Assembly (NCBI GenBank): GCA_016707425.1
Contig: JADJHU010000018.1
Location: 11,980-75,979, forward strand
Source of the DNA: Gammaproteobacteria bacterium
Lineage (GTDB): Bacteria; Pseudomonadota; Gammaproteobacteria; Steroidobacterales; Steroidobacteraceae
Direction of reading: 5' to 3'
Length of the DNA: 64,000 nucleotides
The notes beneath the pieces are model-generated. The model was not told the origin of the DNA. It was given only the letters and a program-made list of their open reading frames with translations, and searched no databases. Positions within the stretch are counted from its first letter, which is position 1; every line of letters starts with the position of its first letter. Below, piece after piece: positions 1 to 64,000 of this stretch. Position numbers and translations under genes: made by a program.

Positions 1-572
1 TGCGGGCCACCGCGCTGCGAGAGGCGTTCCGCGCCCGTTTCCAGCATGAGGCCCATGGACACCGACACGGTGCGCAGCCGCGCGAGGTCCTCGCGCGTCA
101 TGACGCCTGGATTCAGATGCGGCAGCAGCCCGGTCTCTTCGAAGACCCGCCGTGCAACGGCGGCGACGTACTCGAGGGTGCTCCCGTACCCGAGTTCGGC
201 CAGCGCGCGGCGCGCCGCAGAATAGCGCAGCTCCGGTTTGTCCCCGAGGGTGAAGAGCGCCTCCTTGCAGCCTGCCGCGGCTCCCGCGCGGGCGATCTCG
301 AGCACTTCGTCAGGCGTGAGGTAGGCGGCGCGAAGCGAGCGCGGCGCCTTCGCGAAGGTGCAGTAATGACAGACGTCGCGACAGAGCTGGGTGAGCGGAA
401 TGAAGACCTTGCGCGAATAGCTCACCGTGCGGCCGTGGCCTTCGAGGGTGAGCTCCTCGGCCGCCGTGAGCAGGGGTCGCAGATCCCCGGTGTCTGCGAG
501 CGAGAGCGCTTGAGCCTCGCCCAGGCGCACGCCGGCGCGTGCCTTCGTCATTGCATCTTGCGCAGTGGACAT
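1..572 (-). CDS. cofG: FO synthase subunit CofG (FbiC N-terminal type radical SAM enzyme), 3' end cut by window edge
   Basis: Not in the ORF track because it runs off the left edge. My minus-strand translation from the ATG at 572-570 gives [21 protein letters not shown]...[32 protein letters not shown]...[12 protein letters not shown].... The CxxxCxxC radical-SAM triad sits in the KVFIPLT-LCRD-C-YC context typical of CofG. There is a 3-nt gap after the cofC stop. Confidence 0.8.
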
Positions 573-575
573 CCT

Positions 576-1259
576 TCAGGTTCCTGTGGCGCACTCCAGA
601 GCGAAGCGATTCCCGGTCAGCCTGCGCAGCCGGGCGAGATCCTCGGGCTCGTCCACGTCGAATGCGAGCCCCGGCTGCCGTACGACGGCGGCCTTTCGCC
701 CGAGCGCTGCCGCCTCGGCCAGATGCTTCGCGAAGCTGTCTGCTCCGAACTGGAAGCGAAAATTCGCCGGCAAAGTGAAGCATAGCGCATTCGTGCCGCA
801 TTCGCGCCGGTCAGGCGCAATGGCAAATCCGCCTGGAAGGCTTGCTGTAATGAGCGCACTGATCTCGGCCGGCTCGACGCAGGGAAGGTCTGCAGGCAGC
901 ACGAGGAGCCGTCGCCCGCCGCGCGCCGAGATCTGCTGTGCCGCCCGGGCAATCGTCTCGTTGATATCCTGGGCGCTGTCGGTGAGCCCCAGTACGCCGG
1001 CGGGCAGGAAGGCCGGGTCGGGTGTTACCACGGCGATATGCCCGATCTCAGGGGTACTGCGGAGCGCCCCGAGCACCTGTGCGAACAGGCTCCGCACCAG
1101 GTGCGCGCGCCCGGCTGCGTCCAGCACCGGGGCCAGCCGGCGCTTGCCGGTGCCTGGCATCTTCAGGGGCACGAGTGCCCAGCAGTCGCCGCCCGTGCCT
1201 TCCCCGGTCTCCATGGGCGGCAGTGTAGTGGCTTCGGCCGGCGCTTTGCATGACCACAC
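576..1259 (-). CDS. cofC: 2-phospho-L-lactate / PEP guanylyltransferase CofC (FbiD)
   Basis: Track ORF of 227 aa. WALVPLK...GKRRLAPVL, LLVLPADLP and GTNAL blocks are typical of CofC. It lies directly upstream of cofG. The track start is a GTG at 1259; an ATG at 1214 (METGEG...) is an equally plausible start. Confidence 0.8.
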   Translation of the reverse strand: MWSCKAPAEATTLPPMETGEGTGGDCWALVPLKMPGTGKRRLAPVLDAAGRAHLVRSLFAQVLGALRSTPEIGHIAVVTPDPAFLPAGVLGLTDSAQDINETIARAAQQISARGGRRLLVLPADLPCVEPAEISALITASLPGGFAIAPDRRECGTNALCFTLPANFRFQFGADSFAKHLAEAAALGRKAAVVRQPGLAFDVDEPEDLARLRRLTGNRFALECATGT

Positions 1260-1321
1260 GGAAATGGCCGCGATGCGCTATCTTTCCGCCGCGAACGATC
1301 TCGCGGGGGTCTCAGGAGCGG

Positions 1322-2233
1322 ATGGACATGGTTCAGGTAGCGATCGGCCTATACGGTCTGCAGCGTTGGTATGACGGCGATTTCGCCCCGGTCGTAGGGC
1401 TGGCGCGTTCCGCCGAGGAGGCCGGCGTCGACCAGGTGAGCATCACCGATCACGTGGTCATGGGTGAGAACCTGGACAAGTATCCCTATGGGCCGTTTCC
1501 GGCCCCGCTCGACTTCCCCTGGTTCGAGCCGCTCACCGTGCTCGCAGCGATCGCGGGCGGCACCAGCCGGGTCCGGCTGTCCGCCGGCGTACTGATCGCG
1601 CCGCTGCGCCCGGCGGTGTTGCTGGCCAAGCAGCTCGCGACGCTCGATGTGATGTCGCGCGGCCGCGTGAGCATCGGCCTCGGGCTCGGCTGGCAGAAGG
1701 AAGAGTACGACGCCGCAGGCGTGCCCTGGGAGGGCCGGTATGTGCGCCTCGAGGAGCAGGTGCGTGTCTGCAGGCTCCTCTGGTCCCAGGCTCCGGCAAG
1801 CTTTCAGGGCGAAACGGTGCGCTTCGAGCGCATTCACGCCTGGCCGCGTCCCGTGCAGCCCGGCGGCGTACCGATGTGGTTCGGGCTCGCGCCGAGCGAT
1901 CGCAACGTCGAGCGCATCGCCGAGCTCGGCGATGGCTGGATCCCGATGGAGCAGCGGCCAGACAAGCTCACGGGTCACATTGCACGGCTGCGCAAGGCCT
2001 TTGCCGCACGCGGTCGCGATCCCCAGAGTCTCGCCGTGCGCGTCGTGCTGCGCACCGTGTTCCGCGCCGACGGCAGCCCTGATCTCGAGGCAACGCTCTC
2101 GGCGGTTCCCGCGCTCGTGCACGCGGGTGTCACCATGGTTGAGGTGCTGCCACTGGTCTTCTGCCGAGGCCCGCAGGATTTCGACGCCTTCTGCAGGCGC
2201 CTGGCGGCCGTGAAGCGCGGGGCGGCGGCGTGA
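1322..2233 (+). CDS. Luciferase-like (LLM) oxidoreductase, probably F420-dependent
   Basis: Track ORF 1250..2233. I trimmed the start to MDMVQVAIG, with an AGGAG 4 nt upstream of ATG 1322. ITDHVVMGE, LAKQLATLDVMSRGRVSIGLGLGW and IAELGDGWIP are LLM hallmarks. It is divergent from cofC/cofG. Confidence 0.8.
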   Translation: MDMVQVAIGLYGLQRWYDGDFAPVVGLARSAEEAGVDQVSITDHVVMGENLDKYPYGPFPAPLDFPWFEPLTVLAAIAGGTSRVRLSAGVLIAPLRPAVLLAKQLATLDVMSRGRVSIGLGLGWQKEEYDAAGVPWEGRYVRLEEQVRVCRLLWSQAPASFQGETVRFERIHAWPRPVQPGGVPMWFGLAPSDRNVERIAELGDGWIPMEQRPDKLTGHIARLRKAFAARGRDPQSLAVRVVLRTVFRADGSPDLEATLSAVPALVHAGVTMVEVLPLVFCRGPQDFDAFCRRLAAVKRGAAA

Positions 2234-2679
2234 GCGCGGCCGCTGCCGGCACGCTCGCCGACGAGTGGGCGCTGCGCCGCCTCGTGCAGCTGTATGCGCG
2301 CGCGGTGGATCGTAACGATCCGGAGCTCTTCGTCTCGCTGTTCGTCGAGGATGCCGTGCTCGAAGGCCCGCAGTTTCACGTTGCCGGCCATGAGCAGATC
2401 CGGCTCGTGCCGGGCGATCTCGTGCAGAAGTTTCGCGCCACCATGCACTGCGTGTTCAACCAGACGGTGAACATCGCCGGTGATTCGGCGGACGGCGAGA
2501 CCTACTGTATTGCCTACCACCGCATCGAGGACGAGGGTGGGCGCCCGATGACACTCGACTGGGCGATCCGCTACCAGGATCGCTTCCTGCGGCGGGGGGG
2601 AGAGTGGCGGATTGCTTACCGCCGTCTCGTGGTCGAATGGACACGCACGGGACCGGTGGAGCTGCTGGAAAATCTTTAG
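2230..2679 (+). CDS. NTF2/SnoaL-like family protein
   Basis: 149 aa. The LRRLVQLYARAVDRNDPELFVSLFVEDAVLEG pattern is typical of SnoaL_4-type proteins. A GTGA overlap joins it to the upstream LLM stop. Confidence 0.7.
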   Translation: MSAAAAGTLADEWALRRLVQLYARAVDRNDPELFVSLFVEDAVLEGPQFHVAGHEQIRLVPGDLVQKFRATMHCVFNQTVNIAGDSADGETYCIAYHRIEDEGGRPMTLDWAIRYQDRFLRRGGEWRIAYRRLVVEWTRTGPVELLENL

Positions 2680-2743
2680 GCACATGGACTGGGAGAGATG
2701 CCTTGGTTCAAGGCATCTTCGCCGTTGACTGCCCCGCACACGC

Positions 2744-4201
2744 TCACTCGAGCGTGTCTGCCAGGCGCGCCGTCCGCAGGGCTTGACGGCGGACTTTGCC
2801 AGCGTCGTCGCGGAGCGGTTCGCGGACGAACTCGAGTGATCTCGGGAGTTTGTATGGAGCGAGCCGCTCTGCTAGGTATGCACGAAGCGCTGCCTTGTCT
2901 GGCTCGGTTTGATCGGCGATGTCGATGATCGCGTGCACACGTTGACCGAGATCCTGGTCCGGAAGGCCGATCACGGCGGAGGAACGCACTAATGGATGGC
3001 TGTCGAGTGCAGCTTCCACCTCCGCTGGATAGACATTTACGCCTCCGGAGAGGATGAGATCTGTTCGTCGGTCGACAAGATAGAGGTACCGATCCTCATC
3101 AAAGTACCCCAGATCCCCTAAGCTTTCCCACTCGCCCAGGACTTTTCCCTCAGCTCCGATATATCGGTACGTCGAACCGACGCCGCCCGGTGCCCGGAAA
3201 TAGATCTCGCCGATTTCCCTTGGGGGCAGTTCCCGCCCTGCATCATCGAGGATTCTGATGCCGTAACCCTGGGGCGATCGGCCGACCGAGCCCGGTCGCT
3301 GCAGCGCTTCATCGCCCCAGATCATCGTCCCGCCCATGTGTTCGGTACCGCCGTAGGCTTCGAGAACCCGTTGGGGCCCGAGCCAGTCGATCCAGGCTTC
3401 CTTGAGCCACACGGGGAAAGGTGCACCGGTGCTCATGGTGACGTTCAATGAGGAAAGGTCGCTGGCGCTTCGCTGTGCTTCGGGCAGGCGCCAGATCCGA
3501 TGCACCATCGTGGGAACCAGAAAGACCCAATCCACGCGGTGACGCTCGATAAGCGTCAGAGCCTCCCATGCGTCAAAGCGCTGCATCAGAACGATGGTTG
3601 CTCCCGTGAAGAGCCCGTACATGGAAAAGATGAACGGGCCTTGGTGGTACAGTGGCCCCGGAACGAGCTGCGTGCCATCGACTCTCATGCCGTGGGGTGG
3701 GTCGAGTGGGTCGTACTCGGCGGCAGCAGTCGCCACGATGATTTTGGGGCGACCCGTGCTCCCGCCAGAGGTCATTGCCTTCCATGATTGCGCCGTCTGG
3801 ATGCCTATGAGCGGCGAGTCGTCCACCGATGGATTGGGCTCCCAGTCTAGCTGCAGGTTCGGATACGGGCTTTTTTCCATGCCCACCAGCAATGCCGGAT
3901 GAGCAAGGTCGATGATGGCATTCCGCTCGAGGGCGGGCAGTCGATGCGAGATGGGCATCGGCGTGGCACCTGCCTTTAGGGCTCCAAAGATCGCGACGTA
4001 GAATGCGATGGTGTTCGGAAGCGCAATTGTCACGAAGTCGCCCGGTTCTACTCCCATATCGATGAAGACCCGGGCTGCACGATTCGATGCTCGCTCGAGC
4101 TCCATGCGCGTCATCGTCCGCTCTCCGCAGATCAATGCCACTCGAGCAGGGTCGCGCGCCGCGTGGAAGGCAAGGATTCTCGCCATGGGCAATGCAGCCA
4201 T
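2744..4201 (-). CDS. AMP-dependent acyl-CoA synthetase/ligase
   Basis: 485 aa. AMP-binding motif MTSGGSTGRPK, plus YGGTE and GDLGYFDEDRYLYLVDR core motifs. Confidence 0.85.
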   Translation of the reverse strand: MAALPMARILAFHAARDPARVALICGERTMTRMELERASNRAARVFIDMGVEPGDFVTIALPNTIAFYVAIFGALKAGATPMPISHRLPALERNAIIDLAHPALLVGMEKSPYPNLQLDWEPNPSVDDSPLIGIQTAQSWKAMTSGGSTGRPKIIVATAAAEYDPLDPPHGMRVDGTQLVPGPLYHQGPFIFSMYGLFTGATIVLMQRFDAWEALTLIERHRVDWVFLVPTMVHRIWRLPEAQRSASDLSSLNVTMSTGAPFPVWLKEAWIDWLGPQRVLEAYGGTEHMGGTMIWGDEALQRPGSVGRSPQGYGIRILDDAGRELPPREIGEIYFRAPGGVGSTYRYIGAEGKVLGEWESLGDLGYFDEDRYLYLVDRRTDLILSGGVNVYPAEVEAALDSHPLVRSSAVIGLPDQDLGQRVHAIIDIADQTEPDKAALRAYLAERLAPYKLPRSLEFVREPLRDDAGKVRRQALRTARLADTLE

Positions 4202-4444
4202 GATCGGACTGATCTCTACCGGTCAGCTTGGAACGACGGATGAACGTGACAGTGGTCCTGATCGCCGTCAACTAGTGGTTTGCTCGAGAGCCGTGTAGGC
4301 ACGAGCAGAGAACGACGGGCGCACGTCGGAGTCGGACGCCGCACCCCGAGGTGCCACGAGCGGCCGCCGACCGGTTGGCATCCCTCTGGCCCAACACGCT
4401 GCGGGAGGAGCATCAAATCCTGTGCCCCTGTAGATTGACGTGCA

Positions 4445-4888
4445 TCATGACTGGTGCTGCAGCTCGATCCAATTTCCTTCTGGATCCTCGATTGCTGCGA
4501 TCGTGACCGATGCGGCAAATATCTTCGGTCGCATTGCCACTTTATGGCCAGCCGCATCGCAACGCGCGACAAGGCCAGCAAGGTCCTTTACGTGAACCGT
4601 CAGGTAGCGCAGGCCGGCTGCGTTTCCGCGCAGCCCTCCGCGCACTACTGACACGCCCGGTTCCGACTCTCTTTGAATCAACTTGATGGCACTGCAGCCT
4701 GCACGGAGAAAAATAATCTTCCCAACCCTCGGCAAATGCATGCGACCACTTATGTCGAGTCCGAGAATGTTCGTGTAGAAAGCGAGAGACTGCTCGAGGT
4801 TTCCCACCACGAGGCCGACGTCAATGCCTGATTCATCGACGACCAAGTTGATACCACACGAGACTGGAATGAGCTCCCACGCTGCCAT
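4445..4888 (-). CDS. VOC (glyoxalase/bleomycin-resistance/dioxygenase) family protein
   Basis: 147 aa. LEQSLAFYTNILGL and IEDPEGNWIEL are typical VOC beta-alpha-beta-beta-beta module signatures. Confidence 0.7.
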   Translation of the reverse strand: MAAWELIPVSCGINLVVDESGIDVGLVVGNLEQSLAFYTNILGLDISGRMHLPRVGKIIFLRAGCSAIKLIQRESEPGVSVVRGGLRGNAAGLRYLTVHVKDLAGLVARCDAAGHKVAMRPKIFAASVTIAAIEDPEGNWIELQHQS

Positions 4889-5084
4889 GGCGTTCCCCGG
4901 GGTGTCAACAGCGATGGGGAGCGATGGGTATTGTCCACCATGAGCATTTGCTCACCCAGACCCGGCTTTGTCGCCTCGATCCTTCGTGATGTCTAGTTAG
5001 TTCTGACGAGGCGACGATGCGTGGGTATGCGTATGGTTTCAGCCGTTTCGTTTCCGAATACCGAGAGCAACCCAGGGGAGATTT

Positions 5085-7397
5085 ATGGATGCACGACGGG
5101 CGAATTCGGCCCTGATCAGGGGCGCGTTGGCCGCTATCGTCATGGTGGGGACGTGTGGCAGGGCGGACGCACAGGCGGCTGGGGCGCAGGCAACTACGAT
5201 GCAGCTGCAGGAAGTGACGGTTACCGCCCGGCGCCAGGAGGAGTCGCTCCAGGAAACGCCTGTCTCTGTCACCGCAGTCACGGGTGCACTTCTCGATAAG
5301 CTCAATATCCAGGACGTCACCCGGGTTTCGGAGCTCGCGCCAAATCTGCTGATTGCTCACCAGCCGTCAAGCACGACAGCGACCACCATCAGCCTTCGCG
5401 GCATCACGCAGAGCGAACCTGCGGCAACTGCTGAGCAGGGTGTCGGACTCTATCTGGACGGCGTCTATATCGCACGCACGGCGGGCGCGGTGTTCGATCT
5501 GGTGGATCTCGAACGCATCGAGGTGCTCCGTGGTCCCCAGGGCACTCTCTTCGGGCGTAACACCACCGGTGGCGCGGTGCAGCTCATTTCGAAGAAGCCA
5601 GGCGATCAGTTCGGCATTGAGGAGAAGCTCAGCTACGGGCGTTTCAGCGACTGGTACACCCGTACGCGACTCGACACGGGCTTTATCTTCGGCTCGCCCT
5701 TGAAGGCGACCGCGGCCTATTTGCACCGTGAGCGCAAGGGGTACGTTGATAATACCCTCGCACCATCCGATAGCGATCCGGGTTCTTTCGACAACAATGC
5801 TCTGTGGCTGGCGCTCAGTGCGGACGTTGCCGACCGCTTCCGCGCTTCATTCACGCTCGACTGGAACCGACGCAACGGCACGCCAACCTTCTTTCAGCTC
5901 ACTGCAGCGTCTGCGGATGTGGCTGCCTACTATGGCCGCTCTCCAGCTCTGGGCGGAGCCCCTTTCACCGTGAGCCGTGAGTTTCTGCGCACGGTCCAGC
6001 AGGCACCCTTCGATGGACGCTTCAACAGCAAGTCCGAGACTCTCGGCTACAACCTATCGCTCGAGGCGGACATCAACGATGGGCTGACGCTGAAATCGAT
6101 CAGCTCATACCGCTCCTTTGACCAGGATACGCTCTGCAGCCTCTCGGGTAACGGCGTGATGCGCGGTGTGACGGTGGATCCGGTGACGTATGCCTTTGCC
6201 GGTATCCAGGATCTGTATGGGCCGTACAGCTGCCGCAATGCGCCACAGCGTCAGTTTCAGTATTCCGAGGAGCTTCAGGCGCTCGGTCATGCGGGGCAAT
6301 GGAGCTATGTCGCTGGAGCGTTCTATTTCTTCGAGCGTTCCGCAGAGTTTAACCACCAGCGCCTGACGTATGTGCTGCCCGGTGGAGTCGCCGCGATGAA
6401 CCTTACGCCGTACCAGGCCTTCGGCGGCGAGACGGAGTCCGTGGCCGGCTTCGGGCAGCTGAGCTACCGCCCGGCAGTGCTTGACGAGAAGCTCGAACTC
6501 ACGGCAGGCCTACGCTATACCCAAGACAAGAAGAAGTTCTGGTCCTCGCTCTTCTCTGCGCAGGGCAACAAGGACTTCTCCAACACCAACTGGCTGACCT
6601 CGGTGAATTACAGGCTTACAAGTGACATCATGGGTTTTGCGCGCGTCTCCACGGGCTACAAGGCGGGTGGCTTTTCGCCTCGCTCGAACCAGCTCGTGCC
6701 CTTCAAGCCCGAGAAGGCGACGGCCTATGAGCTTGGACTCAAGGCCGAATGGTTCGACCGGCGGCTGCGCACGAATCTCTCGCTCTTCCAGACGAACTAC
6801 GAAGACCTGCAGGTGCAGCAGTTTCTCTCGGGTACTCGAGGAGCGAGCACGGTTACGGCAAATGCCGCAGACGCAACGATCAAAGGGTTTGAGCTTGAAA
6901 CTGTCGCGCTCCTGGCCGAAGGGCTCACGGTGGATGCTTCGTTCGGCTATCTGGATCCGAGTTACGATGAGTATCTGTTCAGAAACCCGGTAACCGATCA
7001 GGTGACCAATGTCGGTTCCTCCGCCCGCTTCCCCCATGCCGCAAAGGAGACGTTGCACGTGGGTGCGGAGTACGCATTCAAGCTTTTCAGTATCGGCCAG
7101 CTTTCGATGCGTCTCGACTGGTTCGATCGCAGCGAACGCTACTTCGGCGGACTCGATGTCATCAATCCCTTCAACGAACTGGTAAAGGATCCGGGCACGC
7201 AGAACCTGCGGGCCCGTATTGCACTCTCCCAGCTGCCTCTTGGCAGTAAGGGATCGTGGGAAGTCGCGCTCTGGGGCGACAATCTTACTAACCATGACAA
7301 CGTTGGCTACGGCATTGACTTCGGTGGCTTGGGCTTCGGTGGGCTATTCTTTACTGAGCCGCGCCGCGACGGGATCGATGTGTCGATGAAGTTGTGA
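5085..7397 (+). CDS. TonB-dependent receptor (TBDR1)
   Basis: 770 aa. Signal peptide, TonB-box/plug region LQEVTVTARRQEESLQETPVSVTAV, ERIEVLRGPQGTLFGRNT, and a beta-barrel C-terminus. Confidence 0.9.
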   Translation: MDARRANSALIRGALAAIVMVGTCGRADAQAAGAQATTMQLQEVTVTARRQEESLQETPVSVTAVTGALLDKLNIQDVTRVSELAPNLLIAHQPSSTTATTISLRGITQSEPAATAEQGVGLYLDGVYIARTAGAVFDLVDLERIEVLRGPQGTLFGRNTTGGAVQLISKKPGDQFGIEEKLSYGRFSDWYTRTRLDTGFIFGSPLKATAAYLHRERKGYVDNTLAPSDSDPGSFDNNALWLALSADVADRFRASFTLDWNRRNGTPTFFQLTAASADVAAYYGRSPALGGAPFTVSREFLRTVQQAPFDGRFNSKSETLGYNLSLEADINDGLTLKSISSYRSFDQDTLCSLSGNGVMRGVTVDPVTYAFAGIQDLYGPYSCRNAPQRQFQYSEELQALGHAGQWSYVAGAFYFFERSAEFNHQRLTYVLPGGVAAMNLTPYQAFGGETESVAGFGQLSYRPAVLDEKLELTAGLRYTQDKKKFWSSLFSAQGNKDFSNTNWLTSVNYRLTSDIMGFARVSTGYKAGGFSPRSNQLVPFKPEKATAYELGLKAEWFDRRLRTNLSLFQTNYEDLQVQQFLSGTRGASTVTANAADATIKGFELETVALLAEGLTVDASFGYLDPSYDEYLFRNPVTDQVTNVGSSARFPHAAKETLHVGAEYAFKLFSIGQLSMRLDWFDRSERYFGGLDVINPFNELVKDPGTQNLRARIALSQLPLGSKGSWEVALWGDNLTNHDNVGYGIDFGGLGFGGLFFTEPRRDGIDVSMKL

Positions 7398-8070
7398 AGA
7401 GCAGTACCTGCAGCGCCGGCGCATTTCCCGCGCGCTGCCCGGCCCGCTCGGCGTCCTCGTACGGCGGCACGGCCTGTGGCGCGAGATGGACGGCCCCGGT
7501 CGTGGCGATCGGTGGGTGACCGACCCGCCGTGCGAGATCCTCCGGTGTGAAGAAGCGCGCGGTGGACCAGGGCGCTTCGCCCTGGTCGGCGAGATGGCGA
7601 TACAGGGCCGCCCATGGACTGAGCGCGTGCAACAGCCCGACGGCGAGCCACCCTCCGGGCCGCGTGATCCGCAGTGCTTCGCGCAGGGCGGCATCGGGGT
7701 CGCGCACGAACTCCAGCGTCGCGAAGAACAGCACGCCATCCGCAACATCGTCTTCGAATGGCAGCGCCTCGGCGACCGCAGCAGACCATTCGATCGGCAG
7801 GCCGGCCGAACGTGGCTGACCCGCCGCGCGCATGGCGACGGACGGCTCCACCGCGATCATCCGGAATCCGCGGCCGGCAAGGTGTCGGCTGACATGACCG
7901 GTGCCCGCACCGACCTCGATGACGGAGCCGTTGCCAGGTGCGGGGAGGAGTTCGTCGAGGGCGGCCATCTCCGCCTGGTCGATGTATGCACCGAGGGCAG
8001 TGTCGAACCAGTGTTCGTAGGCTGGCGCGAGTGCCGCAAAGGGATCGTTCACAGCGGGTTGTCTGGTCAT
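7351..8070 (-). CDS. Class I SAM-dependent methyltransferase
   Basis: 239 aa. SAM motif I VIEVGAGTGHVS, followed by an acidic loop (IAVEPS). It starts 23 nt downstream of the dnaE2 stop on the same strand. Confidence 0.8.
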   Translation of the reverse strand: MTRQPAVNDPFAALAPAYEHWFDTALGAYIDQAEMAALDELLPAPGNGSVIEVGAGTGHVSRHLAGRGFRMIAVEPSVAMRAAGQPRSAGLPIEWSAAVAEALPFEDDVADGVLFFATLEFVRDPDAALREALRITRPGGWLAVGLLHALSPWAALYRHLADQGEAPWSTARFFTPEDLARRVGHPPIATTGAVHLAPQAVPPYEDAERAGQRAGNAPALQVLLFTTSSTHRSRRGAAQ

Positions 8071-8093
8071 TCCGGTTTCCGCAAGGGGCGCAG

Positions 8094-11000
8094 TCAGTGA
8101 AAGTCCCGTGAGCGCGTGGGCAATGCGCCCAGCCAGTGGCTGTAGTCTCGCACTTTCTCGGCAATGACATGGATGACGCCGGATTCGGACTGGATCTCGC
8201 CCTGGGCGATCAGGAGTCGTGAGGCGAGCACGGCCTGGCGCTGCTGCTGCAGAACGCCTGGCCAGACGATGAGATTCGTCACGCCACTTTCGTCTTCCAG
8301 ACTCATGAAGAGCACGCCCGAGGCCGTTTCAGGACGCTGTCGATGGGTGACGATGCCGGCGACCCGCACCCGGCGTCCGCTCGGCAGCCGCGGCAGCTCG
8401 TCGGCGCGCCGTACCTGCAGCGCGCTCAGGGAGCGGCGCAGGAGCGCGAGCGGATGACGCCCGAGTGTGAGCCCGAGACTCCGGTAATCGGCGAGCAGCT
8501 CCCCGGCTTCGCCCGGCGGCCGGAGCGGCAGTACCGGTTCGCGGGCCGAGGTGCCGGCCAGCATGCCCGGCAGGCGCTCGGTGCCCAGTGCGCCCCAGAG
8601 CGCCGCACGCCGGTGTGAGGCCAGCGCTCGCAGTGCACCCGCATTCGCCAGGAGTGTCAGCGTATGTCGATCGAGTCGTGCGCGATGCGCGAGCGACGTC
8701 ATGTCGGTGAAGGGTGCGCTGCTCCGGGCCGTCACGATGCGCTGGCCTTCCGCTTCCTGCAGGCCCGCGATGAGGCGCAGGCCCAGGCGCACCTCCGGCG
8801 TGCCGTCTGTCCCGTGCTCGAGCGTGCAGTCCCAGTCGCTCGCCTGTACGTCGACGGCACGGAAGACGACCCCATGGCGGCGCGCATCGGCCACGAGCTG
8901 TGCGGGTGCGTAGAAACCCATCGGCTGGCTGTTCAGGAGCCCGGCGGCAAACGCGGCATGCTGATGACAGCGCAGCCACGAGGAGACATAGGCGAGCAGC
9001 GCGAAGGAGGCAGCGTGGGCCTGGGGAAAGCCATAAGCGCCGAAACCCAGGATCTGCTGGAAGATTGATTCGGCGAAACCCCGTGCGTAACCGCGCGCGA
9101 GCATGCCGTCGATCAGTCGACTGCGAAACTGCTCGAGCCCTCCGCGGCGTTCCCAGGCGGCCATCGAGCGGCGCACCATGTCGGCCTCACCCGCTGAAAA
9201 TCCGGCTGCGACCATGGCGATCTCCATTACCTGCTCCTGGAAGAGCGGCACGCCATAGGTTCGGCCGAGGACGCGCTCCAGCTCCGCGCTTGGATAGGTG
9301 ACGGGCTCGAGTCCTTCGCGGCGACGCAGATAGGGATGCACCATTCCGCCCTGGATGGGCCCGGGGCGGATGATGGCGATCTGCACGACCAGGTCGAAAT
9401 ACTCGCGCGGCTTCAGTCTCGGCAGCATGGACATCTGCGCGCGGGACTCCACCTGGAAGACACCGGTCGACTCACCCCGGCAGAGCATCTCGTAGGTCTG
9501 CGGATCCTCGGGCGGAATGTCCTGCATCCGGAAAGGCTGGCCATCGAAGCGGCTCTTGAGTTCGAGCGCGCGGCGGATGACCGAGAGCATGCCGAGGCAC
9601 AGGCAGTCCACCTTGAGCAGCCCGAGCGCCTCGAGGTCGTTTTTGTCCCACTGGATGATCGTGCGATCAGGCATCGCCGCGTTCTCGACCGGCACGAGCG
9701 AGGAGAGCGGCTGCTCCGAGATGACGAAACCTCCCACGTGCTGGGAGAGATGGCGCGGAAAACCGACGAGCTGCGAGACGAGGGCGAAGAGCTGACGCGA
9801 GACTCGCGCGTCCGGATCGAAGCCCAGGCGGGCGAGCTGCCCGGGAATCTCGTTGCCATCGAACCAGTAGAGCGACTTCGCCAGTGCAGCGATGACGTCG
9901 GCGGGCAGACCGAGGGCCCTGCCCACGTCGCGCACTGCGAGGCGCCGGCGATAGGTGATCACGGTGGCGGCGAGTGCCGCGCGGTGGCGGCCGTATTTTT
10001 CATAGATGTGCTGGATGACTTCTTCGCGGCGCTGGTGCTCGAAGTCGATGTCGATGTCGGGAGGCTCGCGCCGCTCCCGGCTCACGAAGCGTTCCATGAG
10101 CATGGAGACACGCTCGGGATCAACCTCGGTGATCCCGAGTGCATAGCAGACGACGGAATTCGCCGCGCTACCCCGTCCCTGGCACAGAATGCCGCGGCCG
10201 CGCGCGAAGCGGACGATTTCCTCCACGGTCAGGAAGTAGTGCTCGAACCGCAGTTCCTCGATCAGCGCGAGCTCCTTTTCGACGAGGGCACGCACGTGCC
10301 CGGAAGCGCCCCGCGGCCAGCGTCGCAGGAGGCCTTCCTCGGTGAGGATGCGGAGATGTCCGATCGCCGTGCGATCCCGGGGAACGAGCTCGCGCGGGTA
10401 CTCGTAGCGCAGGGACGAGAGCGAGAAGGTGCAGCGTGCGGCGATCTCGAGCGTTCCTGCCAGGAAGTGAGGCGGATAGAGCCGTCGCAGCGTGGCGAGC
10501 GGACGCAAGTGACGTTCGCCATTGGCGAAGCCTGCACGCCCGATCTCCGCGACCGTCCTGCCCAGGCGGATCGCGGTCAGGACGTCGTGAAGCGCACGGC
10601 GCTCGCGCACGTGGTAGTGCACGTCGCCCATGGCGACGACGGCAATGCCCATGGAAGCAGCCAGCGCTTCGAGCCGTGCGAGGTGCTGCGTGCTCTGCTG
10701 CGCGAGGTCGTGGGTGAACCCCATAGCCCTGAATGCCAGGGGCAGCTGCGAGAACCATCCGGCGTGCCGTGCGTCGAGACTGGATGCGGCCATCCAGATG
10801 CCGATGCACCCGGAAAGGTCCGTCATGAAGTCCTCGCGACGGATGCGGTACCGACCCTTGGTGGCCAGGCGGCGTGCCTGCGTGATGAGCTCGCACAGCT
10901 GTGAATATGCAGCCTGCGTCGGCGCGAGCAGCACCACGCGATCGCCTTCGGGGAACCGGAACTGACTGCCCACGATGAGCTTGATGCCCGCTTCGCTCGC

Positions 11001-11159
11001 CGCCTCGTGAGCGCGGACCACTCCGGCGAGCGTGCACTCGTCCGTAAGCGCGATGGCCGCATAGCCGAGCTCTTTTGCACGGCGCACGAGCTCGTGCGGG
11101 TGCGAAGCACCTCGCTGGAAGGTGAAGCTGGAGCAGGCGAGCAGCTCGGCATAGCCCAT
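8094..11159 (-). CDS. dnaE2: Error-prone DNA polymerase DnaE2 (ImuC)
   Basis: Track ORF 8094..11285. I trimmed the start to MGYAELLACSSFTFQRGASHPHELV (PHP domain start typical of DnaE2). Pol III alpha core blocks occur throughout. The ATG at 11159 lies 5 nt after the imuB stop. Confidence 0.9.
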   Translation of the reverse strand: MGYAELLACSSFTFQRGASHPHELVRRAKELGYAAIALTDECTLAGVVRAHEAASEAGIKLIVGSQFRFPEGDRVVLLAPTQAAYSQLCELITQARRLATKGRYRIRREDFMTDLSGCIGIWMAASSLDARHAGWFSQLPLAFRAMGFTHDLAQQSTQHLARLEALAASMGIAVVAMGDVHYHVRERRALHDVLTAIRLGRTVAEIGRAGFANGERHLRPLATLRRLYPPHFLAGTLEIAARCTFSLSSLRYEYPRELVPRDRTAIGHLRILTEEGLLRRWPRGASGHVRALVEKELALIEELRFEHYFLTVEEIVRFARGRGILCQGRGSAANSVVCYALGITEVDPERVSMLMERFVSRERREPPDIDIDFEHQRREEVIQHIYEKYGRHRAALAATVITYRRRLAVRDVGRALGLPADVIAALAKSLYWFDGNEIPGQLARLGFDPDARVSRQLFALVSQLVGFPRHLSQHVGGFVISEQPLSSLVPVENAAMPDRTIIQWDKNDLEALGLLKVDCLCLGMLSVIRRALELKSRFDGQPFRMQDIPPEDPQTYEMLCRGESTGVFQVESRAQMSMLPRLKPREYFDLVVQIAIIRPGPIQGGMVHPYLRRREGLEPVTYPSAELERVLGRTYGVPLFQEQVMEIAMVAAGFSAGEADMVRRSMAAWERRGGLEQFRSRLIDGMLARGYARGFAESIFQQILGFGAYGFPQAHAASFALLAYVSSWLRCHQHAAFAAGLLNSQPMGFYAPAQLVADARRHGVVFRAVDVQASDWDCTLEHGTDGTPEVRLGLRLIAGLQEAEGQRIVTARSSAPFTDMTSLAHRARLDRHTLTLLANAGALRALASHRRAALWGALGTERLPGMLAGTSAREPVLPLRPPGEAGELLADYRSLGLTLGRHPLALLRRSLSALQVRRADELPRLPSGRRVRVAGIVTHRQRPETASGVLFMSLEDESGVTNLIVWPGVLQQQRQAVLASRLLIAQGEIQSESGVIHVIAEKVRDYSHWLGALPTRSRDFH

Positions 11160-11164
11160 GGCCT

Positions 11165-12568
11165 CTAGCTCCAGATGCCCTGCAGGTACCAGCGACTCGT
11201 GCGCACGTCCCGGTAGAGCCACCAGCGCGCCCCTTCCGGTGTGCGCGCCAGGTAGTAGTCTCGGGAAGAATCCTCGCCTGCCCACCAGCCTGCCTCGATA
11301 CGCTCGGGCTTGCCGCAGAGCGCGGGCAGGCGCTCGATGGGCTTTGCTTCGAGAAACCAGAGCGGCCGGTCGGGGTAATCATCGGAGAACGGTGGATCGG
11401 CTGTCGTGCCGTCCAGCACCCAGGCGCGCTCGGGGCGGTGATCGTCCGCCAGGCCCAGCCGGCGCACTGCCGTCTCACCCAGGCGGGCGCGCAGCCTGTC
11501 GAGGAGCACCGTCCAGTCTTCGTTTGGCCGGGCATCCTGATCGAAGAAATCCCCCTGACGGATCGCCGGCGCGAGGAGCTCATCGGCTGCCAGCCGGATG
11601 CCCGTGACGGCTTCAGGAAGGACCGTGCGCTCGAGCCGCTCACGCAGGAGCGCAAAGAGCCGCACGGCTTCGCGCTGCGGGCTGCTCGTGCGAACGTGGA
11701 GCATGGTTCGTGCAGCGCCTCGATGTTGCAGCGTCACGGTGAGATGCTGCAGGGCCAGGTCCCGCCCGCGCAGGAATCCCTCCAGCTCCTGGAGCAGGCG
11801 TCGCAGAGGGAAGAGGAGCCCCTCGACGGTCGCGATGGGGCAGGTGCAGTCATGGTCACGGCGGTAGCGGTCCGGCGCCCGGTGCCGCGGGCGCGGATCG
11901 GGCAACTCACCCGTGAGCTGCCGGAGATAGAGCGGCACCTCGGGACCGAAGCGGCGCGCGAGGGCGGCTGCGGGCAGCGCGAGCGCTTCGGCGATGGTGC
12001 GCAGCCCGGTGGCTCGCAGGGCAGCGACCACTTCGGGATCCAGCGCGAGAAGGCCGAGTTCCCCGGGACCGAGGCGTTCGAGCAGCGCCGGGCGGTCCAG
12101 GGCAATTCCCGAGCGCGCCTCGCGTGCCAGGATGGCGGCGCCTTCGAGGGTGGGCGCGACGCCCGAGTGTGCCGTGAAGCCGAGCGCAGCGATGCTCTCC
12201 TCGATGCGCCCGGTGAGTGCGGGCAGACTGCCGAAATAACGTGTGCTGCCCCCCACCTCCATCCAGAGAAGCCAGCGCGAGGCATCCAGGCACACCTCGG
12301 CGCTGAACTGCAGCGCCCAGTTGGCGAGACCTGCGAGGGCGCGTGCTTCCCGGGAAGGCGAGCGCTCGATGAGTCGCAGCGTGGGTTCTCTGGCCAGTGC
12401 CGTCACGGCATCGATGCCGGTTTCGATGCCTGCAGCGTGTGCCGAGGTGTTGCAGGCGAGGACGATGCGTCGCCCTCGCCGGCGATTCACGACGGCGCAC
12501 GGAAGGTTGGTTGGCGCAGGTTCGCGCTCGAGGGGGAGATTCGGAAGGAAGAGCGCCATCCAGAGCAT
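11165..12568 (-). CDS. imuB: Y-family polymerase-like protein ImuB
   Basis: 467 aa. MLWMALFLPNLPLE is the characteristic ImuB N-terminus. It sits between imuA and dnaE2. Confidence 0.85.
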   Translation of the reverse strand: MLWMALFLPNLPLEREPAPTNLPCAVVNRRRGRRIVLACNTSAHAAGIETGIDAVTALAREPTLRLIERSPSREARALAGLANWALQFSAEVCLDASRWLLWMEVGGSTRYFGSLPALTGRIEESIAALGFTAHSGVAPTLEGAAILAREARSGIALDRPALLERLGPGELGLLALDPEVVAALRATGLRTIAEALALPAAALARRFGPEVPLYLRQLTGELPDPRPRHRAPDRYRRDHDCTCPIATVEGLLFPLRRLLQELEGFLRGRDLALQHLTVTLQHRGAARTMLHVRTSSPQREAVRLFALLRERLERTVLPEAVTGIRLAADELLAPAIRQGDFFDQDARPNEDWTVLLDRLRARLGETAVRRLGLADDHRPERAWVLDGTTADPPFSDDYPDRPLWFLEAKPIERLPALCGKPERIEAGWWAGEDSSRDYYLARTPEGARWWLYRDVRTSRWYLQGIWS

Positions 12569-12580
12569 CGCAGTCGGTGC

Positions 12581-13231
12581 TCACTGGCGGTTGCCGCCGG
12601 GCGGCAAGGACAGGAGGAACTCACACGGATGCCCGCCGCGCACCTTGAGAACCTTGAGACGCAGCAGCCCGTCCCGGGGTTCGAGCTCCATGCGCAGGCC
12701 CGCAGGAGAAGCGTGCCTCAGGCTCGGGAGCGGTCGATAGATGAAGGCGAGCGCCTGGCTGCTTTCGGCGGCAAGCTGCAGTCGCCTCAGGTGACGGTCA
12801 TCGGCGTCTGTACTCCAGAGCAGCACCGCACCTGCGCCGCCTCGCAACAACTGTTCGGCGGCCCAGAGGCCTTCGTGATCGTTGGCTGCTGCGACCCATA
12901 CGAGTCGCCCGAGCGGCAGATCCGCACGCCGGAACGCCGGTGCGTAGGGCACGTATGGCGGGCGGACCAGCGCGATCTGCCTGCCCGCACGGGTGATCGT
13001 TTTCAGCGCAGGAAGAGCCAGGCTGAGCTCGCCGATCCCGTCGCAGTGCGGCACGAGCTCGACGAGCGTACCGAGAGGCCACCCACCACCCGGCAGCGTA
13101 CGGTCGAGCTCCTCGAAACTGCTGCGGACCGTGATGAGCGTCCCGTGTTCGCGTCCGCGCCAGAGATGCGGCAGCTCCTGGAGAAGCTGCTGGACTGTGA
13201 CGACAGGAGAGGCAGATTCTGGCGAGGGCAT
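12581..13231 (-). CDS. imuA: Translesion-synthesis associated protein ImuA (RecA/SulA-like)
   Basis: 216 aa. HLWRG...LDRTLPGGGWPLGTLVELV...GIGELSLALPAL is the typical ImuA core. It is the first gene of the cassette. Confidence 0.8.
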   Translation of the reverse strand: MPSPESASPVVTVQQLLQELPHLWRGREHGTLITVRSSFEELDRTLPGGGWPLGTLVELVPHCDGIGELSLALPALKTITRAGRQIALVRPPYVPYAPAFRRADLPLGRLVWVAAANDHEGLWAAEQLLRGGAGAVLLWSTDADDRHLRRLQLAAESSQALAFIYRPLPSLRHASPAGLRMELEPRDGLLRLKVLKVRGGHPCEFLLSLPPGGNRQ

Positions 13232-13259
13232 GTGCGCAGAGTAGGGCAGCGCGCCATGC

Positions 13260-13275
13260 CTGTACAGACATACAG
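13260..13275. promoter_or_regulatory. LexA (SOS) box, CTGT-N8-ACAG type
   Basis: Read directly: CTGTACAGACATACAG, a palindromic CTGT-N8-ACAG. It lies 29-44 nt upstream of the imuA ATG. Confidence 0.7.
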
Positions 13276-13295
13276 TCTATTTCGAGGGGGCTCAG

Positions 13296-13341
13296 CTAAT
13301 AAAATATTATATAAATCAATTGACTACAAATATTTTATCAT
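13296..13341. promoter_or_regulatory. AT-rich promoter-like tract upstream of imuA
   Basis: CTAATAAAATATTATATAAATCAATTGACTACAAATATTTTATCA lies in an otherwise GC-rich genome. It contains TATAAT and TTGA(C/T)T-like hexamers on both strands. It sits between the stop of the OYE gene and the LexA box. Confidence 0.4.
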
Positions 13342-13351
13342 GGTCTACGAC

Positions 13352-14413
13352 TCATCCGAGCGTGAGATAGTCGATATAGCCCTTCGGTCCCGGCGTATAG
13401 AGCGTCGCCCGGTCGAACTCAGCGAGCGGCAGCCCTTCACGCAGGCGGCGCACGAGATCGGGATTGCCGATGAAGTGGCGCGCGAAGGACACGGCCGCTG
13501 CGGCCCCCTGGTCGAGGTAGCGCTGCGCCGATTCCGGCGTCAGGCCGTCATTGAGCAGGATGGGTCCCCGGAAGTGCGCTCGAGCGAGTTCGAGACCGTG
13601 GATCCGGGGCGTTTTCATCCGGATGAGGTGCAGATAGGCGAGCCCGAGCGGATTCACTGCCTCGAGGAGCGTCCCGTAGGTCTCGACTGGATCGTCGTCA
13701 TGGGTGTCGTTGAAGTCGTTGCCCGCACGCAGCCGCAGGCCCACACGACCGCTGCCTGCAACCTCGCTCATGGCCGCGAGCGTCTCGACGACGAAGCGGG
13801 CGCGGTTTGCTGCGGAGCCGCCATAAGCGTCCGTACGATGATTGGCGCCGCTGGTGAGGAACTGCTCGGGCAGATAGCCGCTCCCGCAGTGGAGCTCGAC
13901 GCCGTCGAAGCCGGCTTCGAGCGCCAGTCGGGTCGCCTGCCGGTACTCGTCGATGACGCCGGGAATCTCCTCGAGTGCGAGTGCGCGCGGCATGTCGAAG
14001 TCCACCATGCCGGCAGCATCCGTATACATCTTGCCGGCTGCGCGGATCGCAGACGGTGCCACCGTCTCGGTGCCGGGATCCTTGTTGTAGTGGCTCGCGA
14101 TGCGCCCGCAGTGCATGAGCTGCACGACGATGCAGCCGCCCTCGTGGTGCACGGCATCCGTCACGGCGCGCCAGGCGCGCACCTGCTGCGAGGTGTGGAG
14201 ACCCGGTGTGCGGCAGTAACCCTTGCCGTTGGCGCTCGGTTGCGTGCCTTCGGTGACGATGAGCCCGGCACTTGCGCGCTGGCGGTAGTACTCGACATTC
14301 ATCGCCGTGGGCGCATCGCCTTCGCCCGCACGGCTGCGAGTCATCGGCGCCATGACGATGCGGTTGCGCAGGCTGAGATCACCCAGCCGGACGGGATCGA
14401 ACAGCGTCGGCAT
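13352..14413 (-). CDS. NADH:flavin oxidoreductase, Old Yellow Enzyme family (alkene reductase, NemA/XenB-like)
   Basis: 353 aa. LRNRIVMAPMTRSRA, QLMHCGR and ELHCGSGYLPEQFL are OYE hallmarks. Confidence 0.85.
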   Translation of the reverse strand: MPTLFDPVRLGDLSLRNRIVMAPMTRSRAGEGDAPTAMNVEYYRQRASAGLIVTEGTQPSANGKGYCRTPGLHTSQQVRAWRAVTDAVHHEGGCIVVQLMHCGRIASHYNKDPGTETVAPSAIRAAGKMYTDAAGMVDFDMPRALALEEIPGVIDEYRQATRLALEAGFDGVELHCGSGYLPEQFLTSGANHRTDAYGGSAANRARFVVETLAAMSEVAGSGRVGLRLRAGNDFNDTHDDDPVETYGTLLEAVNPLGLAYLHLIRMKTPRIHGLELARAHFRGPILLNDGLTPESAQRYLDQGAAAAVSFARHFIGNPDLVRRLREGLPLAEFDRATLYTPGPKGYIDYLTLG

Positions 14414-14419
14414 GGCAGC

Positions 14420-15037
14420 TCAGCTCACCCGCACGCGGGGCAGCGGCTGGCCGCGGCGCATGGTCTCGATGAACTTGCCGTAGGGCGCGGGTTCGGCCAC
14501 TGGCACATCGGGCTGCGGACCCTTGGTCCAGAAATCCTTCCACGTCGGGAAGAGATCGTGGAAGCCACCCTCGTAGGGTTCACGGCCGGGCCAGCGCATC
14601 TTCATGTCGCCGATGGGCGGCTTGTTGAGATCACTCGCATACCAGTAGAGCGGCAGGCGTCGCCGGAAATACCAGCGACCCTCGATGCGCTCATAGCGGT
14701 CGAAGTACATCATCTGCATGACGACCCACTCGGGCCCGGTCTCGTGTTCGTTCTTGGAGTACACGATGCCTTCGGCGGTGTCACGGTCGATGAATTCGAT
14801 GATGTGGCCGCCGGTGTGATGCGAGGTACCCGTGAATTGCACCCGGTGCACCTTGTCGAACCAGTTGCGCAGCGCCTGGCGGCCACTCTGGCCACCGCCG
14901 ACGCGCACGTCGGCCGGGAAGAGGCTCACCCAGGCGTCCGCATCGCGCATGTCGAGCGCGAGGGCGTACTTGGCGGGCAGCTGGCGGATTTCCTCGATGG
15001 CTTCGAGCCGGTCGATACGCTCGAGCAGTTCCTTCAT
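14420..15037 (-). CDS. NTF2/SnoaL-like family protein with C-terminal extension
   Basis: The track ORF starts at a TTG at 15061. I prefer the ATG at 15037 (MKELLERIDRLEAIEEIRQLPAKYALALDMRD...), a typical SnoaL_4 N-terminus. Confidence 0.7.
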   Translation of the reverse strand: MKELLERIDRLEAIEEIRQLPAKYALALDMRDADAWVSLFPADVRVGGGQSGRQALRNWFDKVHRVQFTGTSHHTGGHIIEFIDRDTAEGIVYSKNEHETGPEWVVMQMMYFDRYERIEGRWYFRRRLPLYWYASDLNKPPIGDMKMRWPGREPYEGGFHDLFPTWKDFWTKGPQPDVPVAEPAPYGKFIETMRRGQPLPRVRVS

Positions 15038-15057
15038 CTCTGGCAAGGCAGGTCCTC

Positions 15058-17355
15058 TCAACGGATGCTCACGGTGACCGCGTCGATGCGGCCGGTGAAG
15101 TCATTGTAGGGTGGGTAGTCGCCGACAGGCGAGCCGGTGTCGACGCCGATGTCGAAGGTCTCGTCGATCGTGAAGTAGTAAGGCGCCGTGCGTTCGAGGC
15201 GACCGCTGGCGACGGGCTTGCCGTCCACGGACAGGGTGATCGCCGCCGGTCGCCCGAAACCTTCGCCTTCGTAGGCCAGGTCGAGCGCGACGGCCGCTGC
15301 ACCGGGAGGCAGCGGGTCGTGGCCGACAAGGGTGCTGCGGCTCACGCCGAAGAGGCTGTAAGCGTAGGCCGGGTGGCCGGACGCATCGACATAGAGTGAC
15401 CAGCCGCCGTTTTTCCCGCCTTCCGCCGCGATCACGCCATGTGACGGCGCCCCGCCCTCGGGTGTGTGCAGCTTCGCCACGATGCGGTGCGAGCGAAAGA
15501 CGAAGGGCGGCGCCTGGGTCTCCGGCGTACCCACCGTGCCGCGATGGAAGACGAATTCGCTGCGTCCCGCGCTCAGGTTCGGCAGCCCGCGTGCGGGCTC
15601 GCCATCGAGCAGCGGCAGCACGTGATTGCGCGCAGCTTCCTGCTCGAACAGGGCCTGGAGCTCGCGAAGCTTCTGAGGTTCCTTTGCCGCGAGGTCATGT
15701 GCCTGGCTGAAGTCACGCGTGAGGTCGTAGAGCTCCCAGCGATCGGCCTCGAAGGGTCGGGGCTTCGAGTCCAGCAGGGCCCATGGGGCCTTGCCGTGGA
15801 AGGCACTCGCCATCCAGCCGTCGTGATAGATCGAGCGGTTGCCATAGATTTCGTAGTACTGCGTGGTGTGCCGGCTCGGCGCCGCCGCATCCGTGAAGCT
15901 GTAGAGCAGACTCACGCCGTCGATCTGCTGCTGCGGCACGCCGTTCACTGTGGCCGGTGCCTCGATGCCGGCAGCCTCCAGCACCGTGGGCATGATGTCG
16001 GCGACGAAGCCGTACTGAGAGCGGAGTCCCCCGGCATCACGGATGCGCGCCGGCCAGGTCACGACCATGGCATTGCGGATGCCACCCAGGTGCGAGGCGA
16101 CCTGCTTGGTCCACTGGAGGGGCGCATCCATTGCCCAGGCCCAGCCGGCCGGATAGTGGGCCGAGGCTGTCGGGCCACCGAGCTCATCGAGGCGGCGCAG
16201 CATCTCGGCATCCGGCATGAGCACGCCCTGGATCGCACCGTGCTCGGACCAGCCGCCCGCGAGACCGCCCTCGGCGCTCGCGCCGTTGTCACCGAAGATG
16301 TAGAAGAAGAGCGTATTGTCGGACTGGCCCATGGCGTCGAGTGCTGCGGCAAGGCGGCCGATCGCCGCGTCGGTGTGCGCGAGATAACCTGCATACACTT
16401 CCATGAGTCTCGAAGCGATACGCTGCCGCTCGGGACTGAGCGAACTCCACGCGGGCAGCTCCGCGGGGCGCGGCGTGAGTGCGGTGTTCTGCGGCACGAC
16501 ACCGAGCTTCTTCTGGCGGGCGAGGGTCTCTTCTCGCACGCGGTCCCAGCCCTGGTCGAACTTTCCGCGGAAGCGGGCGATCCATTCGGGAGGCGCCTGC
16601 AGGGGCGCGTGTGTGCCGCCCGGGGCGAAGTAGAGGAGAAAGGGCTTCTGCGGCACGAGTGATCTCTGCGCTTCGAGCCACTGGATCGCATGCGCGGTGA
16701 GATCGTCGTTCAGGTGGTAGCCCGGCCGGAGCGGCGGACGCGTCGGTGCCGTGCCTTCATAGAGCGTCGGGTGGAACTGATCGGTCTCGCCATCCATGAA
16801 GCCGTAGAACTTCTCGAAACCCATGCCAGTCGGCCAGCGATCGAAAGGCCCGGCCTGCGAGACTTCCCAGGGCGGCGCGAGATGCCACTTGCCGATGGCC
16901 GCCGTGCCGTAACCGTTCTGGCGCAGGACCTCTGCAAGCGTCGCAGCGCTCGGCGGCAGCATGCCGGTGCGCCCCGGATAGGGCGCCGGCGTGTTCATCA
17001 CGTTGCCGAGGCCGACGGCGTGCGAGTTGCGACCCGTGAGGAGCGAGGCGCGCGTGGGGCTGCATATTCCGGTCGTATGAAAAGTGTTGTAGCGCAGTCC
17101 GCGCTGCGCGAGGCGGTCGAGCGTCGGCGTCGGTACGGGACCTCCGAAAGTACTGGCAGCGCCGAAGCCGACGTCATCGAGCAGCACGATGACGACGTTC
17201 GGTGCACCGGTCGGGGCCTGGCGATGCGGGAAGAGGGCGGGTGAAGGTGAAGCTGCAGCTGCAGCGGGTGCAACCTCGAGCGCCGAGGTTCCGGAGAGCG
17301 CCAGCAGCAGGAGCGCGCAACTCCGGAGGGACCGAGTGGCGTGGCGGTGCAGCAT
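15058..17355 (-). CDS. Arylsulfatase (Cys-type, periplasmic), copy A
   Basis: The track ORF runs to 18033, but the signal peptide begins at the ATG at 17355 (MLHRHATRSLRSCALLLLALSG). Sulfatase signature HTTGICSPTRASLLTGRN. LLDDVGFG metal-binding N-terminus. Confidence 0.9.
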   Translation of the reverse strand: MLHRHATRSLRSCALLLLALSGTSALEVAPAAAAASPSPALFPHRQAPTGAPNVVIVLLDDVGFGAASTFGGPVPTPTLDRLAQRGLRYNTFHTTGICSPTRASLLTGRNSHAVGLGNVMNTPAPYPGRTGMLPPSAATLAEVLRQNGYGTAAIGKWHLAPPWEVSQAGPFDRWPTGMGFEKFYGFMDGETDQFHPTLYEGTAPTRPPLRPGYHLNDDLTAHAIQWLEAQRSLVPQKPFLLYFAPGGTHAPLQAPPEWIARFRGKFDQGWDRVREETLARQKKLGVVPQNTALTPRPAELPAWSSLSPERQRIASRLMEVYAGYLAHTDAAIGRLAAALDAMGQSDNTLFFYIFGDNGASAEGGLAGGWSEHGAIQGVLMPDAEMLRRLDELGGPTASAHYPAGWAWAMDAPLQWTKQVASHLGGIRNAMVVTWPARIRDAGGLRSQYGFVADIMPTVLEAAGIEAPATVNGVPQQQIDGVSLLYSFTDAAAPSRHTTQYYEIYGNRSIYHDGWMASAFHGKAPWALLDSKPRPFEADRWELYDLTRDFSQAHDLAAKEPQKLRELQALFEQEAARNHVLPLLDGEPARGLPNLSAGRSEFVFHRGTVGTPETQAPPFVFRSHRIVAKLHTPEGGAPSHGVIAAEGGKNGGWSLYVDASGHPAYAYSLFGVSRSTLVGHDPLPPGAAAVALDLAYEGEGFGRPAAITLSVDGKPVASGRLERTAPYYFTIDETFDIGVDTGSPVGDYPPYNDFTGRIDAVTVSIR

Positions 17356-17418
17356 GCCGGCTTCCTCCATCTGGGCAATGCGGTACAGTGTACGCTGAAA
17401 GAATGCGAGGAGGGATTC

Positions 17419-18180
17419 ATGGGCAGGCTGGCCGGCAGGATTGCAATCGTTACGGGTGGTGCGCGCGGCATCGGCGCGAGCGTCGGGCGGCTCTTCGTGA
17501 AGGAAGGTGCGCGTGTACTGATCACCGACGTGCGCGACGAACTCGGGGGCACGCTTGCGCGTGAGCTGGGTCCGAATGCCGTGTATCAGCATCTCGATGT
17601 CGGCCTCGAGAGTGACTGGGCGGCAGCGCACGATGTGGTACGCCGCCGTTTCGGGCCGCCTACGGTGCTGGTCAACAACGCCGGCATCTTCCGCACGGCG
17701 CCGATCGAGTCGCTCTCGCTGGAGAGTTACATGGAAATCGTTCGTACCAACCAGATCGGCGTCTTCCTCGGCATGCGCAGCTGCATCGCGCCCATGCGCG
17801 AGGCGGGCGGCGGGGCGATCGTCAACATCTCCTCGGCGCAGGGACTGGAGGGCATGACGAACGCGGTGGCCTACTGCGCCAGCAAGTTCGCCGTGACGGG
17901 CATGACGAAGACCGCCGGCATCGAGCTCGCGAAATACCGCATCCGCGTGAATTCCGTCCATCCCGGGCCGATCGCGACCATGCTGGTGGCCGAGGCTCAC
18001 GGCACCGGCGACATCGCTGCAGCCACGGCGCATGATCCGGGGGTGCCGGCCAGACGCTGGGGTCAGCCCGAGGATGTCGCACGCCTCGTGCTCTATCTCG
18101 CGTCGGAGGAGTCCTCCTACAGCACGGGCGGCGCCTTCACCGTCGACGGCGGACTGACTGCGGGTCTCATGTACGAATAG
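17419..18180 (+). CDS. SDR family oxidoreductase (hydroxysteroid dehydrogenase-like)
   Basis: Start trimmed to MGRLAGRIAIVTGGARGIG, with GAGGAGGGA upstream. NNAG, S...YxxxK (YCASK) and PGPI motifs. Confidence 0.85.
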   Translation: MGRLAGRIAIVTGGARGIGASVGRLFVKEGARVLITDVRDELGGTLARELGPNAVYQHLDVGLESDWAAAHDVVRRRFGPPTVLVNNAGIFRTAPIESLSLESYMEIVRTNQIGVFLGMRSCIAPMREAGGGAIVNISSAQGLEGMTNAVAYCASKFAVTGMTKTAGIELAKYRIRVNSVHPGPIATMLVAEAHGTGDIAAATAHDPGVPARRWGQPEDVARLVLYLASEESSYSTGGAFTVDGGLTAGLMYE

Positions 18181-18183
18181 GAT

Positions 18184-18207
18184 GCCCCGCCACGCGCGTG
18201 GCGGGGC
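18184..18207. terminator. GC-rich hairpin between convergent genes (candidate bidirectional terminator)
   Basis: GCCCCGCCAC-GCGC-GTGGCGGGGC is a perfect 10-bp stem with a 4-nt loop. It lies between the SDR stop (18180) and the NTF2 stop (18217). There is no clear U-tract. Confidence 0.45.
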
Positions 18208-18216
18208 GCAGGTGCA

Positions 18217-18669
18217 TCAGCTCGCCGATGCCCTGATGTGTGCCGGCACATTGTGCTGGAAGCCGCTCTCCTCGACCCGTCTGCTGATGCGCCAGCCCTT
18301 CGGCGTGCGCACGAACTCATCGGCATACCAGAGCCCGAGGAACATCACCTGCGAGCCGCCCGTGGGCAGCGGCACCTCCATCGGGTTGAAGCACACGGTG
18401 CGCGCCCGCGCGCGATCGCCCTCGAGCGTGATGTCGGTGTTGGCGATCATGTGGTAGTAGGTGGGGAAACCCTGCATGGCCGGCCCGAGCCAGGCTTTCA
18501 CCTTCGGATACGGCCCATCGATGCCGCCCATGGCGCGGTAGTCGATCCAGGCATCGGGCGTGAAGACCTGGTCCAGTCGGTCCCACGCGCGCTGATCGAT
18601 CGCGCTGCTGTAGGTCACCATCAGCTGCTGGATTTCCATGCGGTCGGAGATTTCCTGGAGGCTCAGCAT
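18217..18669 (-). CDS. NTF2/SnoaL-like family protein
   Basis: The track ORF extends to 19017 through Arg-rich junk. The real start is probably MLSLQEISDRMEIQQLMVTYSSAIDQRAWDRL at 18669. Confidence 0.7.
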   Translation of the reverse strand: MLSLQEISDRMEIQQLMVTYSSAIDQRAWDRLDQVFTPDAWIDYRAMGGIDGPYPKVKAWLGPAMQGFPTYYHMIANTDITLEGDRARARTVCFNPMEVPLPTGGSQVMFLGLWYADEFVRTPKGWRISRRVEESGFQHNVPAHIRASAS

Positions 18670-18689
18670 GATGATCTCCCTGGTCGATG

Positions 18690-20633
18690 TCAGTCCGGCA
18701 GTGTGAAGGCGACGATGGAGTCGCCGGTCTTCGAGCCGAGATACTTGTGGCCGCCGGCGGCAACGACCACGTACTGCTTGCCCCCGGGCTTCAGCCGATA
18801 GGTCATGGGCGTGGCCTGGACGCCGGCCGGCAGGTGCTGCGCCCAGAGCTGGCGCCCGCTGGCGACGTCGAAGGCGCGGAAGTAGCCATCGGTGCTCGCG
18901 CCGATGAAGACGAGTCCTGATGCGGTGACGATCGACCCGCCGATGTTCGGCACTCCGAGCTTCATCCAGAAGGGCCAGGGCGCGAGCTCGCGCGTGGTGC
19001 CGAGAGGCACCTCCCACAGGCGCTTTCCGGCTTTGAGATCGATGGCGAGCAGTGTCCCCCAGGGTGGAGGATTACAGGGGGCGCCGAAAGGCGAGAGCAT
19101 CCATTCGTGCTTGAAAGCATAGGGCGCACCGAAAGCCGGGTAGAAGCGTTCGCCGCGCTTCAGGCGCTCGTCGGCCTCCTTGCGCGGGATCGCCGTGACG
19201 ATCGCGGCAATGCGCGTGGAGTTGGTGACGAGGATCTGGCGTGCGGGATCGATCGAGACGCTGCCCCAGTTCAGGAAGCCGTTGCTGAAGGGAAAGGTGA
19301 CCGTACCCTCGAGCGAAGGCAGTGAGTAGCGCCCATCGTAGCGATGCGCGCGGAAGCGCTCGCGACACTTGCCGCGATCCCAGGGCGTGAAGCCCCACAT
19401 GTTCTCTTCCGAGAGATCTCCCGGGTAGACCGTATAGGCGTCGTTTGCCGGGAAGGGTTGTGTCGGCGACGGCGTTTCGCCCGACACGGCTCCCCCCTGG
19501 GGGACCGGGCGCTCCTCGACGGGCACGAGCGGCTCACCCGTCTCCCGGTTGAGGATGAAGATGTGGCGGGGCTTCGTCGCCTGGGCGACGGCCGGCACGG
19601 GGCCGCTGGGTCCGGGAAAATCGAAGAGCACCGGCTGTGCAGGCACGTCGAAGTCCCAGAGATCGTGATGCACGGTCTGGAAGTGCCAGACGACCCGGCC
19701 CGTGGCTGCCTCGAGGGCCACGAGCGAGCTCGAGTAATAGTCGAGCCCCTTGCGCAGGCCTCCGTAGAGATCGGGCGCGGTGTTGCCCGTGGGCACGAAG
19801 ACCAAGCCTCGCTCGGGATCGACCGAGAACACCGACCAGGCATTCGCCGTGCCGCGCGCGTAGGTGTCGCTCACGCCTGCGATCTTCGGATCCACGCGAT
19901 CCGGTGGCAGCGAGTTCCAGGCCCAGGCGAGCTCGCCCGTGTGCAGGTCGAAGGCGCGCACCACGCCGGCCGGTACGTCCACTTTCAGATTGTCGACGAC
20001 GTGCCCCCCGAGAATGATCCGGCCAGCGGCGACCACGGGCGGCGAGGTCATGATGTACTCGCCCGGTTGCACTTCGCCCAGGCCGGCACGCAGATCCACC
20101 GTGCCGTGCTCGCCGAAACCTTCACAGGGCTTGCCGGTGGCGGCATCGAGGGCGATGAGCCGCGCATCGAGCGTGCCGGTGAGCACGCGGCTGCGGCATT
20201 GCGCGCCGGCCGGGGCGGAGGTGTCTTCGTGGAAGGTCACGCCGCGGCATTGCTGCAGGTAGATGCCTTTGAGATTCACCCTGGGGTCGTAGGTCCAGAG
20301 CTCGCGCCCGGTTTCGGGGTCGAGTGCGATGACCCGGTTCAGCGGTGAGCAGAGGTAGAGCCGCCCCTCGCCGAGCACGGGCGTCGTCTCGAGCGTCGGG
20401 AACTGCATCGGCTCGGGGTTCCTGAGCGTACCCGTGTGATAGGTCCAGGCGATCTCGAGCCTCGAGACGTTCTCGGGTGTGATCTGCGTGAGCGGCGAAT
20501 AACGCAGCCCCGCCTCGCTGCCGCCCCAACTCGCCCATCCGGCCACCGGGCCCGAGTAATCGAGTGGCGCGGGGCGCTGACAGCCAGCGAGCACGGCGGC
20601 TGCGGCGAGTACGCTGCAGATAGGCAGACGCAT
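18690..20633 (-). CDS. PQQ-dependent dehydrogenase (quinoprotein beta-propeller), lipoprotein
   Basis: Lipobox MRLPICSVLAAAAVLAGC. About 640 aa with repeated W-containing propeller blades. The size and pattern fit the quinoprotein glucose/alcohol dehydrogenase family. Confidence 0.8.
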   Translation of the reverse strand: MRLPICSVLAAAAVLAGCQRPAPLDYSGPVAGWASWGGSEAGLRYSPLTQITPENVSRLEIAWTYHTGTLRNPEPMQFPTLETTPVLGEGRLYLCSPLNRVIALDPETGRELWTYDPRVNLKGIYLQQCRGVTFHEDTSAPAGAQCRSRVLTGTLDARLIALDAATGKPCEGFGEHGTVDLRAGLGEVQPGEYIMTSPPVVAAGRIILGGHVVDNLKVDVPAGVVRAFDLHTGELAWAWNSLPPDRVDPKIAGVSDTYARGTANAWSVFSVDPERGLVFVPTGNTAPDLYGGLRKGLDYYSSSLVALEAATGRVVWHFQTVHHDLWDFDVPAQPVLFDFPGPSGPVPAVAQATKPRHIFILNRETGEPLVPVEERPVPQGGAVSGETPSPTQPFPANDAYTVYPGDLSEENMWGFTPWDRGKCRERFRAHRYDGRYSLPSLEGTVTFPFSNGFLNWGSVSIDPARQILVTNSTRIAAIVTAIPRKEADERLKRGERFYPAFGAPYAFKHEWMLSPFGAPCNPPPWGTLLAIDLKAGKRLWEVPLGTTRELAPWPFWMKLGVPNIGGSIVTASGLVFIGASTDGYFRAFDVASGRQLWAQHLPAGVQATPMTYRLKPGGKQYVVVAAGGHKYLGSKTGDSIVAFTLPD

Positions 20634-20662
20634 GTTGACCCCCTCGCTATGCAAGCAGGTGC

Positions 20663-21136
20663 TCAGCCGCCCGGCAGCGAGCCGGGGCCGCCTGGCATCT
20701 GCAGGAACTCGATGAGCGTCGGATCGCCCTGGCGTTCGAGGTAGGCGAAGGTGGTGTCGGGGCTGAAGCGCTTGTACCAGATCGCCTCATACCCGAGCGG
20801 CTTCACTTTCTCGATCCAGCCGTCGGCGTCGTCCACGCGGAACTGCACGTGATGGATGCCCTCGCGCCCGCGCTCGATGAACTCGCGATGCGGGCTCTCG
20901 CCGCCCTGCCACTCGATGAGCTCGATCTCGAGACTGCCGCTGCGCCCGAAGGCCAGGGCGAGCTTCGCATCGGCGATGCGCCCGCGGTAGGTGACCGCCT
21001 GCACTGAACCATCCATGGTGGTGAAGGGTCCATAGAGCGGCTCGTACAGGGCCATGGAGGTGCGCAGGTCGCGCACGACGTGACCGAGCTGGGCGATCGA
21101 CGGCAGACCGAGCTGGCGGAGGGCGGTGGCGGTCAT
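20663..21136 (-). CDS. VOC family protein
   Basis: Start trimmed to MTATALRQLGLPSIAQLGHVVRDL at 21136. GIHHVQFRVDD is a typical VOC metal-site strand. Confidence 0.7.
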   Translation of the reverse strand: MTATALRQLGLPSIAQLGHVVRDLRTSMALYEPLYGPFTTMDGSVQAVTYRGRIADAKLALAFGRSGSLEIELIEWQGGESPHREFIERGREGIHHVQFRVDDADGWIEKVKPLGYEAIWYKRFSPDTTFAYLERQGDPTLIEFLQMPGGPGSLPGG

Positions 21137-21146
21137 CGGAGGTTCC

Positions 21147-22013
21147 TCAGCGGATGAAGTTCGCGGCGAAGCGGTCCATGTGCCGCTTCTTCTCCGCGAG
21201 CGTCGTGTGCTCACCGAGAACGAAGCGGAAGGGGTAGCTGATGGCTGTCTGCATGCCGCGCTCCTCGAGATGCAGGAACGTGCCTGCATCGGGGGGTGTG
21301 CTGACGGCACCGACGATTTCGAAAGGCAGATGTGCACGACCGGCCTCCCGACGGAGCCGCGTGAGCTCGGAGATGATTTTGGGCAGCTCCTCCGGGGAAT
21401 GGCCTGCGCCGATCCAGCCGTCTGCGAGTCCCGCGGCGCGGCGGAGCGCGGCGGGACTGTTGCCGCCGGTGTAGATGGGCACCGGCTGCGGAGGCGCGGG
21501 CGAGACTTCGAGTGGCGGAAAGTCGATGTGCCGGCCATGGTGCTCGACCATGCCACCTTTCCAGAGCTTGCGCAGCACCCCGATCATCTCGTCGCAGCGC
21601 GCGGCGCGCGTGCGGAAGTCGACGCCGTAGATGTCGAACTCCTCCTTCATCCAGCCGAGTCCGGCACCGAGCAGGAAGCGCCCCTGGCTGAGAATGGCCA
21701 GCGTGCCGGTGGCGCGCGCGACTTCGAAGACGTTGCGAAGCGGCAGGATGTAGATGGCGACGGTGAGGCGGATGCGACTCGTCACCGCGGCAAGTGCGCC
21801 GATCGTGGCCCAGCAGTCCGGGAAGAAGGCGTCGTGCGCCATGGGCGGCCGGCCATCGGCCGAATAAGGGTAGGGTGAGCGCACGTCCCGGGGGAAGACC
21901 CCATGGTCGCCCAGCATGATGCCGTCGAAACCGGCTTCCTCTGCATGGCGGACGACCTCGAGCAGCTGCCCGGGCTCAGTCCAGGTGACGGCCTGCCAGA
22001 ACTTCATTGGCAC
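21147..22013 (-). CDS. Luciferase-like (LLM) oxidoreductase, probably F420-dependent (Rv2161c-like)
   Basis: 288 aa. EEAGFDGIMLGDH, LAILSQGRFLLGAGLGWMKEEF and LADGWIG. Confidence 0.8.
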   Translation of the reverse strand: MPMKFWQAVTWTEPGQLLEVVRHAEEAGFDGIMLGDHGVFPRDVRSPYPYSADGRPPMAHDAFFPDCWATIGALAAVTSRIRLTVAIYILPLRNVFEVARATGTLAILSQGRFLLGAGLGWMKEEFDIYGVDFRTRAARCDEMIGVLRKLWKGGMVEHHGRHIDFPPLEVSPAPPQPVPIYTGGNSPAALRRAAGLADGWIGAGHSPEELPKIISELTRLRREAGRAHLPFEIVGAVSTPPDAGTFLHLEERGMQTAISYPFRFVLGEHTTLAEKKRHMDRFAANFIR

Positions 22014-22083
22014 CTCGCCCGCGGTGATTAATGTGCTATTTTCAATTTACCGCACATCGGGGCGTTTGAGGAGACCTTGAACG

Positions 22084-23361
22084 ATGGATGTAGTGAGACG
22101 ATTGGTTGAGGTCCGCCCAGATTTTTTCGCTGGCCGTTCTGCGGATCTCGAACGGGCCATTCCGATCGGGGAGTTCATCTGGCAGTCCTCCGGGCTCTCC
22201 AATGCCTATATGGTCGTGACTCGGGCAGGGCGGGTGATCATCAACACCGGCATGGGTCATGAGGCGCCGAGGCACAGACAGCTCTTCGACGCCGTGTGTG
22301 CAGGACCGACTCCGTACATCGTGCTTACGCAGGGACATGTCGATCACGTAGGCGGCGTGGCGCTGTTTCGCGAGCCGGGCACGAAGCTCGTCGCGCAGCG
22401 TAATCTGCCGCTCTGCCAGCGCGACGACCAGCGCATCAAGCAGGTACGTGAATCCCAGGCGGGCATCTGGTTCGGCGAGGCACTCGCGGCGGCGCGCCGG
22501 CCGCAGGATTCGCCAGCTACGGCCGCCGCGGCGCCGCCCTTGCAGGACGTGCCGGTGGCCGATGTGAGCTTCGAGGACCGCTGTGATTTCGAGCTCGGCG
22601 GGATGCGCTTTGAACTCCACGCCGTGCCAGGCGGGGAAACCATCGACAGCTGTGCCGTGTGGCTGCCCCAGCACCGGATTCTCTTTTCCGGCAACATGTT
22701 CGGGCCGCTGTTCCCGCACTTCCCGAACTTCAATACCATTCGCGGCGATCGCTACCGCTTCGTCGAGCCCTATCTCGAGTCGCTGCGGCGGGTGCGGGCG
22801 CTCGAACCGGAACTGCTGATCACCGGACACTTCGAGCCGATCGCCGGTCGCGAGCTGATCCGTGCCTGCTTCGATCGGCTCGAGCAGGCAGTCGACTACG
22901 TGCATCGCCGTACGCTGGAGGGGATGAATGCGGGCAGGGACATCTGGACGCTCATGCGGGAGGTCCGGCTGCCGCCCGAGCTCTACGTGGGCGAGGGCTA
23001 TGGCAAGGTGAGCTGGGCGGTGCGTACCATTTGGGAGCAGTACATGGGCTGGTTCAAGGCGCAGGCGACGAGCGAGCTCTATCCGACACAGCCTCGCGAG
23101 GTCCATGGCGAACTGGTGGCGCTCGCGGGGCCGGAGGCGGTGATCGCGCGAGGTCGCGCCTGGCTCGAGGCCGGGGATCCCGAGAGGGCCATGCTGCTCG
23201 CGGAAGCGGCGCTCGCCCACGACGGGCGTTCTCAGAGCGCGCAGCGGCTCGCACGGGATGCCAACCGCGCGCTGCTCGAGCGATCCGGCGGCGGCAATTT
23301 CTGGGAGGCGGGCTGGTTGCGCACGCAGATCCGCCGTCTCGAGCAGGACATGCAGGCATGA
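22084..23361 (+). CDS. MBL-fold hydrolase with alkyl-sulfatase dimerisation domain (no SCP2 tail)
   Basis: 425 aa. MBL motif region YIVLTQGHVDHVGG, followed by ...WEQYMGWFKA...AEAALAHD...NFWEAGWL, the alkyl-sulfatase dimerisation-type helices. Confidence 0.7.
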   Translation: MDVVRRLVEVRPDFFAGRSADLERAIPIGEFIWQSSGLSNAYMVVTRAGRVIINTGMGHEAPRHRQLFDAVCAGPTPYIVLTQGHVDHVGGVALFREPGTKLVAQRNLPLCQRDDQRIKQVRESQAGIWFGEALAAARRPQDSPATAAAAPPLQDVPVADVSFEDRCDFELGGMRFELHAVPGGETIDSCAVWLPQHRILFSGNMFGPLFPHFPNFNTIRGDRYRFVEPYLESLRRVRALEPELLITGHFEPIAGRELIRACFDRLEQAVDYVHRRTLEGMNAGRDIWTLMREVRLPPELYVGEGYGKVSWAVRTIWEQYMGWFKAQATSELYPTQPREVHGELVALAGPEAVIARGRAWLEAGDPERAMLLAEAALAHDGRSQSAQRLARDANRALLERSGGGNFWEAGWLRTQIRRLEQDMQA

Positions 23362-24111
23362 GCACCTGGACGAATCCACGCTATGACTATCGCGGCGCAC
23401 AGGTGCTGGTGACCGGCGGCACGTCGGGCATCGGAGCCGGTATCGCCGCGGCGTACCGCGAGGCGGGTGCGGACGTGGTCATCACAGGCACACGTGCGAC
23501 TGCAGCGGAGTACGAGGGCGACCTCGACGGCTTTCGCTATCTGCGACTGCGGGTCGAGAACGACGCGGAGATCGAAGAGGTGGCCACGGCGCTGCCGGCG
23601 CTCGACATCCTCGTGAACAACGCCGGTGGCAACTTTCGCGGCAGAGAACGAATACGAACCCGACGTCTTCGAGCGCGCCGTGCGGGTGAACCTCCTGAGT
23701 GTCTACCGCATGGCCCATGCCTGCCGGCCGAAGCTCGCGGCGAGCCGCATCCCGGGCGGGGCGAGCGTCATCGGGATCGGCTCCATGACCTGCTACTTCG
23801 GCGTCGAGGTCGTGCCGGGTTATGGCGCGGCCAAGGGTGGACTGATGCAGCTCACGAAGACGCTCGCGATCGCCTGGGCGAAGGACCGCATCCGCGTCAA
23901 CGCCGTGGCGGGTGGCCTCATCCGGAGCCGCATGACCGAGTATTTTCTGTCGACACCCGATGCCGAGCCCTCGCGCCTGCGTACGCCGATGCAGCGCTTC
24001 GGTACGCCCGAGGAAGTGGCAGGAGCTGTGCTCTTCCTGACGAGCGAGGCGGCCAGTTTCATCACGGGTCAGACGCTGCCCGTGGACGGCGGCTTCAGCG
24101 TCATGGGTTGA
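23358..24111 (+). pseudogene. SDR family oxidoreductase, interrupted by a +1 frameshift near 23630-23645
   Basis: N-terminus MSTWTNPRYDYRGAQVLVTGGTSGIGAGIA...LVNNAGGNF is in the frame of track ORF 22659. The C-terminus (ATFAAENEYEPDVFERAV...YGAAKGG...GQTLPVDGGFSVMG) is in the frame of track ORF 23626. An ATGA overlap joins it to the upstream MBL gene. Confidence 0.75.
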
Positions 24112-24143
24112 CCCGCGTGCAGAGACGGGTGGGAGGGAGTCAC

Positions 24144-24836
24144 GTGGGGGTGCGGAGCGGGGTCCCGACACCGCGCAGTCTCGCCACGCGCGCCCGGCTC
24201 ATCGGCGCGGCCGAGCGGCTGTTCGCGGAACGCAGCATCGAGGCGGTCTCGCTCAACGAGATCAGCAAGGCCGCCGGACAGCGTAACAGCAGCGTGTGCC
24301 AGTATCACTTCCGCAACAAGCAGGGACTGCTGCGGGCGATTCTCGACAAGCACATCCCAGGCATTGCCACGGCGCGCGAGGTACTTCTCGAGCAGCTCCG
24401 GCGCTCTGGGCGTCCGCCGGGCCTGCGCGCGCTGGTGCGGGCTTTCGTGCAGCCGGTGGCGGCAAAGTTGCATGATGCGGACGGCGGCAGGGAATTCGTG
24501 CGCATCAATGCCCAACTCATTGCGCTGTACACACTGTCGGTGCAGGGTGTGCCGGTCTCGCCGCTGAAGCTGGGGCTGCATGCCGATCGTTTTTTCGAGG
24601 AGCTGCGCCGGGTGCTACGCGCTGCGGGTATTCCCGAGGCGGTCGTGCAGCAACGACTGATGCTGGCCGCGGTGCTCGTGTTCCACGGGCTCGACGATCA
24701 CGTGCGCATGCTGGACGCTGCCAGCCGGCGCGCTGCGACGCGCGGTACCACCCTGTTCATTGCCAATCTCGAGGATTCGCTGGTCGCGCTGCTCTCGGCT
24801 CCCATGCCGGCGGCGAGACGGGCGCTCAACCGCTGA
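24144..24836 (+). CDS. TetR/AcrR family transcriptional regulator
   Basis: HTH region RARLIGAAERLFAERSIEAVSLNEISKAAGQRNSSVCQYHFRNKQGLL. GTG at 24144 follows GGGAGGGAG. It is embedded in the tail of the spurious 725-aa track ORF. Confidence 0.8.
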   Translation: MGVRSGVPTPRSLATRARLIGAAERLFAERSIEAVSLNEISKAAGQRNSSVCQYHFRNKQGLLRAILDKHIPGIATAREVLLEQLRRSGRPPGLRALVRAFVQPVAAKLHDADGGREFVRINAQLIALYTLSVQGVPVSPLKLGLHADRFFEELRRVLRAAGIPEAVVQQRLMLAAVLVFHGLDDHVRMLDAASRRAATRGTTLFIANLEDSLVALLSAPMPAARRALNR

Positions 24837-24855
24837 CCGTCGAAGGAGCACAGCT

Positions 24856-25674
24856 GTGACCAAGGCACACGATCTCAAGGACAAGTACGGCCCCTGGGCG
24901 CTCGTGACCGGCGCGTCGTCCGGCATCGGCGAGCAGTTCGCACGCCAGCTCGCCCGCAGTGACATCCATCTGCTGCTGGTCGCGCGCCGCGCGGAGCGGC
25001 TCGAGAGTCTTGCGCGGGAGCTGCGCCGGCGGCGCGGCCTTCAGGTCGAGGTGGTGACGGCCGATCTGTCCGAGGCAGACGGACCGGATCGCGTCGTGGC
25101 AGCGATCGGCGATCGCGACCTGGGGTTGCTCGTGAGCAATGCCGGCTTTGGCCTCAAGGGCGATTTCGCCCACCTCGAGCGCGCGCGCACCGAGGCGATG
25201 TTCAACGTCAACGCGCGTGCACCGATGCTGCTGGCCCACGCGGTGATCCCGCGGCTGCGGGCGCGCGGGCGCGGTGGCATCATCTTCACGGGCTCGGTGG
25301 AGGGCGAGGCACCCTATCCCTTCTCGAGCGCCTATGCGGCCACCAAGGCTTTCGTTCACAGCCTCGGTATGGGACTGCACGGCGAGCTCGCCGGCAGCGG
25401 GATCGACGTGCTCGTGCTCGCACCCGGGGCGACCGATACCGATGCGATCACCCTGCAGGGCTTCAGGCGTGAACTCATGCCGAACCTCATGGCGCCTGTC
25501 GAAGTCGCGAAACAGGCGCTACGCCAGCTTGGCAGGACTCCCCTGCACGTTCCGGGGCCGGAGAACCGCAAGTACGTGAACATGATGCGGCGCATGCCAC
25601 GCGAGAAGCTCATTGCTTTCAATGCGCAGACCATGTCGGCGGCGCTGGACGCCAGCGGTCGCGGACAGAACTGA
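24856..25674 (+). CDS. SDR family oxidoreductase
   Basis: GTG at 24856 follows GAAGGAG. WALVTGASSGIGEQFA, NAGFG and YAATKAF. Confidence 0.8.
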   Translation: MTKAHDLKDKYGPWALVTGASSGIGEQFARQLARSDIHLLLVARRAERLESLARELRRRRGLQVEVVTADLSEADGPDRVVAAIGDRDLGLLVSNAGFGLKGDFAHLERARTEAMFNVNARAPMLLAHAVIPRLRARGRGGIIFTGSVEGEAPYPFSSAYAATKAFVHSLGMGLHGELAGSGIDVLVLAPGATDTDAITLQGFRRELMPNLMAPVEVAKQALRQLGRTPLHVPGPENRKYVNMMRRMPREKLIAFNAQTMSAALDASGRGQN

Positions 25675-25693
25675 ACAGGGTGGAGCAGCCCGC

Positions 25694-26950
25694 ATGCCTC
25701 AGGCCATTCATATCGACGATCTGGCTGCACCGCGCCTGAGCGAGGTGCAGGCCGGGGCACTCGCCTGGGGCGAGACGGTCACGGTCGATTTCAGCGAGCA
25801 TGCCATCCTGGATGCTGCGCGCCAGCGTACCGGTCTCTCGGATTTCGGACCGGAGGATTTTCGGGAACGGCTGCGCGTGCTGCGTGAGGCCTGGGACGGC
25901 GATCCGGAGATCACGCGCTTCCATCGCACGGTGCTGCACGGATATCTGGGGCGCTATGCGGGCAATCGGCTCCTGATCCAGGATGCTCTGAAGCGGCATC
26001 CCGCGATCCTGAACGAGCGCATCGAGCGTCCCCTGATCGTCGTGGGCTTGCCGCGCTCCGGGACCACACATATGGTGAACCTGCTGGCGGCCGACCGCCG
26101 CCTGCACTCGCTGCCACTGTGGGAGTCCTACGAGCCTGTGCCGCTGCCGGGGGAGCCGGCGCCTGGCGACGAGACCGATCCGCGCTTCCGTCGCTGTGCC
26201 GAGGCTTGGGCGGGAATGCAGCAGGCAACCCCCCTCATCGCTTCGATGCACCCGATGAACCCCGAGCACATCCATGAAGAGCTCGAGCTCATGGGGCCGG
26301 ATTTCGCGTCCTACAACTTCGAGTGGCTCGGGCTGACGCCCCGGTGGCGGGATCACTATTTCGCGCACGACCAGACGCCGCACTATGAGTACATGAAGAA
26401 CGTGCTGCGCCTGCTGCAATGGCGCCGGGGAGAGCAGAAGCGCTGGGTGCTGAAATGCCCGCAGCATCTCGAGCAGCTGCCCGTGCTCATGAAGACCTTT
26501 CCCGATGCGACGGTGATCTTCACGCACCGCGACCCCGTGGCAGTGCTCCAGTCCACCGTTACCATGCAGGCCTATACGCAGCGCATGAATCGCCGGCATG
26601 TCGCGCTGCGCGCGCTGATCGACTACTGGAGCGACCGCATCGAGCGCCTGTTGCGCGCTTGCGTACGCGACCGCGATCTCGTGCCCGCGACGCGCAGCCT
26701 CGACTCTCCGTTTCATGTCTTCATGGCTGACCAGATGGGCACCATGGAGCGCGTCTATGCCACGGCCGGGCTCGAACTGGAGGCTCCGGCACGCGGGCAG
26801 CTCATGCGCTATGTGGCCGATCACCCGCGCGGCAAGGAAGGACAGGTGATCTACGATCTGCGCCGGGATTTCGGCGTCGATCCGGCTGCGCTACATGAGC
26901 GTTTCCGCTTCTACTTTGATCGCTTTCCAGTGAAGGCCGAGGTGCGCTGA
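25694..26950 (+). CDS. Sulfotransferase family protein (cytoplasmic, about 418 aa), copy 1
   Basis: Start trimmed to MPQAIHIDDL. PAPS 5'-phosphosulfate loop GLPRSGTTHM, and a THRDP 3'-phosphate-binding region. Paralogous to 41693..42952. Confidence 0.8.
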   Translation: MPQAIHIDDLAAPRLSEVQAGALAWGETVTVDFSEHAILDAARQRTGLSDFGPEDFRERLRVLREAWDGDPEITRFHRTVLHGYLGRYAGNRLLIQDALKRHPAILNERIERPLIVVGLPRSGTTHMVNLLAADRRLHSLPLWESYEPVPLPGEPAPGDETDPRFRRCAEAWAGMQQATPLIASMHPMNPEHIHEELELMGPDFASYNFEWLGLTPRWRDHYFAHDQTPHYEYMKNVLRLLQWRRGEQKRWVLKCPQHLEQLPVLMKTFPDATVIFTHRDPVAVLQSTVTMQAYTQRMNRRHVALRALIDYWSDRIERLLRACVRDRDLVPATRSLDSPFHVFMADQMGTMERVYATAGLELEAPARGQLMRYVADHPRGKEGQVIYDLRRDFGVDPAALHERFRFYFDRFPVKAEVR

Positions 26951-26967
26951 CTCCGGTCGCGGAGGAC

Positions 26968-27696
26968 TCAGGGCTGTGCGAAGCGCCCACGGCCGCAGAA
27001 GCGGTCGACAGCCTCTGCATCGGCCTTGCCGAAGGACTCGAGGTCGAGCGCTACGAAGTGCTGCTCCACCTCGAGACTCCGCTGTACGGCAGGGCGTGCC
27101 CCGATTTCAGTCAACCAGCGCTCGAGGGCAGGGTAGCGCACCGGCACGTCGTCCGATTGCAGCCACGGGAAGAACGCTCTGGCGGTGCGGATCCACGGAA
27201 AGGTCGCGACATCGGCGATCGAGTAGTCCGCGCCCCCAAGAAAGGGTGCCGCGGCGAGACGGGCCTCGAGCACCTTGAAGAGGCGTTTCGTCTCGCTCGC
27301 GTAGCGGTCTCGTCCGTAGTCATTGCCAGGCGGGGCAAAGCGGCAGAAATGCGAGTACTGGCCGAACATCGGGCCAATGGAGGCGATCTGCACCATGAGC
27401 CACTGCTCGACGACGGAACGAGCGGCAGGCGCAGCCGGCAGCAGGCGGCCCGTCTTTGCCGCGAGATACAGCAGGATCGCGCCGCTTTCGAATACCGTGA
27501 AGGGCCTGCCATCCGGGCCCTCGCCATCGACGATCACCGGCACCTTGTTGTTCGGATTCAGGCGGAGGAAGTCGGGGGCAAACTGTTCCCCCGTGGCCAC
27601 GTTCACGTGGTGGGTGCGATAGGGGAGACCGAGCTCCTCGAGCATGATCGTCACCTTGGTGACGTTGGGGCTGCACATGCCGTACAGGTCGATCAT
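26968..27696 (-). CDS. Nu-class glutathione S-transferase (YfcG-like)
   Basis: Start trimmed to MIDLYGMCSPNVTKVTIMLEELGL.... It is co-linear with my recollection of E. coli YfcG (MIDLY..., NPNNK-P-IVD, ESGAILLYLA). Confidence 0.85.
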   Translation of the reverse strand: MIDLYGMCSPNVTKVTIMLEELGLPYRTHHVNVATGEQFAPDFLRLNPNNKVPVIVDGEGPDGRPFTVFESGAILLYLAAKTGRLLPAAPAARSVVEQWLMVQIASIGPMFGQYSHFCRFAPPGNDYGRDRYASETKRLFKVLEARLAAAPFLGGADYSIADVATFPWIRTARAFFPWLQSDDVPVRYPALERWLTEIGARPAVQRSLEVEQHFVALDLESFGKADAEAVDRFCGRGRFAQP

Positions 27697-27738
27697 GGAC
27701 GTAATGTACACTGAACGCCTGGATGCGGGGGGCCATGT

Positions 27739-28176
27739 ATGGATCTCGAGACTCTGATCGCCGAGCGCGAAATTGCACACGCCATCTACGGCTTCGCGCG
27801 CGCGATGGATGAGCGCGACTGGGCGGCGCTCGACGACGTGCTCGTCGAGGAAGCGACGGCGGATCTCGGCGGAGGACCGGTGAGCGGCCGTGCGGCGATC
27901 ATCGCCTTCATGCGCAGTTTTCTCGACGGCTGCGGCCCCACGCAGCATCTGATCGGCAATCTCGTCGTGGAGGTGAGGGGTGAGCGGGCGACGAGCTGCT
28001 GCTACGTGAGCGACATGCACAAGGGGCTCGGCGACAGGGCGCATCTGACCTTCTCGACGCTCGGGGAATACCACGACAGCTGGGTACGCAGAGGCGGGCG
28101 ATGGTGGATGACCCATCGCCGCAAGCTCAACCGCGCGCATCTGGGCTCGATCGAGGTGCTGGGGCCGGGGCCCTGA
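27739..28176 (+). CDS. NTF2/SnoaL-like family protein
   Basis: 145 aa. REIAHAIYGFARAMDERDWAALDDVL...HLIGN pattern of SnoaL_4. Confidence 0.7.
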   Translation: MDLETLIAEREIAHAIYGFARAMDERDWAALDDVLVEEATADLGGGPVSGRAAIIAFMRSFLDGCGPTQHLIGNLVVEVRGERATSCCYVSDMHKGLGDRAHLTFSTLGEYHDSWVRRGGRWWMTHRRKLNRAHLGSIEVLGPGP

Positions 28177-28178
28177 CT

Positions 28179-28203
28179 GACTTCGGGCTCTTCAGGCGAA
28201 GTC
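28179..28203. terminator. Hairpin between convergent genes (weak terminator candidate)
   Basis: GACTTCG-(11 nt)-CGAAGTC lies between the stops at 28176 (+) and 28218 (-). Confidence 0.3.
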
Positions 28204-28217
28204 CGCGCTCGACGGTG

Positions 28218-29969
28218 CTACCTGCGTGGCGTGTACCAGATTGGTGAGGACCATGCACGCTCCTGGATGTGTGGGGCCGTGCCGGAGGGCGGTGGAACAC
28301 CATAACGCGTCGCGAGCAGCGTGGACCAACGCGGGGACGGCACTTCGAGCACACGCACGTAGTAGAGCGAGGCCTGGGCGGGATCGAATTCGGGGTCGCG
28401 CCAGAGTGCCTTCAGCTCGGCGGCACCGCGAGGGTCGCTGCCCTCCTTTCCGCTGACCACCCGCACATCGAAAATCCTCTCGCGGGCGGCACCCCGTTCG
28501 CTCCAGACCTTGATGATCTGCAGGCGCTCCAGCATCGCGCCGTAGGGGTCCTTGCGGGCCCAGACCAGGAACCGTGGACCGGTACCATCCGCGCGGCTCG
28601 GAGCCAGCTCGCCGCCCATCGGCACACCGCTGCCATATGCGACGCCCGCCCACTGCCTGCGATTCAGGATGTCATCCGGGAACGACCACCCGGCGAAGAA
28701 GCGGACCTGGATCTGCGTGCCGGAGGTGGCGAAGGTTTCCTTGCGGCGCAGCGCTGCATAGATGGCGGGTCGAGTGTTCTCTTCGGCCCACACACCTGTC
28801 AGAGCGCCGGAGCTCGTCTCGAGGCGTTGCACACTGCCAGAGCTCGTGTTGCCAGGCCGCAGGCGCGCAGCCGCAGCCTCGCGCGTGAACGCTTCAGCCG
28901 CCGGATCGATACCGATCATGTCGCCCGCATAGGCGTTCTCTGCTGCCGTGCTGACCCCATTGTGAAAATCCGTACCTCCCACGACACCGAAGCTGTAGGG
29001 ATTGATGCCGGTACGTTCAGCGATCACGAGGCCGCGGCCAAACGCCTCGCGCGCGTAACTGCCCGACACCTTGCCCACACGCTCGGAGGCGAGAAGATGA
29101 GCGAAGATCTCGAAATCCGCGAACGGATCCGCGCGGGAGAGCAATGGGTGTGTGTCGGACTGACCCTTGCTCTGGACGATCTCGGAGAGCGGCTCGTTGT
29201 CGACGCGGCTCCTGGCATACGCCGCGTCGATCGGCCTGCCGTCGCTGTCAGTCCAGTCATACATGAGGCCGTTGCTCGCGTTGGCGTTGTGCGGGATCGC
29301 CATCGCCTCGTGGCCCTGGGCGCGAATACGCTCCAGCCACGTCCACAGATCCTCCGGATGCTGCGACTCATACGACGAGAACGGCGCTGGAGGAGCGTGG
29401 TCACGGAAGATGACGTTCCGATGCAGGTTCTGCCCGTCAGGGTAGGAGGTCCATTCGAAGCCGATGAAGGTCGTGAACCGGCCTGGTTCGTAGGCGGCGT
29501 TTGCGGCGTCGATTTCCCGCTGCCACGAGTCGGCAAGGAACTGTCCGAGCGGTATGCCCGGGATCTGCCTGCCAGCCTTGATGAAGCTGACGATCGCGCT
29601 CCAGAAGGGGAATGGGCCCTTCTCGAGGTAGACCTTGCCGAGGTCGCTCCTGAATACGGGACTCCCGGGGTCTGCGAGCTGCGAAGAAAGCCCCAGATTC
29701 TCGACGTGATCCGTGATCGCGATGAAGTCCAGCGGCCGGTTCCGGCGAATCGTGCCCCCCATCCAGGATACCGGCTCCCCTCGGGCAAAGCGGTAGGCGT
29801 CCCCGGGGTCGAGAGTGCGGCCATTGAGAATGAAGGAGTCCAGGGAGAAGCTGGTGTGCAGGTGCAGGTCGCCGAAATAGACCTTGCGCGCTGGCGCCGG
29901 TCGTTCCTGCGCGACTCCGAGGCCGTGCAGCGCCATCACTGCGATGACTGCCAGTGCCGACCGCATCAT
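28218..29969 (-). CDS. DUF3604-family (PHP-like metal-dependent) exported protein
   Basis: Start trimmed to MMRSALAVIAVMALHGLGVAQ (signal peptide). VYFGDLHLHTSFSLDSF and ITDHVENLG are typical DUF3604 motifs. Confidence 0.75.
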   Translation of the reverse strand: MMRSALAVIAVMALHGLGVAQERPAPARKVYFGDLHLHTSFSLDSFILNGRTLDPGDAYRFARGEPVSWMGGTIRRNRPLDFIAITDHVENLGLSSQLADPGSPVFRSDLGKVYLEKGPFPFWSAIVSFIKAGRQIPGIPLGQFLADSWQREIDAANAAYEPGRFTTFIGFEWTSYPDGQNLHRNVIFRDHAPPAPFSSYESQHPEDLWTWLERIRAQGHEAMAIPHNANASNGLMYDWTDSDGRPIDAAYARSRVDNEPLSEIVQSKGQSDTHPLLSRADPFADFEIFAHLLASERVGKVSGSYAREAFGRGLVIAERTGINPYSFGVVGGTDFHNGVSTAAENAYAGDMIGIDPAAEAFTREAAAARLRPGNTSSGSVQRLETSSGALTGVWAEENTRPAIYAALRRKETFATSGTQIQVRFFAGWSFPDDILNRRQWAGVAYGSGVPMGGELAPSRADGTGPRFLVWARKDPYGAMLERLQIIKVWSERGAARERIFDVRVVSGKEGSDPRGAAELKALWRDPEFDPAQASLYYVRVLEVPSPRWSTLLATRYGVPPPSGTAPHIQERAWSSPIWYTPRR

Positions 29970-30589
29970 TGTCTGTGCCGCGCTCCCACGCGTCCTTGGC
30001 GAAGATCGTCCATGATACGGTCGACGATGCGGGCTCTGTAGCGCCGGTTGTAATAGGCCGGATCGACGAACATGTTCCACGCAACGCCGCCTGCCAGATG
30101 CAGCAGCATGTTCGCGGCCTGCAACGGCGCGACGGACGCGGGAATCTCGCGGCATTCGAGGGCCTGCCGCAAGTCCTCACAGAAGCGATCCCGTATTCCG
30201 GCCAGGCCTCCGCTCATATCCAGATGATCGTCCGGGTTCCCGAGCGTCATGCTCCAGAAGTGCACTCGCAGCTTCCAGTCCTGCACCGCGGCGGGTGTGA
30301 GAGGGATGAGGCAGCGCAGGCGCGCATGCGAGGCTGCGAGACCGCGCTTCCTGAGCGTGCACCGGCGCTCCTGCTCGATGAACCGTGCGTTCACCCACTG
30401 GAGCGTCTTGCGGAGGATGTCTTTTTTGTCCGCGAAGTGGTGCTCGACCACTCCCTTCGAAATGCCGCAGCGTTCGGCAATGGCTCGGATTGTCGCCCGT
30501 TCGGGACCGGATTCCCCGATGATCTCCGCGGCCACCTGGGCGATACGGTCCTGCCGGTTTCTCTCATACGTGCGTGGCATGCGGGGCAT
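29966..30589 (-). CDS. TetR/AcrR family transcriptional regulator
   Basis: Start trimmed to MPRMPRTYERNRQDRIAQVAAEIIGESGPERATIRAIAERCGISKGVVEHHFADKKDIL. The stop overlaps the DUF3604 start (ATGA). Confidence 0.85.
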   Translation of the reverse strand: MPRMPRTYERNRQDRIAQVAAEIIGESGPERATIRAIAERCGISKGVVEHHFADKKDILRKTLQWVNARFIEQERRCTLRKRGLAASHARLRCLIPLTPAAVQDWKLRVHFWSMTLGNPDDHLDMSGGLAGIRDRFCEDLRQALECREIPASVAPLQAANMLLHLAGGVAWNMFVDPAYYNRRYRARIVDRIMDDLRQGRVGARHRQ

Positions 30590-30604
30590 GGACACCGGGA
30601 AAAC

Positions 30605-30621
30605 GAATGCGTCTCGCATTC
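30605..30621. promoter_or_regulatory. 17-bp perfect palindrome, candidate TetR operator
   Basis: GAATGCG-TCT-CGCATTC starts 16 nt upstream of the TetR start codon, in the divergent intergenic region shared with the kinase operon. A second palindrome, GACAGCTGTC, lies at 30691-30700. Confidence 0.5.
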
Positions 30622-30773
30622 TAGGCCGTCCGGACGCCGCGCGGAACAGCAGGCAGCGTACTGCAACGGCTCCGTGGTCGGGATAATTAGGACAGCTGTC
30701 TTGTTTCGGACGCTCGTCTCGTCCAGAATCCCGCCACGTCTGAAGGGGGAGCAGGCGCGAGCGCCTGGAGAAC

Positions 30774-32150
30774 TTGCGGGTGTCGGCAATTCTGACCGAG
30801 GCGGATGTCTTCCCGTGGGCCGAGGCACGACTCGGAGGGCGGATTACTGCAGCCACGCGCCAGGGAGGACGCGAATCTGGAGGGCGACCGGGATGGTTCA
30901 TCACCGTCGAGCGGAGCGCGGGTCCCTCCCGGGCGTACATTCGCGGCGATCGCGGCGGCGACTTCGGCTATACGAAGGTCTACGGTCTGCAGCGTGAAGC
31001 GCGGATTCTGAAGCTCCTGCACGAGGAGGGCATTCCCGTTCCCGAGGTCCTGGCAGAGGGTTCGGACCCGAACGCCCTGATCCTGAGCTTCATCCAGGGA
31101 ACAAATGATTTCACGCTGATCGAGAGCCCTGCCGAGCGCGATCGCGTTGCGCGTGACTTCGCGCAGATCATGGCGCGGTGGCATGCGATTCCGGCGGAAA
31201 AATTCATGGAAATCGGTTTCGACCTGCCTCGTGCGCCAGCGGACTATGTGGTGAAGGATCTGGAAGTCTGGGAGAGCGGACATTTTCCGCTGCTGAAGGA
31301 GCCGGTTCCGCTCGTCACGTTTGCGTGTCTCTGGCTGCGACGCAATGTGCCCGAGCTGCCGGCACGGACAGTGCTCGTGCAGGGTGACACCGGGCCCGGC
31401 CAGTTTCTCTTCCGGGACGGCAAGGTGCAGGGCGTGATCGACTGGGAGCTTGCAACCCTCGGCGACCCCATGCGCGAGCTGGCGCACATCCGCACTCGGG
31501 ATGTCTGGTATCCCACCGGCAACCTCCCAAGGTGGTTCCAGTACTACAGTGAGTACTCCGGCGTGCCGCTCGACCTGCCGCGGATACGCTATTACTCGGT
31601 AATTGCCATGCTGACCACGGCGCTCGCCCTCGGGCCCGTCGTGCAGCGTCTGCATCCGCGCACCGACCATGCAGAATGGATCGCACAGGACATATGGTCC
31701 AAGCGCGCGACCGCAGAGGCGCTGGCCGAGGTCACGGGAACGGAGCTCGACCCGGTCGAACTCCCCACGGGGGACTCCCCGCACGTGTCGAGACTCTTCG
31801 ACGTGCTGGAGGAGAATCTGCGCGAGGAGCACCTCCCGCAGATCACCGACGGGTTCCAGCAGCACCGTGTGCGGATGCTGCTTCGGCTGGTGGCACACAT
31901 GCGTAATCTTGGTGAGATCGGTCGGGAAATCGAGGCGCTCGAGCTCGCCGACATGGCGAGCGTGCTCGGCCATGTCCCGAAGAATGTGCGCGCGGGGACG
32001 CGCGATCTCGAGCAGCTGGTTCGGCGCGCGGGTCCTGACCTTGATCAGACGCTGATCCAGTACTTTTACCGCCATTCACTTCGCGAGGGCGCGCTGATGC
32101 GCGGTGGAATGGGCCGGGCGGAGCACGCCCGCACTTCGCCGGTCACCTGA
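30774..32150 (+). CDS. Phosphotransferase (APH/choline-kinase-like) family protein
   Basis: 458 aa. Catalytic-loop region VLVQGDTGPGQFLF and IDWELATLGDP (DxD-type Mg site). The track start is a TTG at 30774; a GTG at 30780 follows GGAGA. Confidence 0.75.
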   Translation: MRVSAILTEADVFPWAEARLGGRITAATRQGGRESGGRPGWFITVERSAGPSRAYIRGDRGGDFGYTKVYGLQREARILKLLHEEGIPVPEVLAEGSDPNALILSFIQGTNDFTLIESPAERDRVARDFAQIMARWHAIPAEKFMEIGFDLPRAPADYVVKDLEVWESGHFPLLKEPVPLVTFACLWLRRNVPELPARTVLVQGDTGPGQFLFRDGKVQGVIDWELATLGDPMRELAHIRTRDVWYPTGNLPRWFQYYSEYSGVPLDLPRIRYYSVIAMLTTALALGPVVQRLHPRTDHAEWIAQDIWSKRATAEALAEVTGTELDPVELPTGDSPHVSRLFDVLEENLREEHLPQITDGFQQHRVRMLLRLVAHMRNLGEIGREIEALELADMASVLGHVPKNVRAGTRDLEQLVRRAGPDLDQTLIQYFYRHSLREGALMRGGMGRAEHARTSPVT

Positions 32151-32163
32151 GGGGAGAAGACTC

Positions 32164-32592
32164 GTGAATGTCGCTCAGGAAACCATCGTCGCGGGCTTTT
32201 TCGAGGCCATCGCGAACGCCGACCGCGAGACGATGCTTGCGCTCATGGACCCGGAAGCACAGTGGGTCGTCCCGAGAACGGCCGTCGCCCCCTATGCTGG
32301 CCGCCATCGAGGTGCGGCGAAAATCGTCGACATGATGCTGCAGGCGACGACGGCGACGTTCCTTCCGGGCACGGTCCGGCACCGCGTGCTGACGCAGATG
32401 AGCGACGCGAGTCGCGTGATGGCGGAAACGGAAATGGTGGCGCGGCAGACCGGCGGCTGCGAATACCGCAATTTCTATGTATTCATCTTCGAATTTCGGG
32501 ACGGCCGGATCTGCGAGATCCGGGAACACGTGGACACCGCCTACGCCATTCAGTTCTTTGGCGCAGGCCAGCAGGCGACGGAGGCACCATGA
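32164..32592 (+). CDS. NTF2/SnoaL-like (ketosteroid-isomerase-like) protein
   Basis: GTG at 32164 (VNVAQETIVAGFFEAIANADRETMLALMDPEAQW...). FIFEFRDGRICEIREHVD is the typical C-terminal strand pair. Confidence 0.7.
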   Translation: MNVAQETIVAGFFEAIANADRETMLALMDPEAQWVVPRTAVAPYAGRHRGAAKIVDMMLQATTATFLPGTVRHRVLTQMSDASRVMAETEMVARQTGGCEYRNFYVFIFEFRDGRICEIREHVDTAYAIQFFGAGQQATEAP

Positions 32593-33920
32593 ATATGGAT
32601 CGAAGAGGCCGCCCGGACGAGGCGGGGACAAATGCGACACCCACCACTTCCCGCCGGACCGTGCTCGAGGCCGGCGGCGTGCTGGGTGCACTGGCGGCCC
32701 TGGCAGGCGGGGCGTCGCCGGCGTTCGCGCAGGCGAGCGGGGGATCCTCGGACGCGCAGATGCTGAAGGCCTTCGACGCTTTCCTCGCGACGCTGCGGAG
32801 ATCGGCGGAGATCGGCTTCGCCCAGAGCGCGTCGCGCCGCCCCTACGATCGCGCGGCGGGGCTGCGGCACATTCTCGACAACCTCTCCCTCGGTCTGTCC
32901 TTCCTTCTGCACAACGCCGACGGGATGCATCCGGAACTGCTCCACTATTTCGATCCCCAGCGCAAGCAGGGTGGAGACAACCAGGATGCGCTCTACGTAG
33001 GCGCGAATCTCGATGGCTCCCAGACGTACCGCCTCCACGGTGATCGGGGCACCGCCCGATTCTTTGCGATCACGGTGGTCGAGAAGGGGCCGACCCCTTT
33101 TGGGGGGCGTTCGAGCGCCTATCTCTTCGGCCACGATATGAAGGTCGAGCCGGACGGCCGCTTCGAGGTGGTCCTGAGCCCCAGGCCTCATCCAGGCAAC
33201 TGGCTCGAACTCGGGCCGAACACACTGCGGGTCACGGTGCGACAGTTCTTCGCGGACTGGGAGAACGAGCGCCCGATGCGCGCCATGATCGAGCGGGTCG
33301 GTCCTCCGGTTCCGCCACCGCTGATCACGGCCGAGACGGTGATGGCGGCGCTCGAGTCCACCGGGGCCTGGATCGAGAGCACCGTGAGCTTCTGGCAGAA
33401 GATGATCGGAATCTTCGCCCGCAAGCCGAACACCTTCCAGCGGTGGCGTGACCTCGACACGACCAAGGTCGACGCGACGCCGGGCGGGGATCCCTGGAAC
33501 TGCTACTGGAGTGTGCCGGAGGACTCGGCGCTCATCGTGCGCGTGCGCCCGCCTCAGTGCAGGTTCTGGAATCTCGAGTTCAACAACCCCTGGTGGGAGA
33601 CCCACGACTACCGGTACCGGCTCTCCGGCACGAACGTGCATCACGCGGTGCTCGAGGAGGATGGGGAACTCATCGCCGTTGTCGCACATGACGACCCGGG
33701 TCTTCCGAACTGGCTCGATCCCGGCGGCTTCACGGAAGGAATGATGGGCATGCGCTGGATGTTCGCCGACACCAGACCTCAGCCGCAGTGCACGCTGGTG
33801 AAGCGCTCGGCGCTCGAGGGGGCATTGCCCGGGAAGATCAGGCGAATCACGCCCGAGCAGCGGCAGGGGCAGCTCGCGGCACGCCACCGCGGGATCTACA
33901 ACCGCTTCGGCTGGATGTGA
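32589..33920 (+). CDS. Unplaced family protein DUFx-1 (Tat-exported)
   Basis: ATGA overlap with the upstream NTF2 gene. Twin-arginine leader TSRRTVLEAGGVLGALAALAGGASPAFAQ. Paralogous to 36161, 40485 and 51519. Confidence 0.75.
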   Translation: MNMDRRGRPDEAGTNATPTTSRRTVLEAGGVLGALAALAGGASPAFAQASGGSSDAQMLKAFDAFLATLRRSAEIGFAQSASRRPYDRAAGLRHILDNLSLGLSFLLHNADGMHPELLHYFDPQRKQGGDNQDALYVGANLDGSQTYRLHGDRGTARFFAITVVEKGPTPFGGRSSAYLFGHDMKVEPDGRFEVVLSPRPHPGNWLELGPNTLRVTVRQFFADWENERPMRAMIERVGPPVPPPLITAETVMAALESTGAWIESTVSFWQKMIGIFARKPNTFQRWRDLDTTKVDATPGGDPWNCYWSVPEDSALIVRVRPPQCRFWNLEFNNPWWETHDYRYRLSGTNVHHAVLEEDGELIAVVAHDDPGLPNWLDPGGFTEGMMGMRWMFADTRPQPQCTLVKRSALEGALPGKIRRITPEQRQGQLAARHRGIYNRFGWM

Positions 33921-33942
33921 TGCAACTCCGACAGACAGGAAT

Positions 33943-36150
33943 ATGGAATCAATGAACAGAACTCTCGTATCGACCCTGCTCGGCCCCGTAGCGCTGGCGC
34001 TTGCCCATGCTGCATCCGGGCAGGCCCCGGGCGACCCGCCGGGGGAAACCACAGGACTCCAGGAAATCGTCGTGACCGCGCAGAAGCGCGAGCAGAATCT
34101 CCAGGACGTGCCGATCGCGATCTCGGCAATCGCCCCCGATTACATCGAGAAGCACCAGATCACGACGATCACGAGCCTGACCAGCCTCGCTCCCAACCTC
34201 AAGATCGATCCCGCCGGGGCCAATCAGACGACCTCGACGATCGCCATCCGGGGCAATGTCCAGGGAAACCCGCAGCTCTACTTCGAACCTTCGGTCGGCC
34301 TGTATCTCGATGGTGTTTACATCGGCAAGGCTCAGGGTTCGATCTTCGATGTCGCGGACATCGAGAGAATCGAGGTGCTCCGCGGACCGCAGGGCACGCT
34401 CTACGGGCGCAATACCGTCGGCGGCGCCGTAAACATCATCGCGAAGAAGCCGAGCGGGGAGGGGGGGAAGGTCGAAGCGTCCTACGGAAACTTCGACTAC
34501 TGGCGCGTCCGGGGGTCGCTCGATCTGCCGCGCTTCGGCTTCTTCAGTGCCAAGCTCTCCGGGCAGATGGCCGAGCGCGCCGGCTTCTACGATGTGGCCG
34601 GCAACCCCGCGACCGACGAGGCACAGACGCTCGACAGCAAGAGCGTCATGCTGCAGCTGCGGGCGGAGCCGACCGAGGCGCTGGTCCTGGATTACGTGTT
34701 CGACCTGAGCGTGGTGGATCAGCAGGCCGGCTACGGCGCTCCGATCAGCGGCGTGGGCACTCTTGCGCCCTACGTGTTTCCGCGGAAGCGGCCGGAGAAC
34801 GTGAGCTTCAACAGCCCGAATTATGAGTATGCCCGCAATCACGGGCATGCACTCACGGCGGCTCTGCGATTCGGGGATGCCGCCACACTGAAGTCGATCA
34901 CCGCCTATCGCGAGCAGACCTACCACGATGCGCTCGATCTCGATGGTTCGCCGCTTTCACTGGGCTTGTCGTCGCGAGACACGCGTTATCGGCAACTCAG
35001 CCAGGAGTTTCAGCTCTCGGGGCGGGCGGCGCGGCTGAACTATGTCGCGGGGCTCTACTATTTCGAAGACGATGGCTTCGTGTTCAACCCGCAGTCCTTT
35101 TTCAATGGGTTCTCGCGTGTGGATTCGCGCTTTGGATTCACGACCAGGGCGTATGCAGCCTACGCACAGGGTGACTACGAGCTGACCGATTCGCTTACGC
35201 TTACGGCGGGTCTGCGCTACACGGACGAGAGGAAGACCATCGAGCGCTATTTCGCACGCCTCGCTCCGGTGCAGGCGGTCGTGATCAATCTGCCCGATGG
35301 CGCGGCGCCGGATGCGAGCTTCTCCAAGCTGTCGCCAACGGCGACGCTCGCTTACAAGATCAATCCGGACGTGAATGTCTATGCACGCTACGCGCAGGGC
35401 TACCGCAGCGGTGGCTTCAACGGAGTTTCCACAACCGTGGCGGATGTCCTGACACAGTTCCAGCCGCAGACACAGAACAGCTATGAGATCGGGCTGAAGT
35501 CCAGGCTGTTCGACAACCATGCGACGCTCAACGTGGCCGCGTTCTGGGATGAGTCGAAGGACCTGCAGCTCTCGGTGTTCCGCGCCGTCACCTCGGCGGC
35601 CAGCACCGTGGTCAATGCCGGTGCCGCACGCGTTCGCGGGATCGAGATTGAGGCCGGCGCGCGGCCGGTCGAATCCCTGTTCCTGCAGGCGGCGTTCGGC
35701 TATCTCGATGCCGAATACAAGCGGTACATCGACGCGGGCGTGGATGTCGCGGACAACCGCTCTTTTCCGTATGCCCCGAAGTACAGCTTCTCGACGAGCG
35801 TGCAGTGGACGGCGTTGCAGCGTGATTTCGGCAAGCTCGACCTGATCGTCGATCTCAGCAGGCTCTCCGGCTACTACCAGTCCGCCGCCGCACTTCGGCC
35901 GGCCAGCCCCACGGAGATCGATGCGCACAACACGCACAGCCCCGGACGCACGATGCTCGATGCGCGGGCGATCCTGAGCGAGTTCCCGATGGGTGGACTC
36001 AAGGGAGAGCTGTCGCTCTGGGGCCGGAATCTCCTGAACGAGGACGACCCGCAGTTCTTCATTGACTTCGGGGCCAATTTCCAGCGTCTCGCCGTCGCTT
36101 ACTTTCCGGACCCTCGTACCTACGGGATGACCTTGAGCGTGCGTTTCTGA
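33943..36150 (+). CDS. TonB-dependent receptor (TBDR2)
   Basis: 735 aa. Signal peptide, LQEIVVTAQKREQNLQDVPIAISAI, IEVLRGPQGTLYGRNT, and C-terminal ...PRTYGMTLSVRF. Confidence 0.9.
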   Translation: MESMNRTLVSTLLGPVALALAHAASGQAPGDPPGETTGLQEIVVTAQKREQNLQDVPIAISAIAPDYIEKHQITTITSLTSLAPNLKIDPAGANQTTSTIAIRGNVQGNPQLYFEPSVGLYLDGVYIGKAQGSIFDVADIERIEVLRGPQGTLYGRNTVGGAVNIIAKKPSGEGGKVEASYGNFDYWRVRGSLDLPRFGFFSAKLSGQMAERAGFYDVAGNPATDEAQTLDSKSVMLQLRAEPTEALVLDYVFDLSVVDQQAGYGAPISGVGTLAPYVFPRKRPENVSFNSPNYEYARNHGHALTAALRFGDAATLKSITAYREQTYHDALDLDGSPLSLGLSSRDTRYRQLSQEFQLSGRAARLNYVAGLYYFEDDGFVFNPQSFFNGFSRVDSRFGFTTRAYAAYAQGDYELTDSLTLTAGLRYTDERKTIERYFARLAPVQAVVINLPDGAAPDASFSKLSPTATLAYKINPDVNVYARYAQGYRSGGFNGVSTTVADVLTQFQPQTQNSYEIGLKSRLFDNHATLNVAAFWDESKDLQLSVFRAVTSAASTVVNAGAARVRGIEIEAGARPVESLFLQAAFGYLDAEYKRYIDAGVDVADNRSFPYAPKYSFSTSVQWTALQRDFGKLDLIVDLSRLSGYYQSAAALRPASPTEIDAHNTHSPGRTMLDARAILSEFPMGGLKGELSLWGRNLLNEDDPQFFIDFGANFQRLAVAYFPDPRTYGMTLSVRF

Positions 36151-36160
36151 GGAACCTCTC

Positions 36161-37525
36161 ATGATCAGGCGAATGAGGGTGAGCGACCGCCACGTGAGGA
36201 GCCGGGTCGCCGCCCTGGCTGCGCTGATCGCTGTTGCGGCGAGCTCGCAACCGTTGGCGGCTGCGAGTGGCTCTGTGCTGGCCACGAAGGAACAGCTTGC
36301 GGGCGAGGCCCTCGCCCTGCGTGTACTGGCGAGTGCGCCGATGCGCAGACAGATCGAGGTACTGGAGGAGACGTATCGGCAGGACGCGCAGGGATCGACT
36401 CCAGCCGGCGGGGCGACGATCCGGCGGGCGGCGGATTCGGTGGCGGCTGCCGCGGCGTATTATGCGGTGATCGACGACGCGGACCGCCCGGTCTTTCTGT
36501 GGATTGGCAATGCCCCACATCGCTGGTTCGGGATCGAGGCACCGCGCGCAGGCTTCGGCATCGAGAATCCCGACAATGTCTACCGCGAGACGACCGTCGA
36601 CAGCGGGGCGCGATACGAGATCCGCGGCCGGGTGCGGCATCCGGGCCCGGCCGAACTGCACTTCGTGGTGATGGACTCGATTCCGGGGACGACGCCTGTA
36701 AGCGTCGAGGGTGGGCAGATACTCACGACGCTGCGCAGCGATGGGATGAAGATTGCCCCGGACGGCTCGTTCACTGTCACCGTGGATCGCGATCCGGCCG
36801 GCGGCCGCTCCAATCACCTCCAGCTGCCGCGCGAGGGCAAGTACCCGCTGCTCGTACGGGACCTGCTCACGGACTGGACCACACAGAAGCCCGTGGCCCT
36901 CGAGATTCGTCGCGTTGCGGGCCCAGCCCTCGCGCGGCCCCGGACCGAGGCCGAGGTGGCCCGGCGCGCCGCGGAGCTGCTGTCGCTGATCGGACCGTAC
37001 TGGGTAGCCTACGACAACCGCTTCGTCTATTCGAAGCCCCGCAATCAGGTCGCTGCGCCTCGTCATCGGCCCGGCGGCCGGGGCTTCTCCAGCAGTGGTC
37101 ATTTCGAGCTCGGCAGCGATGAGGCGCTCGTCGTGACGGTCGATCCACTCGGGGCCCGATCGCTCGGCTTTCAGCTCACCGACCCATGGGGGGTGGCTCT
37201 GGAGTACATCGGGCGGACGAGCAGTCTCAACAATGCCCAGGCGGCGGCGAACCCGGATGGCACGATCACGTTCGTCGTGACGGCCAGCGATCCGGGGGTC
37301 TACAACTGGCTCGACACCGATGCACTTGGATCGGGGATGTTCGCGATCCGCTGGCAGGCGCTGCCCGAGGGTACGAGCGGTGAACGGGCGGTGCGTGACG
37401 CACGAGTCGTGAAGCGCACGCAGCTGGAGGAGGCGCTGCCGGCGGGAACGAGATTCGTCACGCCCGCGCAACGGCGCGCGCAACAGGCCGCGCGGGCACG
37501 GGGCTATGCGCGGCGGCTCGAATGA
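36161..37525 (+). CDS. Unplaced family protein DUFx-2 (Sec-type leader, divergent copy)
   Basis: 454 aa. Leader RVAALAALIAVAASSQPLAAAS. Shares DEALVVTV, DPGVYNWLD, IRW and VTPAQR blocks with the other copies. Confidence 0.7.
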   Translation: MIRRMRVSDRHVRSRVAALAALIAVAASSQPLAAASGSVLATKEQLAGEALALRVLASAPMRRQIEVLEETYRQDAQGSTPAGGATIRRAADSVAAAAAYYAVIDDADRPVFLWIGNAPHRWFGIEAPRAGFGIENPDNVYRETTVDSGARYEIRGRVRHPGPAELHFVVMDSIPGTTPVSVEGGQILTTLRSDGMKIAPDGSFTVTVDRDPAGGRSNHLQLPREGKYPLLVRDLLTDWTTQKPVALEIRRVAGPALARPRTEAEVARRAAELLSLIGPYWVAYDNRFVYSKPRNQVAAPRHRPGGRGFSSSGHFELGSDEALVVTVDPLGARSLGFQLTDPWGVALEYIGRTSSLNNAQAAANPDGTITFVVTASDPGVYNWLDTDALGSGMFAIRWQALPEGTSGERAVRDARVVKRTQLEEALPAGTRFVTPAQRRAQQAARARGYARRLE

Positions 37526-37609
37526 GGCCGGGGTCGCAGGGCTGGTGAGCCGGGGCCGCGGGCGGTGTGGCTGCTATGATCCAGCACGCTCCATGGATGT
37601 CGCCTGCCA

Positions 37610-38213
37610 ATGACCTGCCCGAAGCCACCGACTGCCCGCACGCTGCAGCGCCAGGATACTTTCAGCCGCGTCTACGAGGCGGCGCTGAGCGAGTTCAGGA
37701 GGGTCGGGGTCGAGCAGGCGACCGTGAGCGAGATCTGCCGGCGGGCCGGCGTTGCCAAGGGCACGTTCTTTTTTCATTTCCCCACGAAGGATCACGTGCT
37801 GCTGGCAAGACAGCAGCGGATCTCGGAGGCGATGGCAGAGAGGATCAGTGCGGAGCTCCAGGACGTTCCCGACGCGCGGGCGTTCCTGCAGCGCCTGACC
37901 AAAATCGTCATGGAGGAGCATCAGGCTGTCGGCGATGTCGAGCTCGTGCGCCAGATCAACCTGGCTATCGTCCGCCTGGGGGGTCCCGCGGCTCGGCGTG
38001 GGACACACCGCCTTTGGCGTGGCGCTTGCGAGACAGATCGGCCGGCTCCAGCGGGAGGGAGTGATCCGCTCGGGTGTGAATGCGGCGAGACTCGCCGACT
38101 GCCTGCGGCTCAGCTTCTTCGGGTTTCTGCTCAATCCTCAGTCCTCCTTCGAGACGAGCCGCCGGCAGCTCGCGCTCCTGACGAAACTCCTGGCCGAGGC
38201 TCTCGTCACCTGA
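37610..38213 (+). pseudogene. TetR/AcrR family regulator, +1 frameshift at or near a G6 run (37978-37983)
   Basis: The N-terminal HTH (FSRVYEAALSEFRRVGVEQATVSEICRRAGVAKGTFFFHFPTKDHVL) is in the frame of track ORF 37610. A plausible helical C-terminus (HTAFGVALARQIGRLQREGVIRSGVNAARLADCLRLSFFGFLLNP...) is in the frame of track ORF 37935. The in-frame tail of ORF 37610 is Arg/Pro/Gly junk. Confidence 0.7.
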
Positions 38214-38263
38214 GCCATCCGAAACTCATTGACCGCGGTCAGTCAAGCGCATAGGATGCCCGC

Positions 38264-39439
38264 ATGGACTTCGAGTTCTCTCGTGACGAGCAGTCCTTCC
38301 TGCGGGAGGTGGATGGATTCCTCAGGGCGAACCACGATCCGCGGGTGATGGATCCCGGTCGGGAGAATCTGGCACAGCTGGTGGATACGCCTGAGCGGCG
38401 TACCTTCATGAAGCGACTGGCGGGGCAGGGCTGGCTCGGCATCACCTGGCCGAAGGAGCTCGGCGGCCAGGGCGGGCGGGGATTCTACGAATACCTGCTG
38501 AACGAGAAACTTTCCTCGGTCGGTGCGCCACAGCTCGGCAAGGGCACAGGCGTGGTCGGGAAGACTCTCATCAAAGTCGCGTCGGGGAAACTGGCGGGAG
38601 TTCTCCCCAGGATCCTGAATGCCGAGATCGAATTCGCCATCGGCTACTTCGAGCCGTCGGCCGGCTCGATGCGGCCGCCATGCGTCTCGGCCGAGCGCGC
38701 GGGCGAAGGTTGGGTGCTGAACGGGCAAAAGGTCTTCACGACCTCGGCGCACTTCGCGGACTGGTATTGGGTGGGGGCTCGCACCGATCCGGATGCGCCG
38801 AAGCACCACGGCATTTCGCTCTTTCTGGTATCCATGGACCATCCAGGACTCACGATCCACCCGATGCATACCATCGGTGGTGAACGGACGAATGCGGTCT
38901 TCTTCGACGATGTCTTCGTGCATGACGATTACCGGGTCGGGGAACTGAACAAGGGGTTCCAGTACATTGCCGAAGCGCTCGACCTGGAGCGCTTCGGCAT
39001 GTTCACCTTCTCGCCGATCCGCGCGCGCGTCGAGCTGCTGTGTGATTTCGTGAAGAGCGGACAGCGCGACGGCAAATCCCTGAAGGACGACGCGATCATC
39101 CGGCAGAGAGTGGCTCAGCTCGCGACCGAGTGCGAAGTGGCGCGTCTTCTCGGTGTGCGCTTCGTCGATGCGGCACTCGATGCGAACAGGACGCCCACCA
39201 TCCAGGCGTCCGAGTACAAGCTCTACGCGACGGAATTTTCCCGCCGTCTGGCCGATGCGACGATGGAGATCGTGGGCGTCGGCAGCCAGCTGCTGGCCGG
39301 CGCACCGGACGCGCCGCTCTCGGGTCGTGCTCCGGGCAGCTATACGCTCACGGTGCTCGAGACGATCGGTGGAGGCACCTCCGAGGTGCAGAAGAACATC
39401 ATTGCGACGCGCAAGCATGGCTTGCCGAAGAATTTCTGA
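38264..39439 (+). CDS. Acyl-CoA dehydrogenase family protein
   Basis: 391 aa. GWLGITWPKELGGQG, LNGQKVFTTSA and ETIGGGTSEVQKNIIA. A short out-of-frame-looking patch is described under findings. Confidence 0.85.
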   Translation: MDFEFSRDEQSFLREVDGFLRANHDPRVMDPGRENLAQLVDTPERRTFMKRLAGQGWLGITWPKELGGQGGRGFYEYLLNEKLSSVGAPQLGKGTGVVGKTLIKVASGKLAGVLPRILNAEIEFAIGYFEPSAGSMRPPCVSAERAGEGWVLNGQKVFTTSAHFADWYWVGARTDPDAPKHHGISLFLVSMDHPGLTIHPMHTIGGERTNAVFFDDVFVHDDYRVGELNKGFQYIAEALDLERFGMFTFSPIRARVELLCDFVKSGQRDGKSLKDDAIIRQRVAQLATECEVARLLGVRFVDAALDANRTPTIQASEYKLYATEFSRRLADATMEIVGVGSQLLAGAPDAPLSGRAPGSYTLTVLETIGGGTSEVQKNIIATRKHGLPKNF

Positions 39440-39462
39440 CTCACAGGAGTGTCGATCCAGCC

Positions 39463-40488
39463 ATGAAGGTCTACACCACGGCCCCCCTCGAGGACCCGCG
39501 TCAGGCACGTACGATCTATCCGGAGCTCGAGAGGATCGGTTACGACGGAGTGTTCTCCTTCGAGGCGAAGCACGATCCCTTCGTGCCGCTGGCCGTCGCC
39601 GCCGAGCACACGCAGAAGCTGCGCCTCGGCACGGGCATCGCGATTGCCTTTGCCCGGAATCCCATGAACCTCGCCAATCTGGGCTACGACCTGCAGTCGA
39701 TCACCGGCGGGCGCTTCGTGCTCGGGCTCGGCTCCCAGGTGAAGCCTCACATCGAGAAGCGGTTCAGCTCCGTGTGGTCGCATCCGGCCGAGCGCATGCG
39801 CGAGATCGTGCTCGCCATCAAGGCGATCTGGAGCTGCTGGGAGGGTCGGTCAGAGCTGAACTTCCGCGGCCGGTTCTACACGCACACGATCATGATCCCG
39901 GCCTTCAATCCGGGACCCAATCCCTTCGGGCCGCCGCCCATTCTCACCGGTGGATTCGGCCCGATGATGACCGCCGTGGCCGGTGAGGCGGCCGACGGCT
40001 TCATTGCCCATCCCTTCAATACCCGGCGCTCGCTTCTCGAGAACACGCTGCCGGCGCTCGAGGCGGGACTCGCGAAATCCGGGCGCCAGCGCGCCGACCT
40101 CGAGGTGATCTGCGCGACGCTCGTGGTCACTGCCGCAACCGAGGAGGCGCTCGAAGCCTCAAAGCTCGCCGCACGCAAGCAGCTCGCCTTCTATGGATCG
40201 ACGCCCGCCTATCGACCGACGCTGGCCTGCCACGGGTGGGAAGGCATTCACGGGGAACTGAACCGCCTGTCGAAGGCCGGACGCTGGGACGACATGACGA
40301 GTCTCATCACCGATGACATCCTGAACGAGATCGCGGTGGTCGGCGAACCACACACCATTGCCACGAAGCTGCAGGCGCGCCTCGAGGGGATCGCGGACGG
40401 GGTCAGTCTCACGCACAACCGGTGCCCGGATCCGGGCCATTGGGCCGGTGTCGTCCAGGATCTCAGGAAGCATCGGAAGCCGCGATGA
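39463..40488 (+). CDS. Luciferase-like (LLM) oxidoreductase, probably F420-dependent (MSMEG_2256-like)
   Basis: Start trimmed to MKVYTTAPLED.... ERIGYDGVFSFEAKHDPF, GRFVLGLGSQVKPHIEKRF and EAADGFIAHPF. Confidence 0.8.
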   Translation: MKVYTTAPLEDPRQARTIYPELERIGYDGVFSFEAKHDPFVPLAVAAEHTQKLRLGTGIAIAFARNPMNLANLGYDLQSITGGRFVLGLGSQVKPHIEKRFSSVWSHPAERMREIVLAIKAIWSCWEGRSELNFRGRFYTHTIMIPAFNPGPNPFGPPPILTGGFGPMMTAVAGEAADGFIAHPFNTRRSLLENTLPALEAGLAKSGRQRADLEVICATLVVTAATEEALEASKLAARKQLAFYGSTPAYRPTLACHGWEGIHGELNRLSKAGRWDDMTSLITDDILNEIAVVGEPHTIATKLQARLEGIADGVSLTHNRCPDPGHWAGVVQDLRKHRKPR

Positions 40489-41672
40489 GCGACGATCATG
40501 AGAGAGTACTTCGGCGTGCGTGGGAGAGCTTCTGCGACGAGCTGAAGCGCGCGGTGGATATTCCGCTCCGCGCGCCCGTCCCGGCGCAGGTCGCGACGCG
40601 TGCCGCGGGCTTCGAAGCGCTGGCGCGCAACATCTCTCTTGCACTGAATTTCCATCACGACTACGCGGATCCCCGGTATCCCGAGCTGATTCACTACTTC
40701 GATCCCGTACGGAAGCAGGGCGGTGACAACACCGATGCGGTCTACGTCGGTGCGACCATCAATGGCACCGACACTTATCGGATCAGCGGCGATCGCGGTA
40801 CCGCGCGCTTCTTCGGGATCACTTCGGTCGAGCGCGGCCAGACGCCCTGGGGCGGCAAGGTCGCCCACACTCTTTTCGGCCGCGATCTCGAGGTCGGGCC
40901 GGACGGCTGCTTCGAACTCATTTGCAGCCCGACGCCGCATCCGGGCAACTGGCTGAGGACGACGCCTGAGACCTTCCGGATCACTTTTCGTCAGTTCTTC
41001 GCCGACTGGGAGCACGAACGGCCGATGAAGGCGCGCATCGACCGTCTGACGGGCGACATGAGCCCGCCGGCACCGATCACGCCCGAGAGGCTGGCCGAGC
41101 AGCTGCAGGCCTCGGCGCGATGGGTGGGAGAGTCGCTCGCGTTCTGGGTCCGCATGATCAACATGTGGAAGGTCATGCCGAACACCTTCCGGTCCTACAA
41201 GCAGCTCGCGGACCAGGCCATCGACGCCACGCCTGGCGGCGAACCGATGATTGCCTACTGGGCGCTGCCACCGGACGAAGCGCTGATCGTGCGTGTGCGC
41301 CCGCCCGCCTGTCCGTACTGGGCGGTCGAGTTCGGTAATTTCTGGTGGACGAGCATGGACTATCGCTACCGGCTCTCGAACACGAACTGTCATTATGCCG
41401 AGCTCGAGGACGACGGTGAGCTGATCGTGGTGATCGCCCACGAGGACCCTGGCCTGCCGAACTGGCTCGAGACATCGGGTTTCGCCGAAGGCTACGTCAC
41501 CTACCGCTGGATGCGGGCGGAGAGCTGCCCGGAGCCGAAGGCCACGCAGGTCAAGACGGCGGAGCTGTTCAGATACCTGCCGCAGAACGCCAGGCGCATC
41601 ACCCCGGAGGCGCGGTGCGAGCAGCTCGCGGCCCGTCGTCGTGGCGTCATCAACCGCTTCGGCAATCTCTGA
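40485..41672 (+). CDS. Unplaced family protein DUFx-3 (no leader, cytoplasmic copy)
   Basis: ATGA overlap with the LLM stop. MSDDHERVLRRAWESF... has no signal peptide. Closest paralogue of DUFx-1 (shared HYFDP, RKQGGDN, GDRGTARFF, PHPGNWL, RQFFADWE, ALIVRVRPP, DYRYRLS, DPGLPNWL, RRITPE). Confidence 0.75.
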   Translation: MSDDHERVLRRAWESFCDELKRAVDIPLRAPVPAQVATRAAGFEALARNISLALNFHHDYADPRYPELIHYFDPVRKQGGDNTDAVYVGATINGTDTYRISGDRGTARFFGITSVERGQTPWGGKVAHTLFGRDLEVGPDGCFELICSPTPHPGNWLRTTPETFRITFRQFFADWEHERPMKARIDRLTGDMSPPAPITPERLAEQLQASARWVGESLAFWVRMINMWKVMPNTFRSYKQLADQAIDATPGGEPMIAYWALPPDEALIVRVRPPACPYWAVEFGNFWWTSMDYRYRLSNTNCHYAELEDDGELIVVIAHEDPGLPNWLETSGFAEGYVTYRWMRAESCPEPKATQVKTAELFRYLPQNARRITPEARCEQLAARRRGVINRFGNL

Positions 41673-41692
41673 GGCCGCACGAGGAGAGGCGC

Positions 41693-42952
41693 ATGGCACA
41701 GGAGCGGAACGGAGCGTGGACGCCACCGCCGCGACCGGAGTGGGTCGCCCGCGTCAACGAGGAAGGGCGCAGCATGGACATCGCGAGCCTGGTGCCGCTG
41801 CAGCCGGGCGAGCTTCTCGAGACGGCGATGCGCAACACGGGCCTCTCGGACTTCGGCTCCGGCGAGTGGCGCGAGCCCTTCGAGGTTCTGGTGAAATCGC
41901 TCGAGGAGGAGGCGGAGCTCAACCTCTTCGGACGGCTGATGACGCGCAGCGATCTGCTCATCTGGCTGCAGGAGCGGCTGGAGATCGAGGAGGCATACCG
42001 TCGCCATCCGGAGATCGATGCGGAAGTGCTCGCAGAGCCCGTCTTCATCGTCGGACAGCCCCGCTCCGGCACCTCGATCCTCTTCGAGCTGCTGTCCCAG
42101 GATGCGCAATTCGGCGTGCCGACGAACTGGGAGATCATGTTTCCGTGCCCACCGCCGGAAGCCGCGACCTACCGGACCGACCCGCGGATCGCCAGGGCGG
42201 AGCATCTGCTCACGCAGTGGTATCGGGTTGCGCCGACCTTTCGCACCATGCACGAGCTTGGGGCCACGATCCCCAACGAATGCAAGGTGGCGATGAACTG
42301 CACTTTCGTCAGTGACAACCTCACGGGGATTTTCCAGGTGCCGGGCTACTATGCCTGGCTGATGAAGGCGGACCTGACCTACCCGTACGCCTACTACCGG
42401 CGCATGCTGAAACTCCTGCAATGGCGCAACCCCCGCCGCTACTGGCTCCTCAAGTCGCCGTCGCACATCTGGAGCCTGCCGACGCTGTTCAAGGTCTTCC
42501 CGGATGCCCGCGTGATCTACACTCATCGCGATCCGATTGTGACCCGGGCCTCGGTCACCAATCTGCTCGGCACGATCTACTGGATGCGCAGTGACAAGGT
42601 CTTCGACGCGGAGGCTTTCGAACGCGTGCTCGAGCCGGAGGGCGTCGCAGCCGGGATGAACCTGGTGATCGATCAGATCGAGAAGGGCGAGATCCCGCGT
42701 GCACGGATTCACGACTTCCAGTTCGCGGATCTCATCGAGCGGCCGATCGAGGCGGTGCGTTCGCTCTACGACCGCGCCGGACTGCAGTGGACCGCCGCAG
42801 CGCAGGCCGGCATGGAGGCTTACCTCGCACACAAGCCGAAGGGAAAGTTCGGTGCGCACCGCTACGAGGTGAGCGACGGTGCGCAGATCGAGCGCGAGCG
42901 CCGGCTCTATGCGCGCTACCAGCGATTTCACGGCGTTCGGAACGAAGTCTGA
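41693..42952 (+). CDS. Sulfotransferase family protein (cytoplasmic, about 419 aa), copy 2
   Basis: Start trimmed to MAQERNGAW after GAGGAGAGG. GQPRSGTSILF and YTHRDP motifs. Co-linear with copy 1 (shared NTGLSDFG, LLQWR, LKSP/CPQH blocks). Confidence 0.8.
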   Translation: MAQERNGAWTPPPRPEWVARVNEEGRSMDIASLVPLQPGELLETAMRNTGLSDFGSGEWREPFEVLVKSLEEEAELNLFGRLMTRSDLLIWLQERLEIEEAYRRHPEIDAEVLAEPVFIVGQPRSGTSILFELLSQDAQFGVPTNWEIMFPCPPPEAATYRTDPRIARAEHLLTQWYRVAPTFRTMHELGATIPNECKVAMNCTFVSDNLTGIFQVPGYYAWLMKADLTYPYAYYRRMLKLLQWRNPRRYWLLKSPSHIWSLPTLFKVFPDARVIYTHRDPIVTRASVTNLLGTIYWMRSDKVFDAEAFERVLEPEGVAAGMNLVIDQIEKGEIPRARIHDFQFADLIERPIEAVRSLYDRAGLQWTAAAQAGMEAYLAHKPKGKFGAHRYEVSDGAQIERERRLYARYQRFHGVRNEV

Positions 42953-42978
42953 TCCCGGATGAACAGAGGAGCGAAGGC

Positions 42979-43806
42979 ATGGATCTCGGACTGAAGGGCA
43001 AGACCGTCGTCATTACCGGCGGGAGCGGTGGGATCGGTCAGGGTCTGGTGATGGAGTTCGCACGCGAAGGGGCGAACGTGGTCTCTGCATCACGCGACAT
43101 GAAAGTAGGCGAGAAGCTTGCGGCCCTGGCGCGGGAACAGGGCTTCGCGGGCAGCGTGCTGCCGGTGTCGACCGATGTCACGAAGCGCGCGAGCGTGGAC
43201 GCCATGATCGCACAAGCGCAGCAGCGCTTCGGGCCTGTGGACGCGCTGGTCAACAACGCGGGGGGCGTCAAACGCAGCTGCGCCTTCGAGGAACTCGACG
43301 ACGAGACGCGCCGCTGGGAGCTCGCCCTTAATATCGATGGCGTCGTCAACTGCACACTCGCTGTCGCCCAGGACATGCTCTCGCGAGGCAGGGGGAGCGT
43401 CGTCAACATTTCCTCGAACTCCTCTCTTCTCGGGGAGGCAGCCCAGCAGGTGGTGCACTACGGCTCGACCAAGGGTTTCGTGAACAGTTTCTCGAAGGCG
43501 CTCGCCTACGAGTGGGGCCCAAAGGGCGTGCGCGTGAACACGATCGCCCCCGGCTGGATCGTGCCGCACCGGGACGAGGACATTTCGGCAGGCAGCTTCT
43601 GGAACCGGCTGGAATTCGTCGGCACACCCGAGGGGATGCAGAAGGCGCTCGAGGCCGGGACGCTGCCGAACATGAGCCATCTGCCGATCAAGCGGCTCGG
43701 GCGCCCCGAGGAGGTGGCCCATCTCGCCATGTTCCTCGCCTCCGAGATCTCGGGCTACATCACGGGTCAGCTGATTTCCATCAGTGGTGGGGTGTACATG
43801 CCATGA
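42979..43806 (+). CDS. SDR family oxidoreductase
   Basis: Start trimmed to MDLGLKGKTVVITGGSGGIGQG. NNAGG and YGSTKGF. Confidence 0.85.
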   Translation: MDLGLKGKTVVITGGSGGIGQGLVMEFAREGANVVSASRDMKVGEKLAALAREQGFAGSVLPVSTDVTKRASVDAMIAQAQQRFGPVDALVNNAGGVKRSCAFEELDDETRRWELALNIDGVVNCTLAVAQDMLSRGRGSVVNISSNSSLLGEAAQQVVHYGSTKGFVNSFSKALAYEWGPKGVRVNTIAPGWIVPHRDEDISAGSFWNRLEFVGTPEGMQKALEAGTLPNMSHLPIKRLGRPEEVAHLAMFLASEISGYITGQLISISGGVYMP

Positions 43807-44582
43807 GGACCGCGCCCATGAGTCTCGAGGGGCGCACCGCCATCGTCACCGGCGCAGGCTCGGGCATTGGGGCTGCGATCGCACGACGCCTGGCCGGAGC
43901 CGGCGCTCGAGTGATCGCGGCAGACATTCGGACCGAGGCCGTCGAGACACTGGCCGCCGGGACCCGGGAGGTCACGGCGTGCCGCTGTGATGTCACGCAT
44001 GCGGCCGAGGTCGATGCGCTGGTCGGGAGCGCCGTCGAGCGCTTTGGGCGGCTCGATGTGATGGTCAACAACGTCGGGCAGTCGATCGCCGGCTGGCTGA
44101 AGGATGCGACGGACGAGGAGTGGCAGCGGGTGCTCGCGCTGACGCTCTCCTCGGCGTTCTACGGCGTGCGCGCTGCGCTTCGCGTCATGCTGCCTCGGGG
44201 TTCCGGGAGCATCATCAATATTTCGTCGGGTGCAGGCTTTGGCGGCTCGCCGGGTCTTGCCACCTACGGGGCGGCGAAAGCCGGTGTCAACAATCTCACT
44301 CAGTCGGCGGCCGTGGAGAATGCCCGAAGCGGCGTACGCATCAATGCCATCTCGCCCGGAGCGATCGAGACACCTGCGATTCTTGCCTGGGCACGGAGCC
44401 TTCCGGGTGGAGTACCCGCCTATGAGGCGACGCTGCTGCCGGGGCGCTTCGGGAGGCCGGACGAGATTGCTGCGGCCGCACTCTTTCTCGCGTCCGACGA
44501 GGCGAGCTTCGTAAACGGCGCGGTGCTGCCGGTGGACGGGGCCGCATCCGCACGCATGCCGGCCATCGAGGTGCCCAAGTAG
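43803..44582 (+). CDS. SDR family oxidoreductase
   Basis: ATGA overlap with the upstream SDR. GRTAIVTGAGSGIGAAIA, NNVG, YGAAKAG and PGAIETP. Confidence 0.85.
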   Translation: MRTAPMSLEGRTAIVTGAGSGIGAAIARRLAGAGARVIAADIRTEAVETLAAGTREVTACRCDVTHAAEVDALVGSAVERFGRLDVMVNNVGQSIAGWLKDATDEEWQRVLALTLSSAFYGVRAALRVMLPRGSGSIINISSGAGFGGSPGLATYGAAKAGVNNLTQSAAVENARSGVRINAISPGAIETPAILAWARSLPGGVPAYEATLLPGRFGRPDEIAAAALFLASDEASFVNGAVLPVDGAASARMPAIEVPK

Positions 44583-44611
44583 CCGCGCGCCTCCAGTATG
44601 GCTGGGCCATC

Positions 44612-45799
44612 GTGGCCGTTGCCTTTCTCGCGCAACTGCTGGCGATGGGCACGACAGCCTATGGCTTCGGCTTGCTCGTCAAGCCGATGGCTGCCGAATA
44701 CGGACTGTCGCGCGCTGATGTCAACAGTGGCCTGATCCTGCTGCTCGTTGGCATGGCTGCGGCCTCGCCCTTCATCGGCCGGGCCTTCGATCGGCTGCCA
44801 GGCCGCGTGCTGTTTGCCGGCGCGGCGCTGGTATTCGGCCTCGGCTGTGCGGCCGTCGCCGCGACGCGATCGCTGTGGCTGATGGCTGCGGCGACGGTTC
44901 TGCCACTGGCGATCGGAGCGGCCGCGCTGGGTCCGCTGGCCGGCTCGACGCTCATTGCGCGCTGGTTCGATCATCACCGCGGACGCGCTCTCGGCGTGCT
45001 GGCGGTCTCCTCCTCCGCAGGGGGTCTCGTCGTGTTGCCCCTGATGGCACTCCTGGTCGAGGCTCTTGGCTGGCGCATGGCGCTGACCCTCATGGGCGCC
45101 GCGACGGCGCTGCTCATCGTGCCGCTGGCGCTGATGATCATCCGCGAACGTGATCAGGAGGACTCTGCCCGGGAGGACGCGCCTGCGCCAGCGTCCCACG
45201 CGCGGCCAGAGGGACCCGATGTGCGCCGGTGGACGGTGGGGGAACTCCTCCGTGCGCGTGACTTCTGGCTGCTCGCACTCTGTGTCGGACTGATCACGGG
45301 TGTCGATCAGGCGCTGCTCGCTTCGCTCATCGCCCACGGCACGGATCGGGGATTTTCACTGCAGGCGGCCAGCCTTCTGGTGTCCGCGATCTCGGGCTCG
45401 GCGATTGCCGGCAAGCTCATCGTCGGGACGCTCGCCGATCGCATCGACATGCGCTGGCTGGTTTGGACCGTGGCAGTGCTCACCGAGGTCTATCTCGGCT
45501 GTCTGCTTGCGCAAACCGGCTACGGTACGCTCTTCGTCGCGTCGCTCCTGGTCGGCATGGCCATTGGGGGCGTGATGCCGCTCTGGGCGGCGTTCATCGG
45601 GGCCCGCTTCGGAGCCGCGTCGTTCGGGACTGCGATGGGGCTGATGATCCCGGTGCAGATGCCGCTCACACTCACGTGTCTGCGCTATGTGGGGCATGCC
45701 TATGACGTGTCCGGGAGCTATGAGCCGGCGTTCCTCGCCTTCGCAGGCATCATGCTGTTTGCAGCGCTGGCCGTGCTGCCGGTGAGGGTGGCGCGCTGA
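44612..45799 (+). CDS. MFS transporter
   Basis: 395 aa, about 12 hydrophobic segments. The D-R-x-G-R-like loop FDRLPGRV lies after TM2. GTG start. Confidence 0.8.
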   Translation: MAVAFLAQLLAMGTTAYGFGLLVKPMAAEYGLSRADVNSGLILLLVGMAAASPFIGRAFDRLPGRVLFAGAALVFGLGCAAVAATRSLWLMAAATVLPLAIGAAALGPLAGSTLIARWFDHHRGRALGVLAVSSSAGGLVVLPLMALLVEALGWRMALTLMGAATALLIVPLALMIIRERDQEDSAREDAPAPASHARPEGPDVRRWTVGELLRARDFWLLALCVGLITGVDQALLASLIAHGTDRGFSLQAASLLVSAISGSAIAGKLIVGTLADRIDMRWLVWTVAVLTEVYLGCLLAQTGYGTLFVASLLVGMAIGGVMPLWAAFIGARFGAASFGTAMGLMIPVQMPLTLTCLRYVGHAYDVSGSYEPAFLAFAGIMLFAALAVLPVRVAR

Positions 45800-46029
45800 G
45801 AAGGGTGCGCGCCGTCACCCAGGTTCGGACCTTCACCGGCCAGACGGCGCCTATCAGCCAACGGCCTGGCCGCTGCCCACACCCGCGCCCACACCGGGCC
45901 CAACCCGCGCGCAGCGGCTCAGCTCAGCGCCACGAGGCGCACGCGCGGGCCACGCCGCACGGACGCCAGGCCACGCGCCGCCAGCAACACCACCCGGCAC
46001 TCCGGCTCGACCCCTCCTCCCAGCTCACG

Positions 46030-46041
46030 CCCCCCCCCCCC
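46030..46041. repeat. Homopolymer C12
   Basis: Counted directly in the sequence. Confidence 0.95.
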
Positions 46042-46127
46042 ACCCGATCCGGGTCCCGGCCTGTGCCCAAGCGACTTCGACCCCACAGCCCGCCCCACGC
46101 CGTCAGTTCCAGACCCCCCGCACGCAG

Positions 46128-46155
46128 CCCCCCCCCCCCCCCCCCCCCCCCCCCC
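46128..46155. repeat. Homopolymer C28
   Basis: Counted directly. The run ends 46 nt upstream of the CoA-transferase ATG (46202) and 35 nt upstream of its AGGAGG. Confidence 0.95.
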
Positions 46156-46201
46156 GTGCCGGAGACAGCATGGCGGCAGGCGCAACACGTAGGAGGCACT
46201 C

Positions 46202-47419
46202 ATGACCCTGGCACTGGAAGGCATTCGCGTCCTCGACTGGACCATCTGGCAGCAGGGACCCATCGGCACGGCGCTGCTCGGCGATCTTGGGGCGGAGGTC
46301 ATCAAGCTCGAGGCGCTCGAGGGCGACCCGGGCCGTGGTCTGGTGCGCCTCTCTGGTATGGGTCTCGCAGAACGCCCGAACTTCTACATCGAGGCGAACA
46401 ACCGCAACAAGAAGAGCCTTGCGCTCGACCTGAAGAAACCGGAAGCGCGCGAGATCGTCCACGAACTCGTGAAGCGCGCGGATGTCTTCGCACAGAACTT
46501 CCGCGTCGGAGTGGCCGAGCGTCTCGGACTCGACTACGAGACTCTGCGTGACCACAACCCGAGGCTCATCTATGCGCACGCGACGGGCTTCGGGCCCAAG
46601 GGCCCCGAGGCCGCCGTGGCCGCGATGGACCAGATGGGCATTGCCCGATCGGGGCTCATGCTCGCAGTGGGCGAGCCCGACGCCCCACCGCAGCAGATCG
46701 CCGGCGGCATCGCGGACCAGATGAGCGGCATCATGCTCGCCTGGGGCGTGCTCGCCGCCTTGGTCGCACGTGAGCGTCATGGCATGGGGCAGAAGGTCGA
46801 CGTGTCCCAACTCGGATCGATGGCGCTCCTGCAGGGGCTCAATCTCTCCGCCAGGCTCATGCTGGGGACAGCGATCCCGCGCGTGCGCCGCAGCGAGTCG
46901 GCAAATCCGCTCTGGAATCACTACCGCTGCGCGGACGGGCTCTGGCTCGTGCTCGGCATGGCACAGGGCGAGCGCCATTGGGCGGCATTCTGTCGCGCCC
47001 TCGGCGCTCCTGAGATCGAAGGCCTGTGGAGCGGGGCTCGCGCGTCGGCTGCGAGCGGCGATGCGGCCGCCACGGCGGCCGTGGCAGCGCTCGATGAGCG
47101 CTTTGCCAGCCGCCCGCGTGCGGAGTGGCTGGCGCAGCTGCGCGCCGCGAGCGCGGATTTCATCGTCGCACCGGTCAATCGCCTGGAAGATCTCCCGGAT
47201 GATCCCCAGGTACGGGCCAACGAGTACGTCACGGAGTTCGATCATCCCCAGCACGGTCCGACACGCATGGTTGGTTTCCCGGTGGGACTCTCCGCGACGC
47301 CGGCATCCATCCGGGCTGCGGCGCCTGAGCTCGGACAGCATACGGAGGAGGTGCTGCAGGAGTTGCTCGGTTACGACTGGGAGCGCATCGGACACCTGCG
47401 TGCGCGCGGCGTGATCTAG
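46202..47419 (+). CDS. CaiB/BaiF family (class III) CoA-transferase
   Basis: 405 aa. GIRVLDWTIWQQGPIGTALLGDLGAEVIKLE is the family N-terminal signature. Confidence 0.9.
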   Translation: MTLALEGIRVLDWTIWQQGPIGTALLGDLGAEVIKLEALEGDPGRGLVRLSGMGLAERPNFYIEANNRNKKSLALDLKKPEAREIVHELVKRADVFAQNFRVGVAERLGLDYETLRDHNPRLIYAHATGFGPKGPEAAVAAMDQMGIARSGLMLAVGEPDAPPQQIAGGIADQMSGIMLAWGVLAALVARERHGMGQKVDVSQLGSMALLQGLNLSARLMLGTAIPRVRRSESANPLWNHYRCADGLWLVLGMAQGERHWAAFCRALGAPEIEGLWSGARASAASGDAAATAAVAALDERFASRPRAEWLAQLRAASADFIVAPVNRLEDLPDDPQVRANEYVTEFDHPQHGPTRMVGFPVGLSATPASIRAAAPELGQHTEEVLQELLGYDWERIGHLRARGVI

Positions 47420-47434
47420 CCGGAGAGGAACACC

Positions 47435-48307
47435 ATGGCGGTCACTCTGACGGGCCTCGAGGGCAGGACGGCAATCGTCACCGGTGCCGGGCGCATGAGG
47501 AGCATCGGCCGCTCGATTGCCCTGGTGCTGGCCCGTGCGGGCTGCGACGTGGTCGTGACCGGCAGCGGAAGGGCGCCCGAGCGCTACCCTGAGGATGAGC
47601 GGCGCGCTGGCTGGCGCGATGTCGAATCGGTAGCGGAGGAGATCCGCACGCTCGGGCGTCGCGCGCTGGCCGCGGTCTGCGATGTGGCGGACGCCGAGGC
47701 AGTGCAAACACTCCTGGAGCGCGTTACACGCGAATTTGGCGACATCGATGTGCTTGTGAACAACGCCGGATCGGCCTTCGGATCCGACCGTGTGCCCGTC
47801 GTCGATCTGCCCGTTCCCGAGTGGCATCGGGTCATCGCCACGAATCTGCACGGCACCTTCTACATGTCGCAGGCTGTCGCGCGTCGGATGGTGGCGCAGG
47901 GCCGCGGCGGCAGCATCGTGAACATCTCCAGTCTGTCGGCGCGCCTGCTGTCGGCGGATAGCGGGGTCTACGCCGCATCGAAGGCGGCGGTGAACGCGCT
48001 TTCGACTGTCATGGCCGCCGAGCTCGGGCCGCACCGGATCCGTGTCAACGCCGTGTGCCCGGGCATCATCGACACGAGTCGCCATGACGAACTGCGGAGC
48101 ACCGCGCTCTGGGAGAGCGTCATCAGAAGCTTCGTGCCACTCGGGCGCGCAGGCACGGGCGGGGATATCGCCAATCTCGTGGCCTTCCTGTGCAGCGACG
48201 AGGGCGCGTGGATCACGGGACAGCACATTTACATCGACGGCGGCCACGGCTTCACGCCGCGCAGCGCGCCGTCGCATACAGACGGATCATCGCAAGGAGA
48301 CGCATGA
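47435..48307 (+). CDS. SDR family oxidoreductase
   Basis: 290 aa. GRTAIVTGAGRMRSIGRSIA, NNAG, YAASKAA and PGIIDT. Confidence 0.85.
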   Translation: MAVTLTGLEGRTAIVTGAGRMRSIGRSIALVLARAGCDVVVTGSGRAPERYPEDERRAGWRDVESVAEEIRTLGRRALAAVCDVADAEAVQTLLERVTREFGDIDVLVNNAGSAFGSDRVPVVDLPVPEWHRVIATNLHGTFYMSQAVARRMVAQGRGGSIVNISSLSARLLSADSGVYAASKAAVNALSTVMAAELGPHRIRVNAVCPGIIDTSRHDELRSTALWESVIRSFVPLGRAGTGGDIANLVAFLCSDEGAWITGQHIYIDGGHGFTPRSAPSHTDGSSQGDA

Positions 48308-49077
48308 TGGCATGGTGGAACAGGTTCTCTCTCGAAGGCAGGACGGCGCTCGTGACGGGCGGCTCGCGTGGCATCGGCCGTGCCACGGCGGAGTTGCTGG
48401 CGCAGGCGGGTGCGCACGTGGTCGTCTCTTCCCGCAACGGCGCCGACCTGGACGAGGTGGTGAGAGGGATCCGGTCGGCGGGAGGGAAGGCGGAGGCCAT
48501 CCCTGCGCACATCGGGCGGATCGAGGACGTCGAGGCCCTGCTCGCCGAGCTCGAGCGCCGGGCGCTGCACGTCGACACCCTCGTGAACAATGCCGGCATC
48601 AGTCCACTCGTGAAGGAGCCCTTCTCTGGCACCTCGCTCGAGCTCTGGCAGAAGATCATGGACGTGAATCTGCGCGGGCCGTTTCTGCTCAGCGCGCGTC
48701 TCGGGCGCGCCATGGCTGCTCGCCGCTCGGGCTCGATCGTCAACATCAGTTCCACGGGAGCGTTGCGGACGAGCCCGCTCATCGGGGCCTACTGCGTCTC
48801 GAAGAGGGCGGTGAATACGCTCACCGAAGTGTTCGCCAAGGAATTCGGGACGCACGGCGTGCGGGTGAACACGATCAGCTGTGGTCTCGTCGAGACCGCC
48901 ATGGGTGACTGGACGATCAAGGACCAGAAGGCCTACGACTTCACACTGGGCATGACGCCGCTCGCGCGCCATGCCCAACCGGACGAGGTGGCCTATGCGG
49001 TGCTGTTCCTCGTCAGCGGCGCGGCGAGCTTCGTCACGGGCGCTAATCTCGCCGTGGACGGCGGGACGGGCATCTAG
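48304..49077 (+). CDS. SDR family oxidoreductase
   Basis: ATGA overlap with the upstream SDR. GRTALVTGGSRGIGRA, NNAG and YCVSKRA. Confidence 0.85.
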   Translation: MMAWWNRFSLEGRTALVTGGSRGIGRATAELLAQAGAHVVVSSRNGADLDEVVRGIRSAGGKAEAIPAHIGRIEDVEALLAELERRALHVDTLVNNAGISPLVKEPFSGTSLELWQKIMDVNLRGPFLLSARLGRAMAARRSGSIVNISSTGALRTSPLIGAYCVSKRAVNTLTEVFAKEFGTHGVRVNTISCGLVETAMGDWTIKDQKAYDFTLGMTPLARHAQPDEVAYAVLFLVSGAASFVTGANLAVDGGTGI

Positions 49078-51199
49078 ATCGCCGCGGCGACCTCCGCGGC
49101 GCTGCGCATCGCACCCTCGATGTAACTCACGCCGCGGCAGTCGCCGACCACGTGCACCGCGAAGCTCGCCGCGCGCAGCTGCTCCGCGAGCGCCAGGTCT
49201 CCGCTCGCGCCCTTGGCGACGATGACGTGATCAGCCAGGATCGCGGCACCCTGGCCTGCGGCATCCGTGAAGCGCACGCACTCGGCCTCGATGCGGATAT
49301 CGCTCGCGCCAGCACGCAATGTGACGCCGTGCTCTTCGAGCTCTTCGATGAGGCGCATACGTCGCACGATCGTGAGACCTGCTCCGAGTCGCGGGACGTC
49401 ATCGACCACTCCCACCGTGCGACCACGCTCGCTCAGGAACTCGGCCAGTTCGAGGCCGACGAGCTCGCCGCCGACGATGGCGATGCGCTTGCCGAGTGGC
49501 ATCCACTGGTGCGTCGCCCTGCGTACGAAGTCGAGGTTGGCCGTCATGCCGGTGGCGGCGCCGATCTTCGTCGCGAGCCGCGTCGTCCAGCCGGTCTTCT
49601 TCTCCAGGGCCTCCGAGCTCTCTCCCAGTACGAGTCGCCGCAGATCGTCGCCGCTGAAGACGTGAGGGAGATCACTGCCCGGGATCGGGGGCATGCTGCG
49701 ACGGGCGCCGGTTGCGACGACGACCGCATCTGCCGAGAGAGATCGCAGGAGTTCGGGCGTCGCAACCGTGCCGAGGCGTACTTCCACGTGCGAGGCTTCG
49801 ACCTGGCGCGCGAGCCAGTCGAGCAGCCGCTCGTTGGCAGCGTAAGCCAGTGCCGCGAAGCGGAGCGTTCCACCCAGCTGATCACCACGCTCGAGCAGCA
49901 CGACCTCGTGCCCGGCGCGATCGAGGCGGCGCGCTGCTTCCATGCCGCCGGGTCCGCCGCCCACGACCACCACGCGTTTGCGCGTCGCCGCGGCGGGCGG
50001 TGCCGGCCGGAGTGACTCGAAACACGTCTCGGGATTCACGGCGCAGCGCGCATGCTCCTGGATGTAGATTGCGCTGATACACGTATAGCAATAGATGCAG
50101 GGCAGAACATCCTGAGGGCGGCCTTCCTTCAGCTTCCTCGGGAGATGCGGGTCAGCGAGGAGTTTTCGACCCATCGCCACGAAGTCGATGGAGCCGTCGG
50201 CGATGCGCGCATCGCCCACTTCGGGCTCGACACGACCGGAGGCGATGACGGGAATACGGACTGCCGCCTTGATGGCCGCAGCAAAGGCAGGTTCACACCT
50301 GGCTCATGTGGAGTGTGCGAGGCGGAGTGGAGCTTTCCATGGTCCGTATCGTGGTAGGCCGTGACGGTGATCGCGTTCGCACCCGCGTCCTGGGCCATGC
50401 ACGCCGTGCGTTTCGCATCGTCGATGGTGATCCCGCCCTCCTTGCCGACCTCCCGGGAATCGAGCTTGCACCACATCGCAAAGTCGGGGCCGACCGCGGC
50501 GCGCACGGCGCGCAGCACCTCGAGAAGGAAGCGCACACGGTTCTCGAGGCTGCCGCCGTATTCGTCCGTGCGCCGGTTCGAGCGCGGTGAGACGAAAGAG
50601 GAGAGGAGGTAACCGTGGCCGCCGTGGACTTCGACGCCGTCGGCACCCGCACGCTTCGCGCGTACCGCGGCTGCTGCAAACTGATTCACGACGGTGCGGA
50701 TGTCGTCGGCCGTCATGACCCTGAAGTCCACGTTCCTGATCTGGGGTGCGGGTGACTTGGCGATCTCCTCGAGCAGCCACATGCTGCTGACGTCCCTCTT
50801 CGGCGGTTCGGGGAGTGAAGGCACCCAGAGCGGCCGCCCCGCCTTCATGTCTTCGGGTGCGACGAGACCACCGTGATGCAGCTGCAGCGAGAACTTCGCC
50901 CCGTGGCGGTGGATCGCTTCGGCCATCGCCGCGATTCCGGGGATGAAGCGGTCGTCGGAGATCGCGATCTGGCCCGGCTGATTTCCACCGGCCGGCCAGG
51001 CGACGCCTGCCACCCCCGTGTTCACCAGCGCCACGCCACCGCGAGCCTGCTCCTCGTGAAAGGCACGGATACGCTCGCCGCAGGTGCCATCGGGTTCGGC
51101 GAGATTGACGCCCATGGCGGTGACGATGATGCGGTTGCGGAGCTCGAGTGGCCCGATACGGCCGGGAGAGAGGAGGTGTGCGAAAGCTCCAGATGCCAT
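49074..51199 (-). pseudogene. Two-domain NADH:flavin oxidoreductase (OYE FMN domain + FAD/NAD(P) domain, 2,4-dienoyl-CoA reductase-like), split by a frameshift near 50290-50300
   Basis: N-terminal track ORF 50129..51199 (LRNRIIVTAMGVNL, LHHGG, EVHGGHGYLLSSF) decays into junk after ...HTPHEPGV. The expected continuation PAFAAAIKAAVRIPVIASGRVEPEVGDARIADGSIDFVAMGRKLLADP...CIYCYTC...VVVVGGGPGGMEAA is in the frame of track ORF 49074..50219. Confidence 0.75.
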
Positions 51200-51518
51200 G
51201 GCTCAGGCTCCGTGTCTTCGGTGGGTCCCGACCCGAAAATCCTGGCCGGGAGCGGGTGGCAGAAGGATACGCGGTCGGCGTCGACAGGCGCAAAATCTTC
51301 GCGCACGCGATCCCTGCCGCTGCCTGCGGATGGCCGGACTGGAAGAAATCGGCACTTTGCGCAGAGCCCTGATCGGGACTACTCTCAGCGTGACGCCAGC
51401 AATGTGATCGGCGCCGCGACGGAGGGCATGTTCGTGGAGACATTTGAGTGACGGGTGATGACAGGCGCCGGCGCGCGCCGCGCGCGGGACTCCGAAGGCT
51501 TCTGCCGCCAGCGGGCGC

Positions 51519-52856
51519 GTGGGGCGCAGGGAGCTGTTCAGTGCTGCGCTGGCAGGCGGCGCTGCGGCAATGTTGCCGTCGACATCGATGGCGGAAGTGG
51601 CGGGGAAGGCGGCAACGGCAGGCGGGCTGCCCGAGGGCCTCCTGTCCTGGGGGCAGTATCTCGATCTCCTGCGACCGGCTGGCGAGCTCGCGCGCATCAC
51701 GCTGGAGCCGGAAAGCGAGCAGCTTCGCGCGGAGCTCTACCGACAGCTGGCGATGAACCTGTCGTCGGGCTATTTCATGTATTTCCAGTCCGACGCCCGC
51801 TATCCGGACTGGATGCCGTTCCTGAACTCGGTCTTCACTCTGCAGCCGAATCCCGACGATACGTACTGGCTCGCGCATCTGGATGACAAGGGGACCTATC
51901 GCATCTCGGGCACGCGCGGGACGGTGCACATCCTGTCGTTCGTGCTGACGCCGCATCTGATGGGTGGCTCCGACGAGCTCGCCGAGTCTCTAAGCAAGGA
52001 ATCTGCCGGGAAGCCTGCGCAGCCGGCGAACAATGCGGGTTTCCATGATGTAAGCGAGCTCGCGCTCGGTGCCAACGGCGAGTTCGAGGTGCTGCTTTCC
52101 CGACGGCGCCCAGATGGCTACACGGGCGACTGGTGGCCCCTGGAGGCCGGCGTCTCGAGCATCATGGTGCGGCAGAGATCTTACGACTGGGGCAATGAGC
52201 GGGACGCGCGTTTCGCCATCGAGCGGGTGGATCCGATCGCACCCGATGCGCCGTTGAAGCCACGCATGAGTGCGGCGGAGATCGACCAGAGGCTGAGGCG
52301 ACTCCTGGGTGAGTACACGGCGCGGCTTTCGCGCATGTGGCTCACGTACCAGAAGAATGTCGTGGACCGCGGGATCGTCAACCGCTTCGAATTCACGGGC
52401 CTTGGGGGATCGCTGCCGGTGCAGGTGTACTGGCAGGGCATGTACGAGCTCGGACCGGAGGAGGCGCTGATCCTCGAGACCGACATGCCGAAGAAGCAGC
52501 GCTACTGGAACGTGCAGCTCAACGATGCCCTGTGGAATGCCACTGAGTTCATCTACCGCCAGAGCAGCCTGAATGGCCATCAGGCGCGGCTGGACGCGGA
52601 TGGCAGGTTCCGGGCGGTCATCTCGCTGCAGGATCCGGGCGTCTGGAACTGGCTCGATCCGGCCGGTTACCTCGAGGGCATGGTCATCGGGCGATGGTAC
52701 GAAGCGGACTCGCATCCCATGCCGACACTGACGCGAGTCCCGTTCGCGAAGGTGCGCGAGCATCTGCCGCCGGACACGGTCATGGTCACGCGTGAACAAC
52801 GCGCCGGACAGCTGCGCAAGCGGCGCATCGGCGGGCAACTGCGTCGGCGCTGGTGA
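51519..52856 (+). CDS. Unplaced family protein DUFx-4 (short RR leader, divergent copy)
   Basis: GTG start. GRRELFSAALAGGAAAMLPSTSMA leader. Shares EEALILET, DPGVWNWLDPAGYLEGMVIGRW and VTREQR blocks with the other copies. Confidence 0.7.
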   Translation: MGRRELFSAALAGGAAAMLPSTSMAEVAGKAATAGGLPEGLLSWGQYLDLLRPAGELARITLEPESEQLRAELYRQLAMNLSSGYFMYFQSDARYPDWMPFLNSVFTLQPNPDDTYWLAHLDDKGTYRISGTRGTVHILSFVLTPHLMGGSDELAESLSKESAGKPAQPANNAGFHDVSELALGANGEFEVLLSRRRPDGYTGDWWPLEAGVSSIMVRQRSYDWGNERDARFAIERVDPIAPDAPLKPRMSAAEIDQRLRRLLGEYTARLSRMWLTYQKNVVDRGIVNRFEFTGLGGSLPVQVYWQGMYELGPEEALILETDMPKKQRYWNVQLNDALWNATEFIYRQSSLNGHQARLDADGRFRAVISLQDPGVWNWLDPAGYLEGMVIGRWYEADSHPMPTLTRVPFAKVREHLPPDTVMVTREQRAGQLRKRRIGGQLRRRW

Positions 52857-52863
52857 GGGCATC

Positions 52864-55227
52864 ATGAGATTCGATCGAAGCATGTTCGTTGCCTTGAGTC
52901 TGCTTGCGGGGCTCGCGGTTTCGGCAGTCCGGGCGCAGGGAGTGGCATCGACGGCGGGCGGCGTCGTGCTGCCGAAGACACCGCCGCCTTTCACCGGTAC
53001 GATCGGGCGCACCTACGCCGAGTCGAAACCCGCCGCACTTCAGCCGGTGCGCGCCCCCGAAGGCGCGCCCAACGTGCTGCTGGTCATGACAGACGATGTA
53101 GGCTTCGCCGCATCGTCCACTTTCGGCGGGCCGATTCCCACGCCGAATCTCGACCGGCTTGCGGCGAGCGGCCTCAAGTACAACCGCTTCCACACGACAG
53201 CCATGTGTTCACCGACACGTGCGGCACTCCTCACGGGGCGCAACCACCACGCGGTGGGCAGCGGCATCGTCACCGATCTGGCGGCGGGCTATCCGGGCTA
53301 TTCGGGCGTCATGCCCAAGAGCGCTGCGACGGTGGCGGAGGTGCTGAAGCAGAGCGGCTACAACACCGCGATGTTCGGCAAGCACCATAACGTGCAGGCA
53401 GGCGCATCGTCCGCGGCAGGACCCTTCGACCAGTGGCCGACGGGCCTGGGCTTCGAGTACTTCTACGGCTTCGTGGCCGCCGAGGCGAACCAGTTCAGTC
53501 CGGCGCTCTACCGCGGGACCTCGCGCGTGGCGGCACCCAAGGGTGTCATGCTCGACCAGGCACTGATCGATGACGCCATCCGCTGGGTGCACAACCAGCA
53601 GGCCGGTGACCCGGACAAGCCCTTCTTCATCTACCTTGCGCCGGGAACGGCGCATGCGCCGCATCAGGCACCCAGGGAGTGGATCGCGAAGTTCAAGGGT
53701 CGCTTCGACCAGGGCTGGGATGAGCTGCGTGATGAGATTCTCGCTCGCCAGAAGGCACTCGGTGTGGTGCCGCAGGACGCACAGCTCACGCCGCGACCGC
53801 CGGGGATTCCTGCGTGGGAGGCCGTCTCGCCGGGCCTGAAACGCACGACCGCCCGCATGATGGAAGTCTACTCAGGGATGCTCGCGCACCAGGACTATCA
53901 GTTCGGGCGGCTCGTGGACGAACTCACACGCATGGGCAAGCTCGACAATACCCTGGTGATTTTCATCGAAGGTGACAACGGGGCCTCGGCCGAGGGTGAG
54001 GTTTTCGGTCACACGAATCCGATGGGCAATTTCGCGAATGGGGCGGCGGAGACCGAGGCCGAGCAGCTCGCCATGCTCGACGAGCTCGGCGGCCCGAACA
54101 CCACCGAGAACTATGCGGCGGGCTGGGCGTGGGCGCTGGATACGCCGCTCAAGTGGACAAAGCAGATTGCCTCGCACCTGGGTGGCGTGCGCAATGGCAT
54201 GGTGCTCTCCTGGCCGGCACGCATTGCCTCGCGAGGGCTTCGCACCCAGTTTCATCACGTGATCGATGTGGCACCCACCATCCTCGAGGCCGCCGGCGTG
54301 CCGCAGCCGACGAGCGTCAATGGCGTACCGCAGCAGCGCGTGGATGGCATCAGCATGGTTTACAGCTTCGCGTCCGCCGATGTCCCGGGGCGCCGCCGGA
54401 CGCAGTACTTCGAGATGATGGGCAACCGCGCCATCTATCATGACGGCTGGATGGCTTCCAGCACCCCGACGCGCGTCACCTGGATGCGTCAGCGGCTCGC
54501 GAACAAGGCGACGCCTGAGGACTACGACTGGGAGCTCTACGATCTCGAACACGATTTCTCTCAGGCCGATGATCTCGCATCCCGGAATCCGGGGAAGCTC
54601 GCCGAGCTGCAGGCGCTGTTTGACCGTGAGGCGCAGCGTAACCACGTCTATCCGCTCGACGACCGGCTCGATCTGACGCGCTTCGCGGCTGCGGTGGCGC
54701 TCGGGGCGAAGCCGCGTCCGAGCTATGTCTACTGGGGCAAGGACGTCACCGTTCCGGCCGAACTCGCGCCGAACTTCCGGGGCTCCTTCACACTCACTGC
54801 GGAACTCGACACCACTGCGGGCGACAGCGGGGTGCTCGCGGCGCTCGGCGGGAAGTTCGCGGGCTGGAGTTTCTATCTGAAGGAGGGGAAGCCGGTGGTG
54901 CTCATGGCCGGCGCGCATCGGCCAGACCGGGTCTTCCGCGTGGAGGCAGGTGAGCGCGTGCCACGGGCACCGACGACCGTGCGCTACGACTTTGCCTCGG
55001 AAGGCGTCGGGCGGGGCGGCCTCATGCGCATCAGCATCGACGGGCGCGAAGTGGGACAGGGGCGGATCGAGCGCACCATCGTGCGGACTGTCGAGATGAC
55101 CGATACCTTCGACGTCGGCTTCGATGGCGATACGCAGGTCACCGACGAGTATGCAGGCGACGGGCGCTTCGGCGGTGAAATCCGCAAACTGACCGTCGAG
55201 CAACGGCCGCTCATGACTGGAGGGTGA
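52864..55227 (+). CDS. Arylsulfatase (Cys-type, periplasmic), copy B
   Basis: Start trimmed to MRFDRSMFVALSLLAGLAVSAVRAQG. MTDDVGFAASS and HTTAMCSPTRAALLTGRN. Confidence 0.9.
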   Translation: MRFDRSMFVALSLLAGLAVSAVRAQGVASTAGGVVLPKTPPPFTGTIGRTYAESKPAALQPVRAPEGAPNVLLVMTDDVGFAASSTFGGPIPTPNLDRLAASGLKYNRFHTTAMCSPTRAALLTGRNHHAVGSGIVTDLAAGYPGYSGVMPKSAATVAEVLKQSGYNTAMFGKHHNVQAGASSAAGPFDQWPTGLGFEYFYGFVAAEANQFSPALYRGTSRVAAPKGVMLDQALIDDAIRWVHNQQAGDPDKPFFIYLAPGTAHAPHQAPREWIAKFKGRFDQGWDELRDEILARQKALGVVPQDAQLTPRPPGIPAWEAVSPGLKRTTARMMEVYSGMLAHQDYQFGRLVDELTRMGKLDNTLVIFIEGDNGASAEGEVFGHTNPMGNFANGAAETEAEQLAMLDELGGPNTTENYAAGWAWALDTPLKWTKQIASHLGGVRNGMVLSWPARIASRGLRTQFHHVIDVAPTILEAAGVPQPTSVNGVPQQRVDGISMVYSFASADVPGRRRTQYFEMMGNRAIYHDGWMASSTPTRVTWMRQRLANKATPEDYDWELYDLEHDFSQADDLASRNPGKLAELQALFDREAQRNHVYPLDDRLDLTRFAAAVALGAKPRPSYVYWGKDVTVPAELAPNFRGSFTLTAELDTTAGDSGVLAALGGKFAGWSFYLKEGKPVVLMAGAHRPDRVFRVEAGERVPRAPTTVRYDFASEGVGRGGLMRISIDGREVGQGRIERTIVRTVEMTDTFDVGFDGDTQVTDEYAGDGRFGGEIRKLTVEQRPLMTGG

Positions 55228-55229
55228 GG

Positions 55230-57557
55230 ATGCCGTCGATGGTCCGCCTCGCGCGGGATACCGCGCTCGTTTTGACTGCGCTCATGTCTATGCCGGCAGC
55301 CTTCGGCCAGACGGCCGCAAGCTCTGCAGTGCGGGTCGCAGCGCCCGCGCCACCGTTGCAGGTGCAGGCACCAAAGGGCGCGCCGAACGTGGTCGTCGTA
55401 CTCCTGGACGACGTGGGTTTCGCGGCGTCCTCGACTTTCGGTGGCCCTGCTGAAACGCCTGTGCTCGATGCCCTCGCCCGCGAGGGTCTGCGCTACAACC
55501 GCTTCCACACTACCGGCATCTGCTCGCCGACGCGCGCAGCGCTCCTCTCCGGGCGCAACGCGCACGCCGTCGGGATCGGCGCCGTGATGAACTCTGCCGA
55601 TGAGCGGCCTGGCTATCAGGGCGTGCACGCGCGCGATGCGGCCACGATGGCCGAGATCCTGCGGGATAACGGCTACAACACGGCGGCCTTCGGCAAGTGG
55701 CACCAGACGCCCGATTGGGAGATCTCGCAATCGGGTCCCTTCGATCGCTGGCCCACCGGGCAGGGTTTCGAGAAGTTCTACGGTTTCCTCGGGGGCGAAA
55801 CGGATCAATTCGAACCCACCCTCATCGAGGGCACGACGCCCGTGATGCGCCCGGCCGGCAAGGGCTACCACCTGACCGAGGATCTTGCCAACCGCGCGAT
55901 AGCATGGATGCGCGTCCAGCACTCGGTGACGCCTGAGAAGCCTTTCTTCCTCTACTTCGCTCCGGGCGCAACGCATGCGCCGCTCCAGGCTCCGGGCGAG
56001 TGGATCGAGAAGTACCGCGGACGTTTCGAACAGGGCTGGGACCGCCTGCGCGAGGAGATCCTGGCGCGACAGAAAGAGCTTGGCGTGGTGCCGAAGGGCA
56101 CAGTGCTCACGCCCCGGCCCGAGGGGCTGCCGGCCTGGGAGGCACTCGGCGCGGATGACAAGAAGATCGCCTCGCGCCTGATGGAAGTCTACGCGGGCTT
56201 TCTCGCCCACACCGATGCGCAGGTCGGGCGCATCGTGCAGGCGCTCAAAGAAGCTGGTGAGTTCGACAACACGCTCTTTGTCTACATCGTGGGCGACAAT
56301 GGCGGCTCGGCCGAAGGTGGCATGCTCGGCAGCCTGAACTACATGGGCGCCATCCAGGGGCTGCAGGAGGATCGGGCGCAGATGCTCGGCCGCCTCGAGA
56401 GCTTCGGGGGTCCCGCGACCTATCCACATTACCCGGCAGCCTGGGCCTGGGCGATGGATACGCCCTTTCAGTGGACCAAGAGCGTCGCGTCACACCTCGG
56501 CGGCACGCGCAATCCGATGGTGATCACCTGGCCGAAGCGCATCCACGATCACGGCGGGCTGCGCAGCCAGTTCGGACACGTGAACGACATCCTGCCGACC
56601 GTGCTGGAAGCTGCCGGCCTCGACGCACCCGCCGTGTTCCAGGGCATCCGCCAGAAGCCGCTCGATGGCACGAGTCTCGTCTACAGCTTCGCCGATGCGA
56701 AGGCGCCCGAGCGCCACACCACTCAGTACTTCGAGATCTTCGGGCATCGGGCGATCTATCACGAGGGCTGGATGGCCTCGGCGTTTCACGCGCGGCTTCC
56801 GTGGCAGGTCATCTCGATGAGCCAGAAGCCTTTCGAGTCCGACCGCTGGGAGCTCTACGATCTCAGGCGCGACTTCTCCCAGGCGCACGATCTCGCCGCG
56901 AAGGAGCCCGAGCGTCTCGAAGCTCTGCAGGCGCTCTTTATGCAGGAGGCCGAACGCAATCAGGTCCTGCCCTTGAAGGGCCAGGTGCTGAATGCGAAGC
57001 TCCCGAGTCTCACGGGCGGGCGTACGGAGTTCACCTACTATTCCGGCGCGGTGGGCATCCCGGAGAAGGGCGCACCGCCGATCTTCAATCGCTCGTGGAG
57101 CGTGTCGGCGACGATCGAGGTGCCCGGCTCCGAGGCGCGAGGTGTGATCGCTGCCATGGGCGGAGCGCCTGCGGGCTGGTCGCTCTATCTCGACTCTGAA
57201 GGTAAGCCCGCCTTCCACTATCGCGCCTTCGAGGCCGGTTCGATCGAGCTCGCGGGCGGGAAGCCCCTCGGGGCCGGCCGGCACGTCGTGCAGGTGGACT
57301 TCGATTACGACGGCGGGGGCTTCGGCAAGGGCGGCACCGCGCGCCTCACGCTCGACGGTGAGCCGCAGGGCGAGGGGCGGGTGGCCACCACGCCGCCGGC
57401 CTACTTCTCCATCAACGAGACCTTCGACATCGGCCTCGACACCGGCTCTGCCGCAGGGCGCTATCCGTCGGATGCGGCGCCCGGCTATCCCTTCAGTGGC
57501 GGGCGCATCGAACGCGTGGACGTGCGCCTGCGCGCGGCCACGGTGGGGCGGCTGTGA
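55230..57557 (+). CDS. Arylsulfatase (Cys-type, periplasmic), copy C
   Basis: MPSMVRLARDTALVLTALMSMPAAFGQ. LLDDVGFAASS and HTTGICSPTRAALLSGRN. It starts 2 nt after the copy B stop. Closest paralogue of copy A. Confidence 0.9.
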   Translation: MPSMVRLARDTALVLTALMSMPAAFGQTAASSAVRVAAPAPPLQVQAPKGAPNVVVVLLDDVGFAASSTFGGPAETPVLDALAREGLRYNRFHTTGICSPTRAALLSGRNAHAVGIGAVMNSADERPGYQGVHARDAATMAEILRDNGYNTAAFGKWHQTPDWEISQSGPFDRWPTGQGFEKFYGFLGGETDQFEPTLIEGTTPVMRPAGKGYHLTEDLANRAIAWMRVQHSVTPEKPFFLYFAPGATHAPLQAPGEWIEKYRGRFEQGWDRLREEILARQKELGVVPKGTVLTPRPEGLPAWEALGADDKKIASRLMEVYAGFLAHTDAQVGRIVQALKEAGEFDNTLFVYIVGDNGGSAEGGMLGSLNYMGAIQGLQEDRAQMLGRLESFGGPATYPHYPAAWAWAMDTPFQWTKSVASHLGGTRNPMVITWPKRIHDHGGLRSQFGHVNDILPTVLEAAGLDAPAVFQGIRQKPLDGTSLVYSFADAKAPERHTTQYFEIFGHRAIYHEGWMASAFHARLPWQVISMSQKPFESDRWELYDLRRDFSQAHDLAAKEPERLEALQALFMQEAERNQVLPLKGQVLNAKLPSLTGGRTEFTYYSGAVGIPEKGAPPIFNRSWSVSATIEVPGSEARGVIAAMGGAPAGWSLYLDSEGKPAFHYRAFEAGSIELAGGKPLGAGRHVVQVDFDYDGGGFGKGGTARLTLDGEPQGEGRVATTPPAYFSINETFDIGLDTGSAAGRYPSDAAPGYPFSGGRIERVDVRLRAATVGRL

Positions 57558-57647
57558 GCCACGCGTGTCCCGCCAAGCCGTACGCAGGCGGGCGGCTGAG
57601 ACCACCGCCATCTGGCGTGACCTGCAGTTCGACCCGGCGCTGAGGCA

Positions 57648-58580
57648 GTGCCGGACATGCGCCGCGGACTGCGGGCTTTCTTCCGCGAGCCGACCGTGCA
57701 GTTCCTGCTGCTCGGGGCGCTGCTCTATGGCGCGAGCCTGCTGCATGCGCGGCTGAACGATCCGCGGCGGATCGTGATCGGCGCGGCGGATGTCGCGCGC
57801 CTCGGGCAGCTATACGCGCAACAGTTCGGTGTGGCGCCTTCGCCCTCCCAGCTCGAGTGGCTGATCGAGCGCCATGTTCGCGACGAGGTGCTCTACCGCG
57901 AGGGCCTCGCGCTCGGGCTCGGCGAGGCCGACGAGGTGGTGCGGCGGCGCATCGTGCAGAAGATGGAGTTCCTGAGCGATGACGAAAGTCCGGTCGCCGC
58001 ACCGACCGCCGCGGAGCTGCGCGCCTTCTATGCCGCGCATGCCGAGCGCTATCGCAGCCCGGCGCGCGTGAGCTTCACGCAGCGCTACTTCTCGCCCGAT
58101 CCTGGCGGTGAGGCTGCGGCCCGTGAGCGCGCTGCGCGCGCACTCGCACTGCTGGCGGCGCAAGGCGGCAGTGGCGCGGCGACGGCCGGCGACCCCTTCT
58201 GGGACCGCGAGTATCTCGAGCGCGCAGATCTCCTCGAGATCGAACGGGTCTTCGGGCGGGGCGAGCTTTCCACCCGCGTCTTCGAGCTTCCCGAGGGCCG
58301 CTGGTCCGGGCCGCTGCGCTCGGGTTTCGGCTGGCATCTCGTGCGCATCGAGGCTCGCGAGGCACCGCGGCTCGCTTCCTTCGCCGAGATGGAATCCGCG
58401 CTGCGTTCGGACTGGCAGGACGAGCAGCGCGCGCAGCGCAAGCGTGCGGGGCTCGAGCGTCGGATGCAGGGCTATCGGATCGTGCGCGAGTACGCAACCC
58501 GGGACGCAGGTGCTGCGCAGGGTGCGAGTACCGCGAGGGCCGGTGGGGCGACCCCCGTCCTCGAGAGCACCGGCCAGTGA
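57648..58580 (+). CDS. Membrane-anchored parvulin-type peptidyl-prolyl isomerase-like protein
   Basis: 310 aa. N-terminal TM (VQFLLLGALLYGASLL). The C-terminal rotamase-like block is GRWSGPLRSGFGWHLVRI. Confidence 0.65.
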   Translation: MPDMRRGLRAFFREPTVQFLLLGALLYGASLLHARLNDPRRIVIGAADVARLGQLYAQQFGVAPSPSQLEWLIERHVRDEVLYREGLALGLGEADEVVRRRIVQKMEFLSDDESPVAAPTAAELRAFYAAHAERYRSPARVSFTQRYFSPDPGGEAAARERAARALALLAAQGGSGAATAGDPFWDREYLERADLLEIERVFGRGELSTRVFELPEGRWSGPLRSGFGWHLVRIEAREAPRLASFAEMESALRSDWQDEQRAQRKRAGLERRMQGYRIVREYATRDAGAAQGASTARAGGATPVLESTGQ

Positions 58581-59608
58581 GCGGGCGTGTACGGCTCTTG
58601 CGCTCGCTCGCACTCACGCTAATCCTGTGGACTGCGGCCGCGGCCGTACCGGCGCACGAGGTGCGCCCAGCGCTCTTCGAGATCCGTCGCAGCACGAACT
58701 CGCAGTGCGAGATTCTCTGGAAGCAGCCAGTCGCGGGCGAGCTGGCTGTGCGACTGGTGCCGCGGCTTTCGGCAGGCTGGCTCGATGCCCCACCTGCAAG
58801 CGAGTCGCGCGCACCCGGGCATCGGGCCCTGCGCTGGTTGCGGGCAGATTGCCCGCTCGAACCCCTCGAGGCGCAGTCGCTTGCAGTCGAGGGCCTCGAT
58901 GCGACGCTCACCGACGTGCTGGTGCGCGTGGACTTCGGCGACGGACGGAGGCTCCAGCACATCCTCCGTCCGGGAGATGCGCCGCTGGCGCTCGCAGGCA
59001 CCAGCGTCGCGCGCACGGCGGGCGCCACGCCCGGGAGTGGGGCTTATTTCCGCCTCGGCGTGGTACACATCCTCGAGGGCGTCGATCATCTGGCTTTCGT
59101 GCTCGCGCTCGTGCTGCTCGTCGGGCTGCGCGCGCGGCTGGTCACGGCCGTAACCGGCTTTACCGTGGCACACAGTTTTACGCTCGGGGCCACCGCACTC
59201 GGGTTGCTTCGGCCCTGGCCGGCTTTCATCGAAATGCTGGTCGCGCTCAGTATCCTGTTCGTGGCCGCCGAGGCGCTGCGTGCCCGAGGCGCCGCGCCGG
59301 GCACGCTTACCCAGCGCTGGCCCGAGCTCGCTGCCCTCGGCTTTGGCCTCCTGCACGGCTTTGCCTTTGCGGGTGCGCTGAGCGAAATCGGGCTGCCACG
59401 AGACGAAACACTGCTGGCGATCCTGCTCTTCAACCTCGGAGTGGAGGCCGGACAGCTCGTCTTCATTGCCGCGGTGCTCGCCGTGAGCCTGGCCGTGCTG
59501 CGCGTGAATTTCCGCCTGCCGCCACGGATGGCCGAGCTCCCCGCGTATGTGATCGGCGCCTGCGCGGGTTTCTGGACGATCGAGCGAGCACTCGTCGTGT
59601 TTGCGTGA
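58577..59608 (+). CDS. HupE/UreJ family membrane protein with an extra N-terminal periplasmic domain
   Basis: GTGA overlap with the upstream gene. Signal peptide. The C-terminal half contains GVVHILEGVDHLAFVLALVLL, TVAHSFTL and GLLHGFAFAG, typical of HupE/UreJ-2. Confidence 0.75.
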   Translation: MSGRVRLLRSLALTLILWTAAAAVPAHEVRPALFEIRRSTNSQCEILWKQPVAGELAVRLVPRLSAGWLDAPPASESRAPGHRALRWLRADCPLEPLEAQSLAVEGLDATLTDVLVRVDFGDGRRLQHILRPGDAPLALAGTSVARTAGATPGSGAYFRLGVVHILEGVDHLAFVLALVLLVGLRARLVTAVTGFTVAHSFTLGATALGLLRPWPAFIEMLVALSILFVAAEALRARGAAPGTLTQRWPELAALGFGLLHGFAFAGALSEIGLPRDETLLAILLFNLGVEAGQLVFIAAVLAVSLAVLRVNFRLPPRMAELPAYVIGACAGFWTIERALVVFA

Positions 59609-59650
59609 GGTCCTGTTGCCCGAGGCGGGCGCCCCTGCGACACTGAGCTT

Positions 59651-60145
59651 ATGTCCGATGCTTTCACAGCCCAGCTCGACAGCAGCTCGCTCACTGCCGT
59701 CCTCCATCACGCCGGCGGCGAGCTCGCGCGCCGGCACGAGGCGCTGTGGCAGGCGGTCTGGCGGCAGAAGCATGTGCCAGCGCCCGTGCTCGAGCTCTGC
59801 CGGCTGCGTCTCGCGCAGCTGCACGGCGCCGTGCACGAACTCGAGGCTCCACCACCCCGCGATGCCCGCGAGAGGCTCGATGCGGCGAAGAGCAGGAGCG
59901 TCATCACAGGTTCATGGGTCCGTGAGTCCTGCCTCTCGCCAGCCGAGCGCAGTGCACTCGAGTTTGCCGAGGTTTACGGCCAGGATCCGCAGGCCATCAC
60001 GGACGAGCTCGCCGCGGCGGTGAAGGAGCACTTCGGAGATGCGGGGCTCGTCGCCCTGATCGAGGCACTCGGGGTGATCGACGGGCGCATCCGGCTGGCG
60101 ATGATGCTCGGTGCGTTGCTGCCACGGGAGGAGAATCATGAGTGA
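59651..60145 (+). CDS. Carboxymuconolactone decarboxylase (AhpD-like) family protein
   Basis: 164 aa, all-helical pattern. LELCRLRLAQLHG and ALEFAEVY blocks. It lacks the second Cys of the CxxC motif. Confidence 0.65.
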   Translation: MSDAFTAQLDSSSLTAVLHHAGGELARRHEALWQAVWRQKHVPAPVLELCRLRLAQLHGAVHELEAPPPRDARERLDAAKSRSVITGSWVRESCLSPAERSALEFAEVYGQDPQAITDELAAAVKEHFGDAGLVALIEALGVIDGRIRLAMMLGALLPREENHE

Positions 60146-60653
60146 GGGACTGCGGGCGGGAACGCCCGGGCGCGCGACCGGGCACGTGATTCGTGACAGC
60201 AGCCTGGGGCTCGTCCCGGAGACGCTCCAACCGATCCTCGATCTGCAGGATGCCATCTGGCATCGGGCGAGCGTCGGCCCCGCGATCATGGAGATGCTGA
60301 GGCTGCGCAATGCGCGCACCGTGAACTGCGTCTTCTGCAAGAGCGTGCGCTACGACATCGCACGCGCTGACGGCCTCACCGAGGACAAGGTCGAGCAGAT
60401 CGATGACGGGTTCTCGCACAGCACACTCTCCGAGCGCGAGAAGCTCGTGCTCGCCTTCGCGGACCTCTACCTGCGCACACCTGATCGGGTCGATCCTGCG
60501 CTTGCCGCGCGGCTGCGCCGCGAATTCACGCCTGAGCAGATCGCACACATGGCGATCGGTCTTACCACCTGCCATGCGCTCTCGCGCTGCGCCGTGAGTC
60601 TCGGGGGAATGCCCGAAAGCCTGCCGGTAATGGAGATGCCGGTTCCGGCGTAA
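60138..60653 (+). CDS. Carboxymuconolactone decarboxylase (AhpD-like) family protein
   Basis: Start trimmed to MSEGLRAG. LRLRNARTVNCVFCKSV (CxxC) and EREKLVLAFADLY. 8-nt overlap with the upstream CMD gene. Confidence 0.75.
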   Translation: MSEGLRAGTPGRATGHVIRDSSLGLVPETLQPILDLQDAIWHRASVGPAIMEMLRLRNARTVNCVFCKSVRYDIARADGLTEDKVEQIDDGFSHSTLSEREKLVLAFADLYLRTPDRVDPALAARLRREFTPEQIAHMAIGLTTCHALSRCAVSLGGMPESLPVMEMPVPA

Positions 60654-60760
60654 GCCGCACCCAATCAGGGCAAAAATGTCCGGTCGCTGATGGAAGCGGT
60701 CCTGCTTGGCGACCTCGCTCCGAAGCTACCATCGGCTCTTCGCTAGCCAGGGCGAGGAGG

Positions 60761-61791
60761 ATGGTAATGACTCGATGGTCCAGGGCAGAACTCGAGGATG
60801 CACTGCGGCATCTTCTGAAGGTGACAGATTACTGTTTCGCCTCAGAACCGCGGGATCTCTCAGACTGGTATCAGTGCTACACGGACGATGTGGTCTGGCA
60901 CGACCTCGGCTCGGGTTCAACAACGGCTGGGATGACGAGATCCGTGGCCTGGGCGCCGTACGGGCCTGGATGGAGAGTCACAACGCCATCCACCCGCACG
61001 ATGCCATGAAATACTGGCCTGTGCCCTGGTTCGTCATCGACGAGGAGCACGGCTGGGCTGCATGTGAATGGCTCAATCGAATGCGCGATCCTGGGACTGG
61101 AGAGGTGTTCGAGGAGAAGTGCTACTCGTATTTCATCTATGGCGGCAATCGCCGCTGGCGTTACGAGCTGGACGTCTACAACCCGCTGCGCATGCGAACG
61201 ATGATGGCTCACTGGGTGCGAGCGCGCGAGAAGGCTGAAGCCGCTGGTATCCCGTTGCCTGCAATCGACATGGCGTGGGGCGCAAAGATCGTCCGACCCG
61301 AAGAAGAGGTGGCACGGCGCTGGTCGCGCGATGAGCTCGAGCACGCGTTCAACCACTACGTCGAGAGTTGCAAACGCTCATTTGCGACCGGCAAGCCCGA
61401 GGAGCACGCGCGTTGCTTCACCGAGGACGTGACCTACCGCGAGCTCGGCGCCGGGTTCCAGGCGGGCTGGCAGGAAGAAGTTCGTGGGCGGGTTGCGGTT
61501 CTCAGTTGGCTAGAAGGATTGGCGCGGATCGAATCGGATCGACACATCCAGCCGTATTCCGTCAGCTGGCACATCATCGATGCCGAGCGCGGGTGGGTGG
61601 TGTTCGAGTGCCTCAATGAGATGCACGACCCGGGAAGTGGCGAGATTCTCCAGGCACGAAGCCTGAGCCGCATGAAGTACGGCGGCGCGAATCAATGGCG
61701 ATTCAAGGAGGACATCTACGACCCGATGCGGAGGCGCGGCATGCTGGCTCGCTGGCGTGAAGCGCATCGTCAGAACGCCGGCCGGCGGTAG
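60761..61791 (+). pseudogene. Tandem double NTF2/SnoaL-like domain protein, -1 frameshift near 60913-60920
   Basis: The first 50 aa (MVMTRWSRAELEDALRHLLKVTDYCFASEPRDLSDWYQCYTDDVVWHDLGSG) are in the frame of track ORF 60761. The rest (FNNGWDDEIRGLGAVRAWME...) is in the frame of track ORF 60706. The second half repeats the pattern (RRWSRDELEHAFNHYVESC...YRELGAGFQAGWQEEVRG...). Confidence 0.65.
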
Positions 61792-61859
61792 CTCCGGCGT
61801 CGGGACAACGTGTTCGTTCGGGCGCGCTTGCGAAGCGCCCGCAATTACCTGAGGACTGT

Positions 61860-64000
61860 ATGAGAGAGCGACATTTCCGTTCGATCGTTGTGGCTGGTGT
61901 CTATGGAGCGGCAAGCGCGGTTGCTGCCGCACAAGGGGCGCAGGCGCAGATCTCCGACTCCCAGGGGGAGACTCTTGGGTTGCAGGAGGTGACGGTGACG
62001 GCGCGGCGCCAGGAGGAATCCCTGCAAAAGGCGCCAGTGGCGGTGACGGCCGTCAGCGGGGAAGTGCTGGACCAGATGAACATCCAGGACGTCACCCGGG
62101 TCTCTGAACTGACGCCCAACCTCACGATTGCGCACCAGACGGCGAGCACGACGTCGTCATCGATCCAGATTCGGGGCATTGGACAGAGCGAACCCGCAGC
62201 GACTGCGGAGCAGGCAGTCGGGATCTATCTCGATGGCGTGTACATTGCCCGTACCTCGGGCGCGATCTTCGATCTCGTCGACCTCGAGCGCATCGAGGTG
62301 CTCAGGGGACCGCAAGGAACATTGTTCGGTCGTAACACGCCGGGCGGTGCGGTGCAGCTGATCTCGAAGAAGCCGGCTGAGACCTTCGGCATCGAAGAGA
62401 AGCTCAGCTATGGGCGATTCAACGACTGGTACAGCCGCACCCGGATCGATACAGGGCGTCTCTTCGGTTCGCCGGTGAAGGCCACGGTGGCCTATTTGCA
62501 TCGCCAGCGCGATGGATACGTGGACAATATACTTGCGCCATCCGACAAGGACCCGGGTTCCTTCGACAACAATGCCGTATGGCTGGCGCTTGCGGGGGAC
62601 CTCACGGACGGCTTCCACGCCGCATTTACGTTCGACTGGAATCAGCGCAGCGGGGCTCCGGTGTTCTTTCAACTGACGGCGGCATCACCGGACGCGACCG
62701 CTTACTACGGACGCTCTGCGGCCCTGGGTGGTGCGCCATTCACCGTCACGCGGGAGTTCCGGCGCACGGTCGAGCAGGCGTCATTCGATGGCCGCTTTCT
62801 CGCCAAGTCCGAGAGTCTCGGCTACAACCTGACACTTCAGGGGAATCTCAGCGATTCACTGACGCTCAAGTCGATCAGTGCCTATCGATCCTATCGGCAG
62901 GACACGACGGGCGTCCAGACCGGCAATGGCGTGATGCGTGGGATCGTGATGGATCCGGTGACCTTCGCCACGAGCGTGGGCGACGTTTATGGTCCCTACA
63001 GTCAGTTTCATTCGCCGCAGCCGCAGTCCCAGTATTCAGAGGAGCTGCAATTGCTTGGGACGGCGGGCCATTGGAGCTACATCGCGGGCCTATTCTATTT
63101 TCACGAGCGCGCCGCGGAGTATAACCATCAACGATTCACGTTCGTGCTGCCTGGGGGCGGGGCCGCGATGAATCTGTCGGCCGTGCAGGCGTTTGGCGGC
63201 GAGACGGAATCCGTGGCCGGCTTCGGACAGGTGAGCTATCGACCTGCGGCACTCCAGGATCGCCTCGAACTCACGGGAGGGTTGAGATATACACAGGATG
63301 ACAAGAAGTTCTGGTCATGGGCGTTTCCCGCGGATCCGGGTGCCAGGAATTTCACGAACACGTCATGGCTTGCCTCGGCGAGCTATCAGTTTTCCGACAA
63401 CGTCATGTCCTTCATGCGTGTATCGACGGGGTACAAGGCGGGTGGCTTTTCGCCACGATCAGACGTGCGGGCGAGTTTCAAACCAGAGGAGGCGACGGCC
63501 TACGAGCTGGGATTGAAGGGCGAGTGGTGGGACCGACGGGTACGCACCAATCTCTCGGTGTTCCAGACGGATTACAAGGATCTTCAGGTTCCCGTGTTTC
63601 GTGCGGGTTCCGGAGGGTTGAGCTCGATCGTCACGAACGCCGGTGAGGCCACCATCAGGGGGTTCGAAGTCGAGGCTGTCGCGAGAGTCGCCGAGGGACT
63701 CACCATTAATGCATCCTACGGCTACATCGATCCGAAGTATGACAAGTACATGTACCGGGATCCGGTTACCGATCTGCTGGTGAATGTCGCTGATCGGGCT
63801 CGATTCATAAACGTGGCGAAGAACAGCCTGCATGCGGGCGTGGAGTACGTGGCACGGCCATTCCGAATTGGGCAGTTCTCGGCCAGTGCCGACTGGTTCG
63901 ATCGGAGCGAGCGATACTTCTTCCCGCTGGATTTCGTCAGTGTCTTCAATGAGCAGGTGAAGGACCCCGGTACCGAGAACCTTCGCGTGCGCCTCGCATT
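61860..64000 (+). CDS. TonB-dependent receptor (TBDR3), 3' end beyond window
   Basis: Not in the track because there is no stop before the window end. My translation from ATG 61860 gives MRERHFRSIVVAGVYGAASAVAAAQG...LQEVTVTARRQEESLQKAPVAVTAV...ERIEVLRGPQGTLFGRNTPGGAVQLISKKP.... No track ORF occupies this frame downstream. Close paralogue of TBDR1. Confidence 0.85.
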   Translation, partial: MRERHFRSIVVAGVYGAASAVAAAQGAQAQISDSQGETLGLQEVTVTARRQEESLQKAPVAVTAVSGEVLDQMNIQDVTRVSELTPNLTIAHQTASTTSSSIQIRGIGQSEPAATAEQAVGIYLDGVYIARTSGAIFDLVDLERIEVLRGPQGTLFGRNTPGGAVQLISKKPAETFGIEEKLSYGRFNDWYSRTRIDTGRLFGSPVKATVAYLHRQRDGYVDNILAPSDKDPGSFDNNAVWLALAGDLTDGFHAAFTFDWNQRSGAPVFFQLTAASPDATAYYGRSAALGGAPFTVTREFRRTVEQASFDGRFLAKSESLGYNLTLQGNLSDSLTLKSISAYRSYRQDTTGVQTGNGVMRGIVMDPVTFATSVGDVYGPYSQFHSPQPQSQYSEELQLLGTAGHWSYIAGLFYFHERAAEYNHQRFTFVLPGGGAAMNLSAVQAFGGETESVAGFGQVSYRPAALQDRLELTGGLRYTQDDKKFWSWAFPADPGARNFTNTSWLASASYQFSDNVMSFMRVSTGYKAGGFSPRSDVRASFKPEEATAYELGLKGEWWDRRVRTNLSVFQTDYKDLQVPVFRAGSGGLSSIVTNAGEATIRGFEVEAVARVAEGLTINASYGYIDPKYDKYMYRDPVTDLLVNVADRARFINVAKNSLHAGVEYVARPFRIGQFSASADWFDRSERYFFPLDFVSVFNEQVKDPGTENLRVRLA

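Follow-up and report, generated by a model that had tools for sequence, protein, structure and literature searches.

The sulfotransferase and the MBL alkylsulfatase-like protein encoded at 22084-26950 of the window (the whole stretch of 64,000 nucleotides analysed, from a Gammaproteobacteria bacterium, GCA_016707425.1 JADJHU010000018.1:11980-75979) belong to a gene pair whose co-location in related genomes is far beyond chance, and for which no published account was found in a literature search. The five-gene string carrying the pair is best explained as one TetR-controlled operon having a two-enzyme cytoplasmic module as its core. In the reading that we favor, to which we assign about an even chance of being correct, sulfation would activate a lipid-like alcohol, and the MBL enzyme would then break the C-O bond. 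The pairing suggests that a fatty alcohol receives a sulfate group whose sole purpose is to depart again as a leaving group; no such step is known to have been described for bacterial degradation. Pfam searches and coordinates reproduced the gene order of the original prediction (MBL, frameshifted SDR, TetR, SDR, sulfotransferase, all on the + strand), as follows:

22028..22049, strand unassigned: AT-rich operator-like element TTAATGTGCTATTTTCAATTTA (motif match), 56 nt upstream of the MBL start
22084-23361, + strand: MBL alkylsulfatase-like gene, 425 aa (Pfam Lactamase_B and Alkyl_sulf_dimr)
23358-24111, + strand: SDR-1, classical short-chain dehydrogenase, frame-split (Pfam on both halves)
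24144-24836, + strand: TetR-family regulator inside the operon (Pfam TetR_N)
about 24856-25674, + strand: SDR-2, 272 aa (Pfam adh_short)
25691-26950, + strand: Stf1/Stf9-like sulfotransferase, 419 aa (Pfam Sulfotransfer_3, 7.5e-38)

Within this string, the SDR-1 start overlaps the MBL stop (ATGA at 23358-23361), the spacing between the subsequent genes is 32, 19, and 16 nt, no terminator-like sites were found, and the SDR-2 start codon is preceded by a GAAGGAG ribosome-binding site. The element TTAATGTGCTATTTTCAATTTA is a degenerate copy of a palindrome, TTAATA-N6-TATTAA, that was present in 24 of 59 upstream regions of MBL genes, compared with a mean of 0.9 and a maximum of 4 in shuffles. TetR control of the operon appears plausible.

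Of the 50 related loci with at least 3 kb of flank on both sides of the MBL gene, 47 had a sulfotransferase orthologue (45% identity or more, against about 30% for paralogues) within 3.6 kb of it, the exceptions being two Haliea loci (L018 and L063) and L030. All 71 loci having both genes carried them in the same orientation. The pair was distributed across Gamma-, Beta-, and Alphaproteobacteria, Myxococcota, Binatia, and Acidimicrobiales, was also present in the steroid degrader Denitratisoma sp. DHT3, and showed co-varying identities of its MBL protein and sulfotransferase to their window counterparts (r = 0.96). The MBL-linked sulfotransferases formed one clade, apart from eight paralogues of the same genome. 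In the window's own family, the MBL gene displayed a patchy, accessory distribution (12 of 121 species genomes), with eleven copies at 68-100% identity and a twelfth (G046) at just 43%. Next to the MBL gene, ten of those eleven genomes carried a sulfotransferase at least 63% identical; the remaining one (G089) had it on a different contig from the MBL gene, adjoining a contig end, and one genome (G027) had the sulfotransferase without the MBL gene.

SDR-1 ranked third in conservation within the module, its orthologue adjoining the pair in 33 of the 50 loci, and the TetR orthologue occurred in 20 of them, placed internally or divergently. SDR-2 was restricted to a Steroidobacteraceae-type arrangement (eight loci), and its best NCBIfam matches, mycolate reductase and 7beta-HSDH-like models, were all under cut-off. 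The SDR-1 gene is intact in relatives (250-252 aa). In the window, Pfam matched its two halves (23358-23642 and 23626-24111, + strand) in different frames, and DNA alignment against four relatives (L005, L010, L012, and L013) revealed a +1 frameshift, a single extra C following AACTTT, at about 23637. The window copy of the module may thus have undergone partial decay, the alternative being that an assembly error introduced the additional base.

Three genes flanking the string are on the opposite strand:

20663..21142, - strand: VOC/Glyoxalase_4 protein, divergent operon (Pfam)
21147..22013, - strand: luciferase-like (TIGR03619-type) oxidoreductase, divergent from the MBL gene (Pfam, NCBIfam)
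26968..27696, - strand: Nu-class (YfcG/YghU-like) glutathione transferase, convergent with the sulfotransferase (Pfam, NCBIfam)

The VOC protein was the fourth commonest neighbor of the pair (neighbor clusters 5 and 12 jointly cover 35 loci). The luciferase-like oxidoreductase, which scored 208.5 bits against NCBIfam TIGR03619 (cut-off 166.9), is recurrent but not universal, with copies 59-66% identical near the pair in four loci (L025, L026, L028, and L037), and the glutathione transferase is an occasional neighbor, with 74-76% identical copies in the same position in L011 and L013. Neighbors in the window comprise SDRs, LLM, VOC, PQQ-ADH, ACAD, and CoA-transferase, and the catabolic neighbors found across loci include KstD-like flavoproteins, SnoaL, P450, Zn-ADH, and TonB receptors.

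In Polyangiales, the MBL, dimerisation, SCP2 lipid-binding, and Sulfotransfer_3 domains were found in one frame of about 1000 aa (L055, L069, L073, and L074). This four-domain fusion type comprises 27 clusters in the protein collection, and a second type of 831-853 aa combines the MBL, dimerisation, and sulfotransferase domains; further fusions join an SDR to a sulfotransferase (P0158) and a sulfotransferase to GFO/IDH/MocA (P0164). Cross-phylum conservation and gene fusion support a functional link between the enzyme that adds sulfate and the one that putatively removes it. Since bifunctional enzymes with opposing activities exist, however, fusion alone is no proof of consecutive, productive steps. 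Conserved pairing and fusion would suit any two activities on one substrate, including a reversible switch in which the sulfotransferase and the MBL sulfatase act on one metabolite (e.g., a signalling or membrane lipid) and set its sulfation state in the manner of bifunctional synthase/hydrolase enzymes; type III sulfatases are indeed hydrolases (PMC3920027). We nevertheless consider such a switch rather improbable, given that closely spaced same-strand genes with no internal terminator-like site, as in the window, and a 1:1 ratio in the fusions, would entail continuous burning of PAPS, that the gene context appears catabolic and TetR-repressed rather than regulatory, that the di-zinc site of the MBL protein is remodelled, as described below, and that the distribution within the family is patchy and accessory.

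Pfam likewise confirmed the predicted window-wide totals of three arylsulfatases, one MBL sulfatase-like protein, and two sulfotransferases, the members outside the string being:

15964-17202, - strand: PF00884 sulfatase 1 (Pfam)
52792-55227, + strand: PF00884 sulfatase 2 (ORF; Pfam)
55224-57557, + strand: PF00884 sulfatase 3 (ORF; Pfam)
41615-42952: second Sulfotransfer_3 gene of the window (Pfam)

The MBL protein is the single Alkyl_sulf_dimr protein in the whole genome. Each of the three formylglycine (S1) sulfatases carries a signal peptide and a CSPTR motif, indicating export, and no signal peptide was found in either window sulfotransferase. This distribution would suit a cycle in which exported sulfatases strip sulfate in the periplasm and cytoplasmic sulfotransferases restore it, one of the two forms of sulfation/desulfation that had been envisaged. 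For the pair, this reading fails because neither protein has a signal peptide, inspection by eye having revealed no hydrophobic signal segment in the MBL N-terminus MDVVRRLVEVRPDFFAGRSADLER, and the single-polypeptide fusions of the MBL protein and sulfotransferase in other bacteria speak against it too. In addition, no sulfatase family was present among the 40 commonest neighbor families of 80 related loci, and in the window the S1 sulfatase closest to the gene string terminates some 4 kb from it, on the opposite strand and past a separate operon; we therefore regard the cycle between compartments as scarcely credible. The three formylglycine sulfatases stand outside the sulfotransferase-MBL unit. 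The other form envisaged, activation chemistry, fits the evidence best. A sulfatase PUL would unite S1 sulfatases, glycoside hydrolases, and SusCD-type/TonB uptake in one regulated unit. The window departs from this standard picture, as had been anticipated, with a scan of 20 flanking window ORFs revealing no glycoside hydrolase and with S1 sulfatases unlinked to the pair elsewhere.

The sulfotransferase of the string scored 131 bits against PF13469 (cut-off 27), and matched the PDB entries 2zq5 (2.2e-39 over residues 42-405) and 2z6v (2e-35). It shares Sulfotransfer_3 with these proteins, Stf1 (Rv3529c, 2zq5) and M. avium Stf9 (2z6v), aligns with them over the full length, and resembles them in being cytoplasmic and of about 400 aa. 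Its segments VVGLPRSGTTH and FTHRDPVAVLQS, which align to the corresponding segments of both, represent the 5'-phosphosulfate-binding loop and the 3'-phosphate-binding Arg/Ser, respectively; the loop reads GLVRTGTT in Stf1/Stf9 versus GLPRSGTT here, and the Arg...Ser element is conserved (THRDP...S). Judged by this alignment, the window sulfotransferase keeps both PAPS-binding motifs. In contrast to Stf1 and Stf9, it falls in a distinct clade defined by MBL linkage, and the two window sulfotransferases are 30% identical to each other. PAPS supply genes, for which the original prediction had recommended a search, were found on the window's contig (C18):

C18:85833-86513: cysD, PAPS supply
C18:88028-88480: APS-kinase domain (cysNC) within a 799-aa frame, PAPS supply
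C18:88613-89320: cysQ-like gene, directly after cysNC

This gene content indicates that the organism can make PAPS. A cysH-like gene is located elsewhere, and the genome has two more Inositol_P-family genes. Sulfotransferases produce PAP, which is inhibitory, and the conserved Arg/Asn/Thr anion site of the MBL protein, described below, could bind phosphate as well as sulfate, so that the enzyme might be a hydrolase of PAP, PAPS, or APS and not of the sulfated acceptor. Such a role on the cofactor side appears very unlikely, because the genome already has the cysQ-like and other Inositol_P-family genes, because it has some 11 sulfotransferase paralogues but a single MBL gene, which is associated with only one orthologous group, and because the SCP2 lipid-binding domain of the fusions would be senseless for a nucleotide substrate.

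The MBL protein passed the Pfam cut-offs for Lactamase_B (2.6e-14) and Alkyl_sulf_dimr (4.2e-15), matched Pisa1 and SdsA1 in the PDB (E about 5e-12), and gave 1e-23 to 1e-25 in a profile search. Foldseek with its AF2 model (pLDDT 90.6) returned type III alkylsulfatases as all of the top 13 chains (TMq 0.76-0.81). Pisa1 (2yhe/4axh), SdsA1 (2cfu), SdsAP (4nur), and YjcS (4pdx) are thus its best fold and sequence matches and share with it an MBL domain followed by the alkylsulfatase dimerisation domain, although at only 16-21% identity. Residues invariant in the family include Q83, H85, D87, H88, E185, N204, H212, N215, T218, R220, and R225, among which the motif N-x-x-T-x-R-G-x-x-x-R (N215, T218, R220, G221, and R225) was preserved in 45 members from several phyla and aligns with hN..T.RG...R of Pisa1, SdsA1, and YjcS, their preceding His being P214 here. 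Knaus and colleagues are said to have described in 2012 the role of this motif in sulfate binding. Also kept are E185 as the Glu ligand and, within the metal motif, the H-x-D-H portion. The full di-zinc ligands of SdsA1/SdsAP, in contrast, are His, His, Glu / Asp, His, His / bridging Glu (PMC5426288), and the site is remodelled in the window protein: its metal motif is TQGHVDH, in which Q83, present in 45 of 45 members, stands where HxHxDH has its first His; a gap ahead of the invariant N204 takes the place of the bridging Glu, and Arg substitutes for the last His (H249) in 12 of the 45. The family also possesses an invariant block of its own, C111-Q112-x-D114-D115-x-R117. SdsAP is exported via a 41-aa signal peptide (PMC5426288), which the window protein lacks by eye, and the C-terminal SCP2-like domain of type III alkylsulfatases has no counterpart in the 425-aa protein or its unfused relatives (no SCP2/Alkyl_sulf_C in Pfam) while present in the fused ones. 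Moreover, this family is usually partnered with a sulfotransferase. The characterized detergent sulfatases are not known to have such a partner.

Because the water-activating di-zinc site is not conserved, the chemistry of the MBL protein may differ from that of Pisa1, or may involve no sulfate-ester cleavage. In the latter case, the two enzymes would serve the same pathway, the MBL protein acting on another group (an ester, lactone, or other anionic group) and the sulfotransferase catalyzing a separate step such as terminal conjugation. The altered metal ligands, the low identity to characterized sulfatases, the family-specific block, and the missing SCP2 domain all speak for this possibility. 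The invariant alkylsulfatase motif N215/T218/R220/R225, the obligate partner that makes precisely sulfate esters, and the fused forms that keep the full three-domain alkylsulfatase architecture speak against it, and we hold it to be unlikely while giving it real weight.

In the favored reading, transient use of sulfate as a leaving group, the Stf1-like sulfotransferase would esterify, with sulfate from PAPS, a hydroxyl of a hydrophobic compound resembling a lipid, terpenoid, or steroid. The SCP2 domain of the fused forms and the catabolic neighbors hint at such a substrate. Type III sulfatases attack carbon and break the C-O bond (PMC3920027, PMC3725421), and the MBL protein, as a divergent relative, would bind the ester and expel sulfate, giving an inverted product, an alkene through elimination, or a substitution product. 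Adjoining redox or isomerisation steps would fall to the SDR(s) and often to a VOC protein. As the product would differ from the starting alcohol, the pair would not constitute a futile cycle.

Precedents for a transient sulfate leaving group are the CurM/Ols sulfotransferase-thioesterase (PMC3903477) and LGS1 in strigolactone cyclisation (PMC9292024). The logic of CurM and the olefin synthase ST-TE is alike, in that sulfate added by a PAPS sulfotransferase as a leaving group is expelled by a second enzyme, fused or adjacent to the first, and a new product results (PMC3903477, PMC11730487). Their second enzyme, however, is an alpha/beta-hydrolase thioesterase in a PKS line that performs decarboxylative elimination in biosynthesis, whereas the one here, an MBL-fold relative of sulfatases, is encoded in free-standing operons that are TetR-regulated and look catabolic; no PKS domains or alpha/beta-hydrolase partner were found at the window pair and fusions, and the sulfotransferases are related at the superfamily level. 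An analogy only, with phosphate instead of sulfate as the leaving group and unrelated enzyme families, is provided by the 25-hydroxysteroid kinase and lyase of Sterolibacterium denitrificans, a kinase-plus-lyase dehydration in which an unreactive tertiary steroid alcohol is activated at the cost of ATP and then undergoes elimination (PMC7411048, PMC8449060).

The genes under study form a plus-strand string in which the order given by the original prediction (MBL, SDR, TetR, SDR, sulfotransferase) was matched by Pfam.

Genes of the MBL-sulfotransferase string
22084-23361 (+), MBL gene, encoding a short type III alkylsulfatase-like protein of 425 aa with Pfam Lactamase_B and Alkyl_sulf_dimr domains, and without an SCP2 or Alkyl_sulf_C domain
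23358-24111 (+), SDR-1, short-chain dehydrogenase (Pfam SDR), split over two frames
24144-24836 (+), TetR gene (Pfam)
24856-25674 (+), SDR-2, short-chain dehydrogenase (Pfam), its start preceded by a GAAGGAG ribosome-binding site
25691-26950 (+), sulfotransferase (Pfam Sulfotransfer_3)

The stop of the MBL gene is joined to the start of SDR-1 in an ATGA overlap, the remaining intergenic gaps measure 32, 19 and 16 nt, and no terminator-like site was found between the MBL and sulfotransferase genes. Given this close spacing on one strand and the lack of an internal terminator-like site, the two genes are probably co-transcribed. Comparison with four close relatives, in which SDR-1 is intact at 250-252 aa, attributed the SDR-1 defect to a single extra C after AACTTT (around 23637) in the assembled sequence, a change that may be a true pseudogene mutation or an assembly error.

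The source genome (3.35 Mb, 67% G+C, 19 contigs, approximately 91% complete), of which the window spans C18:11980-75979, belongs to the Steroidobacteraceae, and the closest proteins come from Steroidobacteraceae MAGs. The earlier window counts of three PF00884 sulfatases, one Alkyl_sulf_dimr protein and two Sulfotransfer_3 proteins were correct; the whole genome has about 11 Sulfotransfer_3 loci, about nine formylglycine-type (S1) sulfatases and one alkylsulfatase-like MBL gene. The Sulfotransfer_3 paralogue expansion is thus marked (about 11 loci in 3.35 Mb); one locus (C12:13290-14041) contains an internal TGA and another (C1:112464-113226) is broken into two frames. Elsewhere in the window, 8094-13231 (-) carries genes for a 1063-aa DnaE2-type polymerase and an ImuB-like IMS protein, with a small ORF upstream, a cassette of the usual SOS mutagenesis type that has no relation to the sulfotransferase/MBL finding.

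To define the conservation of the pair, one genome per species was scanned, yielding 299 genomes with an MBL relative, from which 80 loci were retrieved and searched for neighbours by tblastn with the window proteins. The MBL family is tightly conserved (420-435 aa), and its identity to the window protein falls from 85% in Steroidobacteraceae through 72% in Denitratisoma sp. DHT3 to 52-57% in Acidimicrobiales and Myxococcota. Among loci with at least 3 kb of flank on each side, a sulfotransferase at least 45% identical to that of the window lay no more than 3.6 kb from the MBL gene in 47 of 50, where sulfotransferase paralogues reach just about 30% identity. In each of the 71 loci with both genes, the two shared a strand, often with just 0-60 nt between them, and their identities to the window proteins co-varied (r = 0.96). 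These linkage counts across related loci rule out chance co-location. In a tree, 65 MBL-linked sulfotransferases formed one clade (node support 0.61), outside which eight other sulfotransferases of the source genome fell. Of 50 loci, 33 had an SDR-1 orthologue beside the pair and 20 had a TetR gene; the next commonest neighbour was a small VOC/Glyoxalase_4 protein (35 loci; window copy 20663-21142). The gene order varied among lineages as follows.

Gene order around the pair (ST, sulfotransferase)
Steroidobacteraceae, Rhodocyclaceae: MBL-SDR1-TetR-[SDR2]-ST
Cellvibrionales, Alphaproteobacteria: MBL-ST
Acidimicrobiales: SDR1-ST-MBL
Myxococcota: ST-MBL

The clearest exceptions to the pairing are three Haliea MAGs (L015, L018, L063), in which the MBL gene is followed by a TetR gene with no orthologous sulfotransferase within 3.6 kb; in L018 the nearest sulfotransferase is a 31% paralogue about 6 kb off. 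Of 121 species genomes from the window's own taxonomic family, 12 carry the MBL gene, representing 9 of 40 genera, and the module is accessory there. Eleven of these copies are 68-100% identical to the window protein and the twelfth (G046) just 43%. In 10 of the 11 genomes, the MBL gene adjoins a sulfotransferase with 63% identity or more, and in the eleventh (G089) this sulfotransferase lies on a different contig, beside a contig end; one further genome (G027) holds a sulfotransferase of this type without an MBL gene.

Natural gene fusions were also identified. At four Polyangiales/Sandaracinaceae-type loci (L055, L069, L073 and L074), the MBL and sulfotransferase parts share one open frame of about 1000 aa, with the Pfam order Lactamase_B, Alkyl_sulf_dimr, SCP2 and Sulfotransfer_3. 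With this fusion as query, a large protein collection yielded 27 clusters of the SCP2-bearing architecture (784-1032 aa, two partial) and seven clusters of a second architecture, comprising MBL, dimerisation and sulfotransferase parts without SCP2 (831-853 aa); P0159 and P0156, which look like merged gene calls, were left out of these counts. Since two independent fusion types and the linkage data indicate that both proteins work on the same thing, they are very probably functional partners on one substrate. Sulfotransferases of the MBL-linked type were further found fused once to an SDR (P0158, 670 aa) and once to a GFO/IDH/MocA oxidoreductase (P0164, 753 aa), which suggests a dehydrogenase reaction immediately preceding or following sulfation. 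A 1052-aa sulfotransferase-MBL "fusion" in an Acidimicrobiaceae MAG (L078:8108-11266) was discarded as a frameshift artefact, its frame having out-of-frame junk before the sulfotransferase and the last approximately 70 residues of the sulfotransferase also being out of frame; it is a caution for fusion counts in long-read MAGs.

The fusions also bear on the compartmentalised cycle originally proposed, with sulfate removal in the periplasm and addition in the cytoplasm. Because neither the MBL protein nor the sulfotransferase has a signal peptide and their counterparts in other bacteria are naturally fused into single chains, this scheme fails for the pair, and as an explanation it is scarcely credible. 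The three S1 sulfatases of the window, at 15058-18033 (-), 52792-55227 (+) and 55224-57557 (+), are Cys-type, exported proteins of about 780-810 aa, all with a signal peptide and the CSPTR formylglycine motif; the latter two are in tandem with a 4-nt overlap.

The sulfotransferase aligned over its full length with Mycobacterium tuberculosis Stf1 (2zq5, 2.2e-39) and M. avium Stf9 (2z6v), including the GLPRSGTT phosphosulfate loop and the THRDP...S 3'-phosphate segment, and by all sequence-level tests it is of the Stf1/Stf9 type. When the genome was checked for PAPS supply genes, as the original prediction had proposed, they were located mostly on the contig of the window (C18), in an apparent row about 10-13 kb past its right end, with a cysH-like gene on another contig (C4).

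Apparent PAPS supply row on C18
85833-86513, cysD
88028-88480, APS-kinase domain in a 799-aa frame, probably CysNC
88613-89320, cysQ-like gene

Such a row would apparently make PAPS and recycle PAP, and it shares its contig with two sulfotransferase cassettes; in one relative, cysNC lies about 7 kb from the module. That the MBL protein serves this cofactor side is very improbable.

The predicted model of the MBL protein is of high confidence (pLDDT 90.6, pTM 0.88) and had as its 13 best PDB fold matches exclusively type III alkylsulfatases, namely Pisa1, SdsA1, YjcS and SdsAP (TMq 0.76-0.81, identity 16-21%). Sequence and profile alignments, compared with an alignment of the family (45 sequences, several phyla), showed which residues are kept and which are changed. 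From the H-x-D-H part, His85, Asp87 and His88 are kept, as is the Glu ligand E185. The segment N215-x-x-T218-x-R220-G-x-x-x-R225, invariant in all 45 sequences, corresponds in the alignments to hN..T.RG...R of the sulfatases, a putative sulfate-binding motif. The first His of HxHxDH is replaced by Gln83, invariant in the family; the bridging Glu known from SdsA1 and SdsAP (PMC5426288) has no counterpart in the alignments, where a gap is followed by the invariant Asn204; and 12 of 45 members have Arg in place of the last metal-binding His (H249). An invariant block peculiar to the family, C111-Q-x-D-D-x-R117, and an invariant His212 are also present. The kept fold and anion motif together with the altered metal ligands therefore identify an alkylsulfatase-fold protein that probably still binds a sulfate ester, with a catalytic centre different from the canonical water-activating di-zinc site. 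Members of the family may be mononuclear or have a guanidinium where the second metal would sit. Outright loss of sulfate-ester cleavage from this remodelled protein is unlikely.

In the mechanism that we propose, the sulfotransferase would use PAPS to activate a hydroxyl as a sulfate ester, expulsion of the sulfate by the MBL enzyme would yield an alcohol of inverted configuration, an alkene or a substitution product, and the SDR(s) and VOC protein would handle adjacent steps. Since a return to the same alcohol would just burn PAPS, and characterised type III sulfatases attack carbon and cleave the C-O bond with inversion (PMC3920027, PMC3725421), sulfate as a temporary leaving group is the economical reading, and we hold the chances for and against it to be evenly balanced. 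The fusions deliver the MBL and sulfotransferase parts 1:1; that the two form a switch of opposing activities is rather improbable. Precedents for the leaving-group logic are the CurM/Ols sulfotransferase-thioesterase (PMC3903477, PMC11730487) and the plant sulfotransferase LGS1 (PMC9292024), and, with phosphate in the role of sulfate, the dehydration of a tertiary steroid alcohol by a kinase and a lyase (PMC7411048, PMC8449060).

The substrate is probably hydrophobic, judging from the SCP2 domain in the fusions, from neighbouring genes (KstD-like flavoproteins, SnoaL/NTF2 proteins, P450, Zn-ADH, LLM, PQQ-ADH and TonB receptors) and from hosts such as the steroid degrader Denitratisoma sp. DHT3. 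More specifically, and tentatively, the pair could be a PAPS-driven sulfo-activation/desulfo-lyase or invertase for the catabolic dehydration or inversion of unreactive alcohols (tertiary or hindered secondary ones, for example) in terpenoid- or steroid-like lipids. Elimination or substitution, not hydrolysis, would then be the work of the C111-Q-x-D-D-x-R block and of the altered metal site, with its Gln83, its missing bridging carboxylate and, in some members, Arg249.

The MBL gene comes first in 59 loci, and in 24 of these it has an AT-rich palindrome of the form TTAATA-N6-TATTAA upstream (shuffles: mean 0.9, maximum 4); the window holds a degenerate copy at 22028-22049. What relatives conserve is not the originally noted inverted repeat, ATGTGC-N15-GCACAT, but the AT-rich TTAAT...ATTAA palindrome that overlaps it. 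This operator-like element would fit TetR control. Among the upstream regions of L005-L072, the palindrome is perfect in L046 and L058, the latter with two copies. A divergently oriented string of four genes (18217-22013, -) encodes LLM (TIGR03619 type), VOC, a PQQ alcohol dehydrogenase whose N-terminus is lipoprotein-like, and SnoaL_4; on a distant proteobacterial contig, all four families are again found close to the pair.

No NCBIfam model names either protein or describes the pair, and these genes go unmentioned in the papers on Denitratisoma DHT3. Neither the enzyme folds nor the chemical idea is new; what is new is the pairing and its use in catabolic operons, of which full-text literature searches found no description. 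In bacteria, sulfation is usually viewed as decoration of lipids, glycans and antibiotics, and sulfatases as scavengers. Here, a PAPS sulfotransferase and a relative of C-O-cleaving sulfatases are conserved together, often fused, in the catabolic operons of five or more phyla; if the proposal is true, PAPS spent to make an alcohol leave would be a new kind of degradation step. The pair could account for the large sulfotransferase families observed here (about 11 loci in the source genome), would give the very common "MBL fold metallo-hydrolase" annotation a testable function, and might provide biocatalysts for alcohol stereo-inversion or dehydration, with the single-chain fusions as ready-made assay material.

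Compared with the type III sulfatases, the MBL protein shares the fold with its dimerisation domain and the anion motif, but departs from them in three defining features, having neither the full di-zinc set nor the SCP2 domain and lacking export; it is a divergent relative of these enzymes and not a member.

Follow-up and report, generated by a model that had tools for sequence, protein, structure and literature searches.

TonB-dependent receptors are a class of proteins known for import, and divergent units of a TetR repressor and a palindromic operator are familiar from the TetR-tetO and QacR type. The TonB-dependent utilisation loci of Proteobacteria, such as the Xanthomonas CUT loci (PMC1790865), cluster a receptor with a local repressor and processing proteins, both exported and cytoplasmic, are dispensable and are found in receptor-rich environmental bacteria. 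ACAD10/ACAD11 kinase domains and their bacterial homologues have an APH fold, and the family acts on 4-hydroxyacyl-CoAs and 1-O-alkylglycerols (PMC12440821, PMC11342911, PMC13596139). Structures are available for PHP-superfamily phosphoesterases (3E38, BVU_3505; RNase AM, 7UG9) and, from structural genomics, for DUF1214/DUF1254 proteins (6ANS of Burkholderia cenocepacia; 2P3Y/3VB9, VPA0735; 3U07, VPA0106), none of the latter with a known function. The literature holds no experiment on any member of DUF1214, DUF3604 or the kinase subfamily described here. The window, the whole 64,000-nt stretch of Steroidobacteraceae DNA that was analysed, encodes a seven-gene cassette that resembles each of these systems in part. 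Its features are as follows.

28174-37610, no strand: cassette as a whole, found here but not in sister Steroidobacteraceae contigs
28218-29969, minus strand: exported DUF3604 protein, 583 aa (Pfam PF12228, E 1.4e-183), Sec signal MMRSALAVIAVMALHGLGVA
29966-30589, minus strand: TetR-family repressor, 207 aa (Pfam TetR_N, 6.6e-11, and TetR_C_6), its stop overlapping the DUF3604 start (ATGA)
30605-30621, no strand: inverted repeat GAATGCG-TCT-CGCATTC (7+3+7), probably not the operator
30688-30703, no strand: candidate operator TAGGAC-AGCT-GTCTTG, 77-92 nt upstream of the kinase GTG
30780-32150, plus strand: cytoplasmic APH-fold kinase, 456 aa, or 458 aa from TTG 30774 (Pfam APH, 7e-25)
32164-32592, plus strand: cytoplasmic SnoaL_2/NTF2-fold protein, 142 aa (Pfam PF12680, 6e-13)
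32589-33920, plus strand: Tat-exported DUF1214-like protein a, 443 aa (Pfam DUF1214, 47 bits), its ATG overlapping the SnoaL stop
33943-36150, plus strand: TonB-dependent outer-membrane receptor, 735 aa (Plug and barrel), ending in SVRF
36161-37525, plus strand: Sec-exported DUF1214-like protein b, 454 aa (Pfam DUF1214, 29.4 bits)

The gene layout agrees largely with the original prediction. Five co-directional plus-strand open reading frames (30774/30780-32150, 32164-32592, 32589-33920, 33943-36150 and 36161-37525) are separated by 13, -4, 22 and 10 nt, as re-read in the window, and independent gene calls on a contig of 99.9% identity match them. Pfam assigns these genes, in order, APH, SnoaL_2, DUF1214 with a weak TAT_signal, Plug with a TonB barrel, and DUF1214, bearing out the predicted kinase, NTF2-fold protein, receptor and paralogous pair; the pair's provisional name, DUFx, gives way to PF06742 (DUF1214). 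The predicted export of this pair and of DUF3604 is visible in the translations as a twin-arginine motif (SRRTVLE) in DUF1214a and Sec-type signals in DUF3604, the receptor and DUF1214b. On the minus strand, the ATGA overlap of TetR and DUF3604 was read directly at 29966-29969. The kinase more likely starts at GTG 30780 than at TTG 30774, as first called, since a GGAG Shine-Dalgarno sequence lies at 30767-30770 and both the orthologues and a 99%-identical cluster representative have 456 aa. Given gaps of at most 22 nt and the absence of terminator-like sites at cassette gene ends, the five genes probably form a single transcript; no Rfam elements were found.

Like the CUT-type loci, the cassette is dispensable. 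By blastn, the 9.4-kb block at 28174-37610 covers exactly the seven genes and is cleanly present or absent relative to sister Steroidobacteraceae contigs. Window positions 24001-28173 match 2939-7059 of contig L019 and positions 37611-42945 match 7063-12437, the two flanks being just 3 nt apart there, with an identical junction in L053. A search for repeats flanking 28174-37610 found none. Comparative genomics, proposed earlier as a check on gene order, recovered the identical layout at the identical site in L097-99, with 68-84% amino acid identity to the window cassette. Elsewhere the APH kinase, SnoaL_2, DUF1214, TonB-dependent receptor, DUF3604 and TetR families recur together, differently ordered, in at least four other lineages, among them Haliea salexigens, a Pseudomonadales genome and metagenome contigs. 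All seven occur together in L094-96 and six in H. salexigens (L024), where the flanking genes are unrelated, while L093, L089, L083 and L105 have subsets.

As in TetR-tetO and QacR units, the regulator diverges from the operon it would control, and a 16-bp site of two-fold symmetry (30688-30703) directly abuts a -10-like hexamer, GATAAT, at 30682-30687. The conserved palindrome, TAGGAC-N4-GTC(C/T)T(A/G), lies about 75-110 nt upstream of the kinase gene, and the window copy is the sole match to TAGGACNNNNGTCCTA with two or fewer mismatches in the window. Its half-sites are identical and in the same place in L097-99 and L094-96. Exact palindromes occur twice each in L024, L089, L093 and L060 and once in L083, nine in 1.55 Mb against about 0.1 expected by our own estimate from 12 specified bases. 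The operator is kept in position and sequence at seven loci and, apart from the kinase start-codon region, no other block of the intergenic alignment is invariant; additional copies precede receptor genes in L089 and L093. The TetR start codon was fixed by orthologue alignment, and orthologues of 46-68% identity adjoin module genes in L097, L089, L093, L094, L024 and L083. Residues 54-60 (SKGVVEH), invariant among those aligned, are taken to be the recognition helix. In contrast to the classical units, neither the TAGGAC-N4-GTCCTA operator nor its ligand has been described, the regulator gene shares its operon with that of an exported hydrolase, and the same operator also lies upstream of DUF1214 genes in Halieaceae.

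The original prediction had chosen another sequence as operator, a perfect 17-bp palindrome at 30605-30621. That element consists of 7-bp arms around a non-palindromic 3-bp spacer and is at chance level: shuffling the 184-bp intergenic region gives an equal repeat in 8.5% of cases, and the window-wide density is 0.27 per 184 bp. Four aligned relatives (L097, L094, L089 and L093) lack it in the corresponding intergenic region.

The precise block, the recurrence of the same families and the operator conserved between the divergent operons support the view that the seven genes act as one evolutionary and regulatory unit. That it is self-contained, as the original prediction also held, is doubtful, since the cassette has no inner-membrane component or transporter gene and related loci carry an extra HupE_UreJ_2 membrane protein and Rotamase_2 chaperone; the window has genes for these two only some 20 kb downstream of the cassette. 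In contrast to CUT-type loci, the cassette also lacks a carbohydrate-active enzyme, its processing genes are the uncharacterised DUF1214 and DUF3604 with a kinase and an NTF2-fold protein, and a pair of exported paralogues brackets its receptor.

The kinase finds its best PDB sequence matches in the ACAD11 kinase domain (8V3V, 1e-12) and then 3DXP, and shares with the ACAD10/ACAD11 type the APH fold, the DWE metal-binding motif, the catalytic Asp and a DWELxTxGxP signature. However, the similarity is just about E 1e-12, the protein is extended at its C terminus by a further conserved, helical domain of about 180 aa, and it is neither fused to nor beside an acyl-CoA dehydrogenase within the cassette, its partner being SnoaL_2. 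Kinase activity is assumed here, as the catalytic loop reads QGDxxxxQ in place of HGDxxxxN (H(G/Y)DxxxxN in the ACAD10/ACAD11 type); QGDTGPGQ and DWE are invariant across nine orthologues of this small family (226 clusters). One homologue, in L104, lies beside lpxK, lpxB and msbA-like genes. The SnoaL_2 gene follows the kinase in L097, L094, L089, L093, L024 and L105, and its product matches solely uncharacterised NTF2-like proteins in the PDB.

DUF3604 has a PHP-type metal-dependent hydrolase domain followed by a C-terminal beta-sandwich (AF2 pLDDT 87.3), the arrangement of 3E38, a PHP-like phosphoesterase and its top Foldseek PDB match (E 6e-7). With its N-terminal HxH and complete His/Asp/Glu metal ligands, among invariant residues H36, H38, D44, D87, H88, E172, H183, H227, D334 and H336, it models as an exported PHP-type metallo-phosphoesterase. 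The sandwich bears a weak likeness to lipid-binding UNC119/RhoGDI (Foldseek E about 1e-3, TM 0.35-0.45). DUF3604 differs from the known PHP phosphoesterases in its export to the periplasm, its length of about 580 aa with large insertions, the absence of any detectable sequence match among PDB chains and its genomic slot, held by sulfatases in a parallel cluster. In L100-L102 it lies inside a DUF1214, receptor, Rotamase_2 and HupE_UreJ_2 cluster; the window's own such chassis has two sulfatases in its place.

DUF1214a matches 6ANS, the only close solved structure for its family, with a sequence E of 3e-75 and a Foldseek TM of 0.9 at 30% identity (AF2 pLDDT 87.7); the fold also matches the Vibrio proteins (Foldseek E 1e-10). 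Unlike the solved proteins, those of the window have no Pfam DUF1254 domain, belong to a family whose paralogues are either cytoplasmic or exported by Tat or Sec, and are encoded on either side of a TonB-dependent receptor gene. The SRR motif is conserved within the exported clade, and the existence of a cytoplasmic paralogue 51% identical to DUF1214a speaks for an enzyme no less than for a periplasmic shuttle. DUF1214b is a paralogue of a (29% identity over 318 aa, E 7e-27), with orthologues (54-62%) after the receptor in L005, L006, L084 and L086. DUF1214 paralogues adjoin sulfotransferases in 65 of 80 genome loci and kinase-SnoaL in L089 and L105. The receptor scores under every NCBIfam equivalog cut-off, its best subfamily being 'siderophore receptor' (158 bits against 223.5); Pfam and NCBIfam give no component a substrate-defining annotation, as was stated originally.

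The cassette is mosaic, each of its two sub-modules having nearest relatives of its own: the DUF1214-receptor-DUF1214 triad resembles those of sphingomonads, while the regulator, kinase, SnoaL and DUF3604 part resembles gammaproteobacterial versions. The window receptor is 63-67% identical to triad receptors (L005, L006, L084) and just 30-38% to those accompanying the kinase in L024, L089, L093 and L094, so the outer-membrane step may differ among versions. The triad stands alone, with a different TetR, in Sphingomonas laterariae, a Caenibius genome and metagenome contigs, and the absence of kinase, SnoaL, DUF3604 and TAGGAC operator from sphingomonad triads implies that the two halves can function apart. 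These observations would also suit two unrelated functions with separate substrates, the triad having come from a sphingomonad-like source, that abut and are co-transcribed through an accident of insertion. We consider this unlikely, as DUF1214 and receptor genes accompany kinase, SnoaL, TetR and DUF3604 in independent arrangements in L024, L094 and L089, DUF1214 and DUF3604 co-occur in L100-L102 too, and the 4-nt overlap tying the triad to SnoaL belongs to a junction retained in L097 at 78-84% identity.

We give roughly an even chance to the cassette being a TetR-repressed, TonB-dependent system for acquiring and processing an organic compound. The putative substrate, probably lipid-like, would most likely be a hydroxylated amphiphile that is handled in the form of an anionic ester, either a phosphate or a sulfate. 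We infer the direction of flow and each step as follows. Without ligand, TetR on the single conserved site at 30688-30703 would keep both operons off, tetR-DUF3604 leftward and kinase-SnoaL-DUF1214a-receptor-DUF1214b rightward, until released by the substrate or a derivative. The receptor would move the compound across the outer membrane, and both DUF1214-like proteins may bind it or pass it on in the periplasm. There DUF3604 would strip the ester group, a step suggested by its PHP fold and full metal-ligand set, by the unrelated exported CX5R phosphatase that takes the place of DUF3604 after the triad in L084/L086, and by the sulfatases of the parallel chassis. The less polar product may cross the inner membrane unaided or by a carrier whose gene lies elsewhere (in relatives, HupE_UreJ_2). 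Once the product is in the cytoplasm, the ACAD10/11-like kinase would phosphorylate a hydroxyl group, and the SnoaL protein may carry out an isomerisation or elimination on the phosphorylated product.

The same proteins could instead remodel or synthesise an envelope lipid, the kinase (with sulfotransferases of related loci) modifying an endogenous lipid that the DUF1214 proteins and DUF3604 handle in the periplasm. The ether-lipid salvage role of ACAD10-type kinases (PMC13596139), the widespread DUF1214-sulfotransferase pairing and the L104 kinase homologue are consistent with this. It is nonetheless quite improbable for a dispensable cassette, missing from sister genomes, that is repressor-controlled, has a TonB-dependent receptor and encodes no acyltransferase or glycosyltransferase by Pfam. 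Acquisition of a metal (Ni/Co/Zn-type), with the receptor taking a chelate, HupE_UreJ_2 in relatives crossing the inner membrane and DUF3604 binding metal in the periplasm, would explain why HupE_UreJ_2 adjoins DUF3604 and the receptor in L093, L094 and L100-L102, the multi-histidine site of DUF3604 and the sub-threshold siderophore-receptor match. We regard it as very improbable, since the regulator is TetR-type rather than Fur/Zur/NikR-type, HupE_UreJ_2 is missing from the window cassette, and the tightly linked kinase, SnoaL, sulfotransferases and sulfatases would have no role. Antibiotic or xenobiotic resistance, with a TetR-repressed APH-type phosphotransferase inactivating a toxic compound, is suggested by the Pfam APH domain, by weak NCBIfam matches to APH(3'), viomycin and capreomycin kinases and by a divergent TetR arrangement like that of mphR-mph-type units, but can be dismissed almost entirely, as those matches score 19-38 bits where the cut-offs are 205-400, ACAD11 and 3DXP rather than resistance kinases are the closest relatives of solved structure, and a resistance unit would need the very opposite of an import receptor with exported accessory proteins.

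Three protein families of the cassette have never been characterised, and the acquisition and processing of an organic compound under TetR control may be the setting in which they act.

The gene map of the original prediction, in which a TetR-DUF3604 pair diverges from a string of five genes, was borne out by the listing of open reading frames and by Pfam, as were its gaps of 13, -4, 22 and 10 nt within the plus-strand string. Identical calls were obtained on a metagenome contig 99.9% identical to the window, which has a G+C content of about 65%.

Genes of the cassette, by window position
28218-29969, minus strand: DUF3604 protein, 583 aa (PF12228, E 1.4e-183)
29966-30589, minus strand: TetR regulator, its TGA overlapping the DUF3604 ATG in ATGA (29966-29969)
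30780-32150, plus strand: APH-fold kinase, start GTG 30780 preferred to TTG 30774
32164-32592, plus strand: SnoaL_2 protein (Pfam)
32589-33920, plus strand: DUF1214-like protein a, putative twin-arginine leader
33943-36150, plus strand: TonB-dependent receptor (Pfam)
36161-37525, plus strand: DUF1214-like protein b, Sec leader

For the kinase, GTG 30780 is a more probable start than TTG 30774, since a GGAG precedes the GTG by 9 nt and the orthologues, like a cluster representative with 99% identity, have a length of 456 aa. NCBIfam supplied no specific curated name for any of the seven, and a literature search on DUF1214, DUF1254 and DUF3604 turned up incidental mentions only. An Rfam search of 27500-38500 for a riboswitch or other RNA element that might name the substrate returned no match at E ≤1. 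Scanning for sigma-70 promoters and terminators found nothing above shuffle expectation within the cassette, and there is no stable hairpin 3' of DUF1214b (z +1.26).

The module is real, and more sharply delimited than a reading of the window alone could reveal. Its flanks align with Steroidobacteraceae-labelled contigs at 76-81% nucleotide identity. In one of these, L019, window 24001-28173 corresponds to 2939-7059 and window 37611-42945 to 7063-12437; as the two flanks are nearly contiguous there, window 28174-37610, from DUF3604 through DUF1214b, is represented by 3 nt. A second contig, L053, has the same junction. Three others (L097-L099) carry the block at the same site, beside SnoaL_4 and GST genes, with protein identities of 68-84%. 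The block is a presence/absence polymorphism inside one bacterial family. Hallmarks of a mobile element were not found at the cassette edges, which have neither flanking direct or inverted repeats nor a GC shift. The surroundings (18690-27693 and 38264-51199) are rich in genes for lipid and ester catabolism, among them those for a PQQ alcohol dehydrogenase, an MBL-type alkyl sulfatase, two sulfotransferases, luciferase-like monooxygenases, an acyl-CoA dehydrogenase, SDRs, a family III CoA-transferase, an Old-Yellow-Enzyme-type reductase, an MFS transporter and a GST.

Loss of the gene order in every relative had been named as grounds for abandoning the module; the same gene set does recur in relatives, although in no one fixed order.

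Arrangements of the gene set in relatives
L024, Haliea salexigens DSM 19537: DUF1214a (plus), TetR-receptor-DUF3604 (minus), kinase-SnoaL-SnoaL (plus)
L094-L096, Pseudomonadales genome, single strand: Rotamase_2, kinase, SnoaL, two DUF1214, receptor, DUF3604, TetR, HupE_UreJ_2
L093, metagenome: DUF3604-HupE_UreJ_2-unknown-receptor-TetR diverging from kinase-SnoaL
L089, metagenome: receptor-TetR diverging from kinase-SnoaL-sulfotransferase-DUF1214
L083, metagenome: kinase diverging from DUF1214a-TetR
L105, metagenome: kinase-SnoaL beside a cytoplasmic DUF1214, an SDR and a sulfotransferase

In the Pseudomonadales genome, identities to the window proteins are 72% (kinase), 58% (SnoaL), 64% (DUF3604) and 56% (TetR). 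Two of its three near-identical contigs have a DDE_Tnp_1 transposase fragment between SnoaL and DUF1214 (L095 3739-4038, L096 3763-4062), which the third, L094, lacks. The Haliea arrangement is bounded by a PEP-CTERM gene and by unrelated genes that encode a methyltransferase, HNH endonucleases and a protein with a caspase domain (L024 5086-9659), and the module in L093 neighbors a gene for a 2381-aa RHS/Tc-toxin-like protein (11067-18212); such defense- or toxin-like neighbors are consistent with the module sitting in variable genome regions.

By sequence comparison, the window cassette is a mosaic. The closest relatives of its triad, the DUF1214a-receptor-DUF1214b string, stand free in Sphingomonas laterariae, in a Caenibius genome and in metagenome contigs, at 58%, 67% and 61% identity; these triads come with a different TetR and without a kinase. 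Elsewhere the kinase is accompanied by receptors only 30-38% identical to the window receptor.

The TetR protein has the expected N-terminal helix-turn-helix domain (PF00440, E 6.6e-11; score 42.3 bits, cut-off 24). The perfect 17-bp palindrome proposed at 30605-30621 proved to be GAATGCG-TCT-CGCATTC, 7-bp arms around a non-symmetric spacer. It was rejected as the operator, being a 7+3+7 repeat and not a perfect palindrome; an equal repeat arises in 8.5% of shuffles of the 184-bp spacer, and the repeat was not found in four aligned relatives. When the intergenic regions beside orthologous TetR and kinase genes were aligned and scanned, one conserved element emerged, TAGGAC-N4-GTC(C/T)T(A/G), shared by 7 loci with orthologous TetR genes, where it occupies the corresponding intergenic region. 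The exact form TAGGAC-N4-GTCCTA is found twice each in L024, L089, L093 and L060 and once in L083, nine copies in 1.55 Mb against about 0.1 expected by our own estimate for 12 specified bases. In L089 and L093 the second copies lie directly upstream of receptor genes, and in four Halieaceae loci a DUF1214 gene is preceded by a one-mismatch copy.

The window candidate, TAGGAC-AGCT-GTCTTG at 30688-30703, is the sole match in the window at ≤2 mismatches. Its two "mismatches" are themselves conserved, as identical asymmetric half-sites occupy the same position in L097-L099 and L094-L096. It lies 77-92 nt upstream of the kinase GTG (75-90 in L089, 73-88 in L093, 95-110 in L094) and abuts a GATAAT hexamer at 30682-30687. 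In a five-way intergenic alignment it is the only invariant block besides the region of the kinase start codon. Among the TetR proteins, the segment SKGVVEH (residues 54-60), taken to be the putative recognition helix, is invariant. The operator is absent upstream of the sphingomonad triads. Copies with ≤1 mismatch to TAGGAC-N4-GTCCTA also lie just 5' of DUF1214 genes in Halieaceae (L042 9974, L049 1787, L063 487, L064 9931 and L060 1342/2685/2932), in loci that also carry a TetR1-like gene, which suggests that this TetR subfamily controls a larger regulon.

With its receptor and regulator, the cassette resembles a TonB-dependent utilization locus under a local repressor, yet it is not of the CUT/PUL type, as 28174-37610 encodes neither an inner-membrane transporter nor a glycoside hydrolase. 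The receptor has a plug (PF07715, 66.6 bits) followed by a barrel (PF00593, 159 bits), and its translation shows a signal ending LALAHA/AS, the N-terminal TonB-box-like motif EIVVTA and an aromatic C-terminal end, SVRF. No substrate-specific equivalog (siderophore, B12, heme or PQQ) was found, every NCBIfam match being far under cut-off (the best, TIGR01783, 158 bits against 223.5), and a PDB sequence search retrieved generic transporters only; neither source gave a clue to the substrate.

Both DUF1214-like proteins exceed the PF06742 cut-off of 25 bits (47.0 for a, 29.4 for b). A model of DUF1214a from a 65-sequence alignment (pLDDT 87.7) superposes on PDB 6ANS, an uncharacterized Burkholderia cenocepacia protein, with a TM score of 0.90-0.92 normalized to the target and an rmsd of 2.2 Å, and the profile matches 6ANS at E 3e-75. 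The Vibrio DUF1254/DUF1214 structural-genomics proteins 3U07, 3VB9 and 2P3Y are more distant matches (E 1e-10), and the DUF1254 domain of the canonical two-domain members has no match in the four window paralogues at E ≤0.01. Clustered at 50% identity, the 6ANS-type family numbers 2,914 representatives; a literature search found no relative with a known function. Its leader reads SRRTVLE, a hydrophobic stretch and then AFA/QA, with SRR kept throughout the exported clade; Pfam TAT_signal scores it at 17.6 bits, under the 22.7 cut-off. Of the four full-length paralogues in the window, a and d (VGRRELF) have putative Tat leaders and b a Sec leader, all predicted to direct export, and c, 51% identical to a, has no signal. 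At 40485-42952 a cytoplasmic paralogue without a signal peptide, whose ATG apparently overlaps the stop of the luciferase-like monooxygenase gene, is followed by a Sulfotransfer_3 gene. When aligned, the two halves of the protein encoded at 32589-33920 have the same helix-plus-beta-sandwich layout, and the motif DG-x-F/L-E-x-h-h-S/H-x-x-PG-NWL is common to both; the protein may have duplicated internally, with weak support from hhalign (E 0.01, probability 4%).

The DUF3604 model (pLDDT 87.3) comprises a PHP-type barrel and then a beta-sandwich. Its best PDB match by Foldseek is 3E38, annotated as a PHP-like metal-dependent phosphoesterase (probability 1.00, E 6e-7); the PHP domain of 7UG9 also matches (probability 0.99). 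A PDB sequence search gave no match. H36, H38, D44, D87, H88, E172, H183, H227, D334 and H336 are invariant in 50 DUF3604 sequences and make up the predicted ligand positions of a di- or tri-metal center, including an N-terminal HxH and a C-terminal DxH. We take them to map onto the metal ligands of E. coli YcdX. The beta-sandwich weakly resembles the lipid-binding UNC119/RhoGDI fold. The family has at least 7,985 clusters.

The kinase (APH, PF01636, 88.6 bits) aligns best with the ACAD11 kinase domain (8V3V, 1e-12) and 3DXP. Enzymes of the ACAD10/11 type phosphorylate 4-hydroxyacyl-CoAs (PMC12440821, PMC11342911) and 1-O-alkylglycerols (PMC13596139). The QGD and DWE of the window kinase align with HGD and DWE of ACAD11 and are invariant in nine orthologues, the catalytic Asp being kept. 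By phmmer, the alpha-C Glu (QREAR) aligns with ACAD11; the Arg of AYIRGDR, the candidate for its beta-3 partner, is shifted by one position from the Arg of YVLRKK in ACAD11. In place of the canonical H-x-D-x4-N loop all nine orthologues have QGDTGPGQ, with Gln for His and Gln for the metal-binding Asn; in the C. thermarum enzyme N219 is required for activity (PMC13596139). In addition, where ACAD10/11-type kinases have an acyl-CoA-dehydrogenase-fold partner, fused or in the same operon, that eliminates the phosphate, this one has none and is accompanied in 7 loci by a SnoaL_2 protein. Judged by its sequence and neighbors, the window kinase lacks two defining features of the ACAD10/11 type, the catalytic-loop Asn and the dehydrogenase partner. 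LvaA/LvaC-style coupling to the acyl-CoA dehydrogenase at 38264-39439 was rejected because that operon, which is not part of the cassette, is found unchanged in genomes that have no such kinase. With 226 clusters at E ≤1e-20, metagenomic almost throughout, the subfamily is a small one, and its members have a helical extension at the C-terminus, conserved and about 180 aa long. For SnoaL, a PDB sequence search found uncharacterized NTF2 proteins only, and neither this nor NCBIfam offered a substrate clue.

Of 80 genome loci with DUF1214, drawn from Halieaceae, Sphingomonadales, Steroidobacteraceae and Rhodocyclaceae, 65 have a Sulfotransfer_3 gene within 1.5 kb of it. A common setting of DUF3604 is a DUF1214 / receptor-Rotamase_2-HupE_UreJ_2-DUF3604 cluster (L100-L102). 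At window 51519-59608, which encodes the Tat-type DUF1214d, two type-I sulfatases, Rotamase_2 and HupE_UreJ_2, the sulfatases take the position of DUF3604 in that cluster, and the two appear interchangeable in one chassis. In L084 (5539-6615) and L086 a CX5R phosphatase with an N-terminal signal peptide and predicted export (PF13350, HCSAGQDRTG) follows the triad after a 10-nt gap in DUF3604's stead. Given these sulfotransferase, DUF3604, sulfatase and phosphatase neighbors, DUF1214-type proteins recurrently stand beside enzymes that make or break phosphate or sulfate esters.

The analysis shows the layout, the predicted export signals, the block boundaries, the recurrence, the conserved candidate operator and the fold assignments. 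That the cassette serves the TetR-repressed import and processing of an amphiphilic anionic-ester compound is a scheme to which we give an even chance, and any single step of it merits much less confidence. Under this scheme, TetR would repress both divergent operons at 30688-30703, the receptor would import an external amphiphilic compound bearing an anionic ester, and the two periplasmic DUF1214 proteins would bind it or pass it on. DUF3604 would then de-esterify the compound and the product would reach the cytoplasm, where the kinase would phosphorylate one of its hydroxyl groups and the NTF2-fold protein would convert what the kinase makes. It is unlikely that two unrelated sub-modules were instead fused by chance, and modification of an endogenous envelope lipid is less likely again. 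Metal acquisition is slightly less probable than that, and drug resistance is the least credible reading.

It is conceivable, though unlikely, that the cassette exemplifies an undescribed modular pathway that leads from periplasm to cytoplasm and handles lipid-like phosphate or sulfate esters. Its common ester-recognizing component would be the DUF1214-like proteins, exported beside receptors and esterases and cytoplasmic beside kinases and sulfotransferases. In DUF3604 the pathway would have an exported PHP-fold esterase of a new class, swappable with type-I sulfatases in a chassis that both share, made up of receptor, Rotamase_2, HupE_UreJ_2 and DUF1214, and a QGD-type ACAD10-like kinase with an NTF2-fold partner would replace the 4-hydroxy-acid kinase-plus-dehydrogenase pair.

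The cassette alone overturns no current view, and nothing about it is surprising in principle; it is made of uncharacterized families and now has a testable candidate operator. TAGGAC-N4-GTCCTA serves as a regulon marker for locating the rest of the system, and the existence of cultured carriers, Haliea salexigens DSM 19537 for the gene set and Sphingomonas laterariae LNB2 for the triad, makes it testable. If the import-and-processing scheme holds, it would provide the first functional handles on three sizeable orphan families, DUF3604, the 6ANS-type DUF1214 and a distinct ACAD10-like kinase subfamily, and a route by which receptor-rich environmental bacteria such as Steroidobacteraceae, Halieaceae and sphingomonads acquire a class of compounds.

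Follow-up and report, generated by a model that had tools for sequence, protein, structure and literature searches.

The window analyzed here, a stretch of 64,000 nucleotides of Steroidobacteraceae DNA, contains four paralogues that belong to the 6ANS-type branch of the DUF1214 superfamily. The core partner of this family across phyla is a Sulfotransfer_3 sulfotransferase with PAPS-binding motifs, usually accompanied by an SDR, and we have high confidence in the assignment to the family and in the partnership with the sulfotransferase, taken jointly. The four proteins (copies 1 to 4) are new members of a known uncharacterized family, and they lie in an island rich in sulfate-ester genes. Copy 3 is the member of a cytoplasmic module, which is extended here by a TetR regulator, an acyl-CoA dehydrogenase, and an F420-type luciferase-like oxidoreductase (LLM). 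Copies 1, 2, and 4 are predicted from their leaders to be exported derivatives (via Tat, Sec, and Tat, respectively) that lie beside a TonB-dependent receptor (TBDR) and two periplasmic sulfatases. The features, with the evidence for each, are as follows.

32104..32592, plus strand: SnoaL_2 (NTF2-like) gene, start uncertain (Pfam SnoaL_2, E = 9e-13)
32589..33920, plus strand: copy 1, DUF1214 protein of the 6ANS type, 443 aa, Tat-type leader, predicted periplasmic (Pfam, 47 bits; 6ANS match)
33943..36150, plus strand: TBDR between copies 1 and 2 (Pfam Plug and TonB_dep_Rec_b-barrel)
36161..37525, plus strand: copy 2, the most divergent DUF1214 paralogue, 454 aa, Sec-type leader (Pfam, 29.4 bits; BLASTP, E = 6e-21 to 4e-28)
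37610-38254, plus strand: TetR regulator, head of the copy 3 operon (Pfam)
38264-39439, plus strand: acyl-CoA dehydrogenase, head of the copy 3 operon (Pfam)
39463..40488, plus strand: F420-type LLM (Pfam Bac_luciferase; NCBIfam TIGR03617, 456 bits, above cut-off)
40485..41672, plus strand: copy 3, cytoplasmic DUF1214 protein, 395 aa, no leader (Pfam, 37 bits; AF2 model; neighborhood statistics)
41693..42952, plus strand: Sulfotransfer_3 sulfotransferase (Pfam Sulfotransfer_3, E = 6e-32)
42985-43806, plus strand: SDR1, conserved third member of the module (Pfam adh_short)
43803-44582, plus strand: second SDR gene (Pfam adh_short)
51519..52856, plus strand: copy 4, DUF1214 protein, 445 aa from a GTG start, short Tat-like leader (Pfam, 29 bits)
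52864..57557, plus strand: two Sulfatase-family (PF00884) genes, 787 and 777 aa, signal peptides on both (Pfam, E = 1e-59 and 2e-63)

The four open reading frames of the copies were confirmed by translation, with zero internal stops. All-versus-all BLASTP paired copies 1 and 3 at E = 9e-153 (53% identity), copy 4 with each of copies 1 and 3 at E = 3e-44, copies 2 and 3 at E = 4e-28, copies 1 and 2 at E = 7e-27, and copies 2 and 4 at E = 6e-21, against a top score of 24 bits for shuffled controls (30 shuffles per pair). These values bear out an earlier note that had proposed a single paralogous family by eye, including the alignment of copies 2 and 4 with copies 1 and 3. The shared motifs that it had picked out are also sound, as DPGxxNWL, RW, and the basic tail are invariant columns of the MAFFT alignment. 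Searching the entire window with tblastn did not yield a fifth copy. All four copies lie in operon-like modules, and the gene junctions are those originally described. The start of copy 1 overlaps the SnoaL_2 stop as ATGA, with GGAGG upstream, and the SnoaL_2 gene is translationally coupled to copy 1; the LLM stop and the copy 3 start share a second ATGA; copy 2 begins 10 nt past the TBDR stop; and 7 nt separate the copy 4 stop from the ATG that opens the signal peptide of the first sulfatase.

The same note regarded the family as unplaced, with only a faint resemblance to DUF1214, and this view has to be abandoned. All four copies score above the curated gathering threshold of Pfam PF06742 (DUF1214; 25 bits, whole-protein score), at 47, 29.4, 37, and 29 bits for copies 1 to 4. 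NCBI already labels the copy 3 and copy 4 proteins "DUF1214 domain-containing protein" (copy 3 is 100% identical to P0001), and a full-length homologue, the "putative uncharacterized protein" 6ANS of Burkholderia cenocepacia, has a crystal structure (SSGCID, 2017). Copy 1 matched 6ANS across residues 62-411 (phmmer, E = 1.4e-47), and a profile of the four copies matched it over its full length (E = 7.5e-78). The AF2 model of copy 3, the sole copy modeled, has a pLDDT of 90.9 and aligned with 6ANS at a TM score of 0.86-0.93 and 31% identity (Foldseek). Each of the four proteins is built from two tandem units, each a helical hairpin with a beta-sandwich, and closes with a basic helix. 6ANS has the same full-length architecture but ends short of this basic C-terminal helix (RRITPExR...RRRG), which is found in all four window copies. 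The DUF1214 beta-sandwich also occurs in VPA0735 (2P3Y, 3VB9) and VPA0106 (3U07) of Vibrio parahaemolyticus (Foldseek E of about 1e-10 to 3e-11, probability 1.0), but both superpose only partly on the copy 3 model (TM 0.39-0.48, rmsd about 10 Å). Proteins of the VPA0735 type combine DUF1254 with DUF1214, whereas DUF1254 (PF06863) gave zero matches in copies 1 to 4 at E ≤ 1 in a Pfam scan. We found no experimentally defined function for the DUF1214 family in the literature or among structural matches, and on this point the earlier note was right.

The leaders read from the sequences agree with those reported before (twin-arginine on copy 1, short RR on copy 4, Sec on copy 2, none on copy 3). 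The predicted locations of the copies lie on either side of the inner membrane, and orthologues conserve the leaders. The copy 1 leader (TSRRTVLEAGG...AFA-QA) scored 17.6 bits on Pfam TAT_signal, against a cut-off of 22.7, and TIGR01409 was not significant for the copies in an NCBIfam scan; the (F/L)SRR motif is kept in all four copy 1 orthologues examined (L004, L005, L006, and L045). The copy 4 leader, RRELFSAALAGG (RRELFS...SMA-EV), has an n-region of two residues only, as an in-frame TGA at 51459-51461 leaves just "MG" before the RR, and the start chosen by NCBI (P0121, 428 aa) removes the leader. Longer Tat-like RR leaders are present in copy 4 orthologues (P0122-P0126, P0128, P0134, P0168, and P0231). 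Copy 2 and most of its relatives carry a Sec-type leader, while copy 3 and its orthologues of 393-398 aa carry none; no leader was visible on the SnoaL_2 protein. Exported copies flank a TBDR in the window and at seven other loci (L004, L005, L006, L045, L085, L090, and L097). At one of these, in Sphingomonas laterariae (L006), the order copy 1-TBDR-copy 2 is repeated, and the TBDR in the same position is 67% identical.

We examined 164 related loci, which were the 80 most similar to copy 1 or copy 2 per collection and are not a random sample of the family; a Sulfotransfer_3 gene was the commonest immediate neighbor, and an SDR gene was usually present too. Among species-representative genomes, a Sulfotransfer_3-like gene lay within 2 kb of 56 of the 69 DUF1214 genes with full flanks, a conserved neighborhood of the kind that the first reading had predicted. 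Such genes numbered 75 per 348 kb near DUF1214 versus 2 per 705 kb more than 4 kb away. On metagenome contigs, 14 of 29 had this neighbor (32 per 241 kb near versus 1 per 181 kb away). The paired genes are on the same strand in 99/104 cases, with a median gap of 96 nt. A Pfam census independent of the window proteins also placed Sulfotransfer_3 as the top immediate neighbor (34/143 upstream, 43/133 downstream), with SDR second. The pair is found in Halieaceae, Steroidobacteraceae, Thauera, sphingomonads, Myxococcota, Acidimicrobiia, Longimicrobiales, Thermoanaerobaculia, Spirochaetales, Cupriavidus, Blastococcus, and Tsukamurella. Of the three module types originally proposed, only the sulfotransferase link is general (a sulfotransferase lies within 2.5 kb of 60 of the 73 copy-3-like genes), while TBDR links are confined to exported clades at few loci and sulfatase links are rare outside the window.

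Within the window, a same-strand DUF1214/SDR/Sulfotransfer_3 module with PAPS motifs kept was found around copy 3 and not around copy 1, 2, or 4. The sulfotransferase gene starts 20 nt past copy 3 and is followed by the two SDR genes (the start codons of these and of the LLM gene were checked). Its product keeps both PAPS-binding motifs (QPRSGTSIL and HRDPIVTRAS) and is a distant relative of mycobacterial-type sulfotransferases in the PDB (2Z6V, E = 4e-41; 2ZQ5, E = 1e-37). SDR1 is 64-84% identical to its counterparts beside copy-3-like genes at many loci. The nearest relatives are Steroidobacteraceae, in which two loci (L001 and L002) share the order TetR-ACAD-LLM-DUF1214-sulfotransferase-SDR at 81-89% identity. 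In natural fusions, DUF1214 is joined to a sulfotransferase of this type or to SnoaL/NTF2 domains. P0346 combines SRPBCC, Sulfotransfer_3, and DUF1214 domains, and its sulfotransferase domain is 40% identical to the window sulfotransferase. P0342 consists of DUF1214 and then SnoaL_2, and its C-terminal SnoaL domain is 48% identical to the window SnoaL_2 protein. SnoaL and DUF1214 families also occur within one protein of ~590 aa in P0147 (domains by Pfam scan) and in P0158 and P0183 (precomputed domains).

The genes around family members elsewhere point to sulfation and to steroids. CysQ and a ligase named "FadD3 family" by NCBI lie near a Novosphingobium aromaticivorans copy, KshA_C-type Rieske genes flank the DUF1214-sulfotransferase pair in Sphingobium, and the copy 1 orthologue of Croceicoccus estronivorus adjoins a sulfatase and a TBDR. 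In Tsukamurella, the triad adjoins cysD and cysC. The sulfotransferase of this triad matched 2ZQ5, which we take to be Stf1 of Mycobacterium tuberculosis and which the PDB itself labels "putative uncharacterized protein," at E = 1.9e-171; its DUF1214-like protein reached 22.3 bits against Pfam DUF1214, which falls short of the cut-off. The Tsukamurella order (DUF1214-like, SDR, sulfotransferase) is that listed and annotated for Rv3531c, Rv3530c, and Rv3529c, and Halieaceae share this arrangement of unknown protein, oxidoreductase, and sulfotransferase. Rv3529c is Stf1, and Rv3531c-Rv3529c form a KstR-controlled cholesterol operon. The M. tuberculosis operon and the window have a steroid-catabolic context and TetR-family control in common. 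Rv3531c would be linked to DUF1214 by synteny through Tsukamurella rather than by sequence; a search from a Blastococcus homologue and a cluster look-up both reached no mycobacterial members. We know of no exported, TBDR- or sulfatase-linked DUF1214 copies in mycobacteria.

Sulfotransferases and sulfatases have just one thing in common, namely the sulfate ester R-O-SO3- with its parent alcohol. We tentatively suggest a cofactor-independent mechanism, possible but far from assured, in which the DUF1214 protein would recognize a hydrophobic, steroid-like alcohol in its sulfate-ester form and process this ester by elimination or hydrolysis, with sulfate as the leaving group. In the cytoplasm, the SDR (oxidation), the sulfotransferase (activation), and the DUF1214 protein (sulfate release) would jointly remove a hydroxyl; exported copies would act alongside sulfatases on imported sulfate esters, with copy 1 perhaps acting together with the SnoaL protein. 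About a dozen polar residues (Asp, Asn, Arg, and Tyr) are at least 91% conserved among 140 diverse members, both exported and cytoplasmic; they include D84, Y87, Y98, R169, D174, N301, D321, N326, and R341 in copy 3 numbering. Since cytoplasmic and periplasmic copies have the same polar residues, we infer that the protein would have no need of PAPS, NAD(P)H, CoA, or ATP. Catalysis is purely our inference, because Foldseek of the copy 3 model against the PDB found only uncharacterized structural-genomics proteins and no lyase or hydrolase. Formylglycine (type I) sulfatases and SdsA1-type alkylsulfatases have genes of their own in the window; Pfam and NCBIfam found neither PF00884 Sulfatase nor metallo-beta-lactamase plus Alkyl_sulf_dimr in copies 1 to 4.

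Activation followed by elimination has precedents. In curacin biosynthesis, the CurM sulfotransferase-thioesterase turns a hydroxyl into a sulfate leaving group that a partner domain removes, and in Sterolibacterium a 25-hydroxysteroid kinase and a lyase do the same with phosphate, the leaving group being removed by the partner enzyme. The likeness is a mechanistic analogy only, as DUF1214 has no sequence or fold kinship to the thioesterase or the lyase. In parallel with the kinase-lyase pair, an APH-family kinase gene (Pfam) lies directly upstream of the SnoaL_2 and copy 1 genes in the window.

The DUF1214 protein might instead be a noncatalytic binding or adaptor protein, a reading that is plausible enough to keep in view, if doubtful. 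Its double beta-sandwich would hold the hydrophobic alcohol or its sulfate ester, presenting it to the sulfotransferase in the cytoplasm and, in the periplasm, collecting it at the TonB receptor and delivering it to the sulfatases or an inner-membrane transporter; alternatively, it could be a scaffold for small NTF2-like enzymes. A fold without catalytic structural relatives, exported copies next to TBDRs, operation in both compartments without a compartment-specific cofactor, and fusions and tight coupling to sulfotransferase and SnoaL that suit a subunit are all consistent with this. However, the conserved polar residues are more usual in an active site or a site for a polar ligand than in a hydrophobic carrier pocket, the SRPBCC hydrophobic-ligand domain of P0346 would make a second pure binding domain partly redundant, and the majority of members are cytoplasmic, with their genes in operons of enzymes.

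We consider it unlikely that the family is a cofactor-independent carbon-skeleton enzyme (an isomerase, hydratase/dehydratase, or ring-opening hydrolase) acting on steroid- or terpenoid-like intermediates, with sulfation as a side branch. This would leave unexplained the wide lead of Sulfotransfer_3 among immediate neighbors across phyla, the fusion with a sulfotransferase in P0346, and the nearby genes for PAPS synthesis or PAP removal. It would suit the many relatives in the copy 4 clade (about 390 aa, leaderless) that lie in P450, SDR, ECH, ACAD, LuxC, and Rieske clusters with neither sulfotransferase nor sulfatase genes, the Sphingobium herbicidovorans copy among NTF2, ADH, ACAD, thiolase, and MaoC genes, the Prescottella homologue behind a Rieske gene, and the conserved polar residues. 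A carbohydrate-active jelly roll (glycoside hydrolase or lectin), as proposed from a model of a Malassezia PF06742 protein (PMC4634964) and in keeping with the TBDRs and sulfatases of glycan utilization loci, is highly improbable, given that Foldseek against the PDB gave no confident GH or CBM (the sole GH-related entry was 6QEP, E = 1e-2, TM < 0.2), that the only CAZy-type Pfam match in copies 1 to 4 was a chance-level GH78_N (E = 0.095), that the window and neighbor census held no glycoside hydrolase, polysaccharide lyase, or sugar-metabolism gene among neighbors such as SDR, ACAD, LLM, CoA-transferase, OYE, P450, and TetR, and that the major clade is cytoplasmic.

In its class, the substrate seems closer to a steroid or lipid than to a glycan, and the copy 4 clade clusters without sulfur genes suggest that the shared function may be tied to the hydrophobic skeleton, not the sulfate group. 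Should DUF1214 release sulfate in the way that we propose, it would represent a novel type of enzyme. The sulfotransferase neighbor, often inside steroid-degradation clusters, gives a testable lead to the function of DUF1214.

Four open reading frames in the window, designated c1 to c4 and encoding proteins of 443, 454, 395, and 445 aa, are present and open:

32589 to 33920, forward strand, c1
36161 to 37525, forward strand, c2
40485 to 41672, forward strand, c3
51519 to 52856, forward strand, c4

In an all-versus-all comparison, every pairing of these proteins was significant. c1 and c3 are 53% identical (E = 9e-153), and the E values of the other pairs were 3e-44 (c1-c4 and c3-c4), 4e-28 (c2-c3), 7e-27 (c1-c2), and 6e-21 (c2-c4), while shuffled controls (30 per pair) scored 24 bits at most. 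Thus, the four copies, including c2 and c4, are kin, as an earlier note had proposed, and the motifs it considered common to them are invariant columns of the alignment. The gene junctions it described were also borne out: the boundaries between c1 and the preceding SnoaL_2 (NTF2-like) gene, hereafter SnoaL, and between c3 and the preceding luciferase-like oxidoreductase (LLM) gene are ATGA overlaps, c2 follows a TonB-dependent receptor (TBDR) gene by 10 nt, and c4 lies 7 nt ahead of the true start of sulfatase 1. No fifth copy was found within the window. The observation is therefore confirmed, and its interpretation is partly supported.

The same note regarded the family as unplaced. However, all four copies exceed the Pfam DUF1214 gathering threshold of 25 bits (47, 29.4, 37, and 29 bits for c1 to c4), and NCBI already uses this name: the identical twins of c3 and c4 from a Gammaproteobacteria MAG are each called "DUF1214 domain-containing protein." There is no NCBIfam model for the family. 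The closest relatives, at 84 to 85% identity, are from Steroidobacteraceae. A profile built from the four copies retrieved 4452 clusters (50% identity) at E ≤ 1e-3 and 1268 at E ≤ 1e-30 from 1.84 billion representatives. It also identified a full-length homolog of known structure, 6ANS from Burkholderia cenocepacia, which is labeled uncharacterized (E = 7.5e-78). The AlphaFold2 model of c3 (61 sequences; pLDDT 90.9, pTM 0.88) predicts two copies of a helical hairpin plus β-sandwich unit, followed by a C-terminal helix, and it superposes on 6ANS with a TM score of 0.86 to 0.93. The next-best matches were two structural genomics targets from Vibrio parahaemolyticus, VPA0735 and VPA0106 (TM 0.39 to 0.48), and no protein of known function appeared below them. 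The Vibrio proteins combine DUF1254 with DUF1214; Pfam found no DUF1254 domain in any of the four copies, which we therefore place in a compact subgroup of the superfamily, the "6ANS-type" branch. Our searches of the accessible literature on DUF1214/DUF1254, 6ANS, VPA0735, 2P3Y, 3VB9, and 3U07 recovered no functional study. Collectively, these data identify c1 to c4 as new members of a known, uncharacterized family.

The genes surrounding the four copies, between about 28 and 58 kb, fall into five blocks, each listed in gene order:

Block 1: DUF3604 (reverse strand), APH-family kinase, SnoaL, c1, TBDR, c2
Block 2: TetR, acyl-CoA dehydrogenase (ACAD), F420-type LLM (TIGR03617), c3, Sulfotransfer_3, SDR, SDR
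Block 3: MFS, family III CoA-transferase, SDR, SDR
Block 4: split OYE/Pyr_redox gene (reverse strand)
Block 5: c4, sulfatase 1, sulfatase 2, PpiC-type rotamase

A second block of sulfate-ester genes spans 13352 to 26950, outside the range covered by the earlier note, and two more TBDR genes lie toward the window's ends:

About 5196 to 7319, TBDR
13352 to 14413, reverse strand, OYE
14420 to 15061, reverse strand, SnoaL_4
15058 to 18033, reverse strand, third sulfatase-family gene, 61% identical to sulfatase 2
18690 to 20654, reverse strand, PQQ alcohol dehydrogenase
21147 to 22013, reverse strand, second LLM
22084 to 23361, forward strand, SdsA1-like metallo-β-lactamase alkylsulfatase
24760 to 25674, forward strand, SDR
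25613 to 26950, forward strand, second Sulfotransfer_3 gene, without an adjacent DUF1214 gene
About 61956 to 63893, TBDR

On this gene content, the island is centered on sulfate esters, and this in both compartments. MFS transporters, family III CoA-transferases, SDRs, OYE and Pyr_redox proteins, and SnoaL proteins recall steroid and bile acid pathways, as in the bai operon, a resemblance that serves here as a lead only.

Several other features of the window were recorded. The two outlying TBDRs, 32 to 34% identical to the TBDR flanked by c1 and c2, sit in stretches of lower GC content (0.60 to 0.63 versus about 0.67). The 2,4-dienoyl-CoA reductase/BaiCD-type gene that combines OYE (Oxidored_FMN) and Pyr_redox_2 domains (49074 to 51199, reverse strand) is broken into two overlapping ORFs, with profile positions 2 to 267 encoded in 50129 to 51199 and positions 311 to 341 plus the Pyr_redox domain in 49074 to 50219; this is probably a frameshift, whether in a pseudogene or through misassembly of the MAG. 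The stop codon of SDR1 may overlap the ATG of SDR2 as ATGA at 43803 to 43806 (an alternative ATG lies at 43818), and sulfatase 2, if begun at 55224, where its first start codon lies, shares 4 nt with the end of sulfatase 1 (55224 to 55227). A DnaE2-like error-prone polymerase gene (DNA_pol3_alpha, 1063 aa) adjoins an ImuB-like IMS-family gene (8094 to 12568, reverse strand); together they form the usual SOS mutagenesis cassette, which has no relation to the DUF1214 genes. When a 10-kb piece of the window was compared with plasmids by megablast, only two short TBDR-related matches appeared, so we rejected the idea that the window is a known plasmid.

As the earlier note had suggested, the predicted compartment differs by copy. 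The twin-arginine motif of c1 is kept in all four orthologs examined, and the leaders of c4 orthologs are long and Tat-like. Around the start of c4 itself (51457 to 51570), an in-frame TGA at 51459 to 51461 means that only "MG" precedes the RR motif, and the public start of c4 (P0121, 428 aa) is a later ATG, at Met18, so that the Tat-like leader kept by its orthologs is lost. The sequence upstream still resembles a leader n-region, and an upstream indel or sequencing error is possible. Sec-type leaders are found on c2 and most of its relatives; c3 and its orthologs have none. Since the Tat profile models stayed below threshold, localization rests on these motifs and their conservation. Elsewhere in the window, signal peptides are present on the sulfatases and DUF3604 and absent from SnoaL, LLM, the sulfotransferase, and the SDRs. 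A SusD-like role was rejected: c2, which carries the Sec-type leader, lacks a lipoprotein cysteine, and Pfam returned no match to a SusD family.

We then compared DUF1214 neighborhoods in 80 loci from species-representative genomes, 80 from metagenomes, and additional loci around single homologs, all searched with the window proteins; these samples, 164 loci in all, are skewed toward relatives of c1 and c2. Of the 69 fully flanked DUF1214 genes in the genome sample, 56 had a Sulfotransfer_3-like gene within 2 kb, and the density of such genes was 75 per 348 kb near DUF1214 versus 2 per 705 kb at distances above 4 kb. In the metagenome sample, the corresponding values were 14 of 29 DUF1214 genes and 32 per 241 kb versus 1 per 181 kb. 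Nearly all pairs shared a strand (99/104), and the median gap was 96 nt. Divergence from the window copies correlated between the two members of a pair (Spearman 0.81), which fits long coinheritance, although the two would also correlate through shared phylogeny alone. Independently of the window proteins, a Pfam census of directly adjacent same-strand genes placed Sulfotransfer_3 in 34/143 upstream and 43/133 downstream positions, followed by SDR, TetR, LLM, and TBDR.

These associations differed among the copies. A sulfotransferase gene lay within 2.5 kb of 60 of 73 c3-like genes, and a TBDR gene came next after three of four c1 orthologs. Genes resembling c2 or c4 were accompanied by TBDRs, tandem DUF1214 paralogs, and now and then sulfatases. 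Thus, of the TBDR, sulfatase, and sulfotransferase modules envisaged earlier, the sulfotransferase link holds in other genomes, the TBDR link is restricted to c1-, c2-, and c4-like genes in a few loci, and a general sulfatase association was rejected, with one or two cases per sample. The c1-TBDR-c2 order recurs in Sphingomonas laterariae, and Croceicoccus estronivorus has the order sulfatase-c1-TBDR-DUF3604-PpiC. Many genomes have a second, divergent DUF1214-sulfotransferase pair a few kilobases from the first, as in two Steroidobacteraceae loci (L001/L002, 1682 to 4969) and the Halieaceae loci L011, L012, L013, L015, L019, and L053, and some second DUF1214 genes are flanked by two sulfotransferase genes; duplication of the whole module, rather than of the DUF1214 gene alone, therefore seems common. 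The conserved neighborhood is thus a strong DUF1214-sulfotransferase-SDR module, unremarked before within the literature searched; in particular, no title or abstract on Sulfotransfer_3/PF13469 dealt with the pairing.

Gene fusions connect the same partners. The 963-aa protein P0346 joins SRPBCC, Sulfotransfer_3, and DUF1214 domains; the sulfotransferase portion shares 40% identity with the window enzyme (E = 2e-96). In P0342, DUF1214 is followed by a SnoaL_2 domain 48% identical to the SnoaL coupled to c1. In P0147, a leader is followed by SnoaL_4 and then DUF1214; P0158 and P0183, which have a similar N terminus, combine these Pfam families within about 590 aa. Single fusion sequences could be gene-calling artifacts; the SnoaL-DUF1214 fusion was seen in several clusters. 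DUF1214 genes also overlap NTF2-family genes in the RefSeq annotation of sphingomonad megaplasmids. A tblastn search of the loci with the window SnoaL found few NTF2 neighbors. As these proteins are too divergent for tblastn, the evidence for the SnoaL link comes from the fusions and a small number of annotated loci. Two further architectures, an N-terminal multipass membrane domain with a c4-like DUF1214 domain (P0258) and a DUF3108-like N-terminal domain with DUF1214 (P0253), suggest from their domain composition that membrane-tethered or outer membrane-associated variants may exist.

The sulfotransferase of the window retains both PAPS-binding motifs and matches PDB entries 2Z6V and 2ZQ5, which we take to be the mycobacterial enzymes Stf9 and Stf1. 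In Tsukamurella tyrosinosolvens, an operon adjoining cysD and cysC encodes a 388-aa hypothetical protein, an SDR, and a sulfotransferase that matches 2ZQ5 (E = 1.9e-171). The hypothetical protein scores 22.3 bits against DUF1214, just under the cutoff, and is 27 to 31% identical to the window copies. At this locus (NZ_LR134464.1, 4001 to 11003), the operon is divergent from an HTH regulator gene and the cysD/adenylyl-sulfate kinase genes of PAPS synthesis; the record is labeled "plasmid 22" yet carries purL and is probably a chromosome fragment. In Mycobacterium tuberculosis, Rv3531c (hypothetical), Rv3530c (oxidoreductase), and Rv3529c (Stf1) lie together in the cholesterol cluster. The promoter of this operon contains a KstR operator and was bound by KstR in EMSA, the Mycobacterium smegmatis ortholog showed sixfold derepression in a kstR mutant, and one gene of the set is listed as needed for growth on cholesterol. 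By synteny only, Rv3531c would be a DUF1214 protein of the 6ANS type, and the mycobacterial cholesterol regulon probably includes a DUF1214-sulfotransferase-SDR module. The matches listed in a homolog search from a Blastococcus protein included no mycobacterial protein, cluster look-ups of ten representatives of 364 to 377 aa found no mycobacterial member, and the supplements of PMC6429209 offered no domain information.

There are other hints of a steroid connection: Steroidobacteraceae, Croceicoccus estronivorus, and Thauera terpenica have homologs, and in Sphingobium, KshA_C-type Rieske genes flank the DUF1214/sulfotransferase pair. One Novosphingobium aromaticivorans copy has CysQ and an NCBI-named "FadD3 family acyl-CoA ligase" nearby. 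In that locus (pNL2, 107 to 9056), an SDR gene and a TonB receptor gene precede the DUF1214 gene, and within about 5 kb upstream are CysQ (PAP phosphatase) and, farther up, the ligase; a single locus thus hints both at clearance of a sulfation by-product and at breakdown of steroid rings C/D.

Conservation among 140 diverse members reaches at least 91% at nine residues (D84, Y87, Y98, R169, D174, N301, D321, N326, and R341), and exported and cytoplasmic copies share this polar set. Since copies in both compartments have these residues, the protein presumably cannot need cytoplasmic cofactors; a PAP phosphatase role was rejected because periplasmic copies keep the same residues. The most economical guess at a ligand is a sulfate ester or its parent alcohol, which sulfotransferase and sulfatase have in common. 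Tentatively, then, DUF1214 may be catalytic, with sulfate as the leaving group. The SDR would contribute an oxidation, the sulfotransferase an activation, and DUF1214 the release of sulfate, for the net removal of a hydroxyl; imported esters would be the substrates of the exported copies.

The main rival, equally tentative, is a noncatalytic binding or adaptor subunit. An enzyme directed at the carbon skeleton and unrelated to sulfate is more doubtful; relatives in the c4 clade that occur in P450, ECH, and ACAD clusters without sulfur genes speak for it. A glycan-related role is very unlikely, and the speculative glycosyl hydrolase model of a Malassezia homolog is unsupported by Foldseek or gene context. 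Extended to its full breadth, sulfate-releasing catalysis would make 6ANS-type DUF1214 proteins a new cofactor-independent class of sulfate-ester-processing enzymes that, with an Stf1-type sulfotransferase and an SDR, perform "sulfate-activated" hydroxyl removal in bacterial steroid catabolism, including M. tuberculosis Rv3531c-Rv3529c of the KstR cholesterol regulon, while exported paralogs apply the same chemistry to imported steroid or alkyl sulfates beside TonB receptors; in this complete form, we consider it unlikely.

DUF1214 is a sizeable family with three sets of crystal structures that has so far carried a label without a function. The window, from what is probably a relative of the Steroidobacteraceae, is unusually rich in sulfate-ester genes acting on either side of the inner membrane, and one DUF1214 branch almost always lies beside a gene for an Stf1/Stf9-like sulfotransferase. 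Sulfotransferase adjacency, fusion in some genomes, and recurrence in steroid degradation clusters give this bare label a specific hypothesis that can be tested. If the synteny link holds, it bears on M. tuberculosis cholesterol regulon genes unassigned since 2007 and would account for the presence of cytoplasmic sulfotransferases in catabolic islands.
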